A stretch of DNA of 64,000 nucleotides from NCBI GenBank assembly GCA_036229005.1, contig JAZAMN010000071.1, forward strand, positions 128,001-192,000. The letters run 5' to 3'. The DNA is from Myxococcota bacterium (GTDB lineage Bacteria; Myxococcota_A; UBA796; CAJQPC01). A program made the translations under genes and the position numbers. The notes below the pieces were generated by a model. It made no database searches and was not told where the DNA came from. It saw nothing but the letters and a program-made list of their open reading frames with translations. Of this stretch, positions 1 to 64,000 are shown piece by piece; within the stretch, counting starts at the first letter, position 1; each line of letters opens with the position of its first letter.

Positions 1-1733
1 CGCAGGTGCATGTGCTGGATCTGGTCCAGGACCTCCAGGGGGTCGGTGGGGCCCTGCTGGGGATCCAGCGGCGCGTCGCCGGCGGAGGCCTGGCCCAGCG
101 CGACCCGGTGGGGGTGCGCCTTCCAGGGCTGACCGCGGCGCTCGTAGGCGACCGCGGCGCGCCTGTGCAGTGCCTCGACGTCGGGCAGCAGCGCCAAGGC
201 GGCCCGAGCGGCCAGCTCACCCCGAGGGGTCTGCCGACCTTCGTGGATGGCCACCAGGCCCTCCTCCTCCAGCAGCAGCAGCGGGTCGCGGACGGGCACC
301 TGGGCGACCTCCTCGACCAGATCGCGGCCCACGGGCTCCCCGAGCACGGCGATGGCGCCCAGCACGTCCAGAGCCTCCAGGGGGAGCTCCTCGACGGCGT
401 CCAGGATCAGGGGGGGCGGCTCCAACGGCTCGGGCAAGACCAGGCAGGCGCCGTCGCGGTGGGCCTCCAGGACGGCCAGCAGCCACGCGGGGTGTCCGGC
501 GGTGGCGCGGTAGAGGCGCTCGGCGACCAGGTGGGGCTCGGGGGTGTCCGGGGCGACGGAGACCACGGTACGGCGCAGATCGGCGGGCCCCACGGGGTCC
601 AGGACCACCTTGAGGACCTCCAGGTCGTCCGGGACCTTGAAGCGGGTCGCGAGCGCAAGTGCCTCGCCTGCGCGCAGTCGCTTGATCCCCGCGTTGAGGG
701 TGGGCTTGTCCCGAGCGGTGAGCAACGGCACCCCCAGGCTCCCCGCCAGCTCCTCGACCACCTGGAGCAGCCAGCTCCGGCCGCTGCCCGAGACGCCGAC
801 GGAGCGGATGACCAGCCCCTCACCGGCCTGGACGCGCAGCAGCCCCTCGCGCACCTGATCCACGTAGCGGCGGCGCCCGGCCAGGGGAGGTGGGGCCTTG
901 GCGTCGTCGCTGTCCTGGAGCAGGCGTCCGGCCTGGGCGGCGCTCTGGGGGCGGTCGTCAGGGTCCTTGGCCATCAGGCGCTCGACGACGCAGGCCAGCG
1001 AGGTGGGGACGCTGGGGTCGATGCTGCTGACGCTGGGGACGGGCTCGTGCAGGTGTGCGCGGACCACCTGCTCGCGCTCGCGCCCGGGGTAGGGAGGCTT
1101 GCCGGTGAGCAGGGCGAACAGGGTGCAGCCCAGACCGTAGAGATCGGCGCGGCCGTCCACGGAGTCGCCGCGGAGCTGCTCGGGGGCGCAGTAGTTGGTG
1201 GTGCCGATCAGCACGCCGGCGCGGGTGCGCTCGGCGATCTCGGGGTCCCGGATCACGCCAAAGTCGGAGAGCAGGATGCGGCCGCTCTCCTCCATCAGCA
1301 CGTTGGAGGGCTTGACGTCGCGGTGGACGATCTCGGCCTGGTGCACGCGCTCCAGGGCGTCGCAGAGCGCGACGCCGATGCGCCGGGTCTCGCTGTAGCG
1401 CTCGTGGGCGGGCCGCAGGCGCAGCTTGTCCGCGTAGACCCAGAGGTCCTGGCCCTCCACGTACTCCATGACCAGGTAGGGCCGCCCGTCCTGCATGCCG
1501 TCATCGACGTAGCGGACGATGTTGGGGTGCCGCAGGGTGCGCAGCGCCCGGACCTCGGACTGGAAGCGCTGGACGACGCGCCCGGTGGAGCGCTCCAGCC
1601 ACTTGAGGGCGACCTCGACCCCCTGGGGGCTCACGCACAGGTACACCGCGGCCATGCCCCCCCGCCCCAGCAGGCGCAGGGGCAGGTAGGGACCGATGGC
1701 CTCTGGGAAGCGCTCTTCGGGCTCGGTGCTCAT
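1..1733 (-). CDS. Ser/Thr protein kinase with degenerate STAND-like NTPase region (3' end beyond window start)
   Basis: Manual translation from ATG 1733, missing from the ORF track because it runs off the window. Shows GRGGMAAVY, VALK, HRDVKPSN, SDFG and APEQ, followed by PLAGR...GVSGSGRS. Confidence 0.9.
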   Translation of the reverse strand, partial: MSTEPEERFPEAIGPYLPLRLLGRGGMAAVYLCVSPQGVEVALKWLERSTGRVVQRFQSEVRALRTLRHPNIVRYVDDGMQDGRPYLVMEYVEGQDLWVYADKLRLRPAHERYSETRRIGVALCDALERVHQAEIVHRDVKPSNVLMEESGRILLSDFGVIRDPEIAERTRAGVLIGTTNYCAPEQLRGDSVDGRADLYGLGCTLFALLTGKPPYPGREREQVVRAHLHEPVPSVSSIDPSVPTSLACVVERLMAKDPDDRPQSAAQAGRLLQDSDDAKAPPPLAGRRRYVDQVREGLLRVQAGEGLVIRSVGVSGSGRSWLLQVVEELAGSLGVPLLTARDKPTLNAGIKRLRAGEALALATRFKVPDDLEVLKVVLDPVGPADLRRTVVSVAPDTPEPHLVAERLYRATAGHPAWLLAVLEAHRDGACLVLPEPLEPPPLILDAVEELPLEALDVLGAIAVLGEPVGRDLVEEVAQVPVRDPLLLLEEEGLVAIHEGRQTPRGELAARAALALLPDVEALHRRAAVAYERRGQPWKAHPHRVALGQASAGDAPLDPQQGPTDPLEVLDQIQHMHL

Positions 1734-1793
1734 GAGGGCGCAGACTATAAGCCGCCAGCGCCCCCCCGGTGAGCTGGCACGCACCTGTTTCCG

Positions 1794-2666
1794 TCAGCCC
1801 CCGGTGGCCATGAGCTGGAGCTCGGCGATCTGCACCTCGTGGCCGCTGCCCCAGGTGCTGCTGAACTCCAGCTTGACCGGTCCGCTGCAGGAGCCGGTGT
1901 GCCCGGACTGGTGGCAGACGGGCAGCTCGATCCACTGCACGGCGCCCGTGTTGGCCAGGGTGTGCTGGCGCGTGAAGCCCCCCACCGTCACCCAGACCGT
2001 CTCCGGCCGGTTCGCGGGCCCGCCCTGGACGCCGATCCGGGAGAGCAACATGCCCTCGGCGTTGGTGCTCAGGCTCGCCCCGGTCTCGGCCTTGAACACG
2101 GTCTCGTGCTTGCCATCGCTGACCTCGCGGATGCCGGCGGGGGCCTTCCAGACAGCGGGGACCGGGCGGTCCCGGAGGTGGAGGAAGAGCTCGGAGATCG
2201 CCAGATCCTCGTCCACCTCTCCGGGCTGGAGTCCCCGCACGTGCACCCGGACCACATTGCGCGCCGACGAGGACAGGCTGACCGGCTCGAACTCCCGGCG
2301 CTGGACGCCGCGGGTGTCCTTGAGCTCGATCTGGCGGGTGGCGACCACCTTGGGGGGCGCGTGGCCCTCGATGAACTCCAGCTCGACGCTGCGAACGTGG
2401 GGGTGCTCGTCCCACTGGGGGCCGTCCCAACCGGCGGTCATGCTCAGGGCGGTGACGCGCACGGGGCCGGGGGGCAGGCTCACCTCCACGAACTGGCCGG
2501 TGGCGTCCTCTCCCTGGGGGACCTGCCAGGCGGTCGCGAGGTCACCGTCCGAGAGGCGCCCGAGGGTGCTCGCCAGGTCCTGGGAGGCGGAGAGCCCGGC
2601 GAAGGCGGCGCCGGGGAGGGTGAGGCCGACGGCCAGGATGCGGGGGGAGAGCGGGAATCTGGGCAT
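1794..2666 (-). CDS. Secreted protein with discoidin/F5-8-like (glycan-binding-type) beta-sandwich domain
   Basis: Signal-like N-terminus (MPRFPLSPRILAVGLTLPGAAFA). LSDGDLATAW...GQFVEV resembles the DGD-x-x-TAW start of discoidin-like domains. Confidence 0.55.
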   Translation of the reverse strand: MPRFPLSPRILAVGLTLPGAAFAGLSASQDLASTLGRLSDGDLATAWQVPQGEDATGQFVEVSLPPGPVRVTALSMTAGWDGPQWDEHPHVRSVELEFIEGHAPPKVVATRQIELKDTRGVQRREFEPVSLSSSARNVVRVHVRGLQPGEVDEDLAISELFLHLRDRPVPAVWKAPAGIREVSDGKHETVFKAETGASLSTNAEGMLLSRIGVQGGPANRPETVWVTVGGFTRQHTLANTGAVQWIELPVCHQSGHTGSCSGPVKLEFSSTWGSGHEVQIAELQLMATGG

Positions 2667-2680
2667 TGAGGGAGGGTACC

Positions 2681-2835
2681 GCGGGCGCAACCCGGGGTGA
2701 ATGCACCGGATGCGGGCTCAACCTGGGGTGAATGCACCGGGTGCGGGCTCAACCTGGGGTGAATGCACCAGGCGCGGGCTCAACCCGGGGTGAATGCACC
2801 GGGCGCGGGCTCAACCCGGGGTGAATGCACCCGAT
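2681..2835 (+). repeat. Tandem array, 5 x 31 bp (GCGGGCTCAACCYGGGGTGAATGCACCRGGY), left arm of element A
   Basis: Read directly; units start at 2681, 2712, 2743, 2774 and 2805. Confidence 0.97.
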
Positions 2836-2868
2836 TCGGGCGCGTGGCCGCGTGAGAGCGGCCTGGAT

Positions 2869-2952
2869 GGTGCACTCGGTGGGGGTTGAGTCGGAGAGAG
2901 GTGCACTCGGATGGGGTTGAGTCGGAGACCGGTGCACTCAGATGGGGTTGAG
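2869..2952 (-). repeat. Tandem array, about 2.7 x 31 bp (GGTGCACTC-N5-GGGTTGAGTCGGAGA..), inverted right arm of element A
   Basis: Units start at 2869, 2900 and 2931. The reverse complement gives CTCAACCC-N5-GAGTGCACC, matching the left-arm boxes. Confidence 0.93.
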
Positions 2953-2954
2953 CC

Positions 2955-5900
2955 CTACTCCCACTCCGGCAGCTCGCCCTTGAGGCTCTCGGCGATGGCG
3001 TCGGCCTCGCTGGCCCAGGCCTGGGCGTCCTGGGGGCGCTCGGCCAGGGCGGCGAGCAGGCGCCGGGCCTCCAGATCCAGCAGCTTGAGGCCACGGGCGG
3101 AGGACAGGTGGGCGGCGTCGCGGGCCAGGCGCTCGGCCTCGTCGTTGACCAGCAGCACGGCGTAGGCGCGGGCGCACTCCATGAGCACGCGGGCGCGGCG
3201 GGGGACGGGCAGCTTTCCGACGCCGTACTCCGCGGTCTTGAGCATGCGGCGGGCGTCCCCGGCGTCCCCGGTCAGGGCGCAGGCCCAGGCGCTGAGGGCG
3301 ACCAGGGCGGGCAGGTAGGACTCGGGGTCCTGCTTGCGGGCCAGGTTGCGGGCGATGGCCAGGTGGGACTCGGTGGTGCCGGGATCGCCGATGCGCGCGG
3401 ACAGGCGGGCCAGGGAGAAGCGGCAGGCGATGGTCTCCTGGAACACGCCCAGGGGCTGGACTTCGGAGAGGGCCTGGCCCAGGGCCTTGCGGGCGCCGCT
3501 GTCGTCGCCGGCCTCCAGGAGGGCCTCGCCGTAGACGCGCAGAGCGGAGCCGCGGCCCACGCGGAAGTGGATCTCCTCGGCCAGGCTGCGGGCCTCCAGG
3601 GCGATGCGCTGGGCCTCGCGGAGCTGCCCCTGCCAGGTGCGCATCTCGGCCAGGTTGGTCAGGGCGACGCAGCGGCTGTCCTTCTGGCCGAGCTCCTTGA
3701 ACAGGGCCTCGGCCTGCTCCAGCCCGCGGGAGGCCAGGTGGATCTGGCCCTGGGCGGCCTGGGCGGCGGACAGGGCGACCTGCAGGTCCCCGCGCACCAC
3801 GTCGCGGCGGCCGCACATGAGCAGGCCCTCCTCGGACAGGGACTGGACGGCCTCCAGGTCGCCGGTCTCGAAGGCCAGGGCGGCGCGGGCGTAGAGCGCC
3901 TCGGCCACGGCAGCGCGCAGGCGCCCCTGGCGGGCCTCCTTGAGGGCCAGGTCCACCTGGTCGATGGCCTTGATGGGCTGCTCCATGCGGGCCAGGCAGC
4001 GGCCCAGGGTGGCGCGGGCGCGCACGGCGGCGGCGTGAGGTCCGTGCCCCTCCAGCCCGCGCAGCAGCCCCAGGCAGGTCTTGCGGCAGTCCTCCCACTC
4101 CCCGCGCAGGTAGAGGATGGCGGCGCGCACACCCAGGAGCTGGGTGCGGGCCTCGCGGAAGGCGGCGGGGCCCAGGTCGGTGGCGGCCATCTCCTCTACC
4201 GCCATGGCTCGCGTGGACAGGTCCCAGGCCAGCCGGGGCATGGAGCGCCCCTGCATGCGCTCGGCGGCGTCGCTCAGGTAGACGAAGGCCTTGCCCGCCT
4301 CCCCCGCCAGGCGGAAGTGCTCGCCCACCTGCTCCAGGTAGCGGGGGTCGACCTGGGCGGCCTCCTCCAGAGAGAGGGCCAGGGCGCGGTGCAGCTCCAC
4401 CCGCCGCTCGGTGTCCAGGGCGCGGTAGACCACGTCGGCCTGCAGGCGGTGGGCGGTCTCGTGGATCACCTGGTGACCCCGACGGCGCTCGCGGATCAGC
4501 CCGCTGGTGATCAGCGCGTCGAGCTGATCCAGGACGTCGTCCTCGTCTTTGCCCAGGACCTCCAGCAGGTGGTCCAGGTCCAGAGGCCCGGAGTTGACCG
4601 CCAGCACTTCGAGCACCGCCCGCTCCGCTCCCCCCAGGTCCCGAAGGCGCTGGGCCACGACCTGCTGGACTCCGCGGGGGATCTCCAGGTGGCCGGTGCG
4701 CACCTCTTCGGTGTCGGCGGCCAGGCGCAGGCCCTTGGGGGTGGGCTCGATCAGGCCGCTCTGGAGCAGGGACTCCAGGAACTGGGAGATGAAGAGAGGG
4801 TTGCCCTCGGTCTCCTTGTGCAGGCGCCTGGCCAGCGCCTGGGAGCGCCCGGAGTCGCCCAGCAGCGTGCGCACCAGGGTCTCCACGGCGACCATGGACA
4901 GGGGCTCCAGCCGGATCTGGCGGGGGGTCACGCCCAGCTCCTGGCCGTCCAGCAGCGCCTGGGTGTCGCGCCGCAGCCCGCCCTCTTGCACCGAGAGCAC
5001 CACCAGCAGGGGCTGACCGGCGGCCACCAGCGAGCGGATCAGGGTCTCCAGCAGGTCCACGCCGCGCCGGGGGAGCTCCTGGACGTCGTCAAAGAGCAGC
5101 GCCCGGGGGCCCTTCTCCAGAAGCTGCGCCATCACCGGACGCAGGCGGTCGGTCAGGCGGTAGAGCGCGTCGCCGTGGGCCCGGCCATCCTTGAGCTCGC
5201 GGACGGCCTCCTCCAGCTCGTGGGCGTGGGGGGCGGCCTCCAGCACCTGCTCGCACAGCGTCAGCAGGCCGTAGAGGTTCTCCCGGCGGGGCGACAGGCG
5301 GTGCACCGGGATGCCGATGGCGCCGGCGCGGTGTTCGGCGGCGTCCAGCAGGCGCGTGCGGCCCATGCCCACCCGACCGCGCAGCGTGACCACCCCACCC
5401 TCGCGCACGGTGAGGCGATCGACGGCGTCCTGCAGCAGCTCCAGCTCGGCCCCGCGACCGACCAGCGGCGGCACCCAGTCCTCGTCGCCGACCTCGGGCC
5501 GATCGGGCTGTAGCTGCTCCAGGCGGTAGAGGATCTCGCGGGCGGACTGGAAGCGGTCCTTGGGCGACTTCTCCAGCAGCTTGGAGCAGATCTCGTCCAG
5601 GTGCTTGGGGACCTTTGGCTCCAGATCCCGGGGCGAAGGCGGCTTCTGCTTGGTGTGCGCCTCCAGGTACCCGGCCATGTCCTTGGCGTCGAAGGGCCGG
5701 TAGCCCGTCAACATCGCGAAGAGCAGGATGCCCAGGGAGTACAGGTCCGAGCGGTGGTCGATGGCCCCGCCGGTGATCTGCTCGGGGCTGGCGTAGGCCC
5801 AGGTGCCCACCAGGGTCCCGGAGCGGAAGGCGTCGTCCGGGTCCAGGTCCTTGACGATGCCGAAGTCGGTCAGCTTGGCCCGCCCCTGGGGGTCGATCAG

Positions 5901-6371
5901 GATGTTCGAGGGCTTGAGGTCCCGGTGCACCAGGCCCTTCTGATGCACGTGCGCCAGCGCCCGGCACAGGTCGACCAGGATCTCCTCGCAGCGCCGCCAG
6001 CGCTCAGCGGGGTCCTCCAGAAAACGGAAGGCCCGGATGGTCTGGTGCAGGTCCTTGCCCTCCACGTACTCCATCGCGATGTAGGGCTGGCCGTAGAGAT
6101 CGCCGTAGGCGTCGACGTGGATCACGTTGGGGTGCCGCACCCGCGAGAGCGCCCGGAACTCCCGCCGGAAGCGCTGCAGCGCCGAGCCCTTGGTCAGGCG
6201 GCTGCCCTTGAGCACCTTGAGCGCCACGGGCTCATCGTTGGGGTCTCGGCAGAGCAGCACGTCGGCCATGCCCCCCTTCCCCACGCGCTTGACGTACAGG
6301 TAGGGGCCGATCCGGCCTCCCGGCGCGATGCTGTGGCCGCCGATCTCCAGGGTCTGGGGGGTCTCGCTCAC
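2955..6371 (-). CDS. Ser/Thr kinase - STAND (AAA_16-like) NTPase - TPR-like protein
   Basis: Shows GKGGMADV, HRDLKPSN, DFG, SPEQ, PLVGR, GRVGMGRT, LLFDD and TEGNPLF, with a helical repeat C-terminus. GTG 6371 is the preferred start. Confidence 0.93.
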   Translation of the reverse strand: MSETPQTLEIGGHSIAPGGRIGPYLYVKRVGKGGMADVLLCRDPNDEPVALKVLKGSRLTKGSALQRFRREFRALSRVRHPNVIHVDAYGDLYGQPYIAMEYVEGKDLHQTIRAFRFLEDPAERWRRCEEILVDLCRALAHVHQKGLVHRDLKPSNILIDPQGRAKLTDFGIVKDLDPDDAFRSGTLVGTWAYASPEQITGGAIDHRSDLYSLGILLFAMLTGYRPFDAKDMAGYLEAHTKQKPPSPRDLEPKVPKHLDEICSKLLEKSPKDRFQSAREILYRLEQLQPDRPEVGDEDWVPPLVGRGAELELLQDAVDRLTVREGGVVTLRGRVGMGRTRLLDAAEHRAGAIGIPVHRLSPRRENLYGLLTLCEQVLEAAPHAHELEEAVRELKDGRAHGDALYRLTDRLRPVMAQLLEKGPRALLFDDVQELPRRGVDLLETLIRSLVAAGQPLLVVLSVQEGGLRRDTQALLDGQELGVTPRQIRLEPLSMVAVETLVRTLLGDSGRSQALARRLHKETEGNPLFISQFLESLLQSGLIEPTPKGLRLAADTEEVRTGHLEIPRGVQQVVAQRLRDLGGAERAVLEVLAVNSGPLDLDHLLEVLGKDEDDVLDQLDALITSGLIRERRRGHQVIHETAHRLQADVVYRALDTERRVELHRALALSLEEAAQVDPRYLEQVGEHFRLAGEAGKAFVYLSDAAERMQGRSMPRLAWDLSTRAMAVEEMAATDLGPAAFREARTQLLGVRAAILYLRGEWEDCRKTCLGLLRGLEGHGPHAAAVRARATLGRCLARMEQPIKAIDQVDLALKEARQGRLRAAVAEALYARAALAFETGDLEAVQSLSEEGLLMCGRRDVVRGDLQVALSAAQAAQGQIHLASRGLEQAEALFKELGQKDSRCVALTNLAEMRTWQGQLREAQRIALEARSLAEEIHFRVGRGSALRVYGEALLEAGDDSGARKALGQALSEVQPLGVFQETIACRFSLARLSARIGDPGTTESHLAIARNLARKQDPESYLPALVALSAWACALTGDAGDARRMLKTAEYGVGKLPVPRRARVLMECARAYAVLLVNDEAERLARDAAHLSSARGLKLLDLEARRLLAALAERPQDAQAWASEADAIAESLKGELPEWE

Positions 6372-6482
6372 GCCACGCTCCAAGCGGCGCAAGCATACCC
6401 CGCTGCGCTGGCCCGGGCCTTGCACTACCTTTCGGCAGCGCCCACCATCTTCGGGCTTTCCTCACTTGATTTGGAGACAGAC

Positions 6483-6902
6483 ATGGATTCCACGGTCACC
6501 TGGAACGAGGGCATGGCCTTCAAGGTCGACGTCGACGGCTTCGAGATGACGATCGACGCCGCCCCCGAACACGGCGGCACGGGCAAGGGCCCCACCCCCA
6601 AGCCCCTGATGCTCACCGCGCTGGCCGGCTGCACCGCCATGGACGTCATCGCCATCCTGGGCAAGATGCGCATCACCCCCAGCGCCTTCTCGGTCAGCGC
6701 CGACACCGAGCTCACCGAGCAGCACCCCAAGGTCTTCAAGGAGGTCGTGCTCACCTACCGCTTCGAGGGCGAGGACCTGGCCATCGACCGCCTCAAGCGG
6801 GCCGTGGAGCTCTCGGAGACGAGGTACTGCGGGGTGAACGCGATGGTCTCGAAGGCCACCACCGTGCGCACCGTGGTGTTCTACAACGGCGAGCAGATCT
6901 GA
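6483..6902 (+). CDS. OsmC/YhfA family protein
   Basis: GPTPKPLMLTALAGCTAMDV...SETRYCGV carries two conserved Cys. GGAG RBS precedes ATG 6483. Confidence 0.92.
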   Translation: MDSTVTWNEGMAFKVDVDGFEMTIDAAPEHGGTGKGPTPKPLMLTALAGCTAMDVIAILGKMRITPSAFSVSADTELTEQHPKVFKEVVLTYRFEGEDLAIDRLKRAVELSETRYCGVNAMVSKATTVRTVVFYNGEQI

Positions 6903-7008
6903 GCATCGACGAGGACAGGCTGAGGTGGGCCATTCCACCCGAGCCCCGTGCGATCTGCCCCAGAGACGACACAGTCGCTGGCGCCTTGCTGCGTGCTACC
7001 GTCGACAC

Positions 7009-8370
7009 ATGTGGCCCACGCTCCCTCTGACCGCCTGGCTGGCCTGCGCCGGCCCCGGTCCCAGCGCCAGCGACACCCAAGCGGCGGGCACCGACAGCGC
7101 CTGGCCCGAGCTGCCGGAGCTGGAGTCGGCAGCGCTCACCCTGGTCCACCAGGGCCTGCGCCTCTCCAGCGGGGAGACCCTCGCGGTGTCCACGGCCCCC
7201 GCCGGGCTGGACCAGCCCCAGACCCTGAGCTTCGTGCTCACCAACCGCTCCGCGCAGCGCCTGGAGTTCGACGCCGACCCGGCGGCCTGGCTGGACTCGG
7301 ACACCCTGAGCTGGGTGGAGCCGCCGCCCCAGGGCCTGGACCCCGAGCAGAGCGCCGCCTTCACCCTGGAGCTCTCCGTGCAGGGCTGGAGCAGCGGCGG
7401 ACAGCGCACGGAGACCCTGCGTGTGCCCTCCTCCCAGGTGGACTTCTCCTTGGATCTGGCCCTCCAGGTCCCCGAGCCCCTGCGCCTGGTGGTGGTGGGG
7501 AACGGCGGTTGGCTGGCCGTCAGCCACGACTACGGCCAGAGCTTCCAGGACCTGGACTACGACGTCGACGACCCCCGCTCCCGCACCACCATCGCCTACG
7601 GCGGCGGCCGCTTCTTCAAGGCCTGGGCCGACACCAACGACTGGTCCGAGCCCGGCCGCTACGCCTACAGCGAGGACCTGGAGACCTGGCAGAGCGCCAC
7701 CGTCAACGACGACTTCTGGGCCTCCCACTGCCTGTATGCCCACTCGCAGTTCGTGTGCGCCTGGGACGGCGGCATCGCCTGGTCCGAGTCCGGGGCGGGC
7801 GTGATCCACGAGCCCACCTGGGGCGGCCTGCTCAACCGGGCCGCCTGGGACGCGCAGACCCAGCAGGTGGTGTTCGCGGGCCGCAGCAGCCGCGTGGCCA
7901 CCAGCAGCGACGGGCAGGTCTTCGACAGCGACCAGCAGGTCAGCCCGGACGGCGACACCTTCTACAGCGTGGCCGTCGGCGGGGACACCTGGGTGGCCGT
8001 GGGCGGCAGCAACCGCGATCTCGTGGCCACCAGCCACGATCAGGGCGCCACCTGGAGCGTCCAGCTCCTGCGGGAGCAGCAGTACCTCTACCTGACCGAC
8101 GTGGCCTACAAGGACGGCCTCTGGCTGGCCGCCAGCATGGACGGCAGCCTCTACAGCAGCGCCGACGGGGACGGCTGGACCGCCCTGAGCCCCAACGTCG
8201 GGAGCCTGGAGATCCTGGGCGTCGTCGGCGACAACTTCCTCGCCGCCAGCACCCCATGGCAGGCCCAGTCCACGCTGCACCTGAGCCCGGACGGTGAGAC
8301 CTGGACGCAGGTACACAGCGTTCCCGGCACCCTCGCCCCCACCGACATGGCCCTGGAGACCTGGGAATGA
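7009..8370 (+). CDS. Lipoprotein with Ig-like domain and BNR/Asp-box beta-propeller
   Basis: Lipobox WLA-C; repeated S-x-D-G-x-T-W Asp-box motifs. Confidence 0.75.
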   Translation: MWPTLPLTAWLACAGPGPSASDTQAAGTDSAWPELPELESAALTLVHQGLRLSSGETLAVSTAPAGLDQPQTLSFVLTNRSAQRLEFDADPAAWLDSDTLSWVEPPPQGLDPEQSAAFTLELSVQGWSSGGQRTETLRVPSSQVDFSLDLALQVPEPLRLVVVGNGGWLAVSHDYGQSFQDLDYDVDDPRSRTTIAYGGGRFFKAWADTNDWSEPGRYAYSEDLETWQSATVNDDFWASHCLYAHSQFVCAWDGGIAWSESGAGVIHEPTWGGLLNRAAWDAQTQQVVFAGRSSRVATSSDGQVFDSDQQVSPDGDTFYSVAVGGDTWVAVGGSNRDLVATSHDQGATWSVQLLREQQYLYLTDVAYKDGLWLAASMDGSLYSSADGDGWTALSPNVGSLEILGVVGDNFLAASTPWQAQSTLHLSPDGETWTQVHSVPGTLAPTDMALETWE

Positions 8371-9674
8371 GCGCGCTGTTCACCCTGCTGCTGGCCTGCA
8401 CCCCCGAGCCCGCTCCCCAGGACACCCAGCCCCAGGACTCCCCGAGCGACAGCCCAGCAGACAGCGGGGACACCGGCGCGCAGACCTGCACCCTGGCCCT
8501 GGAGGCCTTGGTGGACGCGCAGCCTCTGGACGGCAGCCACCACCTGGGCAGCACCGCCGAGAAGGGCGAGGCCCTCACCCTGAGCCTCACCCTGCACAAC
8601 CCCTGCGCGCAGCGCCTGCGCTTCCTGGGACACCCCGACGAGTGGGTGCTCGGCGAGGGCTTCTCCCTGGGCACCCTGCCGCCGGTCTACCTGGACCCCG
8701 ACGCCTCCGCGACCCTGGAGCTGCACTTCCAACCCGGCGACGCCGGCGAGGCCACCGGCAGCTTCCGGCTCCCCTACGACCTGCCCAGCTCCCCCCTGGA
8801 GCTGTCGCTCTCCGCCACGGTCGACGGCCCCCTCACCCTGGTGTTCGTGGGCGATGGCCGCCACGTGCTCACCACCCACGACTACGGCGCCAGCTTCTCC
8901 ACCGACGCCTACGAGACCACCGTCGCCCACGGCGACAGCCTCCAGCGCGGCGTCTGCGCCAGCCCCGAGCTCTTCGTGAGCGTGGGCGGCAACGTCGACA
9001 GCCGCTGGTGGCGCAGCGTCGACGGCGACACCTGGACCGCCCACAGCGACCCCAGCGGCCCCGTGTTCGCCGCCTGCGCCTACGGCGACGGGCGCTTCGT
9101 CGCGGCCACCAGCGACGCCCCCTGGACCTCCACCGACGGCCTGAGCTGGAGCGCCGGGAGCGGCGACTACGCGGGCGGGCACCTGCGCGCCATGGCCTTC
9201 TCCGGGGGCACCTACGTGGCCGTCGGGGACAGCGGCAAGGTCTCCGCCACCACCGACGGCAGCACCTGGCAGATCGAGCACCACCTAAACGTGGGCGACC
9301 TGGGCGCGGTGGCCGGGCACGGACAGACCTTCGTGGCCGTGGGCGACGGGGGCACCGTGGTCACCTCCACCGACGGCGCGCAGACCTGGAGCCTGCTCTC
9401 GGTGGGCAGCGCCGACCTCAGCGGCGTCGTCTGGGCCCAGGACCGCTTCGTGGCCGGCGGCGGCGGTCAGCTCCACAGCTCCCTCGACGGCACCACCTGG
9501 TCCAGCGTGAATGCCGGACCGGACCGACCGGTGCTGGCGGTGGGCCCACAGATCTTCGCGCTCTCCGGCGCCTCTGTCCTCCTCTCCGAAGACGGCGGAT
9601 TCTCCTGGACAACGCTCTACACCTGGACGGGCGGACTGGGCGTCAGCCGCGCCGCCGCTGGGGGGACCCCATGA
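8367..9674 (+). CDS. Paralogous lipoprotein with Ig-like domain and BNR/Asp-box beta-propeller
   Basis: LLLA-C lipobox; repeated S-x-DG-x-TW motifs; ATGA overlap with the upstream gene; same architecture. Confidence 0.8.
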   Translation: MSALFTLLLACTPEPAPQDTQPQDSPSDSPADSGDTGAQTCTLALEALVDAQPLDGSHHLGSTAEKGEALTLSLTLHNPCAQRLRFLGHPDEWVLGEGFSLGTLPPVYLDPDASATLELHFQPGDAGEATGSFRLPYDLPSSPLELSLSATVDGPLTLVFVGDGRHVLTTHDYGASFSTDAYETTVAHGDSLQRGVCASPELFVSVGGNVDSRWWRSVDGDTWTAHSDPSGPVFAACAYGDGRFVAATSDAPWTSTDGLSWSAGSGDYAGGHLRAMAFSGGTYVAVGDSGKVSATTDGSTWQIEHHLNVGDLGAVAGHGQTFVAVGDGGTVVTSTDGAQTWSLLSVGSADLSGVVWAQDRFVAGGGGQLHSSLDGTTWSSVNAGPDRPVLAVGPQIFALSGASVLLSEDGGFSWTTLYTWTGGLGVSRAAAGGTP

Positions 9675-11563
9675 TGCTCCTGGGACTGCTGGCCCTGGCC
9701 TGCGAGACGCCCGAGACCCAAGACACCCAGGTCTGCGTGACCGACGCGGTCTTCTTTGAAGAAGAGGTGGCGCCGGTGCTCTCCGACTGCGTGGGCTGCC
9801 ACCTGGAGGGCGGGGTGGCCTCCGAAGCCCGCTACGCGCTGGCGGTGGGCACAGACGAGGACACCCTGGCCGCGAACCGCGCCGCACTCGAGGCCTTCAT
9901 CCTGGACACCGAGGACGGCGCCGATCTGCTGCTGGACAAGCCCAGCGGGCAGATCTCCCACGCCGGCGGCCTGCGCATGGACCGCTCGGACCCGGCCTAC
10001 GCCGCCCTCCACGAGTTCGTGGCCCGCACCCAGGACCCCGGCGGCTGCGCGCACCCCGGCACGCCCCTGCCCACCTGCGACGGCGGCGAGCTCCAGGGCG
10101 CGCCCATCGCCCCCCGGCGCCTGACGGACGCCCAGATCCGCAACGCCGCCCGGGACCTCTTCGGCGTCGACCCCGGCCCCGGGGTGTTCCCGCCCAGCGT
10201 GCGCGGCAAGGACTTCCGCACCTTCGCCAGCGCCAACCCGGTCAGCGGACCGGACGCCGAGCAGCTCATGCTGGCCGCCGAGACCGTCGCCGAGCTGGTG
10301 GACGTGGACGCGCTGCTGGCCGGCTGCGCCACCGACGCCTGCGCCCACGACTGGGTGCTGGAGACCGCCGAGCGCGCCTACCGGCGCCCCCTGACCCAGA
10401 AGGAGCAGCAGATCGCCACCCGCTTTGTGGACGCGGGGCTCTCGGTGGACGAGGGCGTGCGCATGTCCATCATGCTGCTGCTGCAGTCCCCGCAGTTCCT
10501 GTACCTGGACGCGGTCCCCGAAGACTCGGGCGTGCTGGACGACCACGCCATCGCGGCGCGGCTGGCCTTCTTCCTGACCGACACCCTGCCCGACGAGACC
10601 CTGCGGGAGGCGGCTGCCGCCGGGGAGCTGCACACCCGCGAGCAGGTCGCCGCCCAGGCCGCCCGGCTGGTCCAGGACCCCCGCGCTCTGCGGGCCGTGG
10701 AGAACTTCCACGACGACTGGCTGGACGGCTACCGCATGGACGGCGCTGAGCGGGACGCCAGCTACTACCCGCACTTCTCCGAGGCCACCCTGGCCAGCAT
10801 GCAGGCCGAGATGGACCTGATGGTCACCGAGGTGCTCTGGGGCGGCGAGGCCACCTTCGCCAACCTGATGTTCAGCCAGACCACCTGGGTGGACTCCGAA
10901 CTGGCTGCCATCTACGACCTGCCCGATCCTGGCCCCGGCTGGCACCGGGTGGAGCTGGGGCCGGAGCGCCCCGGGGTCCTGACGCGGGCGGGCTTCCTCA
11001 CGGGACACGCCTACACCGCGTCCAGCTCGCCGGTGCAGCGGGGGGCCTTCGTGCTGCAGGAGATGCTCTGCGAGGAGCTGGTGCCCCCGCAGGACGTCAA
11101 CATGGACCTGCCCCCCGAGTCCGAGGAGGCCGAAACCATCCGCGAGCGCCTGGCCCAGCACGCCGCCGACCCCGCGTGCGCGAGCTGCCATGACCGCATG
11201 GACCCCATCGGCTTCGCCTTCGAGAACTTCGACGCCGTGGGCTCCTGGCGCGATGCCTGGGAGTCGGGCATCCCGGTGGACGCCACCGGCAGCCTCGCGG
11301 ATCCCGCTGGGGACTTTGACGGCGCCGCCGAGATGCTGGGCAGCGTGGCCACCTCCGAGCGCGCCATGCGCTGCTACGCGCAGCGCTGGTACGAGTACGG
11401 CCAGGGGCGCCCGGTGGACGACGCCGACCTGTGCAGCCTGAGCGCCGTGCAGGCCCGCTTCGAGGCCTCGGGCGGCGACATCCGTGCCCTGATGGTGGAC
11501 ATCGCGGTCAGCGACGCCTTCCGCGCCCAGATTCCCTCCGAGACCGCCCAGGAGGCCGAATGA
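9671..11563 (+). CDS. DUF1592/DUF1588 (PSD-type) lipoprotein with two CxxCH motifs
   Basis: RRLT, RAYRRPL, LLQSPQFLY, SSPVQRG and CASCHDRMDPIGFAFENFDAVG; N-terminal CVGCH; ATGA overlap. Confidence 0.9.
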   Translation: MMLLGLLALACETPETQDTQVCVTDAVFFEEEVAPVLSDCVGCHLEGGVASEARYALAVGTDEDTLAANRAALEAFILDTEDGADLLLDKPSGQISHAGGLRMDRSDPAYAALHEFVARTQDPGGCAHPGTPLPTCDGGELQGAPIAPRRLTDAQIRNAARDLFGVDPGPGVFPPSVRGKDFRTFASANPVSGPDAEQLMLAAETVAELVDVDALLAGCATDACAHDWVLETAERAYRRPLTQKEQQIATRFVDAGLSVDEGVRMSIMLLLQSPQFLYLDAVPEDSGVLDDHAIAARLAFFLTDTLPDETLREAAAAGELHTREQVAAQAARLVQDPRALRAVENFHDDWLDGYRMDGAERDASYYPHFSEATLASMQAEMDLMVTEVLWGGEATFANLMFSQTTWVDSELAAIYDLPDPGPGWHRVELGPERPGVLTRAGFLTGHAYTASSSPVQRGAFVLQEMLCEELVPPQDVNMDLPPESEEAETIRERLAQHAADPACASCHDRMDPIGFAFENFDAVGSWRDAWESGIPVDATGSLADPAGDFDGAAEMLGSVATSERAMRCYAQRWYEYGQGRPVDDADLCSLSAVQARFEASGGDIRALMVDIAVSDAFRAQIPSETAQEAE

Positions 11564-12945
11564 GCCGCATCAACCGCCGCGCCTTCCTCCGCGCCGGCGC
11601 CGCTACCCTGGCCGTGCCCGCCCTGACGCGCTTCCGCAGCGCCCACGCCGCCACCTATGGGCTGCCCAAGCGCATGCTGGTGCTGCACAGCCCCCAGGGC
11701 ACCGTGATGCGGGACTGGGTGCCCACCGGCAGCATCGAGGACTTCGCCCTGGGGCCCATCACCTCGCCGCTGGCCCCCTTCCAGGACCGCATCATCGTGG
11801 TCGCCGGCTGCGACAACAAGATGCCCGGCTACAACAGCGTCGGGAACGCGCACTACAACGCCAACCAGACCTTCCTGACCGGCCGGCCCTTCGCCGCCCA
11901 GGACTCGGCGGCCATCTCCGCGGGCGGCCCCAGCATCGAGCAGGTCATCGCCAGCCGCATCTCCACGGAGACCCCCTTCCCCCGCCTGGACTTCGCCATC
12001 GGCGGCAGCGACAACGGCACGGGCTTCTTCACGCCCACCGAGAGCAGCTACTTCTGGATCGACGCCTACGACCCGGTCTCCTACTTCAACGACCCTGTCC
12101 TCGCGTCGCTGCGGATCTTCGGGGATGCCTCGGTCGCGCCCGCGGACCAGTGGGCCGAGCGCGCGACGCGGGCCAGCGTGCTTGGCGGTGTGCTCGCGAA
12201 CTTCGACGCGCTCTCCCCCTCCCTCTCCAGCGAGGACCGCAGCCGCCTGGACGCCCACGCGGAGAAGGTGGCCGCCCTGGAGGCCCGCATCGCCTCGGGC
12301 ACCGGCGCGTGCACGCCGCCCACCCTCAGCCTGCCCTCGGACTACGACCTGGCCGACGACGACGACGTGACCGCGCCCGTGATGGCCGACGTGCTGATCA
12401 CCGCGCTGGCCTGCGACATGACCCGGGTGGCCACGCTGCACTTCGCCAACGGGCACTCCCCCACCTTCCCCTGGCTGACCGCCCGCAACGGCGGGAGCCC
12501 CATCGTGGACCCCAGCCTCTTCGACGTGTGGCACACCATGGTCCACGCCGACTACCAGGCCGGCATGGAGCTGGCCTACCAGTGGTACTACGAGCAGTGG
12601 GCCGCCATCCTGGAGCAGATGGCCAACACCACCGACGCCGACGGCGACAACCTGCTGGACACCACGCTGGTCATGATGGTCTCCGAGTTCAGCTCGGGGC
12701 GGCACTGGAACCGCAACCTGCCCATCGTGTTGGCCGGCTGCGTGGGGGACGCGCCCCTGGGCCGCTGGCTGGACTACCGACCCGGCAGCGTCGACGACTA
12801 CGAGGCGGCCAACGGCTATCTGGACAGCGCCTACAGCACCAACCAGCTCTACGTCTCGCTGCTGCAGGCCTTCGGCTACTCCGACGAGGCCTTTGGCTAC
12901 ACCGCCGACGAGCTCCCCGCGGGGCCCCTGCCCGGCCTTCTCTGA
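11560..12945 (+). CDS. DUF1552 (HxxSHH-family) Tat-exported protein
   Basis: Tat motif NRRAFL; SIEQVIA, ALACDMTRVATL and NLLDTTLV motifs; canonical position downstream of the DUF1592 gene. Confidence 0.9.
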   Translation: MSRINRRAFLRAGAATLAVPALTRFRSAHAATYGLPKRMLVLHSPQGTVMRDWVPTGSIEDFALGPITSPLAPFQDRIIVVAGCDNKMPGYNSVGNAHYNANQTFLTGRPFAAQDSAAISAGGPSIEQVIASRISTETPFPRLDFAIGGSDNGTGFFTPTESSYFWIDAYDPVSYFNDPVLASLRIFGDASVAPADQWAERATRASVLGGVLANFDALSPSLSSEDRSRLDAHAEKVAALEARIASGTGACTPPTLSLPSDYDLADDDDVTAPVMADVLITALACDMTRVATLHFANGHSPTFPWLTARNGGSPIVDPSLFDVWHTMVHADYQAGMELAYQWYYEQWAAILEQMANTTDADGDNLLDTTLVMMVSEFSSGRHWNRNLPIVLAGCVGDAPLGRWLDYRPGSVDDYEAANGYLDSAYSTNQLYVSLLQAFGYSDEAFGYTADELPAGPLPGLL

Positions 12946-12949
12946 GGGC

Positions 12950-15900
12950 TCAGCCCGGGAACAGGCCCAGGCGCTGCAGGCGCCCCACGAAGCTGCGCCG
13001 GAGCTCCTCCGGCATGCCGGAGAGCTGGCGCTGGACCAGCTCGCGCAGCTCCTGGTCGGGGGAGACGCCCAGGGTGCCCAGCAGGAGCAGGGCCTCCATG
13101 CGGAGGGCGGCCATCCCGGGGGTCTGGGTGAGCTTGGCGCAGCGCTTGGCGTGGGCCAGGGCGGCGCCGCTGGCGCCCTCGCGGATCATGGCCCAGGAGC
13201 GGTAGAGCTCCCAGCGGGCGGCGTCGCCGACGCCGGGTGGGGGCTGGGGGCTGTGCTTGAGGCCGCGCACGCCGACGGGGCCCAGGACCTGCATGCCGAC
13301 GTGGTAGAGCAGCTCCTGGCCGACAGGGTCCAGGACAGGATCCGCCAGCTCCTGGGAGACGAGGCCGGGCAGGATGGCCTGGCACTCGTCGGTCTGACCA
13401 GCGCTCATGTAGGCCTCGCTCAGCAGGAGCTGGGCGCGGGAGACCAGGTCGGGCTGCTCGGCGTTGCGGGCGATGCGCATGGCGCGGCGGGCGCGGTCCA
13501 GGGCGACCCGCAGGCGGCCGTCCAGCAGGGCCAGATCGGCGCTGTGCAGCATGCAGGCGGCGCGCTCGCGGGGGTGGCCGTCGTCCAGCTTCTGCTCGGC
13601 CAGCTCCAGGGCACGGGTGGCCCGGATCAGGTTTCCGGCGCGCAGCTCCAGGGTGCCCAGGCCCAGCAGGCTGCGGCCTTCCTGCAGGCGGTCCCCGGAC
13701 TTGCGGGCGGCGCTCAGGGCGCGCTCCCAGGTGCGTGCGGCCTCGGCGCGCTGACCGTCGGCCAGCCAGGCGTCAGCCAGGGCGCGGGTGAAGTCGTGGC
13801 GCGAGGGGTGGGAGACGGGCAGCACCTCCAGGGCGGCCTGGAGCTGGCCGCGGGCCTGGCCGGGCTCGCCCAGATCCAGCAGCGCCTGGCCCAGCAGGCC
13901 GCGGATGCGGGCCTGCTCGCTGGCCTCCAGGTGGCTCATGGAGAGGGCCTCGTGCAGGCAGTGCCCAGCCTCGGCGGGCTCGCCCTGCTCCAGCAGGACC
14001 TCGCCCTGCAGGGAGAGCATGGTGCAGGCGAGCTGGGGCTGGTCGGGCTCCGGCATGAGGGCCCGGACCTCGAGCGAACGCTCGGCCAGCCGGCGGGCCG
14101 CGCCCAGGCGGCGCCGGCGGCGCTCCCAGCTCGCGGCGCGGGCCAGCAGGGGCCAGGCCTGGGCGGGCTCGCCGGCCCGCAGCAGGTGGGTGGCGGCGCG
14201 CTCGGCCACGGAGCCGATGCGGCGGCGGTGCTTGCGCTGGAGCAGCGCGGCGGCCTGGCGGTTGAGCTCCGCGCGGCTGCCGCCGTCCAGGCCCTCCAGG
14301 ACCACCCGCAGGGTGTCCTTCTGGGCAAAGCGAAGCTGCTCCTGCAGGCCCTCGCCGGCGCGGAGCAGCAGGGGGTCCAGGCGGGGGTCGCTCAGGGCGC
14401 GGGGGCCGCCGGGGCTCAGGCCTGCGATCAGCCCCAGGTCGGCCTCGCCGTCCAGGATGGCCAGGGCCTCCAGGGCCTGGCGCGCGGCGTGCCCGATCTC
14501 GGCCAGGATGCCCTCGACGAGCTCCCGATGGGCCTGGGGTACGGGCAGCTCTCCCCCCCGGACGCGCGCGGCCGGGACGGTGAGGACGAGACCTTCGTCG
14601 GAGGCCTCCAGCCACCCTGCCTCGTGAAAGGCCTGGAGCGCCTGGAGCACGCCCCCGGGGCGGCCCTCGCACCAGGCGTGGAGGCGCTGACCGGCCACCC
14701 GGGCGGCCTTGGCGCTCAAGCCCTGGTCCCGCAGCATGGCGACGATGGCGCGGCGGGGCAGCGGGCCGCAGTCCAGGGCCTGGGCCTCCAGATCGATCCA
14801 CAGGCCGGAGCGCAGGCGCTCCAGCAGGAAGGCGGTGTCCTCGCTCAACGGCTGCCCGGTGCGCCCGGTGAGTACGTAGATCAGCAGGACCTGGCGGGCC
14901 AGGCGGTCATCGCGCAGCAGGGCCTCGATGGCGCCCATGTCTGCACGGGTGCCTCGGTCCAGGTCATCCACCAAGAGCAGTGTGGGCTCGGGTACGACCC
15001 CCTCCAGAGTCAGCTCCTCCAGGGCCTGACCCAAGGGGGCGTCGCCAGGCAGTCGGCGCTGGAGCACCCGGAGCCCCAACTCGCTGGCCTGCTCGGAGAT
15101 GGCGCCCAGGAGCGCGCTGCGGCCGCTGCCCGGGAGGCCCAGGATGGCCATCTCACCGCCCTGCCCGCGGCGGAGCTCGCTGATGCGCTGACCGGCGTGG
15201 CGCAGATCCTGCTGGCGGCCGTGAAGGCGCTGGTGGTGACCGGTGTCGGGGGCGTCCAGGGCCTCCAGAACCTCGCCGGCGGACTGGGGACGCTGGCTGG
15301 GGTCCTTGCGCAGGAGCCGCATGCACAGGCGGGAGAGCTTGTGGGGGCACGCGGGGTTGACCTGCAGAGGCGGGGGCGGGTCCTCCATCAGGTGCTTGGC
15401 CAGGTAGCCGGCGATGGAGTCGGCCTCGACGGGGCGGTTGCCGGTGAGCAGCACGTAGAAGACGGCGCCCAGGGCGTAGAGGTCGACGCGGGGGGAGATC
15501 TCCTCTTCGGTGATCTGCTCGGGGGCCATGAAGGCGACGGTGCCCACCAGGTGCCCGGCCATGGTCAGGTTGGTGGTGAACTGGTCGGGGGCCTTGACCG
15601 AGCCGAAGTCGGTGAGCTTGGGGTTTCCGTGGGCGTCGATGAGGATGTTGGAGGGCTTGATGTCCCGGTGCACGAGGCCGCGGTCGTGGATGTGGGCCAG
15701 GGCCAGGCAGAGGCCCCGCAGCAGCCGGGTGGACTCGGCGAAGCGGTCCACGCCAGGGCGCTCCTCCCAGCGGTGGAGGAGCTCTTCCAGCGTGCCGCCG
15801 CTGACGTGCTCCAGGACCAGGTAGGGGTAGCCCTGCTCCTCTCCCGACGAGAGCACCTTGACCACGTGCGGGCTGTCCATGAGCTGCATGGCCTGGAACT

Positions 15901-16093
15901 CGCGGTGGATGCGCGTGACCTGCTCGGGCGTGGTGCGGTCCGGGTTCATGACCTTGACGGCGACGGGGCCGTCCGGGCCGTCGGCGCGCCAGACGGTGGC
16001 CAGACCTCCGGCGCCCAGGCGCTCCTGGAGGCGGTAGGGGCCGACCAGACTTCCAGGCCCGGGAGGGGGCCCCAGGCGACGGGGTGAACTCAT
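12950..16093 (-). CDS. Ser/Thr kinase - STAND NTPase - TPR-like protein
   Basis: GAGGLATV, HRDIKPSN, DFG, APEQ, LHGR, GLPGSGRS and LLVDD motifs. Confidence 0.92.
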   Translation of the reverse strand: MSSPRRLGPPPGPGSLVGPYRLQERLGAGGLATVWRADGPDGPVAVKVMNPDRTTPEQVTRIHREFQAMQLMDSPHVVKVLSSGEEQGYPYLVLEHVSGGTLEELLHRWEERPGVDRFAESTRLLRGLCLALAHIHDRGLVHRDIKPSNILIDAHGNPKLTDFGSVKAPDQFTTNLTMAGHLVGTVAFMAPEQITEEEISPRVDLYALGAVFYVLLTGNRPVEADSIAGYLAKHLMEDPPPPLQVNPACPHKLSRLCMRLLRKDPSQRPQSAGEVLEALDAPDTGHHQRLHGRQQDLRHAGQRISELRRGQGGEMAILGLPGSGRSALLGAISEQASELGLRVLQRRLPGDAPLGQALEELTLEGVVPEPTLLLVDDLDRGTRADMGAIEALLRDDRLARQVLLIYVLTGRTGQPLSEDTAFLLERLRSGLWIDLEAQALDCGPLPRRAIVAMLRDQGLSAKAARVAGQRLHAWCEGRPGGVLQALQAFHEAGWLEASDEGLVLTVPAARVRGGELPVPQAHRELVEGILAEIGHAARQALEALAILDGEADLGLIAGLSPGGPRALSDPRLDPLLLRAGEGLQEQLRFAQKDTLRVVLEGLDGGSRAELNRQAAALLQRKHRRRIGSVAERAATHLLRAGEPAQAWPLLARAASWERRRRRLGAARRLAERSLEVRALMPEPDQPQLACTMLSLQGEVLLEQGEPAEAGHCLHEALSMSHLEASEQARIRGLLGQALLDLGEPGQARGQLQAALEVLPVSHPSRHDFTRALADAWLADGQRAEAARTWERALSAARKSGDRLQEGRSLLGLGTLELRAGNLIRATRALELAEQKLDDGHPRERAACMLHSADLALLDGRLRVALDRARRAMRIARNAEQPDLVSRAQLLLSEAYMSAGQTDECQAILPGLVSQELADPVLDPVGQELLYHVGMQVLGPVGVRGLKHSPQPPPGVGDAARWELYRSWAMIREGASGAALAHAKRCAKLTQTPGMAALRMEALLLLGTLGVSPDQELRELVQRQLSGMPEELRRSFVGRLQRLGLFPG

Positions 16094-16115
16094 GGGCAGA
16101 GGTTAGCAGGAAGCA

Positions 16116-17357
16116 ATGGCATCCCCCTCCTGGCTCAGTGACCCGCAGGCGGCGTTGCGCAACCTGGTGCGCATGCGCTGGGCGCAGGGTGTGCTGCTGG
16201 CGATCGCGGCCGCGGCGGCGTGGATGGGGAACCGCGAGCTGACCGCGCTGCAGATGCTGATGCCCCTGGCGCTGCTGGGCGTGAGCAACCTGGCGCTGGA
16301 GCGTCTGGTCCAGGCGCGGCACACGCCCCCGTGGATGCCCACCGCCGCGCTGCTGCTGGACCTGGGCCTGCTGACCGTGATCCTCAGCGTGTCGGGGGGA
16401 CCAATGAACCCCTTCGTCGCGGCCTACCTGGCGGTCATCGTGGGGGCCAGCCTGCTGCTGGGCCGCCGCGGGGTGGTCGCGGTGCTGGTGAGCGCGGTGG
16501 CGGCCTACGGGCTGCTCTTCCTGACCCCCGGGGGCCGCTCGGAGCACGCCCAGCACATGGCCGGGCACCTGTGGGGGATGTGGCTGGCCACGGCGCTGGT
16601 GGGCGCCTTCGCGGCGGGCGCGATCCTGGCGTACCGGAGCGCACTGGCGGCGGCGGAAGAGGCCCTTCGGGAGGCGGAGGCGGAGCGTCAGCGGGGTGAA
16701 CAGCTCGCGGCCCTGGGCACCCTGGCGGCGGGGGCGGCGCACGAGCTGGCGACCCCGCTGTCGACCATCGCGGTCGTGGCCAAGGAGCTGGAGCTGCAGC
16801 TTGAGGACCCCCAGGCCCGCGAAGACGCAGCGCTGCTCCGGGAAGAGGTGGGTCGCTGTCGGGGCATTCTGTCGCAGATGGCGGTTCAAGTTGGGGCATC
16901 GCCGGCCAGCTTCGGCGAGCAGATCGCAGTGCGGGAGCTGATCGACGAGGCGCTGACCGGGGTGCTGGAGGCGCCGGAGGTTGAGCTCGTGGTGACCTCG
17001 TCGGCGCGCTGCAGCCTCAAGGTGCCCGGGAGCCTGATGGCCAGCGTGGTGAGGAGCCTTGTGCGCAACGCCCAGCAGGCCTCCTCCCCCGACTCCCCGG
17101 TGCAGCTCCTGGTGGATCGCAGCGACGCGGGCGTGCGCATCTCCGTGAAGGACCGGGGCAAGGGGATGGACGCGGCGACGCTGGCGCGGGCCTTGCAGCC
17201 CTTCTTCACGACCAAGGAGACGGGAGCCGGAATGGGACTGGGTCTGTTCGTGGCAGACAGCGTGGCGCGGCAGTTGGGCGGTAGGCTCCTGCTGGAGTCC
17301 GCGCCGGGTCAGGGCACGACGGCCACCCTGGAGCTCCCGCTGGAGGTGTGTGCATGA
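16116..17357 (+). CDS. regB: RegB/PrrB/ActS-type redox sensor histidine kinase
   Basis: Multiple TM segments; GGPMNPF quinone-binding motif; AAHELATPL H-box; RCRGIL redox Cys; FFTTK and GMGLG boxes. Confidence 0.88.
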   Translation: MASPSWLSDPQAALRNLVRMRWAQGVLLAIAAAAAWMGNRELTALQMLMPLALLGVSNLALERLVQARHTPPWMPTAALLLDLGLLTVILSVSGGPMNPFVAAYLAVIVGASLLLGRRGVVAVLVSAVAAYGLLFLTPGGRSEHAQHMAGHLWGMWLATALVGAFAAGAILAYRSALAAAEEALREAEAERQRGEQLAALGTLAAGAAHELATPLSTIAVVAKELELQLEDPQAREDAALLREEVGRCRGILSQMAVQVGASPASFGEQIAVRELIDEALTGVLEAPEVELVVTSSARCSLKVPGSLMASVVRSLVRNAQQASSPDSPVQLLVDRSDAGVRISVKDRGKGMDAATLARALQPFFTTKETGAGMGLGLFVADSVARQLGGRLLLESAPGQGTTATLELPLEVCA

Positions 17358-17878
17358 GCGACAAAGAGAGCATCCTGGTGGTGGACGACGACGTCCGGCT
17401 GGCCGGCCAGATGGCCCGGGCGCTGGAGCGGCGCGGCTACGTGACCGAGGTCGCGCACGACGGCGGCGAGGCCCTGGAGCTGATGCGCGAGGACCCCACC
17501 GAGTGGGTGCTGCTGGACCTCAAGATGCCGGGCGCCGACGGGCTCTCGGTGCTCAAGGAGATGATGGCGCTCACGCCCCAGCCCCGGGTGGTGATGCTGA
17601 CGGGCTTCGCGTCGCTGGGTACGGCCGTGGAGGCGGCCCACATGGGCGTGGTGCAGGTGCTCCAGAAGCCGGCCGACGCGGACGAGGTGGTGGCAGCGTT
17701 CACAGAGGGTCGAGGGCAGACGGAGGTCCACGCCCCCACCCTCGCGCGGGCGGAGTGGGAGCACATCCAGCGGGTCCTTGACGAATGCGAGGGCAACATC
17801 AGCCAGGCGGCCCGGGTGCTGGGGCTGCACCGGCGGACGCTGCAGCGGAAGCTCTCGAAGAACGCGCCCAAGCGTTGA
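17354..17878 (+). CDS. regA: RegA/PrrA/ActR response regulator
   Basis: REC domain plus the hallmark WEHIQRVL...NISQAARVLGLHRRTLQRKL Fis-type HTH. Confidence 0.93.
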   Translation: MSDKESILVVDDDVRLAGQMARALERRGYVTEVAHDGGEALELMREDPTEWVLLDLKMPGADGLSVLKEMMALTPQPRVVMLTGFASLGTAVEAAHMGVVQVLQKPADADEVVAAFTEGRGQTEVHAPTLARAEWEHIQRVLDECEGNISQAARVLGLHRRTLQRKLSKNAPKR

Positions 17879-17891
17879 GGCTTGGTGGGCG

Positions 17892-18015
17892 TCCGGCCGG
17901 GCATCCGGGGGTGAATGCACGCTCCGGCCGGGCATCCGGGGGTGAATGCACGCCCTCGCCGGGCATCCGGGGGTGAGTGCACGCTCTGGCCGGGCATCCG
18001 GGGGTGAATGCACGC
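17892..18015 (+). repeat. Tandem array, 4 x 31 bp (TCCGGCCGGGCATCCGGGGGTGAATGCACGC), left arm of element B
   Basis: Units start at 17892, 17923, 17954 and 17985. Confidence 0.97.
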
Positions 18016-18040
18016 TCAGGGGCCAGGATCGCGTGGAGTT

Positions 18041-18157
18041 CGGGCGTTCAGGGCGGGATGCCCCGGAAACGCGGGCGTTCAGGGGAGGATGCCCCGGAGA
18101 GGCGGGCGTTCAGGGCGGGATGCCCCGGAGAGGCGGGCGTTCAGGGCGGGATGCCCC
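18041..18157 (-). repeat. Tandem array, about 3.8 x 31 bp (CGGGCGTTCAGGGCGGGATGCCCCGGAGAGG), inverted right arm of element B
   Basis: Units start at 18041, 18072, 18103 and 18134. The reverse complement GGGCATCC-N5-TGAACGCCCG matches the left-arm GGGCATCC-N5-TGAATGCACG. Confidence 0.95.
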
Positions 18158-18166
18158 ACTCAGCCC

Positions 18167-18361
18167 TCACTCCCAGGCCAGCGGAAGGGCCTCGCGCAGC
18201 GCCGAGTGGGCAATCACCGACGGTGCTGACCCAGACAGCAGCCCCGGCGCACCCGGCGGGAAGGGGCCGGAGCACAGGTCCACCCTGAACCCACCGCCCG
18301 ACGCCGGCCCTTGCGGCGGTACCGATGGCCCCGGCGCTCCACACCCCAGCAGCCACCACAT
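18167..18361 (-). CDS. Small (64 aa) lipoprotein-like ORF or gene remnant
   Basis: ATG overlaps the kinase TGA (TGATG). Starts MWWLLG-C, like other short lipoprotein leaders in the window. Confidence 0.35.
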   Translation of the reverse strand: MWWLLGCGAPGPSVPPQGPASGGGFRVDLCSGPFPPGAPGLLSGSAPSVIAHSALREALPLAWE

Positions 18362-21300
18362 CAGTCCCCCCGGGCGATCGCCTCCACCACCGCGGTCAGG
18401 CGCTTGCCGTCCTCGCGGCCCAGGTTGGCGGCGAGGGTGCGGGCCAGGGCGCGGGAGACGCGGGCGTGGCGCTTGAGGCGGGCGGGGTCCGACGCGAAGC
18501 GGGCCAGCAGCGTGTGGGCCTTGAGGGCGTAGAAGCGGAAGCCGCAGGTCTCGGCCAGCTCCAGGGCGGCTTGGGCGCGCACGCGGGCCTCTTCCTGGAG
18601 TCCGGCGGCGCCCAGAGCCCACGCGGAGATCAGGTCCAGGCGCACACGCTGGTGCGGCCAGGGCCGGTCGGCGTTCTCGTTGGCGGCGTCGATCAGGGCG
18701 CGGACCTGCTCGGGGTCCCCTCCCCGCTCAGCCAGCAGGCGCCCGCGCCAGGCGGCGACCAGCGGCGCGAAGCCCTCCAGATCGTAGCGGCCCAGGAGCT
18801 GCTCGACGCGGTCCAGCTCGCGCTCCATCTCCTCCAGCCGGTGCTCGCGCAGGGCCACCCGGATCAGGGTGATGCGCACCGCCAGCTCGTCGTCGTGGCG
18901 CAGCATGCGCTCGGAGAGCTTGAGGGCCTCCGCGGCCGACTCCCGGGCGTCGCCCAGGCGCTCCAGGTCCACCAGCACCAGCGCCCGGTACTGCAGGCCC
19001 ATCGCCACGCCGTTCTGGTAGCGGGTCTCCCGCGCCTGCGTGATGCTGCGGTCGGCCAGCTGCAGCGCCCGGCGCAGGTTGCCCGTGCAGTGGCAGAGCT
19101 CGACCAGGTTCACCCGCGCCACCAGCAGCGGCCCCAGCTTGCCCAGCTTGTCGAAGGTCTCGACGGACTGCTCCAGGTACTTGCGGGCGTCCACCGCCTG
19201 GCCCTTGCACAGCGCCACCAGCCCAAGGCCCGTGTAGCCCTTGGCCAGCGCCGAGTCGTCGCGCACGGCCCCCGCCGCGGTCAGCGCCTCCAGCCACATC
19301 TGCCGGGCGCCATCCAGATCGCCCTTGTTCCAGCGCACCGACGCGATGCCGTTCAGCGGCCGCACCTGCAGGCTGGTGTCGCCCAGGCGCCGAGCGGTCG
19401 ACAAGGCCTCGGTGTAGCGGGCCTCGGCGGTGTCCAGGTCCACGTCGCGGCGGGCGTCGGCCCCGAGCGCGGACAGGGTGCGGGTGCGCAGGCGCTCGTC
19501 CCCGATGGCCCGGGCCAGCTCGTCGGCCTTGTGGTGATCGGCGTCGGCCTGGGCGCTGTGCCCCAGGTGCTCCTTGGCCAGCCCGCGCCACAGCAGCAGC
19601 GTGGCCAGCGCGCGGTCCGCGTCCTCCAGGGTCATGTACTCGCGGGCGTCCCGCTCCACCGCCAGCGCCCGGTCGTAGTAGCGCTCGGCCTCCTCCACGA
19701 AGGAGCGCTCCTGCAGCCGCCGCCCCGCGCGGATCAGGTAGGGGTAGGCCTTGGCCGGCACCTCCCCCTGCTCGAAGTGCCACGCGATGGCCTCCACCAC
19801 CGAGCTGATCCGGTGGCGATACAGGCGCTCCAATGAAGCCCCCAGGCGCCGATGCAGCGCGCGCGCCCGAGGCGCCGGCATCTGCTCCATCAGGATGTCC
19901 CGCAGGCGCAGCCGGGCCAGCTCGTAGAGCTCCTCCATGCCGCCGTGGCGAGCCTTGACCAGACCGGCGTCCAGCAGCTCCTCGAGCTGGAGGATGAGGT
20001 CGCTCTCGTTTGTGTGGAGCGCCTCGAGCAGAACGTCCAGGGTCAGCTCCTGCCGCGTCAACGCGAGGACCTGGGCGACGGCGAGGGCACCCTCAGACAG
20101 GGCATCCAGGCGCTCGCGCAGGGCCTCCCGGATGCTGGAGGGGATGGGCAGCCGCGCCCGGGACACCAGGGCGGTGTCCAGCTCCAGCTCGAAGCCCTCC
20201 TCGCCGGGCGTCAGGATGCCCTGGTCCACCAGCCCGCGGATCATCTCGGCGATGAACATGGGGTTGCCCTCGCCCTCCCGGTGCAGGCGGTTGGCCAGCG
20301 TGCGGGAGCGGGCGTCGTCCGGGACGAGCTGCAGGAGCATCTCCTCGACCGCGGACACGCTGATGGGCTGCAGGGAGAGCAGGCGAGGGGCCACGCCGGA
20401 GGCCGTGTCCTCGAAGAGGCCGGCCAGCACGTCGTCGTCGTCGAGCTGGGCGGGCTTGCGGCCCAGCACGAACAGGATGGGGTCCGAGGCCAGGTGCAGG
20501 TGGTTGCGGAGCAGGAACTCCAGCATGGTGATCGCGCCCGAGCGCGCCCGGTGCACCTCGTCCAGGACCACGACCAGGGGCAGGTGCTGGCGCAGCAGGT
20601 CGCGGGTGGCGGTGAGCACCTGGTAGCGCTCCAGGGAGCCCTGGGCCTCGCCGAAGGCGATGTCCAGAGGGGGCGGCAGGGTCTCGACGTTCAGCGCCTC
20701 GATGACCTCGTCGAAGCCACCGAACTCATGCTCGCCGCGACCGGCCCGACCGCTGGCGACGGTGAGCCCCAGAGTGGGGGCCTGCTTGACGACCTCCTTC
20801 AACAGGGCGGACTTGCCGAAGCCGGGGGGCCCCTCGACGATGACGGCGCCGCCGCGGCCCGCCTGGAGCTGGGAGAGGGCCTCGCGGAGCTGGGAGAGCT
20901 CGGAGTTTCGGCCCACCAGGCGCACCGGGAAGGACTTGATGTCCACCTGGGCGCGGCTGTGGTCGTTGAGCACGGAGAGCAGGTGGCGCGCGGAGCCGTA
21001 GCGCTTGGCGGGGTCCTTCTCCAGCAGGCGGCGGCAGATGGCGTCCAGGTGCACGGGCACGGTGGGCGAGACCTCGCGCGGGGGGCGCGGCGCCTGGTGC
21101 AGGTGCTTGTCCAGCAGGCTGGCGATGGCGTTGGCCTGGAAGGGGCGCCGGCCGGTCAGCATGTAGTAGAGCACCGCGCCCAGCGAGTACAGATCCGCCC
21201 GCGGGTCCACGCGGCCGCCGCTGATGTCGGCGCTGATCTGCTCCGGGGAGATCCAGGCCACGGTGCCCACCATCTCGCCGACGGTGGTGAGCTCCGCGCC

Positions 21301-21807
21301 GGGGGTGTGCACGACGCCAAAGTCCATGAGCACCGCGCGGCCCGAGGGCGTGACGCGGATGTTGCCGGGGGTGATGTCCCGGTGCACCAGCCCCTGCTCG
21401 TGCACGGCGGCCAGCGCCTCGGTGACCTGGGCCAGCAGCGACTGAACCTTCTCGAAGCGCTCGGCGCTGGGCAGCCCCTCCCAGGCCTCGACCTCGGCCT
21501 TGAGGTCGCGCCCCTCCAGGCACTCCATGGAGAACCACATGCGCCCGTTGTGCTCGCCGGACTCGTGCACCTGGAGGATGCCGGGGTGCTGCAGGGCCTT
21601 GAGGGTCTGGAACTCCGCCTGGAAGCGCGCCCGCAGCTCGGGGCCGGCCATGCCGCCGTGCAGCAGCTTGAGGGCCTGCTCGCTGCCATCCCGGTCATCG
21701 CGCACGCGCAGCACGGTGGCCATGCCCCCCCGCCCCAGGGTCCCCAGGACCTGGTAGGGACCGATTCGAGACCCCGGCTGGGTTTCGGGCTCGGGGGGTG
21801 GTGTCAT
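18361..21807 (-). CDS. Ser/Thr kinase - STAND NTPase - TPR protein
   Basis: GRGGMATV, HRDITPGN, DFG, SPEQ; canonical Walker A GPPGFGKS; VVVLDE Walker B; EGNPMF; TPR-like C-terminus. Confidence 0.94.
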   Translation of the reverse strand: MTPPPEPETQPGSRIGPYQVLGTLGRGGMATVLRVRDDRDGSEQALKLLHGGMAGPELRARFQAEFQTLKALQHPGILQVHESGEHNGRMWFSMECLEGRDLKAEVEAWEGLPSAERFEKVQSLLAQVTEALAAVHEQGLVHRDITPGNIRVTPSGRAVLMDFGVVHTPGAELTTVGEMVGTVAWISPEQISADISGGRVDPRADLYSLGAVLYYMLTGRRPFQANAIASLLDKHLHQAPRPPREVSPTVPVHLDAICRRLLEKDPAKRYGSARHLLSVLNDHSRAQVDIKSFPVRLVGRNSELSQLREALSQLQAGRGGAVIVEGPPGFGKSALLKEVVKQAPTLGLTVASGRAGRGEHEFGGFDEVIEALNVETLPPPLDIAFGEAQGSLERYQVLTATRDLLRQHLPLVVVLDEVHRARSGAITMLEFLLRNHLHLASDPILFVLGRKPAQLDDDDVLAGLFEDTASGVAPRLLSLQPISVSAVEEMLLQLVPDDARSRTLANRLHREGEGNPMFIAEMIRGLVDQGILTPGEEGFELELDTALVSRARLPIPSSIREALRERLDALSEGALAVAQVLALTRQELTLDVLLEALHTNESDLILQLEELLDAGLVKARHGGMEELYELARLRLRDILMEQMPAPRARALHRRLGASLERLYRHRISSVVEAIAWHFEQGEVPAKAYPYLIRAGRRLQERSFVEEAERYYDRALAVERDAREYMTLEDADRALATLLLWRGLAKEHLGHSAQADADHHKADELARAIGDERLRTRTLSALGADARRDVDLDTAEARYTEALSTARRLGDTSLQVRPLNGIASVRWNKGDLDGARQMWLEALTAAGAVRDDSALAKGYTGLGLVALCKGQAVDARKYLEQSVETFDKLGKLGPLLVARVNLVELCHCTGNLRRALQLADRSITQARETRYQNGVAMGLQYRALVLVDLERLGDARESAAEALKLSERMLRHDDELAVRITLIRVALREHRLEEMERELDRVEQLLGRYDLEGFAPLVAAWRGRLLAERGGDPEQVRALIDAANENADRPWPHQRVRLDLISAWALGAAGLQEEARVRAQAALELAETCGFRFYALKAHTLLARFASDPARLKRHARVSRALARTLAANLGREDGKRLTAVVEAIARGD

Positions 21808-21910
21808 GAGAGTAAAAGCCTTGATCAGTGCCGGCTGGACACGCGGCGGGCTACAGAGGGAGTCTAGCCCGCTGCTGGACTCGCGAACACCCCAGCGCCA
21901 AGGATCTCCC

Positions 21911-22675
21911 GTGCAAGTTGAAGCCTACGCCGCAACGGACACCGGCCCGGTCAGGAAGAACAACGAAGACGCCTGGCTGATTGACGTCGACGCGGGGCTC
22001 TTTGTCGTGGCCGACGGCATGGGGGGACACGCCGCCGGCGAGGTCGCCTCCGAGATCGCCGTGGAGACCGTCGCCGAGGTCATGCTCGGCGGCCAGGACC
22101 CCGACGAGACGCGCCTCTCCACCGAGATGGAGGACCCCTCCGACGCCCTGCGCGAGCGCCTGCGCTACGCGATGAACCAGGCCAGCGTGAACATCCGCCG
22201 CCACGTCGAGGACCACCCCGCCACCTCTGGCATGGGCACCACCCTGGTGGTCGTCGTCCTGGACGAAGGTCAGGCCCACCTGGCGCACGTGGGCGACTCA
22301 CGCGCCTACCTCTTCCGCGACGAGCGCCTGATGCGCCTCACCCGCGACCACACCGTCGTGCAGCAGGAGGTCGATGCCGGCCGCCTCACCCCCGAGCTCG
22401 CCCGCATCGTCCCCCACAAGAACATCCTGACCCGCTCGGTGGGCTTCCACGGCTCCGTCGAGCCCGACATCAGCACCCGCAGCCTGCTCCCCGGCGACCT
22501 GCTGCTGCTCTGCTCCGACGGCCTCTCCGACCCGCTGGAGGACTCCGTGATCGAGTCCCTGTGCGTGAAGACCCACATCGAGGACCTGCCCCAGGTCCTG
22601 GTCGAGGAGGCCATCAAGGCCAAGGGCGAGGACAACATCACCGTCGTGGTCGCCCGCGTCTCCGATGGCCGCTGA
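21911..22675 (+). CDS. PP2C/Stp1-type Ser/Thr phosphatase
   Basis: RKNNED, VADGMGGH, MGTT, HVGDSR, CSDG and DNIT motifs; GTG 21911 start. Confidence 0.95.
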   Translation: MQVEAYAATDTGPVRKNNEDAWLIDVDAGLFVVADGMGGHAAGEVASEIAVETVAEVMLGGQDPDETRLSTEMEDPSDALRERLRYAMNQASVNIRRHVEDHPATSGMGTTLVVVVLDEGQAHLAHVGDSRAYLFRDERLMRLTRDHTVVQQEVDAGRLTPELARIVPHKNILTRSVGFHGSVEPDISTRSLLPGDLLLLCSDGLSDPLEDSVIESLCVKTHIEDLPQVLVEEAIKAKGEDNITVVVARVSDGR

Positions 22676-23108
22676 TGGCCCCAGCGGGGGGTCGAGTGGG
22701 GGCCCGACTGGAGGCCCGACTGGAGGCTCGATCGCCATCCGGCGCGCCCGCTGGATCCTCATCGTCGCCGCCGGGATCTGGGCCGCCGCCGCCGCCGCGA
22801 CGGTGCTCTGGATCAACCCCTCCCTGAGCGCCGCCGAGCTCGAGGCCGGCCCGCCCGTCTGGCTCACCTGGGCCGCCCCGCTCTTCGTGGGCCTGTACTC
22901 CGCCGCTGGCGCCTGGCGTCTGCGCCCCGGGGATCGCTCCGGGTGGGGACTGGCCGTCAGCGCCATGGCCCTCAACCTGCTCTCCTGCGTGTTCCCCGCC
23001 GCTGTCTACGGCGTGTACCTGCTCTTCCAGCCCGCCGTGAAGGCCACCCTGCTGGGCGGTCATTTTGCCGAGGGCCAGAGAGAGGGCCAGGGGAAGGAAG
23101 AGGCCTGA
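22665..23108 (+). CDS. Small membrane protein (about 3 TM)
   Basis: Hydrophobic segments; overlaps the end of the PP2C gene. Confidence 0.6.
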   Translation: MAADGPSGGSSGGPTGGPTGGSIAIRRARWILIVAAGIWAAAAAATVLWINPSLSAAELEAGPPVWLTWAAPLFVGLYSAAGAWRLRPGDRSGWGLAVSAMALNLLSCVFPAAVYGVYLLFQPAVKATLLGGHFAEGQREGQGKEEA

Positions 23109-23139
23109 GGGCCCCAAAAGCTCCAGGGCCCACCACCGC

Positions 23140-24144
23140 TCAGCGCCTGCGGCGCCAGAGCAACCCCAGCAGCAGGAACACCCCAAAACCCGCACCCGCC
23201 GGCGAGGAACTGCTGGCGCAGCCCAGACACCCACCGGGCTCGCTGTCGCTGCCGGTGTCGTCGGGGGAGGCCGTGTCCAGCAGCCCCGTCTCCGTGGCGG
23301 TGTCCGTGTCGGAGTCGGAGTCCGTGTCGGAGTCCGTGTCCGTGTCGGCGTCGCTGTCCGCGTCCGAGTCGGACTCCTCGTCGGGGATGTCGATGTGCTC
23401 GCGCAGGAAGCTCAGGGTGGTCTCGATGCGCACGGCGCCGGCTGCGGGCTTGCCCGAGTCGCAGTCCGGCGGGTAGGTCCCGTCCAGGTCGAACACAAAG
23501 GAGTTGACGCCCACCAGCTCCCAGGTGCCGTCGTCGCGTTTCCACATGGCCGCGCCGCCCGAGTCCCCCGAGCAGACGTTCTGGGACGCGCCGCCTGCGT
23601 AGGTGTACAGGAAGTCCCCGTCGAAGTGGTACAGGGGGATCTTGACCTTCCGGCGCACGCCGCTGCTGCCCGAGAGGTCCGAGTCCGTGAGCCCGTAGCC
23701 CACGTAGGTGATGTCCTCGCCCACCTGGCTGGACTTGGGCGCGTTGGTGCTCACGGGCAGGGTGCCGAAGCCCGTGATGGCCGTGTCCAGGTAGAGCACC
23801 GCGATGTCGTCGGTGGGGGTGCTGGTGCTGGAGTAGTCCGGGTGCACCACCGTCTTCTTGATGGTGGACGAGGCGTCCCAGGTGCCGCTCACGTCGTCGG
23901 CCACCACAAAGTGGATGGTGTAGCCGGCGCCTTCGTAGGCATCGATGCCCTGCAGCACGCAGTGCGCGGCCGTGACCACGCGCTGGTTGTCCACCAGGCT
24001 GCCGGAGCAGAAGGCGGCCCCCGCGCTGCCCTTGGTCGCGACAAGCGCACCCACCTGCCGGTAGGGCCACCCAGTGGCCTCGCTGCCACCCACGATGGGC
24101 GGAGGGGTCTGGGCTGCCGCGATGCCGGAGAGGAGGGCCAACAT
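23140..24144 (-). CDS. S1 (chymotrypsin-fold) serine protease with Asp-rich linker and MYXO-CTERM-like tail
   Basis: IVGG, TAAHC, DIA and GDSGG motifs; (D-S/A/T)n linker; GC...LLLGLLWRRRR tail. Confidence 0.93.
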   Translation of the reverse strand: MLALLSGIAAAQTPPPIVGGSEATGWPYRQVGALVATKGSAGAAFCSGSLVDNQRVVTAAHCVLQGIDAYEGAGYTIHFVVADDVSGTWDASSTIKKTVVHPDYSSTSTPTDDIAVLYLDTAITGFGTLPVSTNAPKSSQVGEDITYVGYGLTDSDLSGSSGVRRKVKIPLYHFDGDFLYTYAGGASQNVCSGDSGGAAMWKRDDGTWELVGVNSFVFDLDGTYPPDCDSGKPAAGAVRIETTLSFLREHIDIPDEESDSDADSDADTDTDSDTDSDSDTDTATETGLLDTASPDDTGSDSEPGGCLGCASSSSPAGAGFGVFLLLGLLWRRRR

Positions 24145-24152
24145 GTGCGCGC

Positions 24153-25187
24153 CTACTCCCGCCGCCTGCCCACACCCACCAGACCCACGAGGGCCAGCAG
24201 GCTCAGGAGCACGCCAGGGGTGGTGGGCACGCTGCTGCAGGAGCCCAGGACCAGGCCGCCATCTTCCGAGGAGAAGGCCGGGCGGGGCGGGCCCGCGGTG
24301 TCCCCGGTGTCGCCGCCAGTGATGTCGGTGTCGGCGTCGGAGTCGGTGTCGGAGTCAGCGTCGGTGTCGGAGTCGCTGTCCGCGTCGGAGTCGGTGTCCG
24401 AGTCGGAGTCGGCGTCCGTGTCGGCGTCCAGGTCGCCAGCGGGGATGTACGTGTTGATGAAGTCCATCTGGCTGTCCACGCGGGAAGAGCCAGCGGCCGC
24501 CCCGCGGCGGTCACAATCGGCCTCTCCGCCGTAGAGGTTGAAGCCAAAGGAGTTGGCGCCCACCAGCTTCTGCACGCCGCCCAGGGTCATCAGGGCCGCG
24601 CCGCCGGAGTCGCCCGAGCAGATGTTCTGGATGGTGCCCGAGTCGCCGCTGTAGGTGTAGATCACCGTGGAGTCGTAGCTGTAGTAGGGCACGTCGACGG
24701 TGCGCTTGACGCCGCCGTCGTTGCGGTCGTCCGAGGTGATCCCGAAGCCCACGTAGGTCACGTCCTTGCCGGACCAGCTACTCTTGGGCGAGGTCGTGTT
24801 CACCGGCATGGGGGTGATGCTGGTGATGCTGGTGCGCAGCTCCATCACCCCCAGGTCGTGCTGCAGCGTGTTGGTGTTGTAGCTGGGGTGCTCGATGGCC
24901 CGCTTGACCTCGGCGTAGTCCAGCCAGGTGCTCTGGGTGTACACGTCCGACGCGAACACAAAGTAGACGTCGTAGCCGTAGTCCCAGTACTCATCGACCG
25001 CCTCGATGCAGTGCGCGGCGGTGATGACCCAGCGCTGGGTGACCAGGGTGCCGGAGCAGAAGCTGCCCCCGCTCCCGTTGGACGCGATGGCCACGATGGA
25101 CCCCACGGCCGGGAACTTGGAGGTGGTGCTCCCGTTGACGATGGGGGGCGGCGTCTGCGCCAGGGCCAGGGTGCTGAGCAAGAGCAT
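24153..25187 (-). CDS. S1 serine protease with Asp-rich linker and MYXO-CTERM-like tail
   Basis: IVNG, TAAHC, HDLG and GDSGG motifs; Asp-rich repeat; GSC...TM-RRR tail. Confidence 0.93.
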   Translation of the reverse strand: MLLLSTLALAQTPPPIVNGSTTSKFPAVGSIVAIASNGSGGSFCSGTLVTQRWVITAAHCIEAVDEYWDYGYDVYFVFASDVYTQSTWLDYAEVKRAIEHPSYNTNTLQHDLGVMELRTSITSITPMPVNTTSPKSSWSGKDVTYVGFGITSDDRNDGGVKRTVDVPYYSYDSTVIYTYSGDSGTIQNICSGDSGGAALMTLGGVQKLVGANSFGFNLYGGEADCDRRGAAAGSSRVDSQMDFINTYIPAGDLDADTDADSDSDTDSDADSDSDTDADSDTDSDADTDITGGDTGDTAGPPRPAFSSEDGGLVLGSCSSVPTTPGVLLSLLALVGLVGVGRRRE

Positions 25188-25250
25188 GCGGGGGGTCTCC
25201 AAAGCCTTCCAAGTTTAGGCCGACCCGAGCCGGACGGCCACCACCGGCGA

Positions 25251-26273
25251 CTAACCCTGCCCCTTTCGGCGCACGAACATCAGCCCGGCCGCCAGCAGCA
25301 GGCCCATCCACCCCATCGGCGCGCCGCCGGTGCTGCTGCAGCCCCCGGACGCGTTCAGCTCGTTGGCCCCAAAGGAAGACGTGGAGCGGTCATCCGGCGC
25401 TCCAGTGTCGCCGCCGCCGATGTCCGTGTTGGTGTCGGTGTCCGCGTCGCTGTCGGTGTCCGCGTCGCTGTCGGTGTCCGAGTCGGCGTCCGTGTCGGTG
25501 TCCGAGTCGCCTTCGCTCAAGTCCACGTACTCGGCGATCCAGTCCACGTGGGTGTCCACGCGGGTGGCGGCGCCGTAGCCCATGCAGGCATCCGAGCTGG
25601 CCCCGTCGCCGTAGACAAAGGAGTTCACGCCGGCCAGCACCAGCTCACCGTCCACCTCGACCAGCGCGGCGCCGCCGGAGTCCCCCGAGCACACGTTCTT
25701 CGGGTCGGAGGTGTCGCCGTGGTAGGTGTACAGGAAGCGGTTGTCGATGCTGTAGAGGGGCACATCCACCGTGCGCCGCACCCCGCTGTCGCTGGCGCCC
25801 GAGCCGCCGTAGCCGCTGGTCACGCCGTAGCCCACGTAGGTCACGTCCTTGCTGCCCACCCAGGAGCCCCGGGGCGTGGTCTCGTTGATCGGGTAGGTGC
25901 CCGCCGACGCCAGCGAGCCCTGGAGCTGCATCAGGCCGATGTCGTGGTCCAGGGTGCGGTCGTCGTAGTCCGGGTGCGGGATCAACCGGCTGGCCTGGGT
26001 GTAGTCGTCCAGGGAGTACCAGTCGTCCCCGATCACAAAGTAGGTGCTCAGGCCGTAGTAGTCCTCGTACTGCTCCGCGGCGACCAGGCAGTGGGCCGCG
26101 GTCAGCACCCAGGTGTCCGTGATCAGCGTGCCCGAGCAGAAGTCGAAGGTCGTGTTCCCGCCGTCGCTGACGGCCAGCATCCCCACGGCCGTGTAGTCCG
26201 AGGTCTCCTCACCACCAACGATCGGCGGCGGGGTCTGCGCAGGGGACAGGGACGTGAGCAGGGACAGCAGCAT
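25251..26273 (-). CDS. S1 serine protease with Asp-rich linker and MYXO-CTERM-like tail
   Basis: IVGG, TAAHC, HDIG and GDSGG motifs; GGCSSTGG...LLLAAGLMFVRRK tail. Confidence 0.93.
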   Translation of the reverse strand: MLLSLLTSLSPAQTPPPIVGGEETSDYTAVGMLAVSDGGNTTFDFCSGTLITDTWVLTAAHCLVAAEQYEDYYGLSTYFVIGDDWYSLDDYTQASRLIPHPDYDDRTLDHDIGLMQLQGSLASAGTYPINETTPRGSWVGSKDVTYVGYGVTSGYGGSGASDSGVRRTVDVPLYSIDNRFLYTYHGDTSDPKNVCSGDSGGAALVEVDGELVLAGVNSFVYGDGASSDACMGYGAATRVDTHVDWIAEYVDLSEGDSDTDTDADSDTDSDADTDSDADTDTNTDIGGGDTGAPDDRSTSSFGANELNASGGCSSTGGAPMGWMGLLLAAGLMFVRRKGQG

Positions 26274-26378
26274 GTGGGGACCTCCGGGGACACACACCGT
26301 AGACCCCAGCGCCCGCCCCCGCGTGCAAAGGCCACGTCAGTTCAGCCCCCCGCAACGGGCCGCAGCCCATTGTCGGCC

Positions 26379-27242
26379 TCAACCCAGGAAGCTGCCCGCA
26401 AGCACCCCGCCGATGAAGATCAGCGAGATGGTCGAGTTGAGCTGGAAGAAGGCCTGGTCCATGCGCGAGAGGTCGTCCGGACGCACCAGCAGGTGCTCCC
26501 ACACCAGGATGGCGCCGATGATCCCCGCCGCGATCCAGTAGGGCCAGCCCAGCCCCGCCACGAAGGGCAGCACCGCCAGCAGCGCAGCGGTCCCCACGTG
26601 CAGCAGCGCGGACACGATCATGGCGCCCTTGAGGCCCAGAGCGGCCGGGATGGAGTTCAGCCCCTTCTCCCGGTCGAAGTCCGCGTCCTGGCAGGCATAC
26701 AGAATGTCGAAGCCGCCCACCCAGGTCAGCACGATGCCCGAGAGCACCAGCGCCGTCGCGCTCACGGTGTCGGTGATGGCGATCCAGGCGGACACCGGCG
26801 CCAGGCCCAGAGCCAGCCCCAGGAAGAGGTGGCAGAGCGCCGTGAAGCGCTTGGTCAGCGAGTAGCCCATGACCACCGCCAGCACGAAGGGCGAGAGGAT
26901 CAGGCACAGCGTCGACAGCCCCCAGCTCGCCAGCACGAAGATCGCCGCCGAGCCCAGCGTGAAGCCCCAGGCCTGCCCCAGGGGGATCTTGCCGCTGGGG
27001 ATCTCCCGGCTGGCCGTGCGGGGGTTGGCCCCGTCGATGTCCCGGTCCGCGATGCGGTTGAAGCCCATCGCCGCGCTGCGGGCCGTCACCATGCACACCA
27101 GGATCAGCCCCAGGTCCACCCACGAGAAGGGCACGGACTGCCAGGCCATCGCCGCCGCCGCCAGGGCAAAGGGCAGCGCGAACAAGGTGTGGGAGAGCTT
27201 GATCATCCGCGAGTAGTCGACGGCGCTCTGGACCAGGCTCAT
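26379..27242 (-). CDS. mqnP: UbiA-family polyprenyltransferase of the futalosine pathway (MqnP-like)
   Basis: HTLFALPF, ARSAAMGFNRIADRDIDGANPRT and GFDILYACQD motifs. Confidence 0.88.
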   Translation of the reverse strand: MSLVQSAVDYSRMIKLSHTLFALPFALAAAAMAWQSVPFSWVDLGLILVCMVTARSAAMGFNRIADRDIDGANPRTASREIPSGKIPLGQAWGFTLGSAAIFVLASWGLSTLCLILSPFVLAVVMGYSLTKRFTALCHLFLGLALGLAPVSAWIAITDTVSATALVLSGIVLTWVGGFDILYACQDADFDREKGLNSIPAALGLKGAMIVSALLHVGTAALLAVLPFVAGLGWPYWIAAGIIGAILVWEHLLVRPDDLSRMDQAFFQLNSTISLIFIGGVLAGSFLG

Positions 27243-28375
27243 GGGGTCTCCTTGGGGGTCTCCACCCAGCGCCGCTCCCCGTGGGGATCCAGCCAGGCGT
27301 GGGGTCCGCTGCCCATCAGCAGCAGCACAGGGTGGGCGCTCCCGACCTCCAGGCGGGCGGGGGTGCCCAGGACCTCACCGGATCCTTGGGTGGCCGCCAG
27401 AAGCCAGGTCTCGAGCGGGACTTGGGGGAAGCGCTCCCAGAGCAGGCGCACCTCGTCGAGCACGTCCAGCGAGGGTGCGGAGGCCAGCGAGTCGGTCCCG
27501 AGAGCCAGGCGGACGCCAGCGGCCAGCATGTCCTCGACGGCGGGCAGGCGCCCCGAGATGTGCAGGTTGGAGCGCGGGCACAGGACGGTGGGCGACCCAG
27601 CTTGTGCCAGTCGGCGCAGGTCCTCCCCCTCCGTCAGTGTGCAGTGCACGGGGGCCACGCGGTCCAGGATGCCCAGGCGCTCCAGGTACTGCACGGGGGT
27701 GCACTCCGGCGGCACGAACTGGCTGCGGTCGCGGCCCAGGTGGTCGAGCACGTCGGCCCAGGGGCCGTCTCCGGTCATCAGGAACTGGCGCTCGGCGGGG
27801 TCTTCGTCCAGGTGCATGGTGGGCCAGCCGCCTCCGCAGAGGGCGGGGCTCTTCACGGCGGCGACCAGCAGCTCGGGGGCGCAGGAGTAGGGCGCGTGGG
27901 GGATCGCGCGCAGGGTGAAGCCGGAGGGAGAGGGGCCGTGGACCGCTGCGAGGCTCTCGTCCACACCGCCCGGGTGGATGCCCAGGACCTCATGGAAGAC
28001 CACCCCTTGCATCGGCGAGGTGCTCAGTGGGCCGTCGGAGATCCGGGAGTTGGTGACCTCGCCGACGGACGCGGTGCCTCGCTGGTGGAGGGTGGTGAGG
28101 GCGGCCTCGATGGCCGCCACGGTCTGAGCGGTGGACCGGGATGCGCGCTGGGCCAAGGTCCCCCCAACCCAAGCGGGGAGCCCCTGACCGCCGGGCTGCT
28201 CCAGACCGGAGAGCTCCAGGTGCGTGTGGGCGTTGCAGAGCCCGGGAATGGCGAGGGCCTGGATGCAGGGGCCGGGGCCGGCCGGCTCGACGTGGGAGAG
28301 GGCGCCGCTGGCGTCAAAGCGCAGCTCGACCCGCTCGCGCAGGCCTTCAGGGAGAAGGGCCCAGGCGACGCGCAC
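27239..28375 (-). CDS. Amidohydrolase, probable aminodeoxyfutalosine deaminase
   Basis: NAHTHLELS, PHAPYS, CPRSN and LGTDSLAS motifs; located in the mqn operon. Confidence 0.8.
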   Translation of the reverse strand: MRVAWALLPEGLRERVELRFDASGALSHVEPAGPGPCIQALAIPGLCNAHTHLELSGLEQPGGQGLPAWVGGTLAQRASRSTAQTVAAIEAALTTLHQRGTASVGEVTNSRISDGPLSTSPMQGVVFHEVLGIHPGGVDESLAAVHGPSPSGFTLRAIPHAPYSCAPELLVAAVKSPALCGGGWPTMHLDEDPAERQFLMTGDGPWADVLDHLGRDRSQFVPPECTPVQYLERLGILDRVAPVHCTLTEGEDLRRLAQAGSPTVLCPRSNLHISGRLPAVEDMLAAGVRLALGTDSLASAPSLDVLDEVRLLWERFPQVPLETWLLAATQGSGEVLGTPARLEVGSAHPVLLLMGSGPHAWLDPHGERRWVETPKETP

Positions 28376-30190
28376 TCAGGCTCCGGCTCGGGAGTCGGCT
28401 CGCGAATCCGCGCGCTTGCGGTCTGCGCTCCAGGCGGGCTTGGTGAGGGCTCCGCCCACCCGGTGGAAGTGCAGGTCGCGGCGCACGGGCTCGCGGCCGG
28501 CCTCGCGGAGATGCAGCTCGGTCAGCGCCAGGGTGGGGTCCCAGTCGCCGGTCTCGCGGTCGAAGAGCACGTGGCCGAAGTCGTCCAGGCCGGAGTGCAG
28601 CAGGACCTGGGCGGCGCTGGGGCCGTGGACCTGCAGGTCGGCGACCAGGTGGCCGGCGGGGAGCACCAGGCGGGCCAGAGCGGCCATGCGCTGCTGGTCG
28701 GCGGCGGTGTTGTCCTGCCAGCCCACGTCCGCGATGGGGAAGGTGGTGATCTGCACGGCGGGCGCGCCCAAGCTGCGGAGGGCCATCAGGCCGGCGATGC
28801 GCTGGGTCTCGGACTCGGAGACGCCGAACTGCAGGCGCAGGGTGGGCAGCAGGTCCAGGTCGATGGCGGCGCGGAGGACGGCCATCTCCTGCGCGGCGCC
28901 CAAGGGGGCGTCCAGGCGGCGGCGCACGGTGTCGTCCAGCAGCCAGCCGGTGCCGGGGCGGAGGGCGCTGAGGCCGGCCTGCTGCAGGGACGCGAGCAGG
29001 TTGTGGGGTAGCCCGGGGGAGAGCCTCTCGACCTGCGCGGGGTCCAGGGCGCTCAGGGCGATCTGGCTGTTTTCACTCAGGTATTCCAGCAGGGTCAGCC
29101 ACTCGGCGGCGGCGCGCTCGCCGGTGAGGACCGCGGCGGCGGCGCCCTTCTCCTGGAGCTCCAGGACCTGGGCCAAAACGTGGCCGGGCTCGGCGGTGGC
29201 GTCGACCTGACCGACCATGCAGTAGGGGGTCTCGGCCTGGGGGTGCAAAGCGGTGGCGCGCAGGCTGGCGGCCAGGGCCAGGTCGGTGAGCGGGGCCTGC
29301 TCGTGCAGTCGCTGGGCCTGCTCGGCGTTGGGCAGGTGGCCCTGGGCGCAGTCGGCCAGCAGGGTGTCCAGGTCGGGGCGCGGGCGCATCGCGCTGGGGG
29401 GCCCGTAGAGCTCGAAGTCCACGCTGCGGCCCTTGGGGGTCTCGCGCCCCAGGATCCCGGCCTCGCGGCCCAGAGCGGCGAAGCGGCGCAGGCCCATCAG
29501 CGCCCGGTCGTCCAGGGTGTAGCGGATGGACTTGGTGACGTAGCTGCGGTCGGGCTCGGGGAGGCTGTCACGCAGCGCCATGCCCTCGCTGGCGGCCAGA
29601 CGCAGGCCCTGGACGGCCTCGTGGGGCAGGTCCGGGCGGCCGGCCCAGACGGCGAACACGAAGGGGAGCTGGGTCCACTCCCACCACAGCTCGCCCAGGT
29701 CCAGGCGGGTGGTCAGGCGATCGGGGAGGCTGCGGGCGGCGTCCCCGATGACCAGGCCGGCGACGGTGCCCTTGGCGCGGGAGACGGAGGTGCCCGGCTC
29801 ACAGTCGTAGACCTGCAGATCGGGGCTCACCCTCTGGGCCAGGGGACCCTTGGACAGCATGAGACGGGACAGCGCCACCGAGGTCCGGCTGACCCCGTCC
29901 AGCGCCACGGCCGTCCACTCCTCGGGCGGGGTCTCGGCCACCAGGAGCACGCTGTGGACGGGGCCCTCGGCGCCGATGCACCAGCCCGGGACCACCTTGT
30001 AGTCGCCGTCGGAGAGCATCGCGGCCACAGGGATCAGGCCCACGTCGGCTTCGCCCTCGCGCAGCATGCGGGCGGCCTCGGAGGGGTGGCGCTCGGAGAC
30101 CTGGTAGCGGATGCGGTCCAGGCGGGTGAGCAGCGGCCAGGTGTTGGTGTAGCCGACAGCGGCGACCCGAATGGGGGTGGGCTCGGACAT
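28376..30190 (-). CDS. mqnA: MqnA chorismate dehydratase fused to a degenerate MqnC/CofH-like radical-SAM domain
   Basis: N-terminal half has YTNTWPL, SRTS, IGDAA and DLGELWWEWTQLPFVFAVW. C-terminal half follows the MqnC pattern but lacks CxxxCxxC. Confidence 0.85.
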   Translation of the reverse strand: MSEPTPIRVAAVGYTNTWPLLTRLDRIRYQVSERHPSEAARMLREGEADVGLIPVAAMLSDGDYKVVPGWCIGAEGPVHSVLLVAETPPEEWTAVALDGVSRTSVALSRLMLSKGPLAQRVSPDLQVYDCEPGTSVSRAKGTVAGLVIGDAARSLPDRLTTRLDLGELWWEWTQLPFVFAVWAGRPDLPHEAVQGLRLAASEGMALRDSLPEPDRSYVTKSIRYTLDDRALMGLRRFAALGREAGILGRETPKGRSVDFELYGPPSAMRPRPDLDTLLADCAQGHLPNAEQAQRLHEQAPLTDLALAASLRATALHPQAETPYCMVGQVDATAEPGHVLAQVLELQEKGAAAAVLTGERAAAEWLTLLEYLSENSQIALSALDPAQVERLSPGLPHNLLASLQQAGLSALRPGTGWLLDDTVRRRLDAPLGAAQEMAVLRAAIDLDLLPTLRLQFGVSESETQRIAGLMALRSLGAPAVQITTFPIADVGWQDNTAADQQRMAALARLVLPAGHLVADLQVHGPSAAQVLLHSGLDDFGHVLFDRETGDWDPTLALTELHLREAGREPVRRDLHFHRVGGALTKPAWSADRKRADSRADSRAGA

Positions 30191-30191
30191 C

Positions 30192-31367
30192 TCAGGCCTC
30201 GGCGGCGATCAGGTAGTGGGTGTCCCGCTCGACCGGGATGCGGCCGGCCTTGCGGATCATCTGGACCAGCTCGGTGCGGGTGAGCTGCTGGGGCGTGCGG
30301 GCGCCGGCCATGTGGTAGATGCGCTCTTCGCGCACGGTGCCGTCGATGTCCGAGGCGCCGTAGCTCAGCGAGAGCTGCGCCAGGGCCATGCCCAGCATCA
30401 CCCAGTAGCTCTTGACGTGGGGGAAGTTGTCCAGCATCAACCTGGACACTGCGATGGTGCGCAGCGTGTCGGCCGCCGTGGGCTCGGTGATGCGCTCCAG
30501 GCGGTTGTTCTCGTTGTGGAAGCGCAGCGGGATGAAGGTCTGGAAGGCCCCCGCGCTGGGGTCCAGGGCCTGCCGGGCCAGGCTGCGGTCCTGCAGCTCG
30601 CGGAGCTGGATCATGTGGTCCACCCGCTCCTCGAGCTTCTCGATGGACCCAAAGAGCATGGTGGCGTTGGTCCGGAAGCCCAGGCGGTGAGCGGTATCGT
30701 GGACCTGGAGCCAGCCCTCCGTCGTGACCTTGTCCGGGCAGAGCTTGCGGCGGGCCCGGTCGGCGAAGATCTCGGCGCCGCCCCCGGGCAGGGAGTCCAG
30801 CCCGGCCTCGCGGAAGGCCAGCAGGACCTGCTCGTAGCTCATGCCGTACTTCTCGGCGTAGTAGTGGACCTCCACCGCCGTGAAGCCCTTGATGTGCAGG
30901 TCCGGGCGCTCGGCCTTGATGGCCCGCAGCAGGTCCGTGTAGTAGCTGAACGGCAGCCCGGGGTGCAGGCCGTTGACGATGTGCACCTCGGTGATGAAGG
31001 CATCGCGCAGGGCCTCGATGCGGCCCACGGCCTCCCGCAGCGTCATGGTGTACGCCAGGGGATTCCCCTCTTCCAACCTGGCAAAGCTGCAGAAGATGCA
31101 ACTCGCCTCGCACACGTTCGTCGCGTTGATGTGCACGTTGCGGTTGAAGTAGGCCAGGTCGCCGTGCCAGCGCTCGCGCACCAGGTTGGCCAGGGCGCCG
31201 ACGCTGGCCACATCCGGCTCCTCGATCAGGCGCACGCCCTCGTCCAGGGACAGGCGCTCCCCGGCGAGCACCTTGTCGGTGATGTCGCCCAGCCCGGCGC
31301 GCTGCAGGGCGGCCTTGGCCAGGGGGCTCAGGGAGGGGTGGTGCTTGGGTGCGGTGGCGGCGGTCAT
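30192..31367 (-). CDS. mqnE: Aminofutalosine synthase (radical SAM)
   Basis: HINATNVCEASCIFC, EVHIVNG, PGGGAEIF and HVKSYW...EERIYHMAG motifs. Confidence 0.92.
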   Translation of the reverse strand: MTAATAPKHHPSLSPLAKAALQRAGLGDITDKVLAGERLSLDEGVRLIEEPDVASVGALANLVRERWHGDLAYFNRNVHINATNVCEASCIFCSFARLEEGNPLAYTMTLREAVGRIEALRDAFITEVHIVNGLHPGLPFSYYTDLLRAIKAERPDLHIKGFTAVEVHYYAEKYGMSYEQVLLAFREAGLDSLPGGGAEIFADRARRKLCPDKVTTEGWLQVHDTAHRLGFRTNATMLFGSIEKLEERVDHMIQLRELQDRSLARQALDPSAGAFQTFIPLRFHNENNRLERITEPTAADTLRTIAVSRLMLDNFPHVKSYWVMLGMALAQLSLSYGASDIDGTVREERIYHMAGARTPQQLTRTELVQMIRKAGRIPVERDTHYLIAAEA

Positions 31368-31927
31368 TTCATCCCTTCCCAGCGGTGGCGGACGCTGTTG
31401 GCAATGCCGAGCTGGTCCAGCACGCGCCCCACGACCGAGTCGATGAGGTCCTGCATGCTCTCCGGACCGGAGTAGAAGTTGGGGCTGGCGGGCATCACCT
31501 TGGCCCCGGCCAGCAGGAGCTGTTCCATGTTGCGCACGTGGATCAGGCTGTAGGGGCTCTCGCGGAGGCAGAGCACCAGGGTGCGGCGCTCCTTGAGCAT
31601 CACGTCCGCGGCGCGGCCGATCAGATCGGTGCTCATGCCGTGGGCGATGCGGGCCATGGTCCCGGCGCTGGCGGGCACGATGGCCATGGCGTCAAAGTCG
31701 CTGGACCCGCTGGCGAAAGGCGCGGTCATGTCCAGGGCGCCCCAGATGGGCAGGCCGTAGTCCTTGGGGTCGCTGCCGATCTCGTGGGACCACACCAGGC
31801 GGCCGGTCTTGGAGAAGACCACGTGGGCCTCGATCCCGGCGTCCTTTGCGGGGCCCGAGAGGAACTCGAGCATGCCCTTGGCGTAGGGCGCGCCGGAGGC
31901 TCCGCTGATGCCGAGGACGACCTTCAC
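31364..31927 (-). CDS. ubiX: UbiX flavin prenyltransferase
   Basis: GISGASG, ASGS, RAADVMLKERR and RESP motifs; GTG 31927 overlaps the upstream stop. Confidence 0.93.
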   Translation of the reverse strand: MKVVLGISGASGAPYAKGMLEFLSGPAKDAGIEAHVVFSKTGRLVWSHEIGSDPKDYGLPIWGALDMTAPFASGSSDFDAMAIVPASAGTMARIAHGMSTDLIGRAADVMLKERRTLVLCLRESPYSLIHVRNMEQLLLAGAKVMPASPNFYSGPESMQDLIDSVVGRVLDQLGIANSVRHRWEGMK

Positions 31928-32646
31928 GGCAGGCTCCCGGGCTTCTCCAGCGCGACCAGGGAGGCCACGGGGGGGAGGAGCTCCTGGCCCTGCAGGACCT
32001 GAAAGCCCACCTCTTGGGCGATCTGTTGGAAGCGCTCGCGCGTCAAATAGGCAGTCATGCTGTCGGCGAGGTAACCGTAGGCCTGACTGTCCCCGGAGAT
32101 CCACCCGCCCACGGTGGGCAGCACGACCTTGTTCACCACGGAGTGGAAGACCTTCTGGTCGACCCGCACGGGCTGGAAGAACTCCAGCACCACCAGGCGG
32201 CCGCCGGGGTGCAGCACCCGGAAGGCCTCGCGCAGCGCCTTCTCGTTGTCGGGTACGTTGCGCAGCCCAAAGGCGGCGATCGCCCCATGGAATCGCGGGC
32301 CCTCCCAGGGCATGTCCTGGGCGTCACCGACCACGGCCTCCACCGGGGCGCCTTCGGGCAGGCGCTGCTTGCCGACCTCCAGCATGCCGGGGGAGAAGTC
32401 GTAGGCCACGACCTCCGGGCAGCCTGCGTCGAGCAGGGCGATGGACAGGTCCATGGTGCCCGCGCACAGGTCCAGCATGGGGCCCTGGATGCACGCGCCC
32501 AGGGCGGCCAGGCCCTTGCGGCGCCACAGCTTGTCGATGCCCATGGTGAGCACCGAGTTGGCCTTCACGTAGGTGGGCGCGATGCGGTCGAACATGTCCC
32601 GCACCGCCTCTTCGCGGTTCGGGTCTCCAGCGACGGGGCCGCTCAT
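31924..32646 (-). CDS. menG: Demethylmenaquinone methyltransferase (UbiE/MenG)
   Basis: MFDRIAPTY, LDLCAGT, FGLRNV and RVLHPGG..LEF motifs. Confidence 0.92.
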   Translation of the reverse strand: MSGPVAGDPNREEAVRDMFDRIAPTYVKANSVLTMGIDKLWRRKGLAALGACIQGPMLDLCAGTMDLSIALLDAGCPEVVAYDFSPGMLEVGKQRLPEGAPVEAVVGDAQDMPWEGPRFHGAIAAFGLRNVPDNEKALREAFRVLHPGGRLVVLEFFQPVRVDQKVFHSVVNKVVLPTVGGWISGDSQAYGYLADSMTAYLTRERFQQIAQEVGFQVLQGQELLPPVASLVALEKPGSLP

Positions 32647-33692
32647 GCTGCGCGCTCCGTCAGGTAGTTGGCCAGGTCGATCAGCGCCTGCTTGTGGGGG
32701 CTGTCGGGGAGGATGTCGAGCTGGGCGATGCCCTCCGCCACGCGCTCGCGGGCGGTCTCCAGGGCGCGCTCCAGGGCGCCGGTCGCGCGCACGCGCTCCA
32801 GCAGCTCGGGCAGGTCGTCTGGCGTGGGGGGGTGCGCCTCCAGCAGCGGCCGCAGGCCCGGGTCGGCCTCGAAGGCGTAGAGCAGCGGCAGGGTCAGCTT
32901 GCGCTCCAGCAGGTCCACGCCGGGCTGCTTGCCCGTGGTCCCCAGCACGCCGCCGTAGTCCAGCACGTCGTCCGTGATCTGGAAGGCCTCGCCCACCGCG
33001 CAGCCAAAGGCCTCCATGCGCTCGGCGAGCTCAGCGTCCTCCAGCACGTGGGCCCCGGCGGCCGCGCACCAGGAGATCAGCGCGGCGGACTTGCCCTGCA
33101 CGATCTGGCGGTAGGTCTCCAGGGGGGTGTCCAGGGCGCCAGCGCGCTCGAGCTGCAGCACCTCCCCCTCGGACATGGCGGTCACGGCCTCGGCCAGACC
33201 GGTCACGCAGCCATGGCCGCCCTCTTCGGCCGCCAGGAGCACCGCGCGCGCCAGACAGAAGTCGCCGGTGAGGATGACCAGAGCGTTGCCCTGCACCGTG
33301 TGGGCCGCCGGCTTGCCGCGCCGGGTGGGCGCGTTGTCCACGACGTCATCGTGCAAGAGCGACGCGAGGTGGATCATCTCCCCCACGCACATCAGCCGGG
33401 ACAGGTCGCCGCCCAGACCGCAGGCGTGAGCGCCCAGAGCGGTCAACAGGGGCCGGATGCGCTTGCCCCCGGAGGCCGCCAGGTAGCGGCTGATCTCCGA
33501 GACCTTGTCCACGCGGCTGCCGAGCAGGTTCTTGAGCTCCTGCTCACTGCGCTGCATCTCCCCGGCGACGAGCTGCCAGGCGTGCGCGGGAGGCTGGACG
33601 CGGGTACGGGGGCTGCCGGCAGCGACCCCCTGGGGTTCGCGGCGGAGGGGGACCACCTTGCCTGTGCTGTCTTGGGCGCTGCTTGCGTCCAT
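32643..33692 (-). CDS. Long-chain polyprenyl diphosphate synthase (IspB-like)
   Basis: GGKRIRP, ASLLHDDVVD, RRG and FQITDDVLD motifs. Confidence 0.93.
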   Translation of the reverse strand: MDASSAQDSTGKVVPLRREPQGVAAGSPRTRVQPPAHAWQLVAGEMQRSEQELKNLLGSRVDKVSEISRYLAASGGKRIRPLLTALGAHACGLGGDLSRLMCVGEMIHLASLLHDDVVDNAPTRRGKPAAHTVQGNALVILTGDFCLARAVLLAAEEGGHGCVTGLAEAVTAMSEGEVLQLERAGALDTPLETYRQIVQGKSAALISWCAAAGAHVLEDAELAERMEAFGCAVGEAFQITDDVLDYGGVLGTTGKQPGVDLLERKLTLPLLYAFEADPGLRPLLEAHPPTPDDLPELLERVRATGALERALETARERVAEGIAQLDILPDSPHKQALIDLANYLTERAA

Positions 33693-33741
33693 CCAGGGAC
33701 TCCCGGCTTTGGAACCACTGCATATCCACCGAATTCAAATC

Positions 33742-33759
33742 TTTCAATAGGCGTTGAAA
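33742..33759. promoter_or_regulatory. Inverted repeat TTTCAA-N6-TTGAAA in the divergent promoter; candidate GbsR-type operator
   Basis: Perfect 6-bp arms in an AT-rich gap between the mqn operon and the GbsR/MarR gene. Confidence 0.55.
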
Positions 33760-33801
33760 TCTTTTAGCGGGGTGGCTATCTCTCCAGAGAGGACAGGCTA
33801 A

Positions 33802-34380
33802 ATGGCCCAGAGCGCTCAGCAGCACACCCCCTCCCCCGTGGACCTGGCCATCGATCAGGTGGCCCATGCCATCGGCGAGGTCATGGAGTTCTGGTCCTTC
33901 AAGCCCTCCATGGGCCGGGTCTGGGCCGTGCTCTACCTGAGCCGGGCGCCCCTGAGCGCAGAGGAGATCTGCTGCCGCACCGGCCTGTCCTCCGGCTCGG
34001 TCTCCATGACCCTGAACGAGCTGCGCCTGTGGGGGGTCGTCGGCCGCGTCCAGCCGCCCCCCGGCAGCCCTGGCCGCCGCCGCAAGCTCTACGTAGCCGA
34101 GACCGACGTCTGGGCCATGGTCACCCGCGTCTTCCGCGAGCGGGAGCTCAAGCAGGTGCGCCGCACCGTCCAGGCTCTGGAGTCCGCCCGCGCGCTCCTG
34201 GCCCAGGCCGAAGCCGAGCACACCGACCCCGACGCCCAGGAGCGCCTGGAGTTCGTCACCGCCCGTGTCCAGCGCCTGCTGGAGCTGGGCCGCAGCGGCG
34301 AGCGCATGCTGGCCCGGCTGGCGGACACCGGGGAGCTGAGCCTGGGGGCGCTGCGTGGGTGGATGGGGCGCAAGCGCTGA
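33802..34380 (+). CDS. GbsR/MarR-family transcriptional regulator
   Basis: FWSFKPSMGRVWAVLYL...LSAEEI...SVSMTLNEL..WGVV winged-HTH pattern. Confidence 0.85.
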   Translation: MAQSAQQHTPSPVDLAIDQVAHAIGEVMEFWSFKPSMGRVWAVLYLSRAPLSAEEICCRTGLSSGSVSMTLNELRLWGVVGRVQPPPGSPGRRRKLYVAETDVWAMVTRVFRERELKQVRRTVQALESARALLAQAEAEHTDPDAQERLEFVTARVQRLLELGRSGERMLARLADTGELSLGALRGWMGRKR

Positions 34381-34392
34381 GCGCCGGGGTGC

Positions 34393-35142
34393 TCAGCAGC
34401 CCTGGTGCGCAAAGTAGCCGTTCATCATCCGGATGAGGGCGAGCACCTGGGCCTTGTCCGCGGGGTTGGTCACGGCAGGCTCCAGGCTGTTCAGCGCCTG
34501 ATGCCACGCCGCGAGCTGCGGGTTCAGCGTCCAGGGCTGACCGGTGATGCGGTTGACCTCGCGGGTGTGCTGTCGGTCCAGCTCGAGCAGGTGGAGCGGG
34601 ATGCTGGAGGGGATGGCATCGCAGACCGCGCTGGCGTCTTCGACGGGGCGCCCCCCAAAGAGGACGTCCTCACGGCTCTTGGCCAGCTCCAGACCAAAGA
34701 GCTCCTCCCCCAGCTCCGGGGAGCCCAGCACGACCCCCATCGCCTCCAGGGTCTGCACGTGGGCCTTCAGCCCCGCCTGCAGGTCCTCCCACTCGCCGCG
34801 GCGCTCGCTGGCGATGGACTCCGGGGGGATGGCGGAGACGCTCTGCTCCAGGACCATGGGCACCAACATCGCAGCCCGCGTCATGAAGCTGTTGGCGGCG
34901 AGCAGCTCCAGGGAAGCCCCCGCGCTGCGGCGCTCGTGTTCGGGGAGCCCCTGGATGTGCGCCAGGTGCTCCTGGGCGGCCTGGGTCGCCTGGGCCAGCT
35001 CCTGGGCGGACATGGGGGCGCTGTTGGGGCCCGCCGCGCAGCCCCCTCCCTCCTGGGTGACGCAGCCCTGGGGCTCCGGGGACGCAGAGACCTCGCAGGC
35101 CACCAGGGAGAGCAAGAGGAAGAGGGGGGCACTGAGTGTCAT
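34393..35142 (-). CDS. Hypothetical lipoprotein
   Basis: Lipobox LVA-C; helical body; co-oriented downstream of the M56 gene. Confidence 0.65.
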   Translation of the reverse strand: MTLSAPLFLLLSLVACEVSASPEPQGCVTQEGGGCAAGPNSAPMSAQELAQATQAAQEHLAHIQGLPEHERRSAGASLELLAANSFMTRAAMLVPMVLEQSVSAIPPESIASERRGEWEDLQAGLKAHVQTLEAMGVVLGSPELGEELFGLELAKSREDVLFGGRPVEDASAVCDAIPSSIPLHLLELDRQHTREVNRITGQPWTLNPQLAAWHQALNSLEPAVTNPADKAQVLALIRMMNGYFAHQGC

Positions 35143-35189
35143 GGTGAACCATCCTGATTCTGGGCGCCCAGGCGCCTGTTCTCTGCCAG

Positions 35190-36053
35190 CTACTGACAGG
35201 TGAGCGTGTCTTGCGGGGCGGTCCAGGTGGGCCAGGCCCCCAGCGCCGGCAGGCTCAAGCCCGCCAGCAGCAGCGCCAGCAGCCAGATCGGCCAGCGGCG
35301 GCTGCCCCGGCTTCGGGTCCCCAGGACGGCCTGCACCCGCTGCCCCACGGGAGAGCGGGCCACACCCAGGGCGACGCGGGGCTGGCCACCCTGGGCCAGA
35401 CCGACCAACAGCGAGGCGTAGTCACTGGGCCGCACCCCCTGGGCCAGGACGGCGTCGTCTGCGGCGTGCTCGGCCTCCTGGGCCAGTCGGCGGCGCGCGA
35501 GCCAGACCGCCGGGTGGAACCAGAACAGGACACAGACGCACCAGGCCGCGATGTGTACCGGCCAGTCCCGGCGGGCGATGTGTGCCCGCTCGTGGGCCAG
35601 CGCCGCATCCCGTATCGGCCCAGCCCAGTCCCTGGCCGCCGCAGGCAGCAGCACGACCGGCCGGAGCAGCCCCCAGGTCACCGGCCCCGCCAAGCGCGGG
35701 TGGTAGAGCACGCCGCCTGGACCCGGCGTGGCCTCCCTGCGCAGCCAGGCCAGGCGGAGGAGCCCCAACAACAGCGGCACCGCAGCGAGCGCCGCGCCCA
35801 CAGCCCAGAGCTGGAAGACCCAAGGGGCATCCACCGCGATCAGGGCGCCGCGCCGGTGGGCCATCCAGGGCAGCACCGGGAGGCAGCCCAGGCTCGCGGC
35901 CCAGACGGCGTGCCGGACCGAGGCGCTCGCCCAGGCACCCGACCGGCCCAGGAGCAGACTGAGCGCGCTGGCCGCCCCCATCATGAGCGTGGCCTTCAAG
36001 CCGGCGTCCAGGATCACGCCGCTGAGAACAGCGAGCTCGCCCGGGGCGCTCAT
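35190..36053 (-). CDS. BlaR1/MecR1-type M56 metallopeptidase lacking a C-terminal sensor domain
   Basis: RHAVW, GLLRPVVLLP, AHERAHIARRD, WFHP and EHAADD motifs. Confidence 0.9.
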   Translation of the reverse strand: MSAPGELAVLSGVILDAGLKATLMMGAASALSLLLGRSGAWASASVRHAVWAASLGCLPVLPWMAHRRGALIAVDAPWVFQLWAVGAALAAVPLLLGLLRLAWLRREATPGPGGVLYHPRLAGPVTWGLLRPVVLLPAAARDWAGPIRDAALAHERAHIARRDWPVHIAAWCVCVLFWFHPAVWLARRRLAQEAEHAADDAVLAQGVRPSDYASLLVGLAQGGQPRVALGVARSPVGQRVQAVLGTRSRGSRRWPIWLLALLLAGLSLPALGAWPTWTAPQDTLTCQ

Positions 36054-36424
36054 CGCCCCTCCTCACGGGCCTTGGCGATGGCCTGCTCCAGCGCGGCGAG
36101 CTCCTGCGGATCCAGGGTCTCCTCCCCCACCAGCGCCAGCGCGGCCTTCACCCGGGAGCCCCCAAAGAAGTTCCGCACCACCCGCTCCAGCGCGGACACG
36201 CTGGCCTGCTCGGCCGGCACCGTGGGGGAGTAGAGGTAGCGCCGGCCATCCCGGACCGTGGACAGGTGGCCCTTCTCCACCAAGGTGCCCATCAGCGCCC
36301 GCACCGTGGAGTAGCTGGGCGCATCCGGCATGGCCTGGTGGATCTCGCCCACCGAGGCCCCCCGGCCCAGGCGGTAGACAAGGTCCATGATCTGGCGCTC
36401 GCGGCGAGAGAGGGGATCTGACAT
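36050..36424 (-). CDS. BlaI/MecI/CopY-family repressor
   Basis: LSRRERQIMD...YSTVRALM..LVEKG..FFGGS pattern. Confidence 0.94.
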   Translation of the reverse strand: MSDPLSRRERQIMDLVYRLGRGASVGEIHQAMPDAPSYSTVRALMGTLVEKGHLSTVRDGRRYLYSPTVPAEQASVSALERVVRNFFGGSRVKAALALVGEETLDPQELAALEQAIAKAREEGR

Positions 36425-36457
36425 GCGGGTTTTTTAGCATATGCTACAAAACCCGCA
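36424..36457. promoter_or_regulatory. 34-bp near-perfect palindrome at the blaI start; probable autoregulatory operator
   Basis: TGCGGGTTTTTTAGCAT|ATGCTACAAAACCCGCA, with 16 of 17 arm positions complementary. Confidence 0.75.
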
Positions 36458-36518
36458 CAACAAGGATCGCCCAAAAGATCACGGGGGACGCTCACCCTCA
36501 GCGAGCGCCCCCCGTCCC

Positions 36519-37769
36519 TCAGCGCACCGACACCGAGTCCACCAGCACCATGCTCTCGCGCTCGTAGAAGTTCAGCCCGTCCCCGCAGCGCAGCACCACC
36601 CGGTCGGAGATGGGCTGCCAGGCGATGCCGCCCTGGAAGCCGCAGCCCGGCGAGAAGCTGTTCACGTCGCCGGTCTCGAAGTCCAGGGTGCCGACGCGGC
36701 CCTCGCCCTCCGACCACCACAGGGCCTCGCCCACCAGCACGGGGTGCCAGTCGATGTCGCCGCGCTCGATGCTGGAGGCCAGCAGGGGGTCGTCCAGATC
36801 CACGACCACGATCTCGTCCACCGTCACAGAACTGTCCATGACCAAGAAGTGAGCGTCGGGGGTGACCCAAGCGCCAAAGCCGTCCTCCAGCGGGACCACC
36901 GACAGCTCCCAGGTCTCCGTGTCCGCGACCACCACGCTGGTGTCCGTCGTGCCGTAGAAGGCGCTGCCGTCTTGGTTGTAGCGTCCATTCTGGGGCACAC
37001 CCTGCACGCGCTCGATCGCCCCGGTCTCCAGGTCCACGGCAAAGAAGCCCTCCCGCTCCCGCGCTCCGCTCTTGGGGAAGGCCAGCGCCTGCTTCAAGTC
37101 CGGGCGCAGCGTCCAAGAGGCGGCCTCGCCCTGGAATGCAGGCAGGTTGACCTCGCGTACGACAGACAGCGTCGCGGGGTCCCAGAGCTGCATGGCCCCG
37201 GTGGTGGGGTCCTGAGCCTGCAAGAGCCCATCCGCCGTCCAATCCAGAGCCTGGAAGGAGAGGGGCACCTGCTGCTCGAAGTCGGCCGAGATCACCGCCT
37301 GGCTGCCGTCCTCCAGCACATGGAGCAGGAACTCCCCCGTCGGCGAGGCCACCAGGCTGCCGCCCTCCAGGGTGCGGGTCACCTGGCGCGCGCTCCGAGG
37401 CACCAGCCCGTGCAGGGTCGGGTCGCCCTCCGCGCCCCACCAGTACTCCGCGAGCACCGCGCCGCCGTCGACGAACTCCGCATGCATCCCGACCCAGTTC
37501 AGGACCTCCGGGTCCAGCTCCATGATGCGGCGGGAGCTGTGCGACTGCCCGTGCACCCGGTACAGCGCCGGGCTGAAGCTGTCGTCCGCGGGCTCGCCGG
37601 TGTCTTCCCACCCCGAGTCCTGGGGCTCCAGCCCCATGTCCACGAGCCAGAGATCCTCGGTCACCGGGTCGACCCCGATCTCCACAAAGAGAAAGGCCGA
37701 GTCCCCCGCGCCGTAGCCGTCACCAGAGAAGCCCCCCACGAGGCAACCCGCCAAGAGAAGCAGAGTCAT
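36519..37769 (-). CDS. Lipoprotein, probable beta-propeller
   Basis: MTLLLLAG-C leader; repeated SPTG/TPDA/QPIS blade-like motifs. Confidence 0.65.
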   Translation of the reverse strand: MTLLLLAGCLVGGFSGDGYGAGDSAFLFVEIGVDPVTEDLWLVDMGLEPQDSGWEDTGEPADDSFSPALYRVHGQSHSSRRIMELDPEVLNWVGMHAEFVDGGAVLAEYWWGAEGDPTLHGLVPRSARQVTRTLEGGSLVASPTGEFLLHVLEDGSQAVISADFEQQVPLSFQALDWTADGLLQAQDPTTGAMQLWDPATLSVVREVNLPAFQGEAASWTLRPDLKQALAFPKSGAREREGFFAVDLETGAIERVQGVPQNGRYNQDGSAFYGTTDTSVVVADTETWELSVVPLEDGFGAWVTPDAHFLVMDSSVTVDEIVVVDLDDPLLASSIERGDIDWHPVLVGEALWWSEGEGRVGTLDFETGDVNSFSPGCGFQGGIAWQPISDRVVLRCGDGLNFYERESMVLVDSVSVR

Positions 37770-37877
37770 CACACACCCCCAAAACGCCTGACCTGGGCTC
37801 AACATACCCCCGCGGTCCGGGCCCCGCTATGTAGGATGGCAGTCAGCCCCACAGCGGGTTCACAGCAGAGGCACGAC

Positions 37878-38786
37878 ATGTTTGTCAGCGTTCACGATGA
37901 GACCGGCACCCTGGGCGTGTTCAAGCTCGCCGCTCCGCTTCGGGTGGGCCGGGACGCCACCAACGACATCGTCCTGCCCCTTGAACAGGTCAGCCGCCGA
38001 CACGCCCTGGTCTGGGTGGCCGACGGCAAACTCTGGTTCCAGGACCTGGGCAGCAGCAACGGCAGCTTCCTGGAGGGCAAGCGCATGGCCAGCGAGCCGG
38101 TGCAGCTCGCCCACGATCAGGTCATCGGCCTGGGCGGCGTTGCGGAGCTGCGCTTTCGGGGCAAGCCCGACGAGGGCACCGATCTGCTGCTCCAGGTGGG
38201 CCGCCTGCGCTTCCCCCTGCTCCCCGGCGAGACCCGCCTGGGGCCCAACTCCGACCGCCAGATCCCCGGCCTGGAGCAGGAGGCCCTGGTCATCCACGAA
38301 GAGGAGGTCTGGCTGGAGATGGGCGAGCAGCGCGTGCGCCTGACCCCGGGCATCCCCACCGAGCTGGGCGGCCAGAGCTGGCGGGTGCTCCCTGTGGGCA
38401 CCGCCCGCGAGACGGTCACCATGGAGGACGTCTGGCCCTACGAGCTCCAGGTGTGGACCGACGCCCCCGCGGGCATCGAGGTCCAGATCCGCGACCTGCG
38501 CTCCGACAAGGTCTGGCGCTCCGCCAACAACCCCGCCGTGCTGGTCTACCTGCTGGCCACCGGCTGGTCCGAGGGCAGCTCCGGCCCCACCAAGGGCTGG
38601 CTGGACGACCAGGAGCTGCTGATCGGGGTCTGGGGCCGCAAGGGGCTCAACCGCGACCTCAACGTGCTCCACGCCCTGCTGCACCGCGTGCGCCGCGGGC
38701 TGCGCAAGGAAGGCCTGGACCCCGACTGCCTGCAGAAGCGTCGGGGCCTGACCCGGATGGCCGTCCAGTCGGTCGTGGTGCGCTGA
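37878..38786 (+). CDS. FHA-domain protein with C-terminal wHTH-like region
   Basis: VGR..NDI...VSRRHA...DLGSSNGS (FHA). C-terminal WG...LHALLHRVRRGL resembles an OmpR-type DNA-binding helix. Confidence 0.85.
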   Translation: MFVSVHDETGTLGVFKLAAPLRVGRDATNDIVLPLEQVSRRHALVWVADGKLWFQDLGSSNGSFLEGKRMASEPVQLAHDQVIGLGGVAELRFRGKPDEGTDLLLQVGRLRFPLLPGETRLGPNSDRQIPGLEQEALVIHEEEVWLEMGEQRVRLTPGIPTELGGQSWRVLPVGTARETVTMEDVWPYELQVWTDAPAGIEVQIRDLRSDKVWRSANNPAVLVYLLATGWSEGSSGPTKGWLDDQELLIGVWGRKGLNRDLNVLHALLHRVRRGLRKEGLDPDCLQKRRGLTRMAVQSVVVR

Positions 38787-38815
38787 GCCCCCCACACTGA
38801 ACAGCACAGAGCAAA

Positions 38816-38854
38816 GGGGAGCCCCCCCAGCGCGCAGGCGCCAGAGGGGCTCTC
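38816..38854. terminator. GC-rich hairpin between convergent genes
   Basis: GGGAGCCCC...GGGGCTCTC inverted repeat. Confidence 0.35.
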
Positions 38855-38858
38855 AGGG

Positions 38859-40355
38859 TCAGTAGCTGTAGACGAAGCTGCCGGCCGACTGCACGAACAG
38901 GGTGGTGAAGAACTCGCCGCCGTCGTCCAGGCTCAGCGCGCTCTCCAGCTCGGCCATCAGGTCGAAGCTGGCGTCCGCGCTGCGGTCCTCGAACTGCAGC
39001 CAGGCCTCGACGGTCAGCGCCGCCATGGCCTCGGCCTCGCCGTCACTGGCGAAGGACTCCGCGGCGGCCTCCACCGAGGCCTCCAGCTCGGCGCTCGCGT
39101 CGTAGACCCGCTCAGAGGCGTCCTCATAGGCCAGCTCCGCCACCAGGCTCAGGTCCAGGAGCACCTCGAGGGCGTCCTCTCCATCACCCGTGGCCATCAG
39201 GGCGAGCTGCAGCTCGGCCCAGGCCTCGGCCATCGCGTCCAGGTCACCGGACTCGGCGGCCTCCTCACTGCGCTCCAGCAGCAGCTCCAGCGCAGCGTCC
39301 AGCTCCGCGGCGGCCTGAGCGTCGGACCAGGACTCGGAGTCCAGCTCGCTGGCAATGGCGTCCACCGTCAGCGCAGCCTGGGTCTCACCGTGCAGCAGCA
39401 CCGTCTCCGCGAACATCGCGCTGTCCTCGGACCCCATGGCCTCCAGGCTGGAGATCAGGGCCAGGCCAGCCACCGCGCTCAGCTCGGACGCGGTCTCGGC
39501 GCGCGCCTCATCGGAGCCCTCCAGGGTGCTCTCCAGCGCCGCCTGGATCTCCGCCATGAAGGCAGCCTCCGCCTCGGCGCGGGCCTCCTCGGCCTCCTCG
39601 CGGGTGGACTCGCCAGCCGCCTCCGCCTCGGCGATGGCGCTCAGGGTGGCCTCCAGCGTCAGGCTGGCCTGGGCCTCGGCCTCGGCGCGGGCCTCCTCGC
39701 TGGTCTCCGCGGCGGCCTCACCCGTGCGCTCCGCCAGCAGCATCGCCTCGGCGCGCAGCGCGGCCTCCAGGGCAGCGGCGAAGTCCGCGGCCTGCTCCTC
39801 GCTGTCCTCAGCACCCTGGATGGCGGCGCCGATGAAGGCGTTCACCTCGGCGCGGACGCGGCCATAGGAGACCTCGTCGGCGTCACCGAAGCTCTGCACC
39901 AGGGCCAGGTAGATCTCAGCCTCGGTGGTGGTCTCAGAGTCGATCGGCGCCACCGAGCCGCGCTCCCCCTCGCTCTCGGGGACGGACTGCACAAAGATCT
40001 GCCCGATGACCTCGCCCTCGGCGTTCAGGGCCTGCACGAAGGCCAGGTCGCTGGACTCGGACTCGCCGGACGCGGTGATCTCCACAGAGAAGGAGCCGTC
40101 GGCCTCGACCTCGGAGCGGCTGTCCTCGACGGTCTCGCCGGAGTCGCCCATCAGCACGGAGCGCACCTCGACGGCGGCCTCGCTCTCCACCTGGCCCTCG
40201 ATCACCGCCTTCTTGGCGCTGGGCGTGGGGGTGTCGGGGCGGTCCTCGCTCTGGTCGACGTTCTGCGTGTCGCCAGCGTCCATCTCGGGTCCGCAAGCCA
40301 GCAGGGCGGTGAGGACGGGGACGAGGCCAAATGCGCGGAGGGTGTGGGTGCTCAT
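38859..40355 (-). CDS. Highly acidic Ala/Glu-rich helical lipoprotein
   Basis: LLA-C lipobox; strong coding bias; AT-rich upstream region. Confidence 0.8.
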   Translation of the reverse strand: MSTHTLRAFGLVPVLTALLACGPEMDAGDTQNVDQSEDRPDTPTPSAKKAVIEGQVESEAAVEVRSVLMGDSGETVEDSRSEVEADGSFSVEITASGESESSDLAFVQALNAEGEVIGQIFVQSVPESEGERGSVAPIDSETTTEAEIYLALVQSFGDADEVSYGRVRAEVNAFIGAAIQGAEDSEEQAADFAAALEAALRAEAMLLAERTGEAAAETSEEARAEAEAQASLTLEATLSAIAEAEAAGESTREEAEEARAEAEAAFMAEIQAALESTLEGSDEARAETASELSAVAGLALISSLEAMGSEDSAMFAETVLLHGETQAALTVDAIASELDSESWSDAQAAAELDAALELLLERSEEAAESGDLDAMAEAWAELQLALMATGDGEDALEVLLDLSLVAELAYEDASERVYDASAELEASVEAAAESFASDGEAEAMAALTVEAWLQFEDRSADASFDLMAELESALSLDDGGEFFTTLFVQSAGSFVYSY

Positions 40356-40516
40356 AAGCGTTTCCTTGGAATGAATCTGTGTTTTGTGTTTGAGTGGGCG
40401 AATCGAAAACTACATACGCAACCTCCACAAACAACATCACCCGCCGCGCCCCGGTCTGTGTGAGAGCAAGCTGACACCAGGCTCACCCTTGCCTGACAAG
40501 TTCCCGCAACCCACTG

Positions 40517-41299
40517 TCAAAACAAAGGAATCTGAGCGCTCTCCCGCAGCCCCTGGGGCTCAGGATGCCGGCTCTGAGGGGGAGAGGGCAGCTCTGTGTA
40601 CGCCCACTGCACACACCGCCCAAGGCTCCAACGCACCACAGACTTGGGCTCAGATCCCTCCGCATGCGAGGTCCGTACGGTGGCCCCCGGGTGCACCACC
40701 TGCGCGCCCCCGACCCGCACGACCTGGCGCGGGTGGATGTGCCCGCAGAGCACCCAGCGCGCCCCCGGCGGCAGGTGCTGTTCCCCCACCGTGTCCCGCT
40801 GACGCCCCACCCTGAAGGTGAAGCCTGGCACCCGCGCCCCATCCACCGCCTGGTGGCAGAGCAGTAGGTCCGCGCCCCCACCCCAGGCCTTGCGCGCCGC
40901 CCGCCCCCAGGCCGCCGCATCCCGCACGTAGTTCACGCAGGCCAGGCGCAGGCCCGCCACGTCCAGGGAGGCGGCGCCGCGAATCACATGCAGCCCCGGA
41001 ACCCCCATGGGCAGGCTGCGGTGCAGGCGGTCGCGGTCGTGGTTGCCGCCCAGGATCACCACCGGGACCCGCCGGGCCAGCTCCCGCAGCAGCGCCGCCG
41101 CCTGGGCCATGGCGCGCGGAGGGGGCCGGGAGCGGTCGAACACATCGCCGGTGTGCAGCACCAGCCCGACCTCGCCGGCGAATGCGGGTTTCAGGGCCTG
41201 TCTGAAGGCCCACAAGTGCTGGTCGGTGAGGGACGCACCCTGGGCATCGGCGCGGCCCCTCCTCCCCAGGTGCGTGTCTGAGAGGTGCAGGATCTCCAT
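40517..41299 (-). CDS. Calcineurin-like metallophosphoesterase (SbcD/Mre11-like nuclease domain only)
   Basis: SDTHLG, GDVFD, GNHD and GHIH motifs. Confidence 0.85.
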   Translation of the reverse strand: MEILHLSDTHLGRRGRADAQGASLTDQHLWAFRQALKPAFAGEVGLVLHTGDVFDRSRPPPRAMAQAAALLRELARRVPVVILGGNHDRDRLHRSLPMGVPGLHVIRGAASLDVAGLRLACVNYVRDAAAWGRAARKAWGGGADLLLCHQAVDGARVPGFTFRVGRQRDTVGEQHLPPGARWVLCGHIHPRQVVRVGGAQVVHPGATVRTSHAEGSEPKSVVRWSLGRCVQWAYTELPSPPQSRHPEPQGLRESAQIPLF

Positions 41300-41343
41300 G
41301 CACCCAAGCTATGGCCCCAAGGGGCCAAAAACTGTCCGCCCGA

Positions 41344-42000
41344 TCAGAAGGGCCAGGCGATCGCAGGGAGCAGCGGCTCCGAGGCTCCGGGGGCCCACTG
41401 GGGGTGCTTGGCCATGATCCCCGTGAACAGCGGCCCCTCCAGGTGGGCGGCGAGCCAGCCTTGGAGCGCGGGGAGCGGCTGCGCGTCGAACCAGCGCCGG
41501 TCGGCGTTCGCGAACTGGCGGACGAAGGGAACAATCGCGAGATCCGCGAAGCCCGGGGTGGGGCCCAGGAGCTGGCCGTGTGCGGCGATGCGGGCGTCCA
41601 GATCTTGCAGGATGGCGAGCCCGATGGCGCGCTGGGCCTGCGGGTCGATGTCCTCGCCGGGGTAGCGATCGCTGTACTTGTAGCGGTCCAGAGCGGCCTT
41701 GAAGGTGTGGTCGTTTCGGTGGACCAGAGACTCCAACTCCTCCCCCTCCCAGGGACCAGCGGCTTGGGGGAAGCCCGGCTGCTGGAAGGCCCACCGCATC
41801 ACCTCCAGGCTCTCGTCAATCACGACCCCCTGGGCGCAGACGAGGACAGGGACGGTGCCCTTGGGGCTGGCCTGGAGCAGCGCGGCGGGCTTGTCGCGGA
41901 GGACGACCTCGCGGATCTGGACGGGGGCGCCGGACAGGGCCAGGGCCATGCGGGCGCGCATCGCGTAGGGGCAGCGGCGGAAGCTGTAGAGGGTGTTCAC
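41344..42000 (-). CDS. Glutathione S-transferase
   Basis: LYSFRRCPYAMRAR, SPKGTVPVL, ESL and FVRQFA motifs. Confidence 0.93.
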   Translation of the reverse strand: MNTLYSFRRCPYAMRARMALALSGAPVQIREVVLRDKPAALLQASPKGTVPVLVCAQGVVIDESLEVMRWAFQQPGFPQAAGPWEGEELESLVHRNDHTFKAALDRYKYSDRYPGEDIDPQAQRAIGLAILQDLDARIAAHGQLLGPTPGFADLAIVPFVRQFANADRRWFDAQPLPALQGWLAAHLEGPLFTGIMAKHPQWAPGASEPLLPAIAWPF

Positions 42001-44567
42001 GCGGGCTCTGGGGAGGGGGCTTGCTTGCGGCGATCGCGCCAGAGCAGCAGGCCCACGCCCACCGCGAAGAGCAGGTAGACGCCGGCGCCGATGCGGGCGA
42101 CGCGGGTGCTCCCCTGGCGCAGAGGGGCGTCGATCGAGACCGGGAGCTGGGGCCGGGGCACGCCGCCGTCCAGGGTGAGGAGCTGCCCGTGACCAGCCAA
42201 CCCGAGCTCGCCGTCCCAGAGCACGCGGCCCTGGGCGTCCCAGGTGGTCAGGCGGCCGGCGTAGCTGTGGGGGACGGCCACGTGGGCCTCGTTCAGGCCG
42301 GCCATCGCGGGGTTGTTCTTGCCCATCTCGCGGAGCTGCACGGGGGGGTCAGGGGCGAGCTGGACCTTGGCCGTTGCGGGGCTGCCGATGGCCTGGATGT
42401 GGAGCTGGGTGGGCATGTGCTCGCCGCCGTCGCCCTGCTGGCCGTAGGCGCGGGGTGCCCGCTCAAAGAATCCGGAGAACGCCGCCTTTGGGTCGTGCGC
42501 GGCGCCGGGATCCAGAGTGAGCCAGGCGATCCACTCCCCGCCGTCGGTGCTCTGGACGACGGGCCCGATGCGCTCGAGCTGGCGCAGGATCTGCTGGCGG
42601 TCCCCCCGGCTGTAGAGCTCGGGGTGGAAGGCCACGTGGCGGAAGCCCAGGGCCCGCAGGGTCGCGCCCACCTGCTGGCCGTCGCCGCCCAGGAGCAGGC
42701 CCTCCAGCTCGCGCACGATGGTGGGACGGACGGCCCCGACCACGTCGGTGCTGGTGCAGTGCTCGGCGGTGGCGTGGTGGTGCCGGGCGACCGCCAGGCA
42801 GGCCGACGAGTTGAAGTACATGGACTGGTCCATGGCCTGCGCGCCGCCGATTGGGAGCAGGTCCAGGACGGGGCCCTCGGCCTGGGCGTAGACGGCGGGG
42901 ACCGCGGCGATCTGGGTGTGCTGCCGCAGGGGGAGGCGGTGGATCAGGAAGCCCTCCAGCAGGATCAGGGGGACCAGCCAGCGCATCCGGCCACCGCGCT
43001 CGGACTCCAGGTGGGTGCCGGCCCACGCGGCCAGGGCGGCCATGCAGAGCAGGCCCGACCAGAACAGGCGCACGGGGAAGCGCAGGAAGGCGTCGGCGCC
43101 CATCAGGATCAGGGGGGTGACCAGGCCCAGCGGCGGCAGGCCCTGGGAGGTCGCGGGGTTGCCGACGGCCAGGCCCAGGGTCAGGGCGAACACCAGCAGC
43201 AGGGCGCGCCCGGGGGCCTTGTGCTTCCACAGCGGGCGGCTGACCACCAGCAGCGCCAGGGCCAGCCCGGAGAGGTGCAGGCCGTAGCTGTGCATGCGCC
43301 GGTCCAGCTCCCAGTCCGGCCAGGACAGCGCAGAGAGGGCGACGACGACCACGCGGGCCTCGTCGGTGGCGGAGTCCCCGCCGGTGGCCATCAGCCAGAT
43401 CATGGGGGCGGTGCCCACGGCGACCACGGCGGCGGCGGCCAGAGAGACCTTCCAGATCTGCAGGCCCTGCCGCGCCAACCCCACCCCGAAGAAGGCGAGG
43501 GCCAGGATGGCCGCGGACACGCCCTGGTAGCCGGTGGTCGCCGCGCAGAGGACGAAGAAGGCGCCCGCGGCGGCCCCCTCCCAGGGCTTGCCTTCAGCGG
43601 AGAGCGCGCGCCACCAGAAGCCGGCGAAGAGCGCCAGCCAGGGGTTCAGCAGGTGGTAGACGTGCCCCTCCAGCGCGACGGTGGCGGCCAGCCCGGACAT
43701 GCCGTAGAGCGCGCCGGCCGCCAGGGGCCAGAGCCCGCGGGCACCGATCTGCCGGGAGAACCAGGCGGCGGCCGTGCCGGAGAGCGCCACGCCCAGGACC
43801 TGCATCCAGCCGTGCAGGCGCGCGGCGTCGATCCACTGCAGCAGCCAGGCCACCGGCAGCAGGGTGTAGCTGTCGAAGCGCCGGAAGTCCGCGCCCACGG
43901 GCCAGGCGGCCTGGGGGTCCATCAGGCCCTGGGAGAGCAGGCGGGGGGCCTCGGCCAGCGACCAGATGGTGCCCAGGGTGTCGAAGTTCCGGCCGACGGC
44001 CATCTCCGGGTTGGCGAGCACCGCTGGCCAGGTCCAGAGCACCGCGCAGCCCAGCAGCACGGCGAACACCACGGGCAGGCGCTCCAGGGCGGGCAGCGGG
44101 CGGCCCTTGGGACCGGGCTTTCGCCGCACCAGCGCGAGCACCCCCAGCAGGCTGAGCACCCACCACGCGAAGCCGGCGCCGATCAGGGTGGAGATGCGCT
44201 TCTCCAGGGCGCCGCTGCCCCCGGGGAGCGCCTTCGAGACCCGCTGGACCGCGCCGCCGTTGCCGCTGGCGTACTCCAGGGTGACCTCGCCGGCGTGCAG
44301 AGGCTCAACGGCTGAGTAGAGCTGGAATGCCTGGGGGTGAACCTTCCAGATCTCCATGTTCAGGTAGCGCAGCTCCTCCCCCTCCAGCTCCCCGACGGCG
44401 ATGGGGGCGCCCTCCATGGGGACACGCAGCTCCTGGCCCAGCCAGTCCGCGCGCAGCTCGTAGCGGGAGTCCGCGCCATCGTCCGGGACCGCCAGGCGCA
44501 CCGTGACGTGATCCGCGGCCTGGGCGGCGGTCAGAGAGGCCAGCAGCGCGATCCACAGGTGCATCAT
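41997..44567 (-). CDS. Large polytopic membrane protein (possible GT-C-type glycosyltransferase) with extracytoplasmic domains
   Basis: Signal peptide; more than 10 hydrophobic segments; RFPVR and VLDL..P motifs reminiscent of YfhO-like proteins. Confidence 0.55.
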   Translation of the reverse strand: MMHLWIALLASLTAAQAADHVTVRLAVPDDGADSRYELRADWLGQELRVPMEGAPIAVGELEGEELRYLNMEIWKVHPQAFQLYSAVEPLHAGEVTLEYASGNGGAVQRVSKALPGGSGALEKRISTLIGAGFAWWVLSLLGVLALVRRKPGPKGRPLPALERLPVVFAVLLGCAVLWTWPAVLANPEMAVGRNFDTLGTIWSLAEAPRLLSQGLMDPQAAWPVGADFRRFDSYTLLPVAWLLQWIDAARLHGWMQVLGVALSGTAAAWFSRQIGARGLWPLAAGALYGMSGLAATVALEGHVYHLLNPWLALFAGFWWRALSAEGKPWEGAAAGAFFVLCAATTGYQGVSAAILALAFFGVGLARQGLQIWKVSLAAAAVVAVGTAPMIWLMATGGDSATDEARVVVVALSALSWPDWELDRRMHSYGLHLSGLALALLVVSRPLWKHKAPGRALLLVFALTLGLAVGNPATSQGLPPLGLVTPLILMGADAFLRFPVRLFWSGLLCMAALAAWAGTHLESERGGRMRWLVPLILLEGFLIHRLPLRQHTQIAAVPAVYAQAEGPVLDLLPIGGAQAMDQSMYFNSSACLAVARHHHATAEHCTSTDVVGAVRPTIVRELEGLLLGGDGQQVGATLRALGFRHVAFHPELYSRGDRQQILRQLERIGPVVQSTDGGEWIAWLTLDPGAAHDPKAAFSGFFERAPRAYGQQGDGGEHMPTQLHIQAIGSPATAKVQLAPDPPVQLREMGKNNPAMAGLNEAHVAVPHSYAGRLTTWDAQGRVLWDGELGLAGHGQLLTLDGGVPRPQLPVSIDAPLRQGSTRVARIGAGVYLLFAVGVGLLLWRDRRKQAPSPEPA

Positions 44568-44668
44568 CGCCGCGAACAATAGCCCACCCCCAAATGCGGG
44601 GGCACAAGGGTTGGACCCCGCGCCCGCTCCGAACTACCTTTGCGCTACGTACTGCCCAGGAAGCTCTC

Positions 44669-45418
44669 ATGCTGCTCGCCCTCGCTCTCGCCTGCTCCGA
44701 TCCCCAGACCCTGAACGTCAACGCCGCCGACGCCTTCGGGAACCCGATCGAGTCCGCGCAGATCAAGCTCCCCACCGGTGAGCCCGTGACCACCGACAGC
44801 AAGGGCGCCGCCTCCTTCGAGGTGACCCCCGGCAACCTGGAGGTCATGGCCGGCAAGGAGGGCTTCATCCCCGAGTACGCCAACGTGGTCGTGCCGGCGG
44901 AGGGCGACCCTGACGCCCTGAACTTTGTGCTCTTCTTCCAGCCCGAGAAGGTGGGCTTCTACGGCGTCGGCGCCGGCGACTACCTGGCGCTGGGCCCCGA
45001 GAAGATCCGCACCGTGGCCTCCGACAAGAGCACCTGGCATGGCCTGGAGAACGTGCCCGACCAGGCGCTCCCCGGCGGCCAGCCCCAGCGCTTTGTGTTC
45101 CAGTCCGGCCTGCGCGCCTCCGAGCTCAAGCAGCAGAACCTGACCCTGTCCAAGCTCAAGTTCCTGGAGACCGCCGAGGTCGTGGGTGTGCTCGGCAAGA
45201 CCGACGTCGAGCTGGACCTGTGGGTGGCCGACACCGACCACGCCTTCGAGATCAAGGGCACCCAGGCCAAGGACAACTACCTGATCGTGACCTCCGAGCC
45301 CCTGGCCCCCGGCTTCTACGCCTTCCACGCCCAGGGCATCCTCAAGGCCACCGAGGCCGAGTCCCTGAGCAAGCTCCCCAAGGAGATGCAGGTCGCCTTC
45401 CCCTTCGAGGTCAAGTAG
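44669..45418 (+). CDS. Lipoprotein with carboxypeptidase-regulatory-like (prealbumin-fold) domain
   Basis: MLLALALA-C leader; GNPIESA...TTDSKG...KEGF pattern. Confidence 0.7.
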   Translation: MLLALALACSDPQTLNVNAADAFGNPIESAQIKLPTGEPVTTDSKGAASFEVTPGNLEVMAGKEGFIPEYANVVVPAEGDPDALNFVLFFQPEKVGFYGVGAGDYLALGPEKIRTVASDKSTWHGLENVPDQALPGGQPQRFVFQSGLRASELKQQNLTLSKLKFLETAEVVGVLGKTDVELDLWVADTDHAFEIKGTQAKDNYLIVTSEPLAPGFYAFHAQGILKATEAESLSKLPKEMQVAFPFEVK

Positions 45419-45441
45419 CTCCGGGGGCCCCCGGGGGGGCG

Positions 45442-47097
45442 CTATCTCACCTTGCAGATGCGCATGCCTCGGTCGCAGACCACCCGCAGGGGCTGGTCCG
45501 GCTTGACGTCGATGCTCAGCACCCGCGTGGCCTTGGAGTCGTCAAAGAAGACGTACAGGTCGTAGCGCCCCGGCGCGACCTGCCCCGGCGTGTAGCGCGA
45601 CCCCGAGGCATCCAGCGCGTAGCCCCGATCCACCCCCGCCAGGGACCACTGGCTCCCGGTCACGGCGGCGGGCTGCGGGTCAGCGGGCTTGGCGACGGCC
45701 ACCACCTCGGGTTCGGCGGGGGGCTCAGCGGGGGGCTCAGCGGGGACCACCAGGACCTGGCGCGCGGTCGGCGACTCGGTGTCCTCGCCGGCGGGGGGAT
45801 CCGGCTGCGGCGTGGGGTCGGCCTTGGTCTTGGGAGGTGGGGATCGGGTGGGCTCCGGACCAGGGTCCACCTCCTCCCCTGCGGGCTGCTCGGGCTCCAC
45901 ATCGCTCCCTTCCGCCGCCGAGGTCACCGGGTCCGGCTCCACCACCGGCTCGGCCTGGACCGCGGGCTGGGGCTCAGGCGTCTGGAGCAGCTTCCAGGCC
46001 CCCACGCCCAAGAGCAGCAGGAGCGCCACACCCGCCCCGACCAGCAGCAACGGCTGACGCTTAGGCGCGGGCGGCTGGGGCTCCGGGGTGGGCAGCGCGG
46101 CGGGGGCGGAGCTGTCGGAGACCTGGGACACCGCCGGGACCTGGGTCATCGCCGGGATGGGGGTCTTGCGCGGCGGAGCGGTGGGCCGGCTGACGGGTAC
46201 GGCGTCGGGGACGCGGGGGCCCATGGCGAGCAGGGTGACGACCAGGTCCCGGGGCCAGACCTGACGCGGGAGCTCGCGCCCCTCGGTCCAGAGGGCCACC
46301 AGGGCGGCCACGCTGGCAGGGCGCTTGTCGCGGTCGAAGGCCAGGGCGGACGCGACGGCGTGGTCCATGCGCGGCGGCACGTCCTCCCGAAGCTTGGAGG
46401 GCAGGATCAGATCCCCGGCCTCGATGAGCGAGTAGATCTCGATCATGTCGGAGCCGGCGAAGGGCAGCATCCCGGTCAGCAGCTCGTAGAGGATGACGCC
46501 CAGCGCGTAGACATCGGCCCGCTCGTCGACATCCTTGGCGTCCCGGAACTGCTCGGGGGCCATGAAGGAGGGCGTGCCCATGACCATGCCGGTGCGGGAC
46601 AGGCTCATGTCGCCAGCGTCCTTGACCTTGGCCAGCCCAAAGTCCATGACGCGCGGGAGCACGCGGCCGTCCTCCACCGGGTCGAGCAGGATGTTGCCGG
46701 GCTTGAGGTCGCGGTGGATCAGCCCGGCCTCGTGCGCGGCCTGGACCCCGGCCATGATCCCGCGGCCCAGGGCATCCACCTGGAGCAGGCTGAACTCCAT
46801 GGCCTGCATGGCCTGCTCCAGGGCAGGCCCCCGGACCAGCTCCATGACCAGCGAAGGGGCACCGTCCACGCGGAGGATGTCCGTGACGCCGACCACGTTG
46901 GGGTGCCGCAGTCCGGCCTGGATGCGGCCCTCCTGCAGAGAGCGCATGCGCATGGCGTCGGAGCTGAGGGTGAGCACCTTGATCGCGTGCAGCGAGTCCA
47001 GCTCCAGGTGGCGCGCGAAGTACACCTCGGCCTGGCCGCCGCGGCCAAGCAAGCCCAGGATCTGGTAGCGATCGACGACTCGGCCGGGCTGGATCAA
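45442..47097 (-). CDS. Membrane-anchored Ser/Thr protein kinase
   Basis: GRGGQAEV, HRDLKPGN, DFGLAK and GTPSFMAPEQ; TM helix; Pro-rich extracellular tail. Probable TTG start at 47097. Confidence 0.9.
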   Translation of the reverse strand: MIQPGRVVDRYQILGLLGRGGQAEVYFARHLELDSLHAIKVLTLSSDAMRMRSLQEGRIQAGLRHPNVVGVTDILRVDGAPSLVMELVRGPALEQAMQAMEFSLLQVDALGRGIMAGVQAAHEAGLIHRDLKPGNILLDPVEDGRVLPRVMDFGLAKVKDAGDMSLSRTGMVMGTPSFMAPEQFRDAKDVDERADVYALGVILYELLTGMLPFAGSDMIEIYSLIEAGDLILPSKLREDVPPRMDHAVASALAFDRDKRPASVAALVALWTEGRELPRQVWPRDLVVTLLAMGPRVPDAVPVSRPTAPPRKTPIPAMTQVPAVSQVSDSSAPAALPTPEPQPPAPKRQPLLLVGAGVALLLLLGVGAWKLLQTPEPQPAVQAEPVVEPDPVTSAAEGSDVEPEQPAGEEVDPGPEPTRSPPPKTKADPTPQPDPPAGEDTESPTARQVLVVPAEPPAEPPAEPEVVAVAKPADPQPAAVTGSQWSLAGVDRGYALDASGSRYTPGQVAPGRYDLYVFFDDSKATRVLSIDVKPDQPLRVVCDRGMRICKVR

Positions 47098-47246
47098 GTG
47101 AGGACTTCCGGGGAGCAGGAGGTGGCGGAACCTGAACTGTACCTGACACCCGCAGGCGCTTTCGGCGAGTTCACAACCCTTACGCGCACGGAAGGGTTCC
47201 CAGCGGTCTACCCTGCCTACACGCTGCCCGCCCAAGGATCCGCTGC

Positions 47247-48083
47247 ATGCTGCCTGAACTCGCTCTGCTCCTGATGGGGGCGACCCCTCCGGAGTGCTCC
47301 GGGGTCCACGTGGACAACGCCTCTTTCTCCACGCTCCTGGACGAGGCGGAGCGCGCGTACGCGGACTTCGACAACGAGCGATTCCAGACGCTGATGGATG
47401 ACGCGTCCTTTCAGGTGGTGTGCCTGGAGCAGGTCGCCTCCCCCGGGATGGCGGCCCAGTACCACCAGCTCCAGGGCCTGCGGCAGTACGGCACGGCCGA
47501 GGAGGAGCGCGCAGCACAGGCCTTCGCCGCGGCGCGCTCGGCGTCCCCCGGCCAGGAGCTCCCGGCGGACCTGGTCCCCGAAGGCCACGCGGTGCGGGAC
47601 CTCTACGGTCAGATCCCGCTGGATAGCGGCGCGCGCTCGCTGATGCCGGTGCCCGTCAGTGGGCAGGTGCTGCTGGACGGCACGCCGGCGACCGAGCGGC
47701 CGGAGGACTGGCCCACCCTCTTCCAGCTCCAGAGCGCAGAGGGCGCGATCACCCAGACCAGCTACCTGCTGCCCGGCGAGCTGCTCCCCAGCTACCCGGG
47801 CGTGATGCCCGAGGCCCCTCCCCTGGCCCGGGTGGGCTGGATCAAGACCCGGCGCCAGCTCTGGCTGCTCAGCGGCGCGGCGGCGACGGCCTCGCTGGCC
47901 GGGGTGAGCTACGGCATGGGGGCCTGGAACGCGGCGATCTACGAACAGCAGCACCCCGACTGGCAGGCGGCCGACTTCGAGCGCCAGGAGCGCAAGACCA
48001 ACGGCCTGGTGCTGGGCTCGGCGGGGCTGGGCCTGGCCTCGGCGGCCATGCTCGGCACCAGCTTTCTGGTCGTGGAGTGGTGA
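47247..48083 (+). CDS. Hypothetical secreted/membrane protein (TPR-like N-terminus, C-terminal hydrophobic helices)
   Basis: Translationally coupled to the downstream MopE-repeat gene. Confidence 0.65.
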   Translation: MLPELALLLMGATPPECSGVHVDNASFSTLLDEAERAYADFDNERFQTLMDDASFQVVCLEQVASPGMAAQYHQLQGLRQYGTAEEERAAQAFAAARSASPGQELPADLVPEGHAVRDLYGQIPLDSGARSLMPVPVSGQVLLDGTPATERPEDWPTLFQLQSAEGAITQTSYLLPGELLPSYPGVMPEAPPLARVGWIKTRRQLWLLSGAAATASLAGVSYGMGAWNAAIYEQQHPDWQAADFERQERKTNGLVLGSAGLGLASAAMLGTSFLVVEW

Positions 48084-50665
48084 TGACCCTGCTCCTGACC
48101 CTGCTGGCCTGCGCCTACATCACCGAAGACGAGAAGGCCGCCCGCCGCGACCAGGACGGCGACGGACACGCCTCCGTGCGCTTCGGCGGCGCCGACTGCG
48201 ATGACAGCGACCCCGACATCCACCCGGACGCGACCGAGCTCTGCGACGGCGTGGACAACGACTGCAGCGGCAGCGTGGACGACGTCGCCGCGCCCGAGGG
48301 CCTGGACGCCTGGGACGACCTGGACGGCGACGGCTACGGCGACCCGGAGAGCCTCGCGCGGGTGTGCACCCTGGGGGAGGCCCAGGTGGAGGACGCCTCC
48401 GACTGCGACGACAGCGACCCGGCGGTGAACCCGGCGGCCACGGAGCAGTGCAACGACATCGACGACGACTGCGACGGCCTGGTCGACGACGAGGACGACT
48501 CCTTCACCGAGGACACCTTCTACCTGGACAGCGACAGCGACGGCTACGGCGACGCCAGCCAGACGCTGGTGCAGGCGAGCTGCGAGACCCCGGAGGGCTA
48601 CACGACCCAGGACGGCGACTGCGACGACAGCGACCCCGCCGTGAACCCCGCGGGCGACGAGGTCTGCAACGGCCGCGACGACGACTGCGACGGACTGATC
48701 GACGCCGAGGACCCCGACACCCCCCTGAGTGACTGGTACGCCGACCTGGACCGGGACGGCTACGGCGACAGCGAGAGCGTGCTCCAGAGCTGCGCGGCGC
48801 CGGCGGGCTACATCGGGGACAGCAGCGACTGCGACGACAGCGACAGGACCATCTACCCCGGCGCCGCCGAGTACTGCGACGGCGTGGACAGCGACTGCGA
48901 CGACCGGGTGGACGAGAGCGCCCTGGACCAGAGCATCTGGTACCTGGATGGCGACACCGACGGCTACGGCACCGACGCCACGGTGACCACCGGCTGCGAG
49001 GCCCCCAGCGGCTACGTCGGCAACGACGACGACTGCGACGACAGCGAGGCCAGCACCTACCCCGGCGCGCCCGAGGAGTGCGGCGTGGGCGTGGACAGCA
49101 ACTGCGACGGCAGCGTGGACGCCGACGGGGACGGCGACGGCTACCTGGCCTGCGAGGACTGCGACGACAGCGACCCCAGCGTGAACCCCGGCGCGAGCGA
49201 GGTCTGCAACGGCCAGGACGACGACTGCGACGGCCTGGTGGACGACGACGACAGCAGCATCGACAGCAGCACCCAGACCACCTTCTACGCCGACAACGAC
49301 GGCGACAGCTACGGCGACAGCGGCAGCAGCCTCCAGCGCTGCGAGACCCCCTCGGGCTACGTCCAGGACAGCAGCGACTGCGACGACAGCAGCGACCACG
49401 TGCACCCCGACATGCTGGAGTCCTGCGCCACCAGCGCCGACGACGACTGCGACGGCAGCACCAGCGACTGCGCCCACGGCAAGGGCCTGGCCGACTGGTC
49501 CTGGAGCGGGGTGCGTGGCAGCGACGAGGCCGGCGCAGCGCTGCTCTCAGCCGACCTGGACAGCGACGGCTGGGACGACCTGGTCGTGGGCAGCCCGGGC
49601 GGGGACTCCGTGTTCCTGATCTACGGCCCCAACACCACCAGCCTGGGCAGCGCGGACGAATGGACCGCGGTCTCGAACGGGGACGGACCCGGGGTCAGCC
49701 TGGCATCGGGGGACACCAACGGAGACGGCAAGGTGGACCTGCTGATCGGCAGCGAGTCCGCCGGCGAGGTCTACGTGTTGCTGGGGCCCCCGGGCGCGGG
49801 CAGCCTGTCCTCGTCTGACGCCACGGTGTCGGGCAGTGGTGGCTTTGGCGCAGAGGTCGCGTGGGTGGACCTGCAAGCCGACGGCTACGACGATCTGCTC
49901 ACCTCCTCCCCCCATAGCGGCGAGGGGGTGGTGTCCCTGTTCGCGGGGCCGGTCACCAGCTCCACGAGCAGCCCGGACGCCAAGATCTCCGGCTACAACG
50001 CCACCCTGGCCGGCCAGACCCTGCGCGGCGCGGTCCTGGGCCTGGACAGCGACGGCGACGGACAGGACGAGGTCGTCGTTGCCTCCCTGGACTGGGGCAC
50101 CCTGACCAGCGAGGAGCAGGCCCTGCACTTCGACCCCTTCACGGGCAGCCTGAGCGCGGACGACGCAGACAACGTCCTGAGCAACGCCGACGACACGGTC
50201 GAGGCCCTGGCGAGCGGGGACCTGGACGGAGACGGCTACGCGGACCTGGTGCTGGGCATGCCCGACGCCAGCTCCGGGCGCGGCGAGGTGGCCGTGATCC
50301 TGGGCCCGATCTCCGACACGAACCTGGGCAGCGCGGACGCGAGCCTGACCGGACCCAGCGGAGACGGCGCGGGCGAGGCCCTGCTGGTGATCCCCGACCT
50401 GGACGGAGACGGCGCTGACGAGCTGCTGATCGGCGCGCCGGACGGCTCAGAGGCCTGGCTCTACTCCGGGGCGGGGCTCTCGGGCTCCTTCTCCCGCAGC
50501 GACTCGGACCTGCGCTTCTCCGCCAGCAGCGGGGAGGCCCTGGGCGCGGGGATGGCGGCAGGCGACTTTGACGGAGACGGTGCCTTTGACCTGTTCTTTG
50601 GGGCACCCGATGCCAGCAGCGCGGCCGGCCTGATCGTGGGCTATCAGGGTGCGCGCATTCCCTGA
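48083..50665 (+). CDS. Lipoprotein with 7 MopE-related (DCDD...C...DCDG) repeats and FG-GAP/integrin-alpha propeller
   Basis: Seven DCDDS..P...E.C...D.xC repeats; D-x-D-G-D-G-x-x-D-L-x-x-G-x-P blades. Confidence 0.9.
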   Translation: MTLLLTLLACAYITEDEKAARRDQDGDGHASVRFGGADCDDSDPDIHPDATELCDGVDNDCSGSVDDVAAPEGLDAWDDLDGDGYGDPESLARVCTLGEAQVEDASDCDDSDPAVNPAATEQCNDIDDDCDGLVDDEDDSFTEDTFYLDSDSDGYGDASQTLVQASCETPEGYTTQDGDCDDSDPAVNPAGDEVCNGRDDDCDGLIDAEDPDTPLSDWYADLDRDGYGDSESVLQSCAAPAGYIGDSSDCDDSDRTIYPGAAEYCDGVDSDCDDRVDESALDQSIWYLDGDTDGYGTDATVTTGCEAPSGYVGNDDDCDDSEASTYPGAPEECGVGVDSNCDGSVDADGDGDGYLACEDCDDSDPSVNPGASEVCNGQDDDCDGLVDDDDSSIDSSTQTTFYADNDGDSYGDSGSSLQRCETPSGYVQDSSDCDDSSDHVHPDMLESCATSADDDCDGSTSDCAHGKGLADWSWSGVRGSDEAGAALLSADLDSDGWDDLVVGSPGGDSVFLIYGPNTTSLGSADEWTAVSNGDGPGVSLASGDTNGDGKVDLLIGSESAGEVYVLLGPPGAGSLSSSDATVSGSGGFGAEVAWVDLQADGYDDLLTSSPHSGEGVVSLFAGPVTSSTSSPDAKISGYNATLAGQTLRGAVLGLDSDGDGQDEVVVASLDWGTLTSEEQALHFDPFTGSLSADDADNVLSNADDTVEALASGDLDGDGYADLVLGMPDASSGRGEVAVILGPISDTNLGSADASLTGPSGDGAGEALLVIPDLDGDGADELLIGAPDGSEAWLYSGAGLSGSFSRSDSDLRFSASSGEALGAGMAAGDFDGDGAFDLFFGAPDASSAAGLIVGYQGARIP

Positions 50666-50711
50666 GCAATCCCTGGGGTTCAACCGGCTATGTTGAGTCT
50701 CCGGAGGACAC

Positions 50712-51227
50712 ATGTTCATCATGCTGGCGCTCGGCTGCGCCAAGATCAGCACCATCCAGGTCGAAGAGACCGCCCAGGTCACCATCGAGAAGGGCACCCT
50801 GCTGGAGGACTTCATCGGCGACATGGGCTTTGATGAATTCGTCACCATGGACCTCACCGAGTCCTCGGAGCTGGCCAACCAGGGCGTAGAGCCCGGCGAC
50901 GTGCAGGAGGTCACCCTGACCTCGTTCAGCCTGACCGCCCTGGAGCCTGAAGACGCCGACCTGTCCTTCATCGACTCCATGGATGTCACGGTCGAGGGCC
51001 CCGACCTGCCCCTGGAGATCATGGCCACCGCAGACGACTTCCCCGAAGGCCAGGCCAGCGTCGAGTTCGAGCTGACCCAGGTGGACATCACCGACTACGT
51101 CACCAGCGAGCGCATGAGCATCGGCACCGATGTCTCGGCCCACCGCCCCGAGCAGGACACCCTGGTCGAAGCGGCCTTCACGGTCTCCGTCCGGGTCACC
51201 GCCCAGGGCGTCCGCAACAACCTCTGA
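50712..51227 (+). CDS. Hypothetical acidic lipoprotein
   Basis: GGAGG RBS; MFIMLALG-C leader. Confidence 0.75.
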   Translation: MFIMLALGCAKISTIQVEETAQVTIEKGTLLEDFIGDMGFDEFVTMDLTESSELANQGVEPGDVQEVTLTSFSLTALEPEDADLSFIDSMDVTVEGPDLPLEIMATADDFPEGQASVEFELTQVDITDYVTSERMSIGTDVSAHRPEQDTLVEAAFTVSVRVTAQGVRNNL

Positions 51228-51244
51228 TAGACCCCGGGGGAGCC

Positions 51245-52210
51245 ATGCTCTTCGCCCTGACCCTGCTCGCCTGCGAGAAGGACGCCGTCGACGACACCGC
51301 CATCGGCGCGGACTGGGACGTCGAGCTCGAGATGGACAGCCGCGGCATGTTCATGTCGGTGTGGGGCGCCGCCTCCGACGACGTGTGGATCGTGGGTGGC
51401 CAGGAGGACCAGGGCCTGCTGCTTCGCGGCGCGCCCGGAGCCTGGGAGAGCGTGGCCCTGCCCGACGACACCCCCATGTTGACCTGGGTCAGCGGCCAGG
51501 CGGCGGACGATGTCTGGGTCGCCGGCCTGGGGGGCACCCTGCTGCACTGGGACGGCGCCAGCTTCACCGACCACAGCCAGCCCATCGAGGGCGCGTTCTG
51601 GGGCGTTCACCCCCTGGGCGACCAGGTCCTGGCCGTAGGCGGACAGTTCCGGCAGATCGGGGACGGCCCGGTCATGTACCGAATGGCTGAGGGGCAGTGG
51701 GAGGCTCTGGATCTACCCTCTGAGCTCAGCAGCATCGAGAGCCTCTTCAAGGTCTGGCGCGACGGCGAGGACTTCGTCAGCGTGGGCGCCGACGGCGTGT
51801 CCCTGCGCGTGACCCCGGACGGCCAGGTCACCGGCCTGCCCAGCGGCTCGAACAAGGACATGGTGACCGTCCACAGCCAGAACGGCGACACCCTTGTCGC
51901 GGTCGGCGGCCGCAGCTACGGCGCCGTCTGGGAGCTGGACGGGGACACCTGGAGCCAGACCGCGGAGACCAACGCCGGGCTCTCGGGCCTGTGGGACGTG
52001 GGCGATGGGCGCATCGTCTGCGTGGGCGAGCGCGGGATCGCCGGCATCTACGACCGGGAGTCCCAGAGCTTCACCGAGAACCACCCCTTCACCTCCCAGC
52101 TCCTGCACGCGGTCTGGGTGGACGACCAAGGCACCGTGATCGCGGTTGGAGGGGACTTTGTGAGCGATGAATTCACGGGTACCCTCGTGACATCCGATCG
52201 CCTGCTCTAG
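51245..52210 (+). CDS. Lipoprotein beta-propeller (VWG-x-x-x-DDVW repeats)
   Basis: LLA-C lipobox; repeated SVWG/VSG..DDVW.VG blades. Confidence 0.8.
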   Translation: MLFALTLLACEKDAVDDTAIGADWDVELEMDSRGMFMSVWGAASDDVWIVGGQEDQGLLLRGAPGAWESVALPDDTPMLTWVSGQAADDVWVAGLGGTLLHWDGASFTDHSQPIEGAFWGVHPLGDQVLAVGGQFRQIGDGPVMYRMAEGQWEALDLPSELSSIESLFKVWRDGEDFVSVGADGVSLRVTPDGQVTGLPSGSNKDMVTVHSQNGDTLVAVGGRSYGAVWELDGDTWSQTAETNAGLSGLWDVGDGRIVCVGERGIAGIYDRESQSFTENHPFTSQLLHAVWVDDQGTVIAVGGDFVSDEFTGTLVTSDRLL

Positions 52211-52219
52211 AGACTGCCC

Positions 52220-54523
52220 ATGACCTTCACGACCCTGCTCGTCCTCCTGGCCTGTCCCGGTCCCGAAGCGGAGCCCCAGCAGTGGGCCGACGTGTTCGTC
52301 GACGAGCCGGGTGATCCCGTCCCCTGGCTCGAGGGCGAGATGCTGGAGCGCTTCTGGGCGGGCAAGGAGGTCCTGGAGAGGCCCTTCACCCCGACCACCG
52401 GCCTGGGCCCCACCTTCAACACGGACTCCTGCGCCGGCTGCCACCAGTTCCCCACCGCCGGCGGCTCCGCGCCCCGCTACCGTGACTTCCACCTGGTGCA
52501 GACCGTCCGGGAGTTCGACGGGGCCAAGATCGACGCCGGCACCAACGGCTCCTCGCCGGTGCTGAACATCTACGCGACCCACGAGCTGGGCGGCTGCGTG
52601 CCCCCCGACCCCACCATCGCGCACTACTCCCGCCGCAGCGCCCCCAACGCGATCGGCATGGGCCTGCTGCACTTCGTGGCGGACGAGACCATCCTGGCCA
52701 ACGCCGACCCCGACGACACCGACGGCGACGGCATCAGCGGCAAGCCCAACTACGAGCAGGGGCGGGTGGGCCGCTTTGGCTACAAGTCCCAGGCCGCCGG
52801 CCTGGAGTCCTTCAACCGGGGCGCGGCCTTCAACCAGATGGGCGTGACCACCGACCCGCTGCACTACACCTTCCCGGAGTCCCCGCCCGACCCCCTGGCG
52901 GTCGAGGCCCAGGCCTCCCTGCTGCAGAAGCTGCTGCTGCCCGTGGCCTACGCCCAGGTCGCCGCCCCCGACGAGCCCACCGTCGACACGGACGCCGCGC
53001 CCGATCCCGAGATGTCCAACGACGACCAGCTCAACCTGCTGATCTACTCGACCTACATGGGCGTCCCGCGCTTCGCCGCCCGCGGCCCCGAGGCCCAGGC
53101 CGGCATGGCCCAGTTCGACGAGATGGGCTGCTCGGATTGCCATCTGCCCGCCCTGGAGAGCACCGTCGGACTGCTGCCGGTCTACAGCGATCTGCTGCTG
53201 CACGACATGGGCCCCGAGCTGGCGGACAGCATCGGCCCCGGCGCCGCCACCGGCGCCGAGTGGCGCACCCAGCCCCTGTGGAACGTCTCCCTGCACGGCC
53301 CCTTCCTGCACGACGGGCGGGCAGACACCCTGGAAGACGCCATCGCGCTGCACGGCGGCGAAGCCGAGGCCTCCCGCGACGCCTGGCTGGCCCTCAGCGA
53401 GGCCGAGCAGGCCGAGGTCGTGGCCTTCCTGCGCAGCCTGGGCGGCTGGGACCCCCAGGGTCACATCAAGCTCCGGGACACCCAGGACCTGCCCGAGACC
53501 GGCAGCGCCGGCGGCCCCGCGCGCGCGCTCAGCGACAGCGAACAGGCGCTCTGGCTGGCGGGTCGCTCCGCGTTCGAGGGCAGCTTCCAGGCCCCGGACG
53601 GTCTGGGCACGGACTTCAACGCCGATAGCTGCCGCGCCTGCCACCAGGACCCCGTGCTGGGCGGCGCGGGCGGCATCGACACCAGCGTCGTGCGCTACGG
53701 CTACTGGGACGACGAGACCGGCTTCCACGCCGGCGAGCGCAACGTGGTCATGCGCACCACCCTTCCCGGGAACGTCCCCCAGCTCATGCCCGACGACGCC
53801 AACGTCATCGAGCTGCGCCAGCCCCCCACCCTGCTGGGCATCGGCAGCATCGAGGCCATCCCCCAGTCCGCGATCGAGGCCAATGCAGACCCCGATGACC
53901 TCGACGGTGACGGGATCAGCGGCAAGTTGCGGGTGCTGGAGAGTGGGGCGGTGGGCCGCTATGGCTGGAAGGCCCAGATCCCCACCATCCCCGACTTTGT
54001 CGCCGACGCGATGCTCAACGAGCTGGGGGTCACCTCGGACCCCGCCATCTCCGAGTTCACGGCCGAAGACGACGACGAGATCGCTGACCCCGAGCTGCCC
54101 TCCGACCAGTTCGACGCGGTGTCCTTCTACCTGGTGAACCTCGCGCCCCCCGCGCGCAAGGAGAGCGCCGGCGAGCCCGATGTCGTGGCTGGCGAGTCCC
54201 TGTTCTCCCAGGTGGGCTGCGAGAGCTGTCACATGGTGCTGGCCGGGACCCCGCTGTACTCCGATCTGCTCCTCCACGACCTGGGCTACGCGCAGAGCAC
54301 GGTGGTCGATCAGGAGGGCGCGGCGGTGTTGCCCTGGGAGTTCAAGACCGCACCGCTCTGGGGTGTCTCCGACACGGCCCCCTACCTGCACGATGGTCGG
54401 GCGAGCACGCTCAGCGAGGCCATCGGGGAGCACGGCGGCGAAGCGCAGGCCACCCAGGACCGCTTCAACGCTCTGAGTGCGCAGGAGCAGGCGCAGATCC
54501 TGGCCTTCCTCGAGAGCCTCTGA
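52220..54523 (+). CDS. Di-heme oxidoreductase (DHOR/DUF1111) family lipoprotein with two tandem DHOR units
   Basis: GLG..FN..SC..CH, DPDD.DGDGISG, GR[FY]G.K, YSDLLLHD.G, T.PLW and LHDGRA each occur twice; four CxxCH motifs. Confidence 0.88.
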   Translation: MTFTTLLVLLACPGPEAEPQQWADVFVDEPGDPVPWLEGEMLERFWAGKEVLERPFTPTTGLGPTFNTDSCAGCHQFPTAGGSAPRYRDFHLVQTVREFDGAKIDAGTNGSSPVLNIYATHELGGCVPPDPTIAHYSRRSAPNAIGMGLLHFVADETILANADPDDTDGDGISGKPNYEQGRVGRFGYKSQAAGLESFNRGAAFNQMGVTTDPLHYTFPESPPDPLAVEAQASLLQKLLLPVAYAQVAAPDEPTVDTDAAPDPEMSNDDQLNLLIYSTYMGVPRFAARGPEAQAGMAQFDEMGCSDCHLPALESTVGLLPVYSDLLLHDMGPELADSIGPGAATGAEWRTQPLWNVSLHGPFLHDGRADTLEDAIALHGGEAEASRDAWLALSEAEQAEVVAFLRSLGGWDPQGHIKLRDTQDLPETGSAGGPARALSDSEQALWLAGRSAFEGSFQAPDGLGTDFNADSCRACHQDPVLGGAGGIDTSVVRYGYWDDETGFHAGERNVVMRTTLPGNVPQLMPDDANVIELRQPPTLLGIGSIEAIPQSAIEANADPDDLDGDGISGKLRVLESGAVGRYGWKAQIPTIPDFVADAMLNELGVTSDPAISEFTAEDDDEIADPELPSDQFDAVSFYLVNLAPPARKESAGEPDVVAGESLFSQVGCESCHMVLAGTPLYSDLLLHDLGYAQSTVVDQEGAAVLPWEFKTAPLWGVSDTAPYLHDGRASTLSEAIGEHGGEAQATQDRFNALSAQEQAQILAFLESL

Positions 54524-54565
54524 GGCGCCACCGATGCCCTGCCCCGGTGACCCCGGGGTGGGCGG

Positions 54566-56104
54566 CTACTCTTCCTCTCCGGCGATGGCCCGGCCGACGA
54601 TCGCAGCGAGCGCCTTGGCGTTGTAGGGCTTCTGCAGGAAGCGGGTCTGGGCGTCCCGGCGCAGGTCGCTGATGGCGTCCTGCTCGTTGAAGCCGCTGCT
54701 GAGGATGACCTGCAGCTCCTTGTCCAGCGAGCGCAGCAGGCCCAGGGCCTCCTGGCCGCCCATGCGGGGCATGGTCAGGTCCATCAGCACGACGTCGATG
54801 TTGGCGGTGGCCTTGAAGACCTCGACCGCCTCGTGGCCGTTGCTGGCTTCGATGACGTCGTAGCCGGCGTGCTTGAGCACGCGCTTGGCCAGCCCGCGCA
54901 CGATGTTGTCGTCGTCCACGATCAGCACGCGGCCCTTGGTGATGGGCTCGTCCTTTCGCGGCTCGCCGGCATCCAGCGCGGGGAGCAGCACCCGGAAGGT
55001 GGTGCCGAGCCCAGGCTCGCTGTACACCGCGATGGCGCCCTGGTGGCCCTTGACGATGCCCTGCACCGCCGAGAGGCCCAGGCCGTGCCCGTTGCTCTTG
55101 GTGGTGAAGAAGGGCTCGAAGATCTGGGCGACCACCTTGGTGTTCATGCCCGAGCCGTTGTCCGAGACCTCGATGAACACATAGCGCCCGGCGGACAGGT
55201 CCCCGGCGCCCATCTGGTCCAGGTAGGACGCGTCGACCACGACCTCCCCGCACTGGACGCGGACCAGCCCCTCTTCCTTGTCGATGGCCTGGATGGCGTT
55301 GGTGACCAGGTTGGAGAACACCTGCTGGAGCTGGGCGGCGTCGGCCTGCACCAAGGCCATGCCCTCTGGGAGCTTGTACTGCACCCGGACGTGGGAGGGG
55401 ACCTGGGAGCGCAGCAGCAGCCGGGTCTCCGAGAGCAGATCGGCGACGTCCAGCGGGCGCACCACGAAGCGTCCCTTTCCGGAGTAGGCCAGCATCTGCC
55501 GGGCCAGGTCGGAGGCGCGCTCGGCGGCGAGCTGCAGGTCGTCCAGGCACTCCATGGCGGGGTGGTCATTCTCGATGAGCTGGGCCGCGAAGGAGGCGTT
55601 GCCCAGGATGCCCACCAGCAGGTTGTTGAAGTCGTGGGCGATGCCCCCGGCCATCAGGCCCAGGCTGCGCAGGCGCTGACTCTCCATGGCCTGGGCCATC
55701 TGCTTCTCCCGCACCTGGTGCTGGGAGACGCGCACGCTGATGTCGGAGATGCTGGCCAGGACGTAGGTCTGCTCCCCCTCGGTGAAGGGGTTGAGCCCGA
55801 TCTCCACCGGGAAGCGGCTGCCGTCCCGTCGCACAGCGTGCAGATCCCGGCCCACCCCCATCGCCCGGCGCGAGGGGGCCTTGTGGAAGCCCTCCCGCAG
55901 CCCGACGTGCCGCTGCGCCATCTCTTTGGGGAGCAGATCTTCTACCCGAAGGCCCAGCAGCTCGCCGCCAAAGAGCTCGGCGGCCGCAGAGTTCTCAGCC
56001 ACGATGCAGCCACTCCGGTCAATCAGGAGCATCCCCAAGGGGCTCGCATCGAGCGCCAGTCGAAAGCCGGCGCTCTCCCAGAAGTGGGTCTCGTTGCCCG
56101 ACAT
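54566..56104 (-). CDS. Hybrid PAS - histidine kinase - receiver protein
   Basis: PAS with RRDGSRFPVEIGL; AHDFNNLL; FFTTK..GHGLGL; C-terminal REC domain. Confidence 0.93.
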   Translation of the reverse strand: MSGNETHFWESAGFRLALDASPLGMLLIDRSGCIVAENSAAAELFGGELLGLRVEDLLPKEMAQRHVGLREGFHKAPSRRAMGVGRDLHAVRRDGSRFPVEIGLNPFTEGEQTYVLASISDISVRVSQHQVREKQMAQAMESQRLRSLGLMAGGIAHDFNNLLVGILGNASFAAQLIENDHPAMECLDDLQLAAERASDLARQMLAYSGKGRFVVRPLDVADLLSETRLLLRSQVPSHVRVQYKLPEGMALVQADAAQLQQVFSNLVTNAIQAIDKEEGLVRVQCGEVVVDASYLDQMGAGDLSAGRYVFIEVSDNGSGMNTKVVAQIFEPFFTTKSNGHGLGLSAVQGIVKGHQGAIAVYSEPGLGTTFRVLLPALDAGEPRKDEPITKGRVLIVDDDNIVRGLAKRVLKHAGYDVIEASNGHEAVEVFKATANIDVVLMDLTMPRMGGQEALGLLRSLDKELQVILSSGFNEQDAISDLRRDAQTRFLQKPYNAKALAAIVGRAIAGEEE

Positions 56105-56189
56105 CTACCTTCCGCATGGTCGCCCAAGGCTATCCCAGAAGTCCGCTTTCATCGGGCTTCGCGACCGGAAAATCAGTCAATTGAAAGAT

Positions 56190-56837
56190 TCAGGCCGCTC
56201 GGACCGCGGCCATGAAGGCCGCCAGCTTCTCGGCGTCCAAAGCGTACTCTGGGCCAGATCGAACCCCGGTGCAGAGATCCAGGCCGTAAGGGCGCACGGT
56301 GCGGATGGCCTGCTGCACGTTGTGCGGCTTGAGCCCGCCGGCCAGCAGGACCGGGGTGTCCAGGGCCTGGACGATCTGCGCGGAGATGGACCAGTCGTGG
56401 GTGAGCCCAGTGCCCCCGAGCTGCCCGTTGGGCCCGCCCGTGTCCAGGACCAGGCAGTGCACGTGCTCCGCGAGCGCCCGGGCGGCCTCCAGGGACTCCG
56501 GTCCCGTGACGTGCACCGCCTTGAGGATGCGCACCCCGGGGAAGGCCCGGCGCAGGGCGGCCAGATCCTCCAGGGGGAAGCGGTCCACGATCTGCACGGT
56601 GTTGCAGCCGGTCAGCTCGAGCTGCCGGGCCACGGCCTCGGCGTCGGTCCGGGACGAGAGCAGGACGCTGTCCACCATGGGCGGGATGACCGCCGCGATC
56701 TCGGCGATGCGCTGCTCGGGGACGGGGCCCCAGCCAGTCGGCATCTCGGAGACCAGCCCCAGGGAGCGGGCGCCGTGGGAGATGGCCAGCCTGGCCTCGT
56801 CGATGGACTGGATGCAGCAGATCTTGACGGGCAGCAC
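56190..56837 (-). CDS. trpF: Phosphoribosylanthranilate isomerase
   Basis: VKICC, LDT..GGTG.THDW, LAGGL and GLDLCTGV motifs. Confidence 0.9.
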   Translation of the reverse strand: MLPVKICCIQSIDEARLAISHGARSLGLVSEMPTGWGPVPEQRIAEIAAVIPPMVDSVLLSSRTDAEAVARQLELTGCNTVQIVDRFPLEDLAALRRAFPGVRILKAVHVTGPESLEAARALAEHVHCLVLDTGGPNGQLGGTGLTHDWSISAQIVQALDTPVLLAGGLKPHNVQQAIRTVRPYGLDLCTGVRSGPEYALDAEKLAAFMAAVRAA

Positions 56838-56876
56838 GGGGGCTCCAAGGTGGGCCCCTGAGCTATCTGCAGACGA

Positions 56877-57764
56877 TCACCACCGCCAGAGCCGAACCCC
56901 GTCCGCGCAGCTCGCGAGCCAGGGCCCGGAGGGGGAGAAGGCGACCTGCTTGACCGCCTGCTGGTGCCCGGCGACCTTGCCGGGGCGGCCCCGGGTGACG
57001 CTGCCGTCCGAGAGGCGGGAGAAGGCGATCTCGCCGCTGCGGGTGCCCAGCGCGACCATCTCGCCCACCACGTGGACGTCGGCGGCGGTGAGGTCGTAGC
57101 TCATGACGGTCTGGGAGTCCTTGCCCTTCCAGACGGTGACGCCGCCCTCGGCCAGCCCCATGAGCAGGCCCTTTCCGCAGTAGCGCAGGCGGTGGGCGCT
57201 GGTGTGGGCGCGCGGCAGGGGCTTGCCGAAGGGCACCAGCTCCAGGCCCCCGGGGAGCACGCGGGCGTAGACCATGTGGCCGCGGGCGTCCTGCCCCAGC
57301 ACCACCTGATCGGGGAGCCGCAGGCGCTTTCGGCGGTCCAGCTCGGGCGTGGTGACCACCCCCAGGCGGCCGTCCAGGCTGCGGCCCAGGACCACCAGCC
57401 CGAGCTGATCGTGGGGGCGGGGGAACCAGAGCAGCTCGATCTCCGAGAGCAGGGGCAAGGGCATCTCGGCCAGGCGCTCGCCCTTGCGGGTCTCGTGGAT
57501 GGCGATGCCGATGCCGCGCTCCACCACCGCCAGCAGCTTTCCGTCCGGGGAGGCGCAGATGCGCGCGGGGTCCTGCACGGTCCCCTTGAGCTTGCGGGTT
57601 CCGTAGACCGGATCCACCTCGATCAGCGAGCCGTCCTGCGTGGCCACCAGTAGCTGCTCACGGCGCCCCAGCCAGCTCAGCGCGCGCGCCCCCTCCACCG
57701 GCGGCTGCAACACCGCCGTGATCGCGCCCCGCTCGTGGAGGAAGTGGGGGTTGGAGCCGTCCAT
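56877..57764 (-). CDS. WD40-like beta-propeller protein
   Basis: SPDG and GH...V..VAFSPSG..LAS...VRLW motifs. Confidence 0.75.
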   Translation of the reverse strand: MDGSNPHFLHERGAITAVLQPPVEGARALSWLGRREQLLVATQDGSLIEVDPVYGTRKLKGTVQDPARICASPDGKLLAVVERGIGIAIHETRKGERLAEMPLPLLSEIELLWFPRPHDQLGLVVLGRSLDGRLGVVTTPELDRRKRLRLPDQVVLGQDARGHMVYARVLPGGLELVPFGKPLPRAHTSAHRLRYCGKGLLMGLAEGGVTVWKGKDSQTVMSYDLTAADVHVVGEMVALGTRSGEIAFSRLSDGSVTRGRPGKVAGHQQAVKQVAFSPSGPWLASCADGVRLWRW

Positions 57765-57773
57765 GCCCCCAGT

Positions 57774-58385
57774 CTACACCGGCACGTGGGTGGAGGTGTC
57801 GGCCGGAGCGCTCTGCCCGCGCTGGAACTCCAGCAAGCCCTTGAGCACCAGGGCCTGGTACCAGGCGTCGTAGTCGGCGCGGTGCTTCTGCCCCATGTCC
57901 TCGGCGGGCAGGCCCAGGCGCTCGGCCAGGGTCTCCTTGCCGGTGTCCAGCCAGTGCAGATCCAGCACGCCCGCGGCCAGGGCCTTGGTGTCCAGGGCCT
58001 TGTAGCCAAAGGGGTTGTCCAGCTCCTCCGCCTTGTAGGCGTAGCTGACGAAGGACCAGTCAAAGGGCGCGTTGTGCCCCACGAACACGGCCTCGCTGCC
58101 GGGGGTGGCGTGCTCCTGCACCCAGTCCGTGAGCGCCAGCATCGCGTCCCGCCGCGTCATTCCGTCGCGCCGCAGGCGCTCCAGGTCCAGCCCGTTTACA
58201 GCCATCGCGCGGGCGTCGACCTTGGGCGCCTGGGGCTTCATCTCCAGGTAGAGCTGCGGGCCCAGTGCAAGGCTGCCACCCTCTCGCTCGTAGACCACCT
58301 GAGCACCGAGGCTGATCATGTCGAACAGACCAGGCACCGTCCCGGAGCACTCGATGTCGATACAGAACCACGTTGCGCGCGCCAT
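57774..58385 (-). CDS. DEDDh 3'-5' exonuclease
   Basis: IDIECSG, GHNAPFD and HRADYDA motifs. Confidence 0.9.
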   Translation of the reverse strand: MARATWFCIDIECSGTVPGLFDMISLGAQVVYEREGGSLALGPQLYLEMKPQAPKVDARAMAVNGLDLERLRRDGMTRRDAMLALTDWVQEHATPGSEAVFVGHNAPFDWSFVSYAYKAEELDNPFGYKALDTKALAAGVLDLHWLDTGKETLAERLGLPAEDMGQKHRADYDAWYQALVLKGLLEFQRGQSAPADTSTHVPV

Positions 58386-58415
58386 GACTCTCCCTCTCCC
58401 CCGGACCCCTGCACC

Positions 58416-59567
58416 ATGAAGCTGGCCGGCTCGATCCTGATGGGGCTGCTCGGACTGCTATTGGGCTGCGCCGCGCTGTGCACCCTGCTGGGCCTGGGGA
58501 CTCTGCGTCAGGCCCCCCCGAGCGCCGTCGCCCTGGCCGGCGTGGCCCTGCTCACCCTGCCCACCGCCGGGATCGCCAGCCTGATCAAGCCCCGCTGGGT
58601 GGGGGCCCTCTCCGGGGCCGTGCTCTGGCCGCTCGCCCTGCTGGTCGGCGTCCCGATCTTCTTCCCGGGGGAGCGGACCGAGGCCCTCTCCACGGGGCTC
58701 GCCACCCTCTCCGCCCCCTTCGGCGCCCGCGCATCCCAACGCGCTGCCGGCATCGGCGAGGTCATCGGTTCGTGGATGGGCCCCGAGCTGCTGGCCGGCC
58801 AGCCCCCCACCCCGCACGCCGCGCCGCAGGCCGCTCCGCCTCAGCCTGTCCTCGCCGTCACCCAGATCGCTACACCCCGCGCGGTCGAGCACGACCCCGA
58901 GAGTCTGGCCCTGCCGTACGAGGGCCAAGGTCGCTCCCTCCGTGTCCCCGTCGGGCTGGAGCAGGACGGGTTCGAGGTGGAGCGCTGGATGCTCTTTGAC
59001 ACGGGCGCCACCTACACGACCCTGACCACCCAGGCGCTGGCGGACCTGGGCGTGCGCATCCCCTCCGACGCGCCCCAGGCGACCCTGCACACGGCCAATG
59101 GCGTGACGACGGCGCCGCTGGTGCTGCTGGACCGGGTGTGGCTGGGGGGCTTCGCGGTGGAGAACGTGACCGTGGCGGTGTGTGACCTGTGCGGCTCGGA
59201 CACCAGCGCCGGGCTGCTGGGGCTGAACGTGAGCGGGCAGTTCACGGTGACCTTTGATCCGGGCGCCCAGATGCTGGAGCTCACCCCCCAGGCGGGCAAC
59301 CGCGAGCTGGATCTGTCGCACTGGGTCCACCTGCGAGGAACAGCGACCGGCTACCCCGACGGGCGCATCGAGGTGGAGACCGAAGCGGACAACCTCTCGG
59401 ACCACGACATCGCGCGGCTGGACGTGGAGATCGAGTGCGCGTCCGAGCGCTTCACGGCCACCCTGACGGACATCGAGCCGGGGGGGACCGGCCACACGCG
59501 GGTGCGGCTGCCGCGGGGCACGGAGTGTGACCCCTACGTGCTGCGGCTGCAGAGCGGGAGCTGGTAG
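58416..59567 (+). CDS. Membrane-anchored retropepsin-like (clan AA) aspartic protease
   Basis: N-terminal TM segments; FDTGAT, TANG and GLLGLN motifs. Confidence 0.88.
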   Translation: MKLAGSILMGLLGLLLGCAALCTLLGLGTLRQAPPSAVALAGVALLTLPTAGIASLIKPRWVGALSGAVLWPLALLVGVPIFFPGERTEALSTGLATLSAPFGARASQRAAGIGEVIGSWMGPELLAGQPPTPHAAPQAAPPQPVLAVTQIATPRAVEHDPESLALPYEGQGRSLRVPVGLEQDGFEVERWMLFDTGATYTTLTTQALADLGVRIPSDAPQATLHTANGVTTAPLVLLDRVWLGGFAVENVTVAVCDLCGSDTSAGLLGLNVSGQFTVTFDPGAQMLELTPQAGNRELDLSHWVHLRGTATGYPDGRIEVETEADNLSDHDIARLDVEIECASERFTATLTDIEPGGTGHTRVRLPRGTECDPYVLRLQSGSW

Positions 59568-59570
59568 GCG

Positions 59571-60002
59571 CTACTGGATGACGACGCTGCGGGTCACCAG
59601 GTTCTCCGGGCTGCCGTCGCGGGCGCTGCGGGAGTAGACCTCGACCTTGGCGGGGCCGGGGGTGACCGGGACGGAGAGCTCGAACTCGCCAAAGTCGGGG
59701 GCGGCCGCCACGAGCACCGTGGCGTCGGTCAGCACCTCGTCGCCGCGGGTGACCCGGACGGTGAGGTGGCCCTCGAAGACCTGGGCGGCGCCCGCGACCA
59801 CGAGCTGCTCACCGGAGATCACCGCGCCCTCGGCGGGCTGGGTGAGCGCGATGGGCGTGGCCGGGGGCTGCCGCTCGAGCTCCTGGACCTGGGCCTCGCC
59901 CACCGGACCCGACTCCAGCGCCACCTGGGGCAGCTCGGGGACGGGCTCGGGGGTCTCTGCGACCGGGGGAGTGCCCGCGCAGGCCAGGAGCAGCAGGATC
60001 AT
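59571..60002 (-). CDS. Lipoprotein with Gmad2-type Ig-like domain
   Basis: MILLLLA-C leader; V.GAAQVFEG...FGEF...SARDGS pattern. Confidence 0.8.
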   Translation of the reverse strand: MILLLLACAGTPPVAETPEPVPELPQVALESGPVGEAQVQELERQPPATPIALTQPAEGAVISGEQLVVAGAAQVFEGHLTVRVTRGDEVLTDATVLVAAAPDFGEFELSVPVTPGPAKVEVYSRSARDGSPENLVTRSVVIQ

Positions 60003-60523
60003 GCGCCGAAGCTCGCGGGGGGCTTCCAGGCGGCGTCCAGGGCCTCGGTGGCGACCCACAGCATCATGAAGATCATGCCGGCCTTGGTGGGGTCGACGTC
60101 GACCTCGCCCTCCTGCTTGTCCTCGTCGCTGCGCTCGAACAGGGCCCACAGGGCCTCGTCCAGGATGTGGGGCTGGGCGCGGTCCTCGATGGCGCGGACG
60201 CGCTCGGGGAACTCCTTGTCGAAGGGCAGGAGCTGGTCGACCACGCCCTGGACCTTGGCGGCGGCGGCGTTGATCTGCTTGCCGTTGACCTTGGACAGGC
60301 GGCCGCCCATCTGGTCGAAGATGCGGACGACGACGGAGAAGAGGTAGAGGCTGACCTCGCCCGTCTGCGCGTCGATGGCCGGCAGGTTCTGGTTGTAGAA
60401 GCTCAGCAGGCGCTTCTGCTCCTTGAGCAGGCGGGTGGCGATGGCGCGGAAGCGCTCGCCGTCCTCGGCGCAGGCCTCGGAGAGGGTGTGGACGGTGTCC
60501 CGATCGATCGCGGCGTTGGCCAT
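59999..60523 (-). CDS. Hypothetical cytoplasmic protein
   Basis: Strong codon bias; GGAG before ATG; coupled to the next gene. Confidence 0.75.
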   Translation of the reverse strand: MANAAIDRDTVHTLSEACAEDGERFRAIATRLLKEQKRLLSFYNQNLPAIDAQTGEVSLYLFSVVVRIFDQMGGRLSKVNGKQINAAAAKVQGVVDQLLPFDKEFPERVRAIEDRAQPHILDEALWALFERSDEDKQEGEVDVDPTKAGMIFMMLWVATEALDAAWKPPASFGA

Positions 60524-60596
60524 GGTGGGCTCCAAGTCAGGGCGCACGCCAATAGCTTGGGCGGGGACGCTCAGCCACCCGGCGCGCGCCCTCCGC

Positions 60597-61859
60597 TCAG
60601 AGCGTGGTCCACACCACCACGGGCTCGCTTGCGCCGCGAAGCTGGAGCTCGCCGTGGGGCTTGAGCAGGGGCTCGTCCAGGTCGGGCAGAGCCTGCACCA
60701 CGGCGTCGGAGACCAGCACCGAGACGCCCTCCGCCTTGGTGGCGGACTCCAGGCGGCTGGCCAGGTTCACCGTCGCGCCCATCACCGTGTACTGCAGCCG
60801 GTCCGCCGACCCGATGTTGCCCGCCACGGTCCAGCCCCGGTGCACCCCGATGCCCTGCCGCAGCGGCGGGAGCCCCCGGGCCTCGCGCTCGCCGTTGTGG
60901 AGCTCCAGCGCCTCCTGCATCCCCAGCGCGCAGCGCACCGCCCGCTCGGCGTCGTCCCCCTGGGCCTCGGGCAGCCCAAAGACCACCATGATGGCGTCAC
61001 CGATGTACTTGTCCACCACCCCGCCGTGGGCGGAGATCACCTCGACCATGCGGTCCAGGTAGGCGTTCACCTCGGCCACCAGGCGCTCCGGCGACAGGGC
61101 GTCCGAGTAGGCCGTGAAGCCGCGCAGATCCGAGAACAGCACCACCACCTGCCGCCGGGCGCCGCCCAGCTCCAGGCCACCGCCCCCCTCATCGAGCACC
61201 GACTGGGCCACCGTCTCGGACACGTACACACCCAGCGCCTGCCGCGCGCGCTCCCGGTCGGTCACCGCCTGCGCCGCCTCGGTCACCAGGCGGCGGGTCC
61301 GCACGGTGATGGCGTCGCCCAGGGCCCCCGCGCCCACGAACATCGCCAGCCAGATGAACACGTCGGTGGGGCGCAGCATGGGGAAGGGCCCATTCAACGC
61401 CTGATCCAGCAGCCCCAGCCCCACCGCGGCCGCGCCGTTGAGGGCGATCGAGGTCCACACCAGCCGCCGATCCAGGCGCAGGCCGGAGACCGCCATGGCC
61501 AGGGCGTAGAAAGCCAACCCCGGCAGGTTGAACTGCCCCGGGTAGATCTCCCGCGCCCAGATCACGGTGGGCCAGAGCGCCACCGTGACCACCAGACTGT
61601 CCACCACCGTGCTGGCCCACAAGCGCCAGGGGGCCTCGCTGCGGCTGCGCAGCGTCCAGAGCGAGAAGCCGATGCCGGAGCCCAAGCCCAGGATCACCAG
61701 CCAAGGCCGCAGGTGGAAGTCCGCGATCGCGACCCGATCCGCCCAGAGGAGCTGCAGCAGCACAAAGAAAGCCGCCGCCACCCGCACCACCGCCACCGAG
61801 CGCTCACCGCGCCCGACGTTCCGCGCCAGGATGAGCTGCAGGTCGTCTGTGGTCCTCAC
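60597..61859 (-). CDS. Membrane-bound class III adenylate cyclase
   Basis: TM segments; LFSDLRGFT, DKYIGDA and YTVMGATVNLASRLE motifs. Confidence 0.92.
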   Translation of the reverse strand: MRTTDDLQLILARNVGRGERSVAVVRVAAAFFVLLQLLWADRVAIADFHLRPWLVILGLGSGIGFSLWTLRSRSEAPWRLWASTVVDSLVVTVALWPTVIWAREIYPGQFNLPGLAFYALAMAVSGLRLDRRLVWTSIALNGAAAVGLGLLDQALNGPFPMLRPTDVFIWLAMFVGAGALGDAITVRTRRLVTEAAQAVTDRERARQALGVYVSETVAQSVLDEGGGGLELGGARRQVVVLFSDLRGFTAYSDALSPERLVAEVNAYLDRMVEVISAHGGVVDKYIGDAIMVVFGLPEAQGDDAERAVRCALGMQEALELHNGEREARGLPPLRQGIGVHRGWTVAGNIGSADRLQYTVMGATVNLASRLESATKAEGVSVLVSDAVVQALPDLDEPLLKPHGELQLRGASEPVVVWTTL

Positions 61860-61917
61860 GGCGCCGGTGTAGCACAAGCGCCTGCAGGGGTGGGCCGCGG
61901 CGGGATATGCCGGAGCC

Positions 61918-62271
61918 ATGCCGACCCGCTTCCACCTGCGCTGCGCCACCCGCTTCCTCGCTCCTCTGGAGCAGGTGCGGGATCTCACCAACCCCGAGGG
62001 CCCCTGGCTGCCCGGCCTGCGCGAGGCCCTGTTCGACGACTGGCAGCACGAGCGCCACTGGGAGCAGGCCACCGACGCCGTCCGCTACGAAGACCGCATC
62101 AGCTTCACGCCAAAGGCCGGCAAGTACCTCGCGATCGCCACCGAGCGCCTGCTCCAGAGGCACCACCGGCACCTGGCCCAGCAGCTCCCCAGCGACGCCC
62201 AGGCCACCGCGGTGTCCACCTTGCGCCAGGTGTTCGAGGTGAAACAAGATCACACCACCGGCTTCATGTAG
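61918..62271 (+). CDS. Hypothetical protein (truncated SRPBCC-like)
   Basis: APLEQV...FDDWQHER..VRYEDRI resembles SRPBCC; GGAG RBS. Confidence 0.45.
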   Translation: MPTRFHLRCATRFLAPLEQVRDLTNPEGPWLPGLREALFDDWQHERHWEQATDAVRYEDRISFTPKAGKYLAIATERLLQRHHRHLAQQLPSDAQATAVSTLRQVFEVKQDHTTGFM

Positions 62272-62292
62272 GCCCACCTCCAGGAGATCCCC

Positions 62293-62586
62293 ATGCTGTT
62301 CCTGCTCTCTCTGCTGGCCTGCGAAGGCGAGGACACCGGCACCGACCGCGAGGCAGACATCGCCGCACTCCAGGGCGACACGGCCAACGGCGAGACCCTC
62401 TACAGCACCTGCCAGGGCTGCCACGGCGCCGCCGGCGAGGGCACCGACAGTGGCCCCGGGATCGCCGGGGAGTCCAAGGCCGAGATCATCGAGACCGTGC
62501 TCTACGGCGAGGACACCATGCCCGCCTACGAGAGCTGGGCCGACCAGGACATCGCCGACGTGACGGCCTACGTCCTCACCTTCTGA
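62293..62586 (+). CDS. Small monoheme c-type cytochrome lipoprotein
   Basis: LLA-C lipobox; CQGCH; MP axial Met; AGGAG RBS. Confidence 0.88.
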   Translation: MLFLLSLLACEGEDTGTDREADIAALQGDTANGETLYSTCQGCHGAAGEGTDSGPGIAGESKAEIIETVLYGEDTMPAYESWADQDIADVTAYVLTF

Positions 62587-62670
62587 GCCCTTCGGGGGGA
62601 CACACGCTGCTCTGAGGGACCCCGGCGCGGCCCGCCCGCGTTAAGGGGGCCGCCCGAAACGGAGCCACAG

Positions 62671-64000
62671 GTGCGCGTCCCCCTCTCCCTGCTCTCGCAG
62701 ATGGTCGATCTGCCCGAGTCCATCGACGAGCTCGCCGAGAAGATGAACGGCCGGGTCTCGGAGATCGAGCACATCCACCGCTTCCCCAGCCGCCAGGCCT
62801 TCGCCGACGTGGTCCGCGTCGAGCTGGTCCAGGTCGTCCAGGAGAGCGCCGACTACCAGCGCTGGGAGGCCACCTGCAGCACCGGGACCGTCCACATGGT
62901 CGTCGGCAAGAAGCACGGGGTCCGCGCTGGCGAGGCCTTCTGCGCCGTGCTCTCCGGCGGCAGCACCCCTCTGGGCGAGGCCGTCACCGGCCGGGACCTG
63001 GACGGGCTGGCCTCCGACGGCATGCTGCTCTCCGAGGAGTCCGCCGGCGTGGGCAGCGACTCCACGCACCCCCTGCGTCTGGCCCCCGATGTCCTCGCCG
63101 ATGCCGACCTGTGGCAGGCGTTGGGTCTGGACGACGTCGTGCTGGAGTTTGACCTGGAGCCCAACCGCTCCGACCTCTTCTCCCTCATCGGCATGGCCCG
63201 GGACGTGAGCGCCATCTACGGTGTGCCCCTGCGCGCCCCCACCCTGGCCGACGACAGCGCCTGGGGGAGCTCCGCCCTCAAGATCGACGTGAAGGCCCCC
63301 GCCTGCACCCGCTACGCCGCGCTCGAGCTTCGCGGTCTGGGCAGCGGACCGGCCCCCCAGTGGCTGCAGAACGCCGTCCGCAAGCTGGGCATGCGCCCCA
63401 TCAACGCCGTGGTCGACGCCGCCAACCTGGCCATGATGGAGCTGGGCCACCCCATGCACACCTTCGACCGGGCCACCATCGGCAGCGGCGTGATCGGCCT
63501 GCGCATGGCCGCCCCGGACGAGACCATCACCACCCTGGACGGGACCGAGCGCACCCTGACCGACGAGTGCCTGCTGGTCACCGACGGCGACCGCCCCGTG
63601 GCCCTGGCCGGCATCATGGGCGACGCCAGCTCCGAGATCGGCCCCGAGACCGACTCCGTGGTGATCGAGGCCGCCCACTTCGACATGTTCACCGTGCGCC
63701 GGGCCTCCCGCCGCCTGGCGCTGCGCACCGAGGCCTCCCTGCGCTTCGAGAAGGGCCTGGCCCCCCAGGGAGTGATGCCCGCCGTGCGCCGCCTGGTCCA
63801 GCTCCTGAGCGGGCTCTACCCCGACACCCAGGTCCTGGGCCTGGTCGACCACTGGCCCGAGCCCCCCGCCGACCACGTGATCGCCTTCGACCCCGACCTG
63901 GCCCGCAAGCGCCTGGGCATGGACGTCCCCGACGACCTGATCCGCAGCCGCTTTGCCGCCCTGGGCCACCAGGTCGGCCCCGACTGGAGCGTCACCATCC
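62671..64000 (+). CDS. pheT: Phenylalanine-tRNA ligase beta subunit (only the 5' part lies in the window)
   Basis: Manual translation from GTG 62671 shows EPNRSDLFSLIGMARD, RPINAVVD...ELGHPMHTFD, ALAGIMG and TEASLRFEKG. Confidence 0.9.
   Translation, partial: MRVPLSLLSQMVDLPESIDELAEKMNGRVSEIEHIHRFPSRQAFADVVRVELVQVVQESADYQRWEATCSTGTVHMVVGKKHGVRAGEAFCAVLSGGSTPLGEAVTGRDLDGLASDGMLLSEESAGVGSDSTHPLRLAPDVLADADLWQALGLDDVVLEFDLEPNRSDLFSLIGMARDVSAIYGVPLRAPTLADDSAWGSSALKIDVKAPACTRYAALELRGLGSGPAPQWLQNAVRKLGMRPINAVVDAANLAMMELGHPMHTFDRATIGSGVIGLRMAAPDETITTLDGTERTLTDECLLVTDGDRPVALAGIMGDASSEIGPETDSVVIEAAHFDMFTVRRASRRLALRTEASLRFEKGLAPQGVMPAVRRLVQLLSGLYPDTQVLGLVDHWPEPPADHVIAFDPDLARKRLGMDVPDDLIRSRFAALGHQVGPDWSVTI

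Follow-up and report, generated by a model that had tools for sequence, protein, structure and literature searches.

Two-armed arrays of 31-bp units at gene 3' ends in a marine bacterium and their probable RAYT/TIRYT-like partner enzymes

REP and REPIN repeats that occur together with RAYT (TnpA_REP) genes are known as REPtrons (PMC2817692, PMC3116915, PMC3333891, PMC3479197; structure 4ER8). RAYT genes have been reported to be flanked by their own REP/REPIN family (Bertels & Rainey 2011, PMC3116915), and a cut-and-rejoin model has been put forward for the amplification of BIME units (Ton-Hoang 2012, PMC3333891). A large related subclass of Y1 proteins, subclass 2.1 or TIRYT, carries a C-terminal HTH domain (PMC6006769; PMC3733652), for which Bac_DnaA_C, HTH_23, and HTH_28 have been named (Di Nocera 2013, PMC3733652; Quentin 2018, PMC6006769). 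According to the latter report, no REP-like sequences were found near subclass 2.1 genes (Quentin 2018, PMC6006769).

The window, a stretch of 64,000 nucleotides from the 6.4-Mb genome of a marine bacterium, contains two elements, A and B, each consisting of two inverted arms of 31-bp units (Table 1). Each unit follows the scheme H1 (8 nt), N6, H2 (9 nt), and linker (8 nt). TRF detects four arrays with a 31-bp period in the window, namely 2681-2831 (4.9 copies, 94% matches), 2869-2952 (2.7 copies, 90%), 17892-18017 (4.1 copies, 92%), and 18041-18157 (3.8 copies, 93%), and no further array of this period beyond them. The motif CAWCC-N6-GARYGC, which the first-pass annotation had proposed as their common denominator, is indeed present throughout all four arrays. 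In element A, left-arm units have the half-sites GCKCAACC (H1) and GAATGCACC (H2), with the canonical GCGCAACC in the outermost unit and GCTCAACC in the remaining four, while the right-arm half-sites are RCTCAACC and GAGTGCACC. A single base pair separates this arm from the stop codon (2955-2957) of the neighboring kinase-STAND-TPR gene. The left arm of element B starts 20 bp past the stop of the response-regulator gene and carries the variant H2 GAATGCACG in place of GAACGCCCG.

Table 1. Coordinates of elements A and B and of the genes next to them
Feature	Position	Strand	Description
Element A	2685-2953		Family F5; 31-bp units head-to-tail, two inverted arms; in common register 5 + 3 units, 21-bp gap
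Element A, left arm	2685..2839	+	Five head-to-tail 31-bp F5 units
Element A, inter-arm spacer	2840..2860	.	21 bp, about two helical turns
Element A, right arm	2861..2953	-	Three F5 units, inverted
Flanking gene, Pkinase + AAA_16 (STAND) + TPR, 1156 aa	2955..6425	-	3' end adjoins element A; context only
Flanking gene, response regulator (REC + Fis-type HTH)	17348..17878	+	Element B after its stop codon; context only
Element B	17899-18156		Family F2; 31-bp units head-to-tail, two inverted arms; in common register 4 + 4 units, 10-bp gap
Element B, left arm	17899..18022	+	Four 31-bp F2 units, H1 GGGCATCC
Element B, inter-arm spacer	18023..18032	.	10 bp, about one helical turn
Element B, right arm	18033..18156	-	Four inverted canonical F2 units, GGGCATCC-N6-GAACGCCCG
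Flanking gene, second Pkinase + AAA_16 + TPR, 1148 aa	18361..21807	-	Stop about 204 bp from element B; context only

A genome-wide motif scan yields 927 units, compared with 113 in a reversed-genome control, and 117 intergenic paired elements including A and B. The exact 31-bp period noted earlier at these two loci holds throughout the genome and greatly exceeds what chance would give: unit spacing is exactly 31 bp in 572 of 593 cases, and a single detector reports 150 arrays at period 31 vs. none at 28, 29, 32, and 34, 26 at 30, and seven at 33. All units within an arm, two to eight in number, are arranged head-to-tail, with one inversion per element. The arms converge (+/-) in 117/117 pairs and belong to the same family in 116/117, and only seven unpaired single arms are found genome-wide. 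Five motif families, F1 to F5, comprise 12 to 42 elements apiece. REPs have a conserved GTAG tetranucleotide at one end; CGTAGC is found in H1 of F3 and F4, and CTTG, GATG, and GTTG stand at that place in F1, F2, and F5, respectively. Half-sites are modular and recombine between families and between species.

Within an arm, identity to the arm consensus is 95-96% for H1 and H2, 85% for N6, and 73% for the linker, and the half-sites are four- to six-fold better conserved than the variable segments. When the right arm and spacer of element A are compared with a contig from another sample, 13 of 14 differences lie outside H1 and H2; no excision joints are seen in this comparison of contigs. There is no master copy. 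With minimum thresholds of 85% identity and 70% of the length, only three element pairs qualify, two of them local tandem duplications; thus, recent whole-element transposition is not seen. Near-identical units within an arm and a variable unit number would also be expected of neutral minisatellites that arise from replication slippage and have no binding partner. Such an origin is refuted by the counts, since a single period is kept across five unrelated-looking families and in other genomes, the inverted two-arm design has no exception among the pairs, the half-sites are preferentially conserved, and the spacers are quantized (see below). The first-pass annotation was therefore right to set these arrays apart from minisatellites. 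CRISPR arrays were also considered and rejected on the layout of the repeats, which are contiguous, have variable segments that are alike within an arm, and form inverted pairs of arrays.

The kinship that had been proposed for A and B stands at the level of one constrained superfamily with inverted symmetry, but the two elements represent two families and not one. The 13-mer GGGGTGAATGCAC is common to both left arms, as had been noted. The shared linker CGGAGA and spacer motif CGCGTGG are rare, occurring in 6 of 808 units and 3 of 117 spacers, respectively, but over their variable parts as a whole A and B are no more alike than is usual, agreeing at 14 of 28 positions, a score that 2048 of 6786 element pairs equal or exceed. 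These shared motifs could indicate a locus-specific, specially related pair that belongs with the kinase-STAND-TPR genes, perhaps as a common regulatory module, and the right-hand neighbors of A and B are in fact both of this type, with both elements located 3' of such genes. This context is not general: of the 120 genes whose 3' end carries an element, only three are of the Pkinase + AAA_16 + TPR type, and two of these three prompted the idea. Element B, moreover, adjoins the response-regulator gene, the kinase gene being 204 bp away, and neither A nor B is found at matching sites next to the orthologous flanking genes in same-genus relatives. The genome-wide census thus largely refutes a locus-specific pair, which is very improbable.

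Placement instead follows gene ends. Among the element flanks, 166 are 3' ends of genes (67 lie no more than 20 bp away), vs. 55 that are 5' ends, and 59 of 104 placeable elements are surrounded by convergent gene pairs, which make up 18% of all gene pairs. Elements are mainly located at gene 3' ends. In addition, the single strand folds back with a z below -3 in 103 of the 117 elements, with a median of 80% of base pairs bridging the arms. Taken by themselves, these observations would suit a role in RNA, in which long imperfect hairpins in 3'-UTRs act as bidirectional terminators or as barriers to 3'-exonucleases for converging genes. Such a role is nevertheless rather improbable in view of how the arms vary. 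The inter-arm complementarity of CTCAAC/GTTGAG in A and GGCATC/GATGCC in B, on which the first-pass annotation had built its claim of covariation, is confirmed, although in the second half-site of element B it is incomplete (GAATGCACG vs. GAACGCCCG). Across the genome, inter-arm complementarity is 0.90, compared with 0.63 if partners are shuffled across the whole set of elements. When permuted within families, it is 0.909 vs. 0.901 observed, the observed value being reached in 500 of 500 permutations, so that an element's own partner arm pairs no better than a permuted one. Within families, 15 variants are shared by the two arms and 186 are confined to one, whereas 31 double deviations are expected by chance. 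There is no within-family compensation of arm variants. Arm-to-arm covariation is therefore real between families but absent within them, and is not evidence of selection for arm pairing.

Further properties speak against an RNA role. N6 and linker are not complementary between the arms (0.31 and 0.32), element B folds back only weakly (z -2.4, compared with -6.6 for element A), and a Rfam search gives no match at A or B. Spacers quantized by the helical repeat would be meaningless for a hairpin loop, and a terminator needs no strict 31-nt unit with two sequence-specific half-sites. A structured RNA family was rejected on the lack of compensatory changes within families, the equal pairing of permuted arms, and the Rfam result. 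The first-pass annotation had left the choice between a structured element and a paired protein-binding platform; the structured RNA falls away and the platform fits best, on the grounds of helical phasing. Inter-arm gaps are quantized at 0/10/21/31/42/52/62/73/83 bp and so on, with a step of about 10.4 bp, and in this 70% G+C genome A/T patches in the spacers recur every 10.5 bp, where the periodogram of 62 long spacers has its peak (power 1.93, controls 0.19). Units of 31 bp, equal to three helical turns, together with whole-turn spacers predict binding to one face of double-stranded DNA.

The search for a co-occurring RAYT gene, which the first-pass annotation had suggested, was successful, as RAYT/TIRYT-like genes adjoin the repeats. 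The genome encodes five intact paralogs with a conserved HUH motif, a catalytic Tyr, a predicted TnpA_REP-like fold, and an additional helical domain at the C-terminus. One of these proteins, P0001, is encoded between two F2 elements and matches NCBIfam REP_Tyr_transpos (NF047646) with an E-value of 1.8e-8, its 34.4 bits lying under the curated cut-off of 80; Pfam PF01797 has no match in the genome, P0001 included. A profile of 15 homologs retrieves TnpA_REP (PDB 4ER8) with an E-value of 6e-7 over a region spanning the HUH and Tyr motifs; residues H43, H45, and Y97 do not vary among the 15 sequences. The AlphaFold model of the enzyme (pLDDT 93.4) has 4ER8 as best Foldseek match (E 7e-4, probability 1.0), with IS200/ISDra2 transposases next in rank. 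The C-terminal domain is a predicted HTH domain: in the model, this part resembles the HTH proteins 3ONQ, 7QH5, and 3PVP (DnaA DNA-binding domain, probability 0.9), all with E-values above 0.009, and P0001 has weak, sub-threshold Pfam matches to an Xre-like HTH (E 0.006) and to HTH_23 (E 0.096).

Four of the paralogs have elements of different families at distances of 6-163 bp: F2 flanks C24 to left and right, F1 lies next to C32, F5 next to C21, and F3 next to C52. The fifth paralog, C27, has an F4 unit and a partial unit 148 bp upstream, and the contig ends 123 bp further on; its link to F4 rests on this one unit and partial unit at a contig end. The closest protein pairs, F1-F5 (68%) and F3-F4 (69%), are also the closest motif pairs (13/17 and 14/17, respectively). 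The relatedness of the proteins thus mirrors that of the motifs, the chance of matching cherries with five taxa being estimated at about 1 in 15.

Comparable arrangements exist in other genomes. Among 152 flanks of homologous genes at 76 loci, the best tandem lag is 31 in 12 cases and 32 in one more, compared with 0 of 121 controls, while for most flanks (131 of the 152) no array can be detected up to 450 bp from the gene. The sequence CGTAG is present in several of the arrays outside this genome. In the same genus, G001 and G002 have the gene and a 31-bp family of their own, GGCATCG-N6-GAACGCAAC, whereas G003 lacks the gene, and none of the tested motif patterns was found there. The families differ between same-genus species with different paralogs.

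Helical phasing would fit a different DNA-binding protein equally well. The elements could accordingly be architectural sites at which phased DNA is wrapped by a host protein that has nothing to do with the RAYT-like enzymes (DNA gyrase or a nucleoid-associated protein, for instance), with the Y1 genes as historical source or merely co-located. Conserved half-sites beside drifting variable segments, as well as the lack of a master copy and of visible recent transposition, would agree with this, and BIMEs have been reported to bind IHF and DNA gyrase (PMC2817692). However, five families would need five host specificities, whereas exactly five Y1 proteins with an HTH domain are present, each beside a different family and co-diverging with it, and families vary with the paralogs among same-genus species, none of the tested motif patterns being found in G003, which lacks the gene. 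A host protein is therefore an unlikely, though not negligible, candidate.

The presence of RAYT/TIRYT-like genes beside the elements places them within the known REPtron/TIRtron kind. In that respect they are not undescribed, as had been supposed, but their architecture was not found in the literature. With REPtrons they have in common short non-coding intergenic repeats mostly 3' of genes, several families per genome, each beside its own single-copy HUH-Y1 gene, inverted two-part fold-back symmetry, and a species-specific repertoire. As in REPtrons, a TnpA_REP-type HUH-Y1 protein (HUH, single catalytic Tyr, predicted fold) is encoded beside the repeats, four of the five paralogs having a distinct full-element family and the fifth F4 units at a contig end. 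In contrast to REPs, which are imperfect palindromes of 20-40 nt forming a stem-loop, single 31-nt units are neither palindromes nor hairpins on either strand in any of the five families (mean z -0.6 to +0.3 vs. shuffles). Consequently, the known mode of REP recognition (stem-loop and GTAG) cannot apply as such. Further differences are that each arm is a head-to-tail array of two to eight strictly 31-bp units instead of a single REP, that spacers and A/T patches follow the helical repeat, and that the enzyme is about 100 aa longer, has a predicted HTH domain, and scores below the PF01797 and NF047646 thresholds. As in REPINs, two inverted copies make up one fold-back unit, but a population of near-identical copies with a master sequence is missing.

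TIRtrons are similar in that the Y1 core is related to TnpA_REP and in that the repeats beside the gene differ from classical REP hairpins; the predicted C-terminal HTH-like extension may be a further parallel. In some of the TIRtron genomes described, the repeats form moderately abundant families in dimers or clusters. TIRtron repeats are, however, reported as simple terminal inverted repeats, many with GGGGWSAS, in contrast to the complete two-arm 31-bp arrays with about 117 dispersed copies. The nearest counterpart to GGGGWSAS is a palindrome, GGGGTGTC...GACACCCC, upstream of the enzyme genes, in which GGGGTGTC is one base off the consensus. The BIMEs of enterobacteria (PMC2817692; PMC3333891), which have been reported to bind the architectural proteins IHF and gyrase, also form regularly spaced higher-order clusters of transposase-related repeats, but their REPs are described as alternating in orientation, whereas arm units are co-oriented around one central inversion in all 117 elements. 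In the present arrays, two blocks of direct repeats are helically phased. Plasmid centromere and iteron arrays such as R1 parC likewise have two direct-repeat blocks around a core and helically phased repeats, a likeness suggestive of cooperative coating by a DNA-binding protein. The elements differ from them in having about 117 chromosomal copies at gene 3' ends, inverted blocks, and no adjoining par or rep genes.

Taken together, A and B are members of a superfamily of 117 elements for which five cognate RAYT/TIRYT-like HUH-Y1 enzymes, each dedicated to one family, are probably responsible, recognizing the elements, maintaining them, and changing their size. In this proposal, the H1/H2 half-sites of a family would be bound by the candidate enzyme that goes with it, with the predicted HTH domain reading double-stranded units aligned along one helix face. 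Single strands that become accessible when the two arms fold back would be cut and rejoined by the HUH/Tyr core. By analogy to the action of TnpA_REP on BIMEs, cutting and rejoining may lead to the gain or loss of whole 31-nt units and may seed new elements. Any effects on transcripts of upstream genes, such as termination or 3' protection, would then be a mere side effect.

A more far-reaching possibility, which we put forward only tentatively, is that an HTH-bearing RAYT/TIRYT clade builds and polices helically phased nucleoprotein platforms, so that the elements would not be mobile repeats but a domesticated, protein-coated feature of the chromosome, such as a boundary, a terminator, or a topological device. 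If this were true, platforms of 4 to 12 units, each exactly three helical turns long, would stand with mirror-image arms and whole-turn spacing at the 3' ends of about 120 genes, and five enzyme-motif pairs would co-diverge in one genome. The half-sites would be fixed while the intervening segments turn over faster than the flanking genes, and the 31-bp rule would be the footprint of a protein lattice.

For annotation, the elements account for about 200 calls of tandem repeats, and they also explain many of the places where contigs break, both in this MAG and in related marine ones. The role of RAYT-type enzymes and the origin and growth of REP-like repeats are unsettled, and this genome, with five paralogs, five families, and 117 elements, offers a clean system. 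Because of the five enzymes and families, the modular half-sites, and the defined geometry, oligonucleotides and purified proteins would allow direct tests of cognate specificity, of what the HTH domain does, and of how units are gained and lost.

Four period-31 arrays are called by TRF in the window, and no others; they make up the two-arm elements A and B (table). Aligned to one register, the 31-bp units each consist of a half-site H1 (positions 1-8), an N6 segment (9-14), a second half-site H2 (15-23) and a linker (24-31). Element A has a left arm of five GCKCAACC-N6-GAATGCACC units, a 21-bp gap and a right arm of three inverted units, and is separated by 1 bp from the stop codon of a Pkinase + AAA_16 + TPR gene. 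Element B begins 20 bp past a response-regulator gene with four GGGCATCC-N6-GAATGCACG units, followed by a 10-bp gap and four inverted GGGCATCC-N6-GAACGCCCG units; the element's distance to a second kinase-STAND-TPR gene is 204 bp. The first-pass annotation had described left arms that are about 20/31 identical, a common GGGGTGAATGCAC, the pattern CAWCC-N6-GARYGC in all four arrays, and a difference between the loci of CTCAAC/GTTGAG versus GGCATC/GATGCC, all of which could be confirmed. Its assignment of A and B to a single family has to be revised, as A belongs to family F5 and B to family F2 of one superfamily. CGCGTGG and the CGGAGA linker, which it had found in both elements, are each rare and occur in 3 of 117 spacers and 6 of 808 units, respectively. 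A special relationship between A and B was rejected because the similarity of their variable parts is ordinary (14/28; equalled or exceeded by 2048 of 6786 pairs). A search of window positions 1-22000 against Rfam (E up to 1) returned a single sub-threshold hit away from the elements.

A stretch of about 200 bp, missing in the same-genus relative G002, separates element B from the stop (18361) of the kinase-STAND-TPR ORF. A minus-strand ORF without Pfam hit (18167-18622) overlaps the kinase-STAND-TPR ORF and terminates in ...AWE-stop, resembling the ...EWE-stop end of the kinase gene adjoining A. The stretch could encode a frameshifted C-terminus or be non-coding. Two further regions of the window with long 6-, 9-, 18- and 21-bp repeats of the TGTCGG and GACAGC types (TRF) probably encode Asp/Ser/Thr-rich repeat proteins.

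The repeats are not confined to this locus. In the 6.4-Mb draft genome (74 contigs, 70% G+C), of which the window is C71:128001-192000, one detector found 150 arrays with period 31, compared with none for periods 28, 29, 32 and 34, 26 for period 30 and 7 for period 33. A motif scan for H1 and H2 with up to three mismatches yielded 927 units versus 113 in the reversed genome used as control, and 572 of 593 successive unit spacings are exactly 31 bp. The units form 117 paired elements, all of them in converging (+/-) orientation and 116 with the same family in both arms, while lone arms with at least two units number only seven.

Identity to the arm consensus is 95% in H1 and 96% in H2, 85% in N6 and 73% in the linker. 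A contig from another study's sample has element A at the same site, with 11 of 818 flanking positions differing (about 1%). Compared with window 2852-2940, this contig has 14 differences, 13 of which are in spacer, linker or N6, and its sole H1 change restores the canonical base. Judged from this single contig, turnover may be quicker in the variable segments than in neighbouring genes. Logan contigs over element A break inside the arrays, and excision joints were not seen in these contigs. Two RNA runs contained only 0.06 of the sampled words. Neutral slippage as the explanation of arrays with this period and this distribution of identity is considered extremely improbable.

Inter-arm covariation, which had been proposed from A and B, stands across the superfamily but not within families. 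Arm complementarity over the 17 H1/H2 positions is 0.901 within elements and falls to 0.626 (maximum 0.681) when right arms are permuted among all elements; thus, the covariation across the superfamily is real. Permutation of right arms inside families gave 0.909, with 500 of 500 permutations reaching the observed value, so that an arm's own partner is no better than any other arm of the same family. Where arms deviate from the family consensus, the change is shared by both arms in 15 cases, differs between the two in 7 and is restricted to one arm in 186; about 31 double deviations would be expected by chance. Among the 12 F5 elements, A alone has GCTCAACC in both arms, and the T variant is found in six right arms and one left arm. 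Inter-arm complementarity is absent in N6 (0.31) and in the linker (0.32). Together, these results argue that there is no selection for arm-to-arm pairing beyond the presence of the family motif in both arms.

Hairpins were not found in single 31-bp units. Whole elements fold back as single-stranded DNA with z below -3 in 103 of 117 cases (A, -6.6; B, -2.4). N6 segments tend weakly to be rich in G or in C along one and the same strand in the two arms (r 0.44), and no clear link was seen between element polarity and local GC skew. In family F3, unit position 17 is A in eight left arms and in no right arm, even though the orientation of contigs ought to be arbitrary. With regard to this bias and to the minus-strand location of all five RAYT-like genes described below, either the contigs are non-randomly oriented or the elements possess a polarity with no evident tie to GC skew.

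With gene positions from a crude GC3 gene caller, the placeable elements lie between 59 convergent, 40 co-directional and 5 divergent gene pairs, compared with 18%, 64% and 18% of adjacent pairs genome-wide. Gene 3' ends form 166 element flanks, 67 of them within 20 bp. Such a location would fit a role of the elements as RNA in 3'-UTRs, which is regarded as unlikely. An association of the elements with kinase genes was rejected, and a locus-specific link to these genes, to which the neighbours of A and B might point, is very improbable. A master copy is absent. Identity of at least 85% is reached by only three element pairs, two of which are local tandem duplications of a whole element with about 560 or 350 bp of intervening DNA; their copies, 97-98% identical, are the only near-identical ones in the genome. 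Some neighbouring elements of the same family have variable parts in common. No conserved target site or duplication was seen within 40 nt of the outer ends.

A search of the genome with PF01797 gave no hits, and a candidate partner gene family was found by reading the ORF between two neighbouring F2 elements. The encoded protein P0001 (266 aa) contains MPNHIHLL and RYIYLNPCRAGLV and matches the NCBIfam model REP_Tyr_transpos with an E value of 1.8e-8 (34 bits, under the cut-off of 80). A profile from 15 homologs, in all of which H43, H45 and Y97 are invariant, matches 4ER8 (E. coli TnpA_REP; E 6e-7) across both motifs. 4ER8 is also the best PDB match of the AlphaFold model of P0001 (pLDDT 93.4, pTM 0.89), with an E value of 7e-4, a probability of 1.0 and a TM score of 0.57 on target; weaker matches to the IS200, ISDra2 and ISHp608 transposases follow. 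The additional helical region at the C-terminus of P0001 is similar to HTH proteins, namely 3ONQ, a sigma factor and the DNA-binding domain of DnaA; Pfam matches to Xre-like HTH and HTH_23 are weak.

Five paralogs, 49-55% identical to P0001, are encoded in the genome, all intact (258-278 aa), all on the minus strand of their contigs and none inside the window. In four of the five, an element of a different family each lies beside the gene, at a distance of 6 to 163 bp (table). The closest protein pairs, those of F1 and F5 (68%) and of F3 and F4 (69%), are also the closest motif pairs (13/17 and 14/17), and F2 is the outlier by protein and by motif. The 170-bp regions upstream of all five genes contain a GGTGTCGAAGGGCCGACACC-like inverted repeat, possibly serving as an operator or forming a hairpin, that differs by one base from GGGGWSAS, the motif described in the flanks of TIRYT genes.

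Gaps between arms cluster at 0, 10, 21, 31, 42, 52, 62, 72-74, 83-85, 93, 103-104 and 114 bp, in steps of about 10.4 bp that are also seen within single families. In 62 long spacers, the A/T periodogram peaks at 10.5 bp with a power of 1.93 versus 0.19 in controls, and units of every family have A/T at positions 5-6, 16-18 and 24-27. A three-turn unit combined with whole-turn spacers points to binding of double-stranded DNA from one face, for which the predicted HTH domain of the RAYT-like proteins would be the simplest candidate. Use of the arrays by a host architectural protein would also draw on such phasing and is given a rather small probability. The spacers of F4 elements start with ACCGAT, end with ATCGGT and have phased A/T patches throughout. 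In the 42 F4 elements, spacers of 72-83 bp with ggcccagatc-like patches every 10.5 bp look from their sequence like intrinsically curved or wrapped DNA. In F1 and F2 elements, the long spacers (73-85 bp) contain a conserved core CAAGYnnnTGAAATC in either orientation, with 7 of its 13 genome matches inside elements. Two of the five RAYT-like genes (C52, C27) have a close version in antisense between their start codon and an upstream palindrome.

Features of the RAYT-associated 31-bp repeat system and its surroundings (C-numbers, contigs of the genome under study; L-numbers, loci in relatives)
Feature	Location	Details
Element A	window 2685-2953	F5
Period-31 array (TRF)	window 2681-2831	4.9 copies, 94% matches
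Period-31 array (TRF)	window 2869-2952	2.7 copies, 90% matches
Element B	window 17899-18156	F2
Period-31 array (TRF)	window 17892-18017	4.1 copies, 92% matches
Period-31 array (TRF)	window 18041-18157	3.8 copies, 93% matches
Stretch between B and ORF stop	window 18160-18360	
Long 6- to 21-bp repeats	window 23286-25509; 48300-49400	
Family F1		GCGCAAGT-N6-GAACGCAAC; 30 elements
Family F2		GGGCATCC-N6-GAACGCCCG; 20 elements
Family F3		GAGCTACG-N6-GAGTGCGCG; 12 elements
Family F4	e.g. C71:91231, C71:198280, C71:242993	AGGCTACG-N6-GAGTGAGCG; 42 elements
Family F5		GCGCAACC-N6-GAATGCACC; 12 elements
Mixed element		F5 and F1; 1 element
Tandem duplications	C4:163464-164625; C35:1220-2030	
Paralog C24, 170-bp upstream region	C24:38890-39059	gene with F2 element on both sides
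Paralog C32, 170-bp upstream region	C32:33139-33308	gene with F1 element
Paralog C21, 170-bp upstream region	C21:20584-20753	gene with F5 element
Paralog C52, 170-bp upstream region	C52:41745-41914	gene with F3 element
Paralog C27, 170-bp upstream region	C27:37986-38155	one F4 unit and a partial unit 148 bp upstream of gene; contig end 123 bp further
CAAGYnnnTGAAATC in spacers	C43:18898; C51:22112; C30:105908; C35:35310; C8:19716; C57:24932; C5:13058	
Conserved ~85-nt sequence	L083:1225-1310; L084:1335-1420; L085:1365-1450	GGGTTGAGTCTTCGGATTCCCCAGAGCTGGCCC...

Metagenomes contain at least 285 members of the protein family, none with a precomputed Pfam domain and some labelled RayT or putative transposase by their sources. 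In other MAGs, 31 is the best tandem period in 12 of 152 gene flanks from 76 loci and 32 in one more, compared with a best period of 31 in none of 121 control flanks at a distance of 3 kb. Array units in the gene flanks have different sequences and again form inverted pairs. The gene is present in 10 of 30 relatives, and F1 motif matches number 198 in the genome under study and none in the 30 relatives. Among the carriers of the gene are the same-genus relatives G001 and G002, which possess a 31-bp two-arm family of their own, GGCATCG-N6-GAACGCAAC, in which an F2-like H1 is joined to the F1 H2. Together with chimeric units in the genome under study, e.g. F5 H1 with F1 H2 at C4:163457, this indicates that half-sites behave as modules. 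In a third same-genus relative, G003, neither the gene nor any tested motif pattern was found, and a generic phased GARYG pattern exceeds noise only in the genome under study, G002 and G001. In G001-G003, in which far-side synteny differs, element A was not found behind the orthologue of the kinase gene. The intergenic region of G002 matching B comprises 204 bp versus 519 bp and contains no units. Downstream of the orthologous kinase gene, G001-G003 share a conserved sequence of about 85 nt, for which the window has no match with up to three mismatches allowed.

RAYTs adjoining their own REP/REPIN family, with several families per genome, are described in PMC3116915. Y1 proteins with a C-terminal HTH are classified as TIRYT or subclass 2.1 in PMC3733652 and PMC6006769 (section 20), the latter of which states that REP-like sequences were not found beside genes of subclass 2.1. 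In the open-access main texts searched, including PMC12306157 and PMC2817692, phased 31-bp arrays in two arms were not found to be described. With respect to this literature, arms in which non-palindromic 31-bp units follow head to tail, helical quantisation of the spacers and the lack of a master copy appear to be new. According to the proposed mechanism, the predicted HTH domain would bind one face of double-stranded units, and the HUH/Tyr core would act, presumably by cleavage, on single strands exposed as the arms fold back. The core might thereby add or remove whole units, in analogy to cut-and-rejoin models for BIMEs (PMC3333891, section 25). The elements and their genes likely constitute a REPtron/TIRtron-type system, in which each of the five paralogs would recognise the half-sites of its own family.
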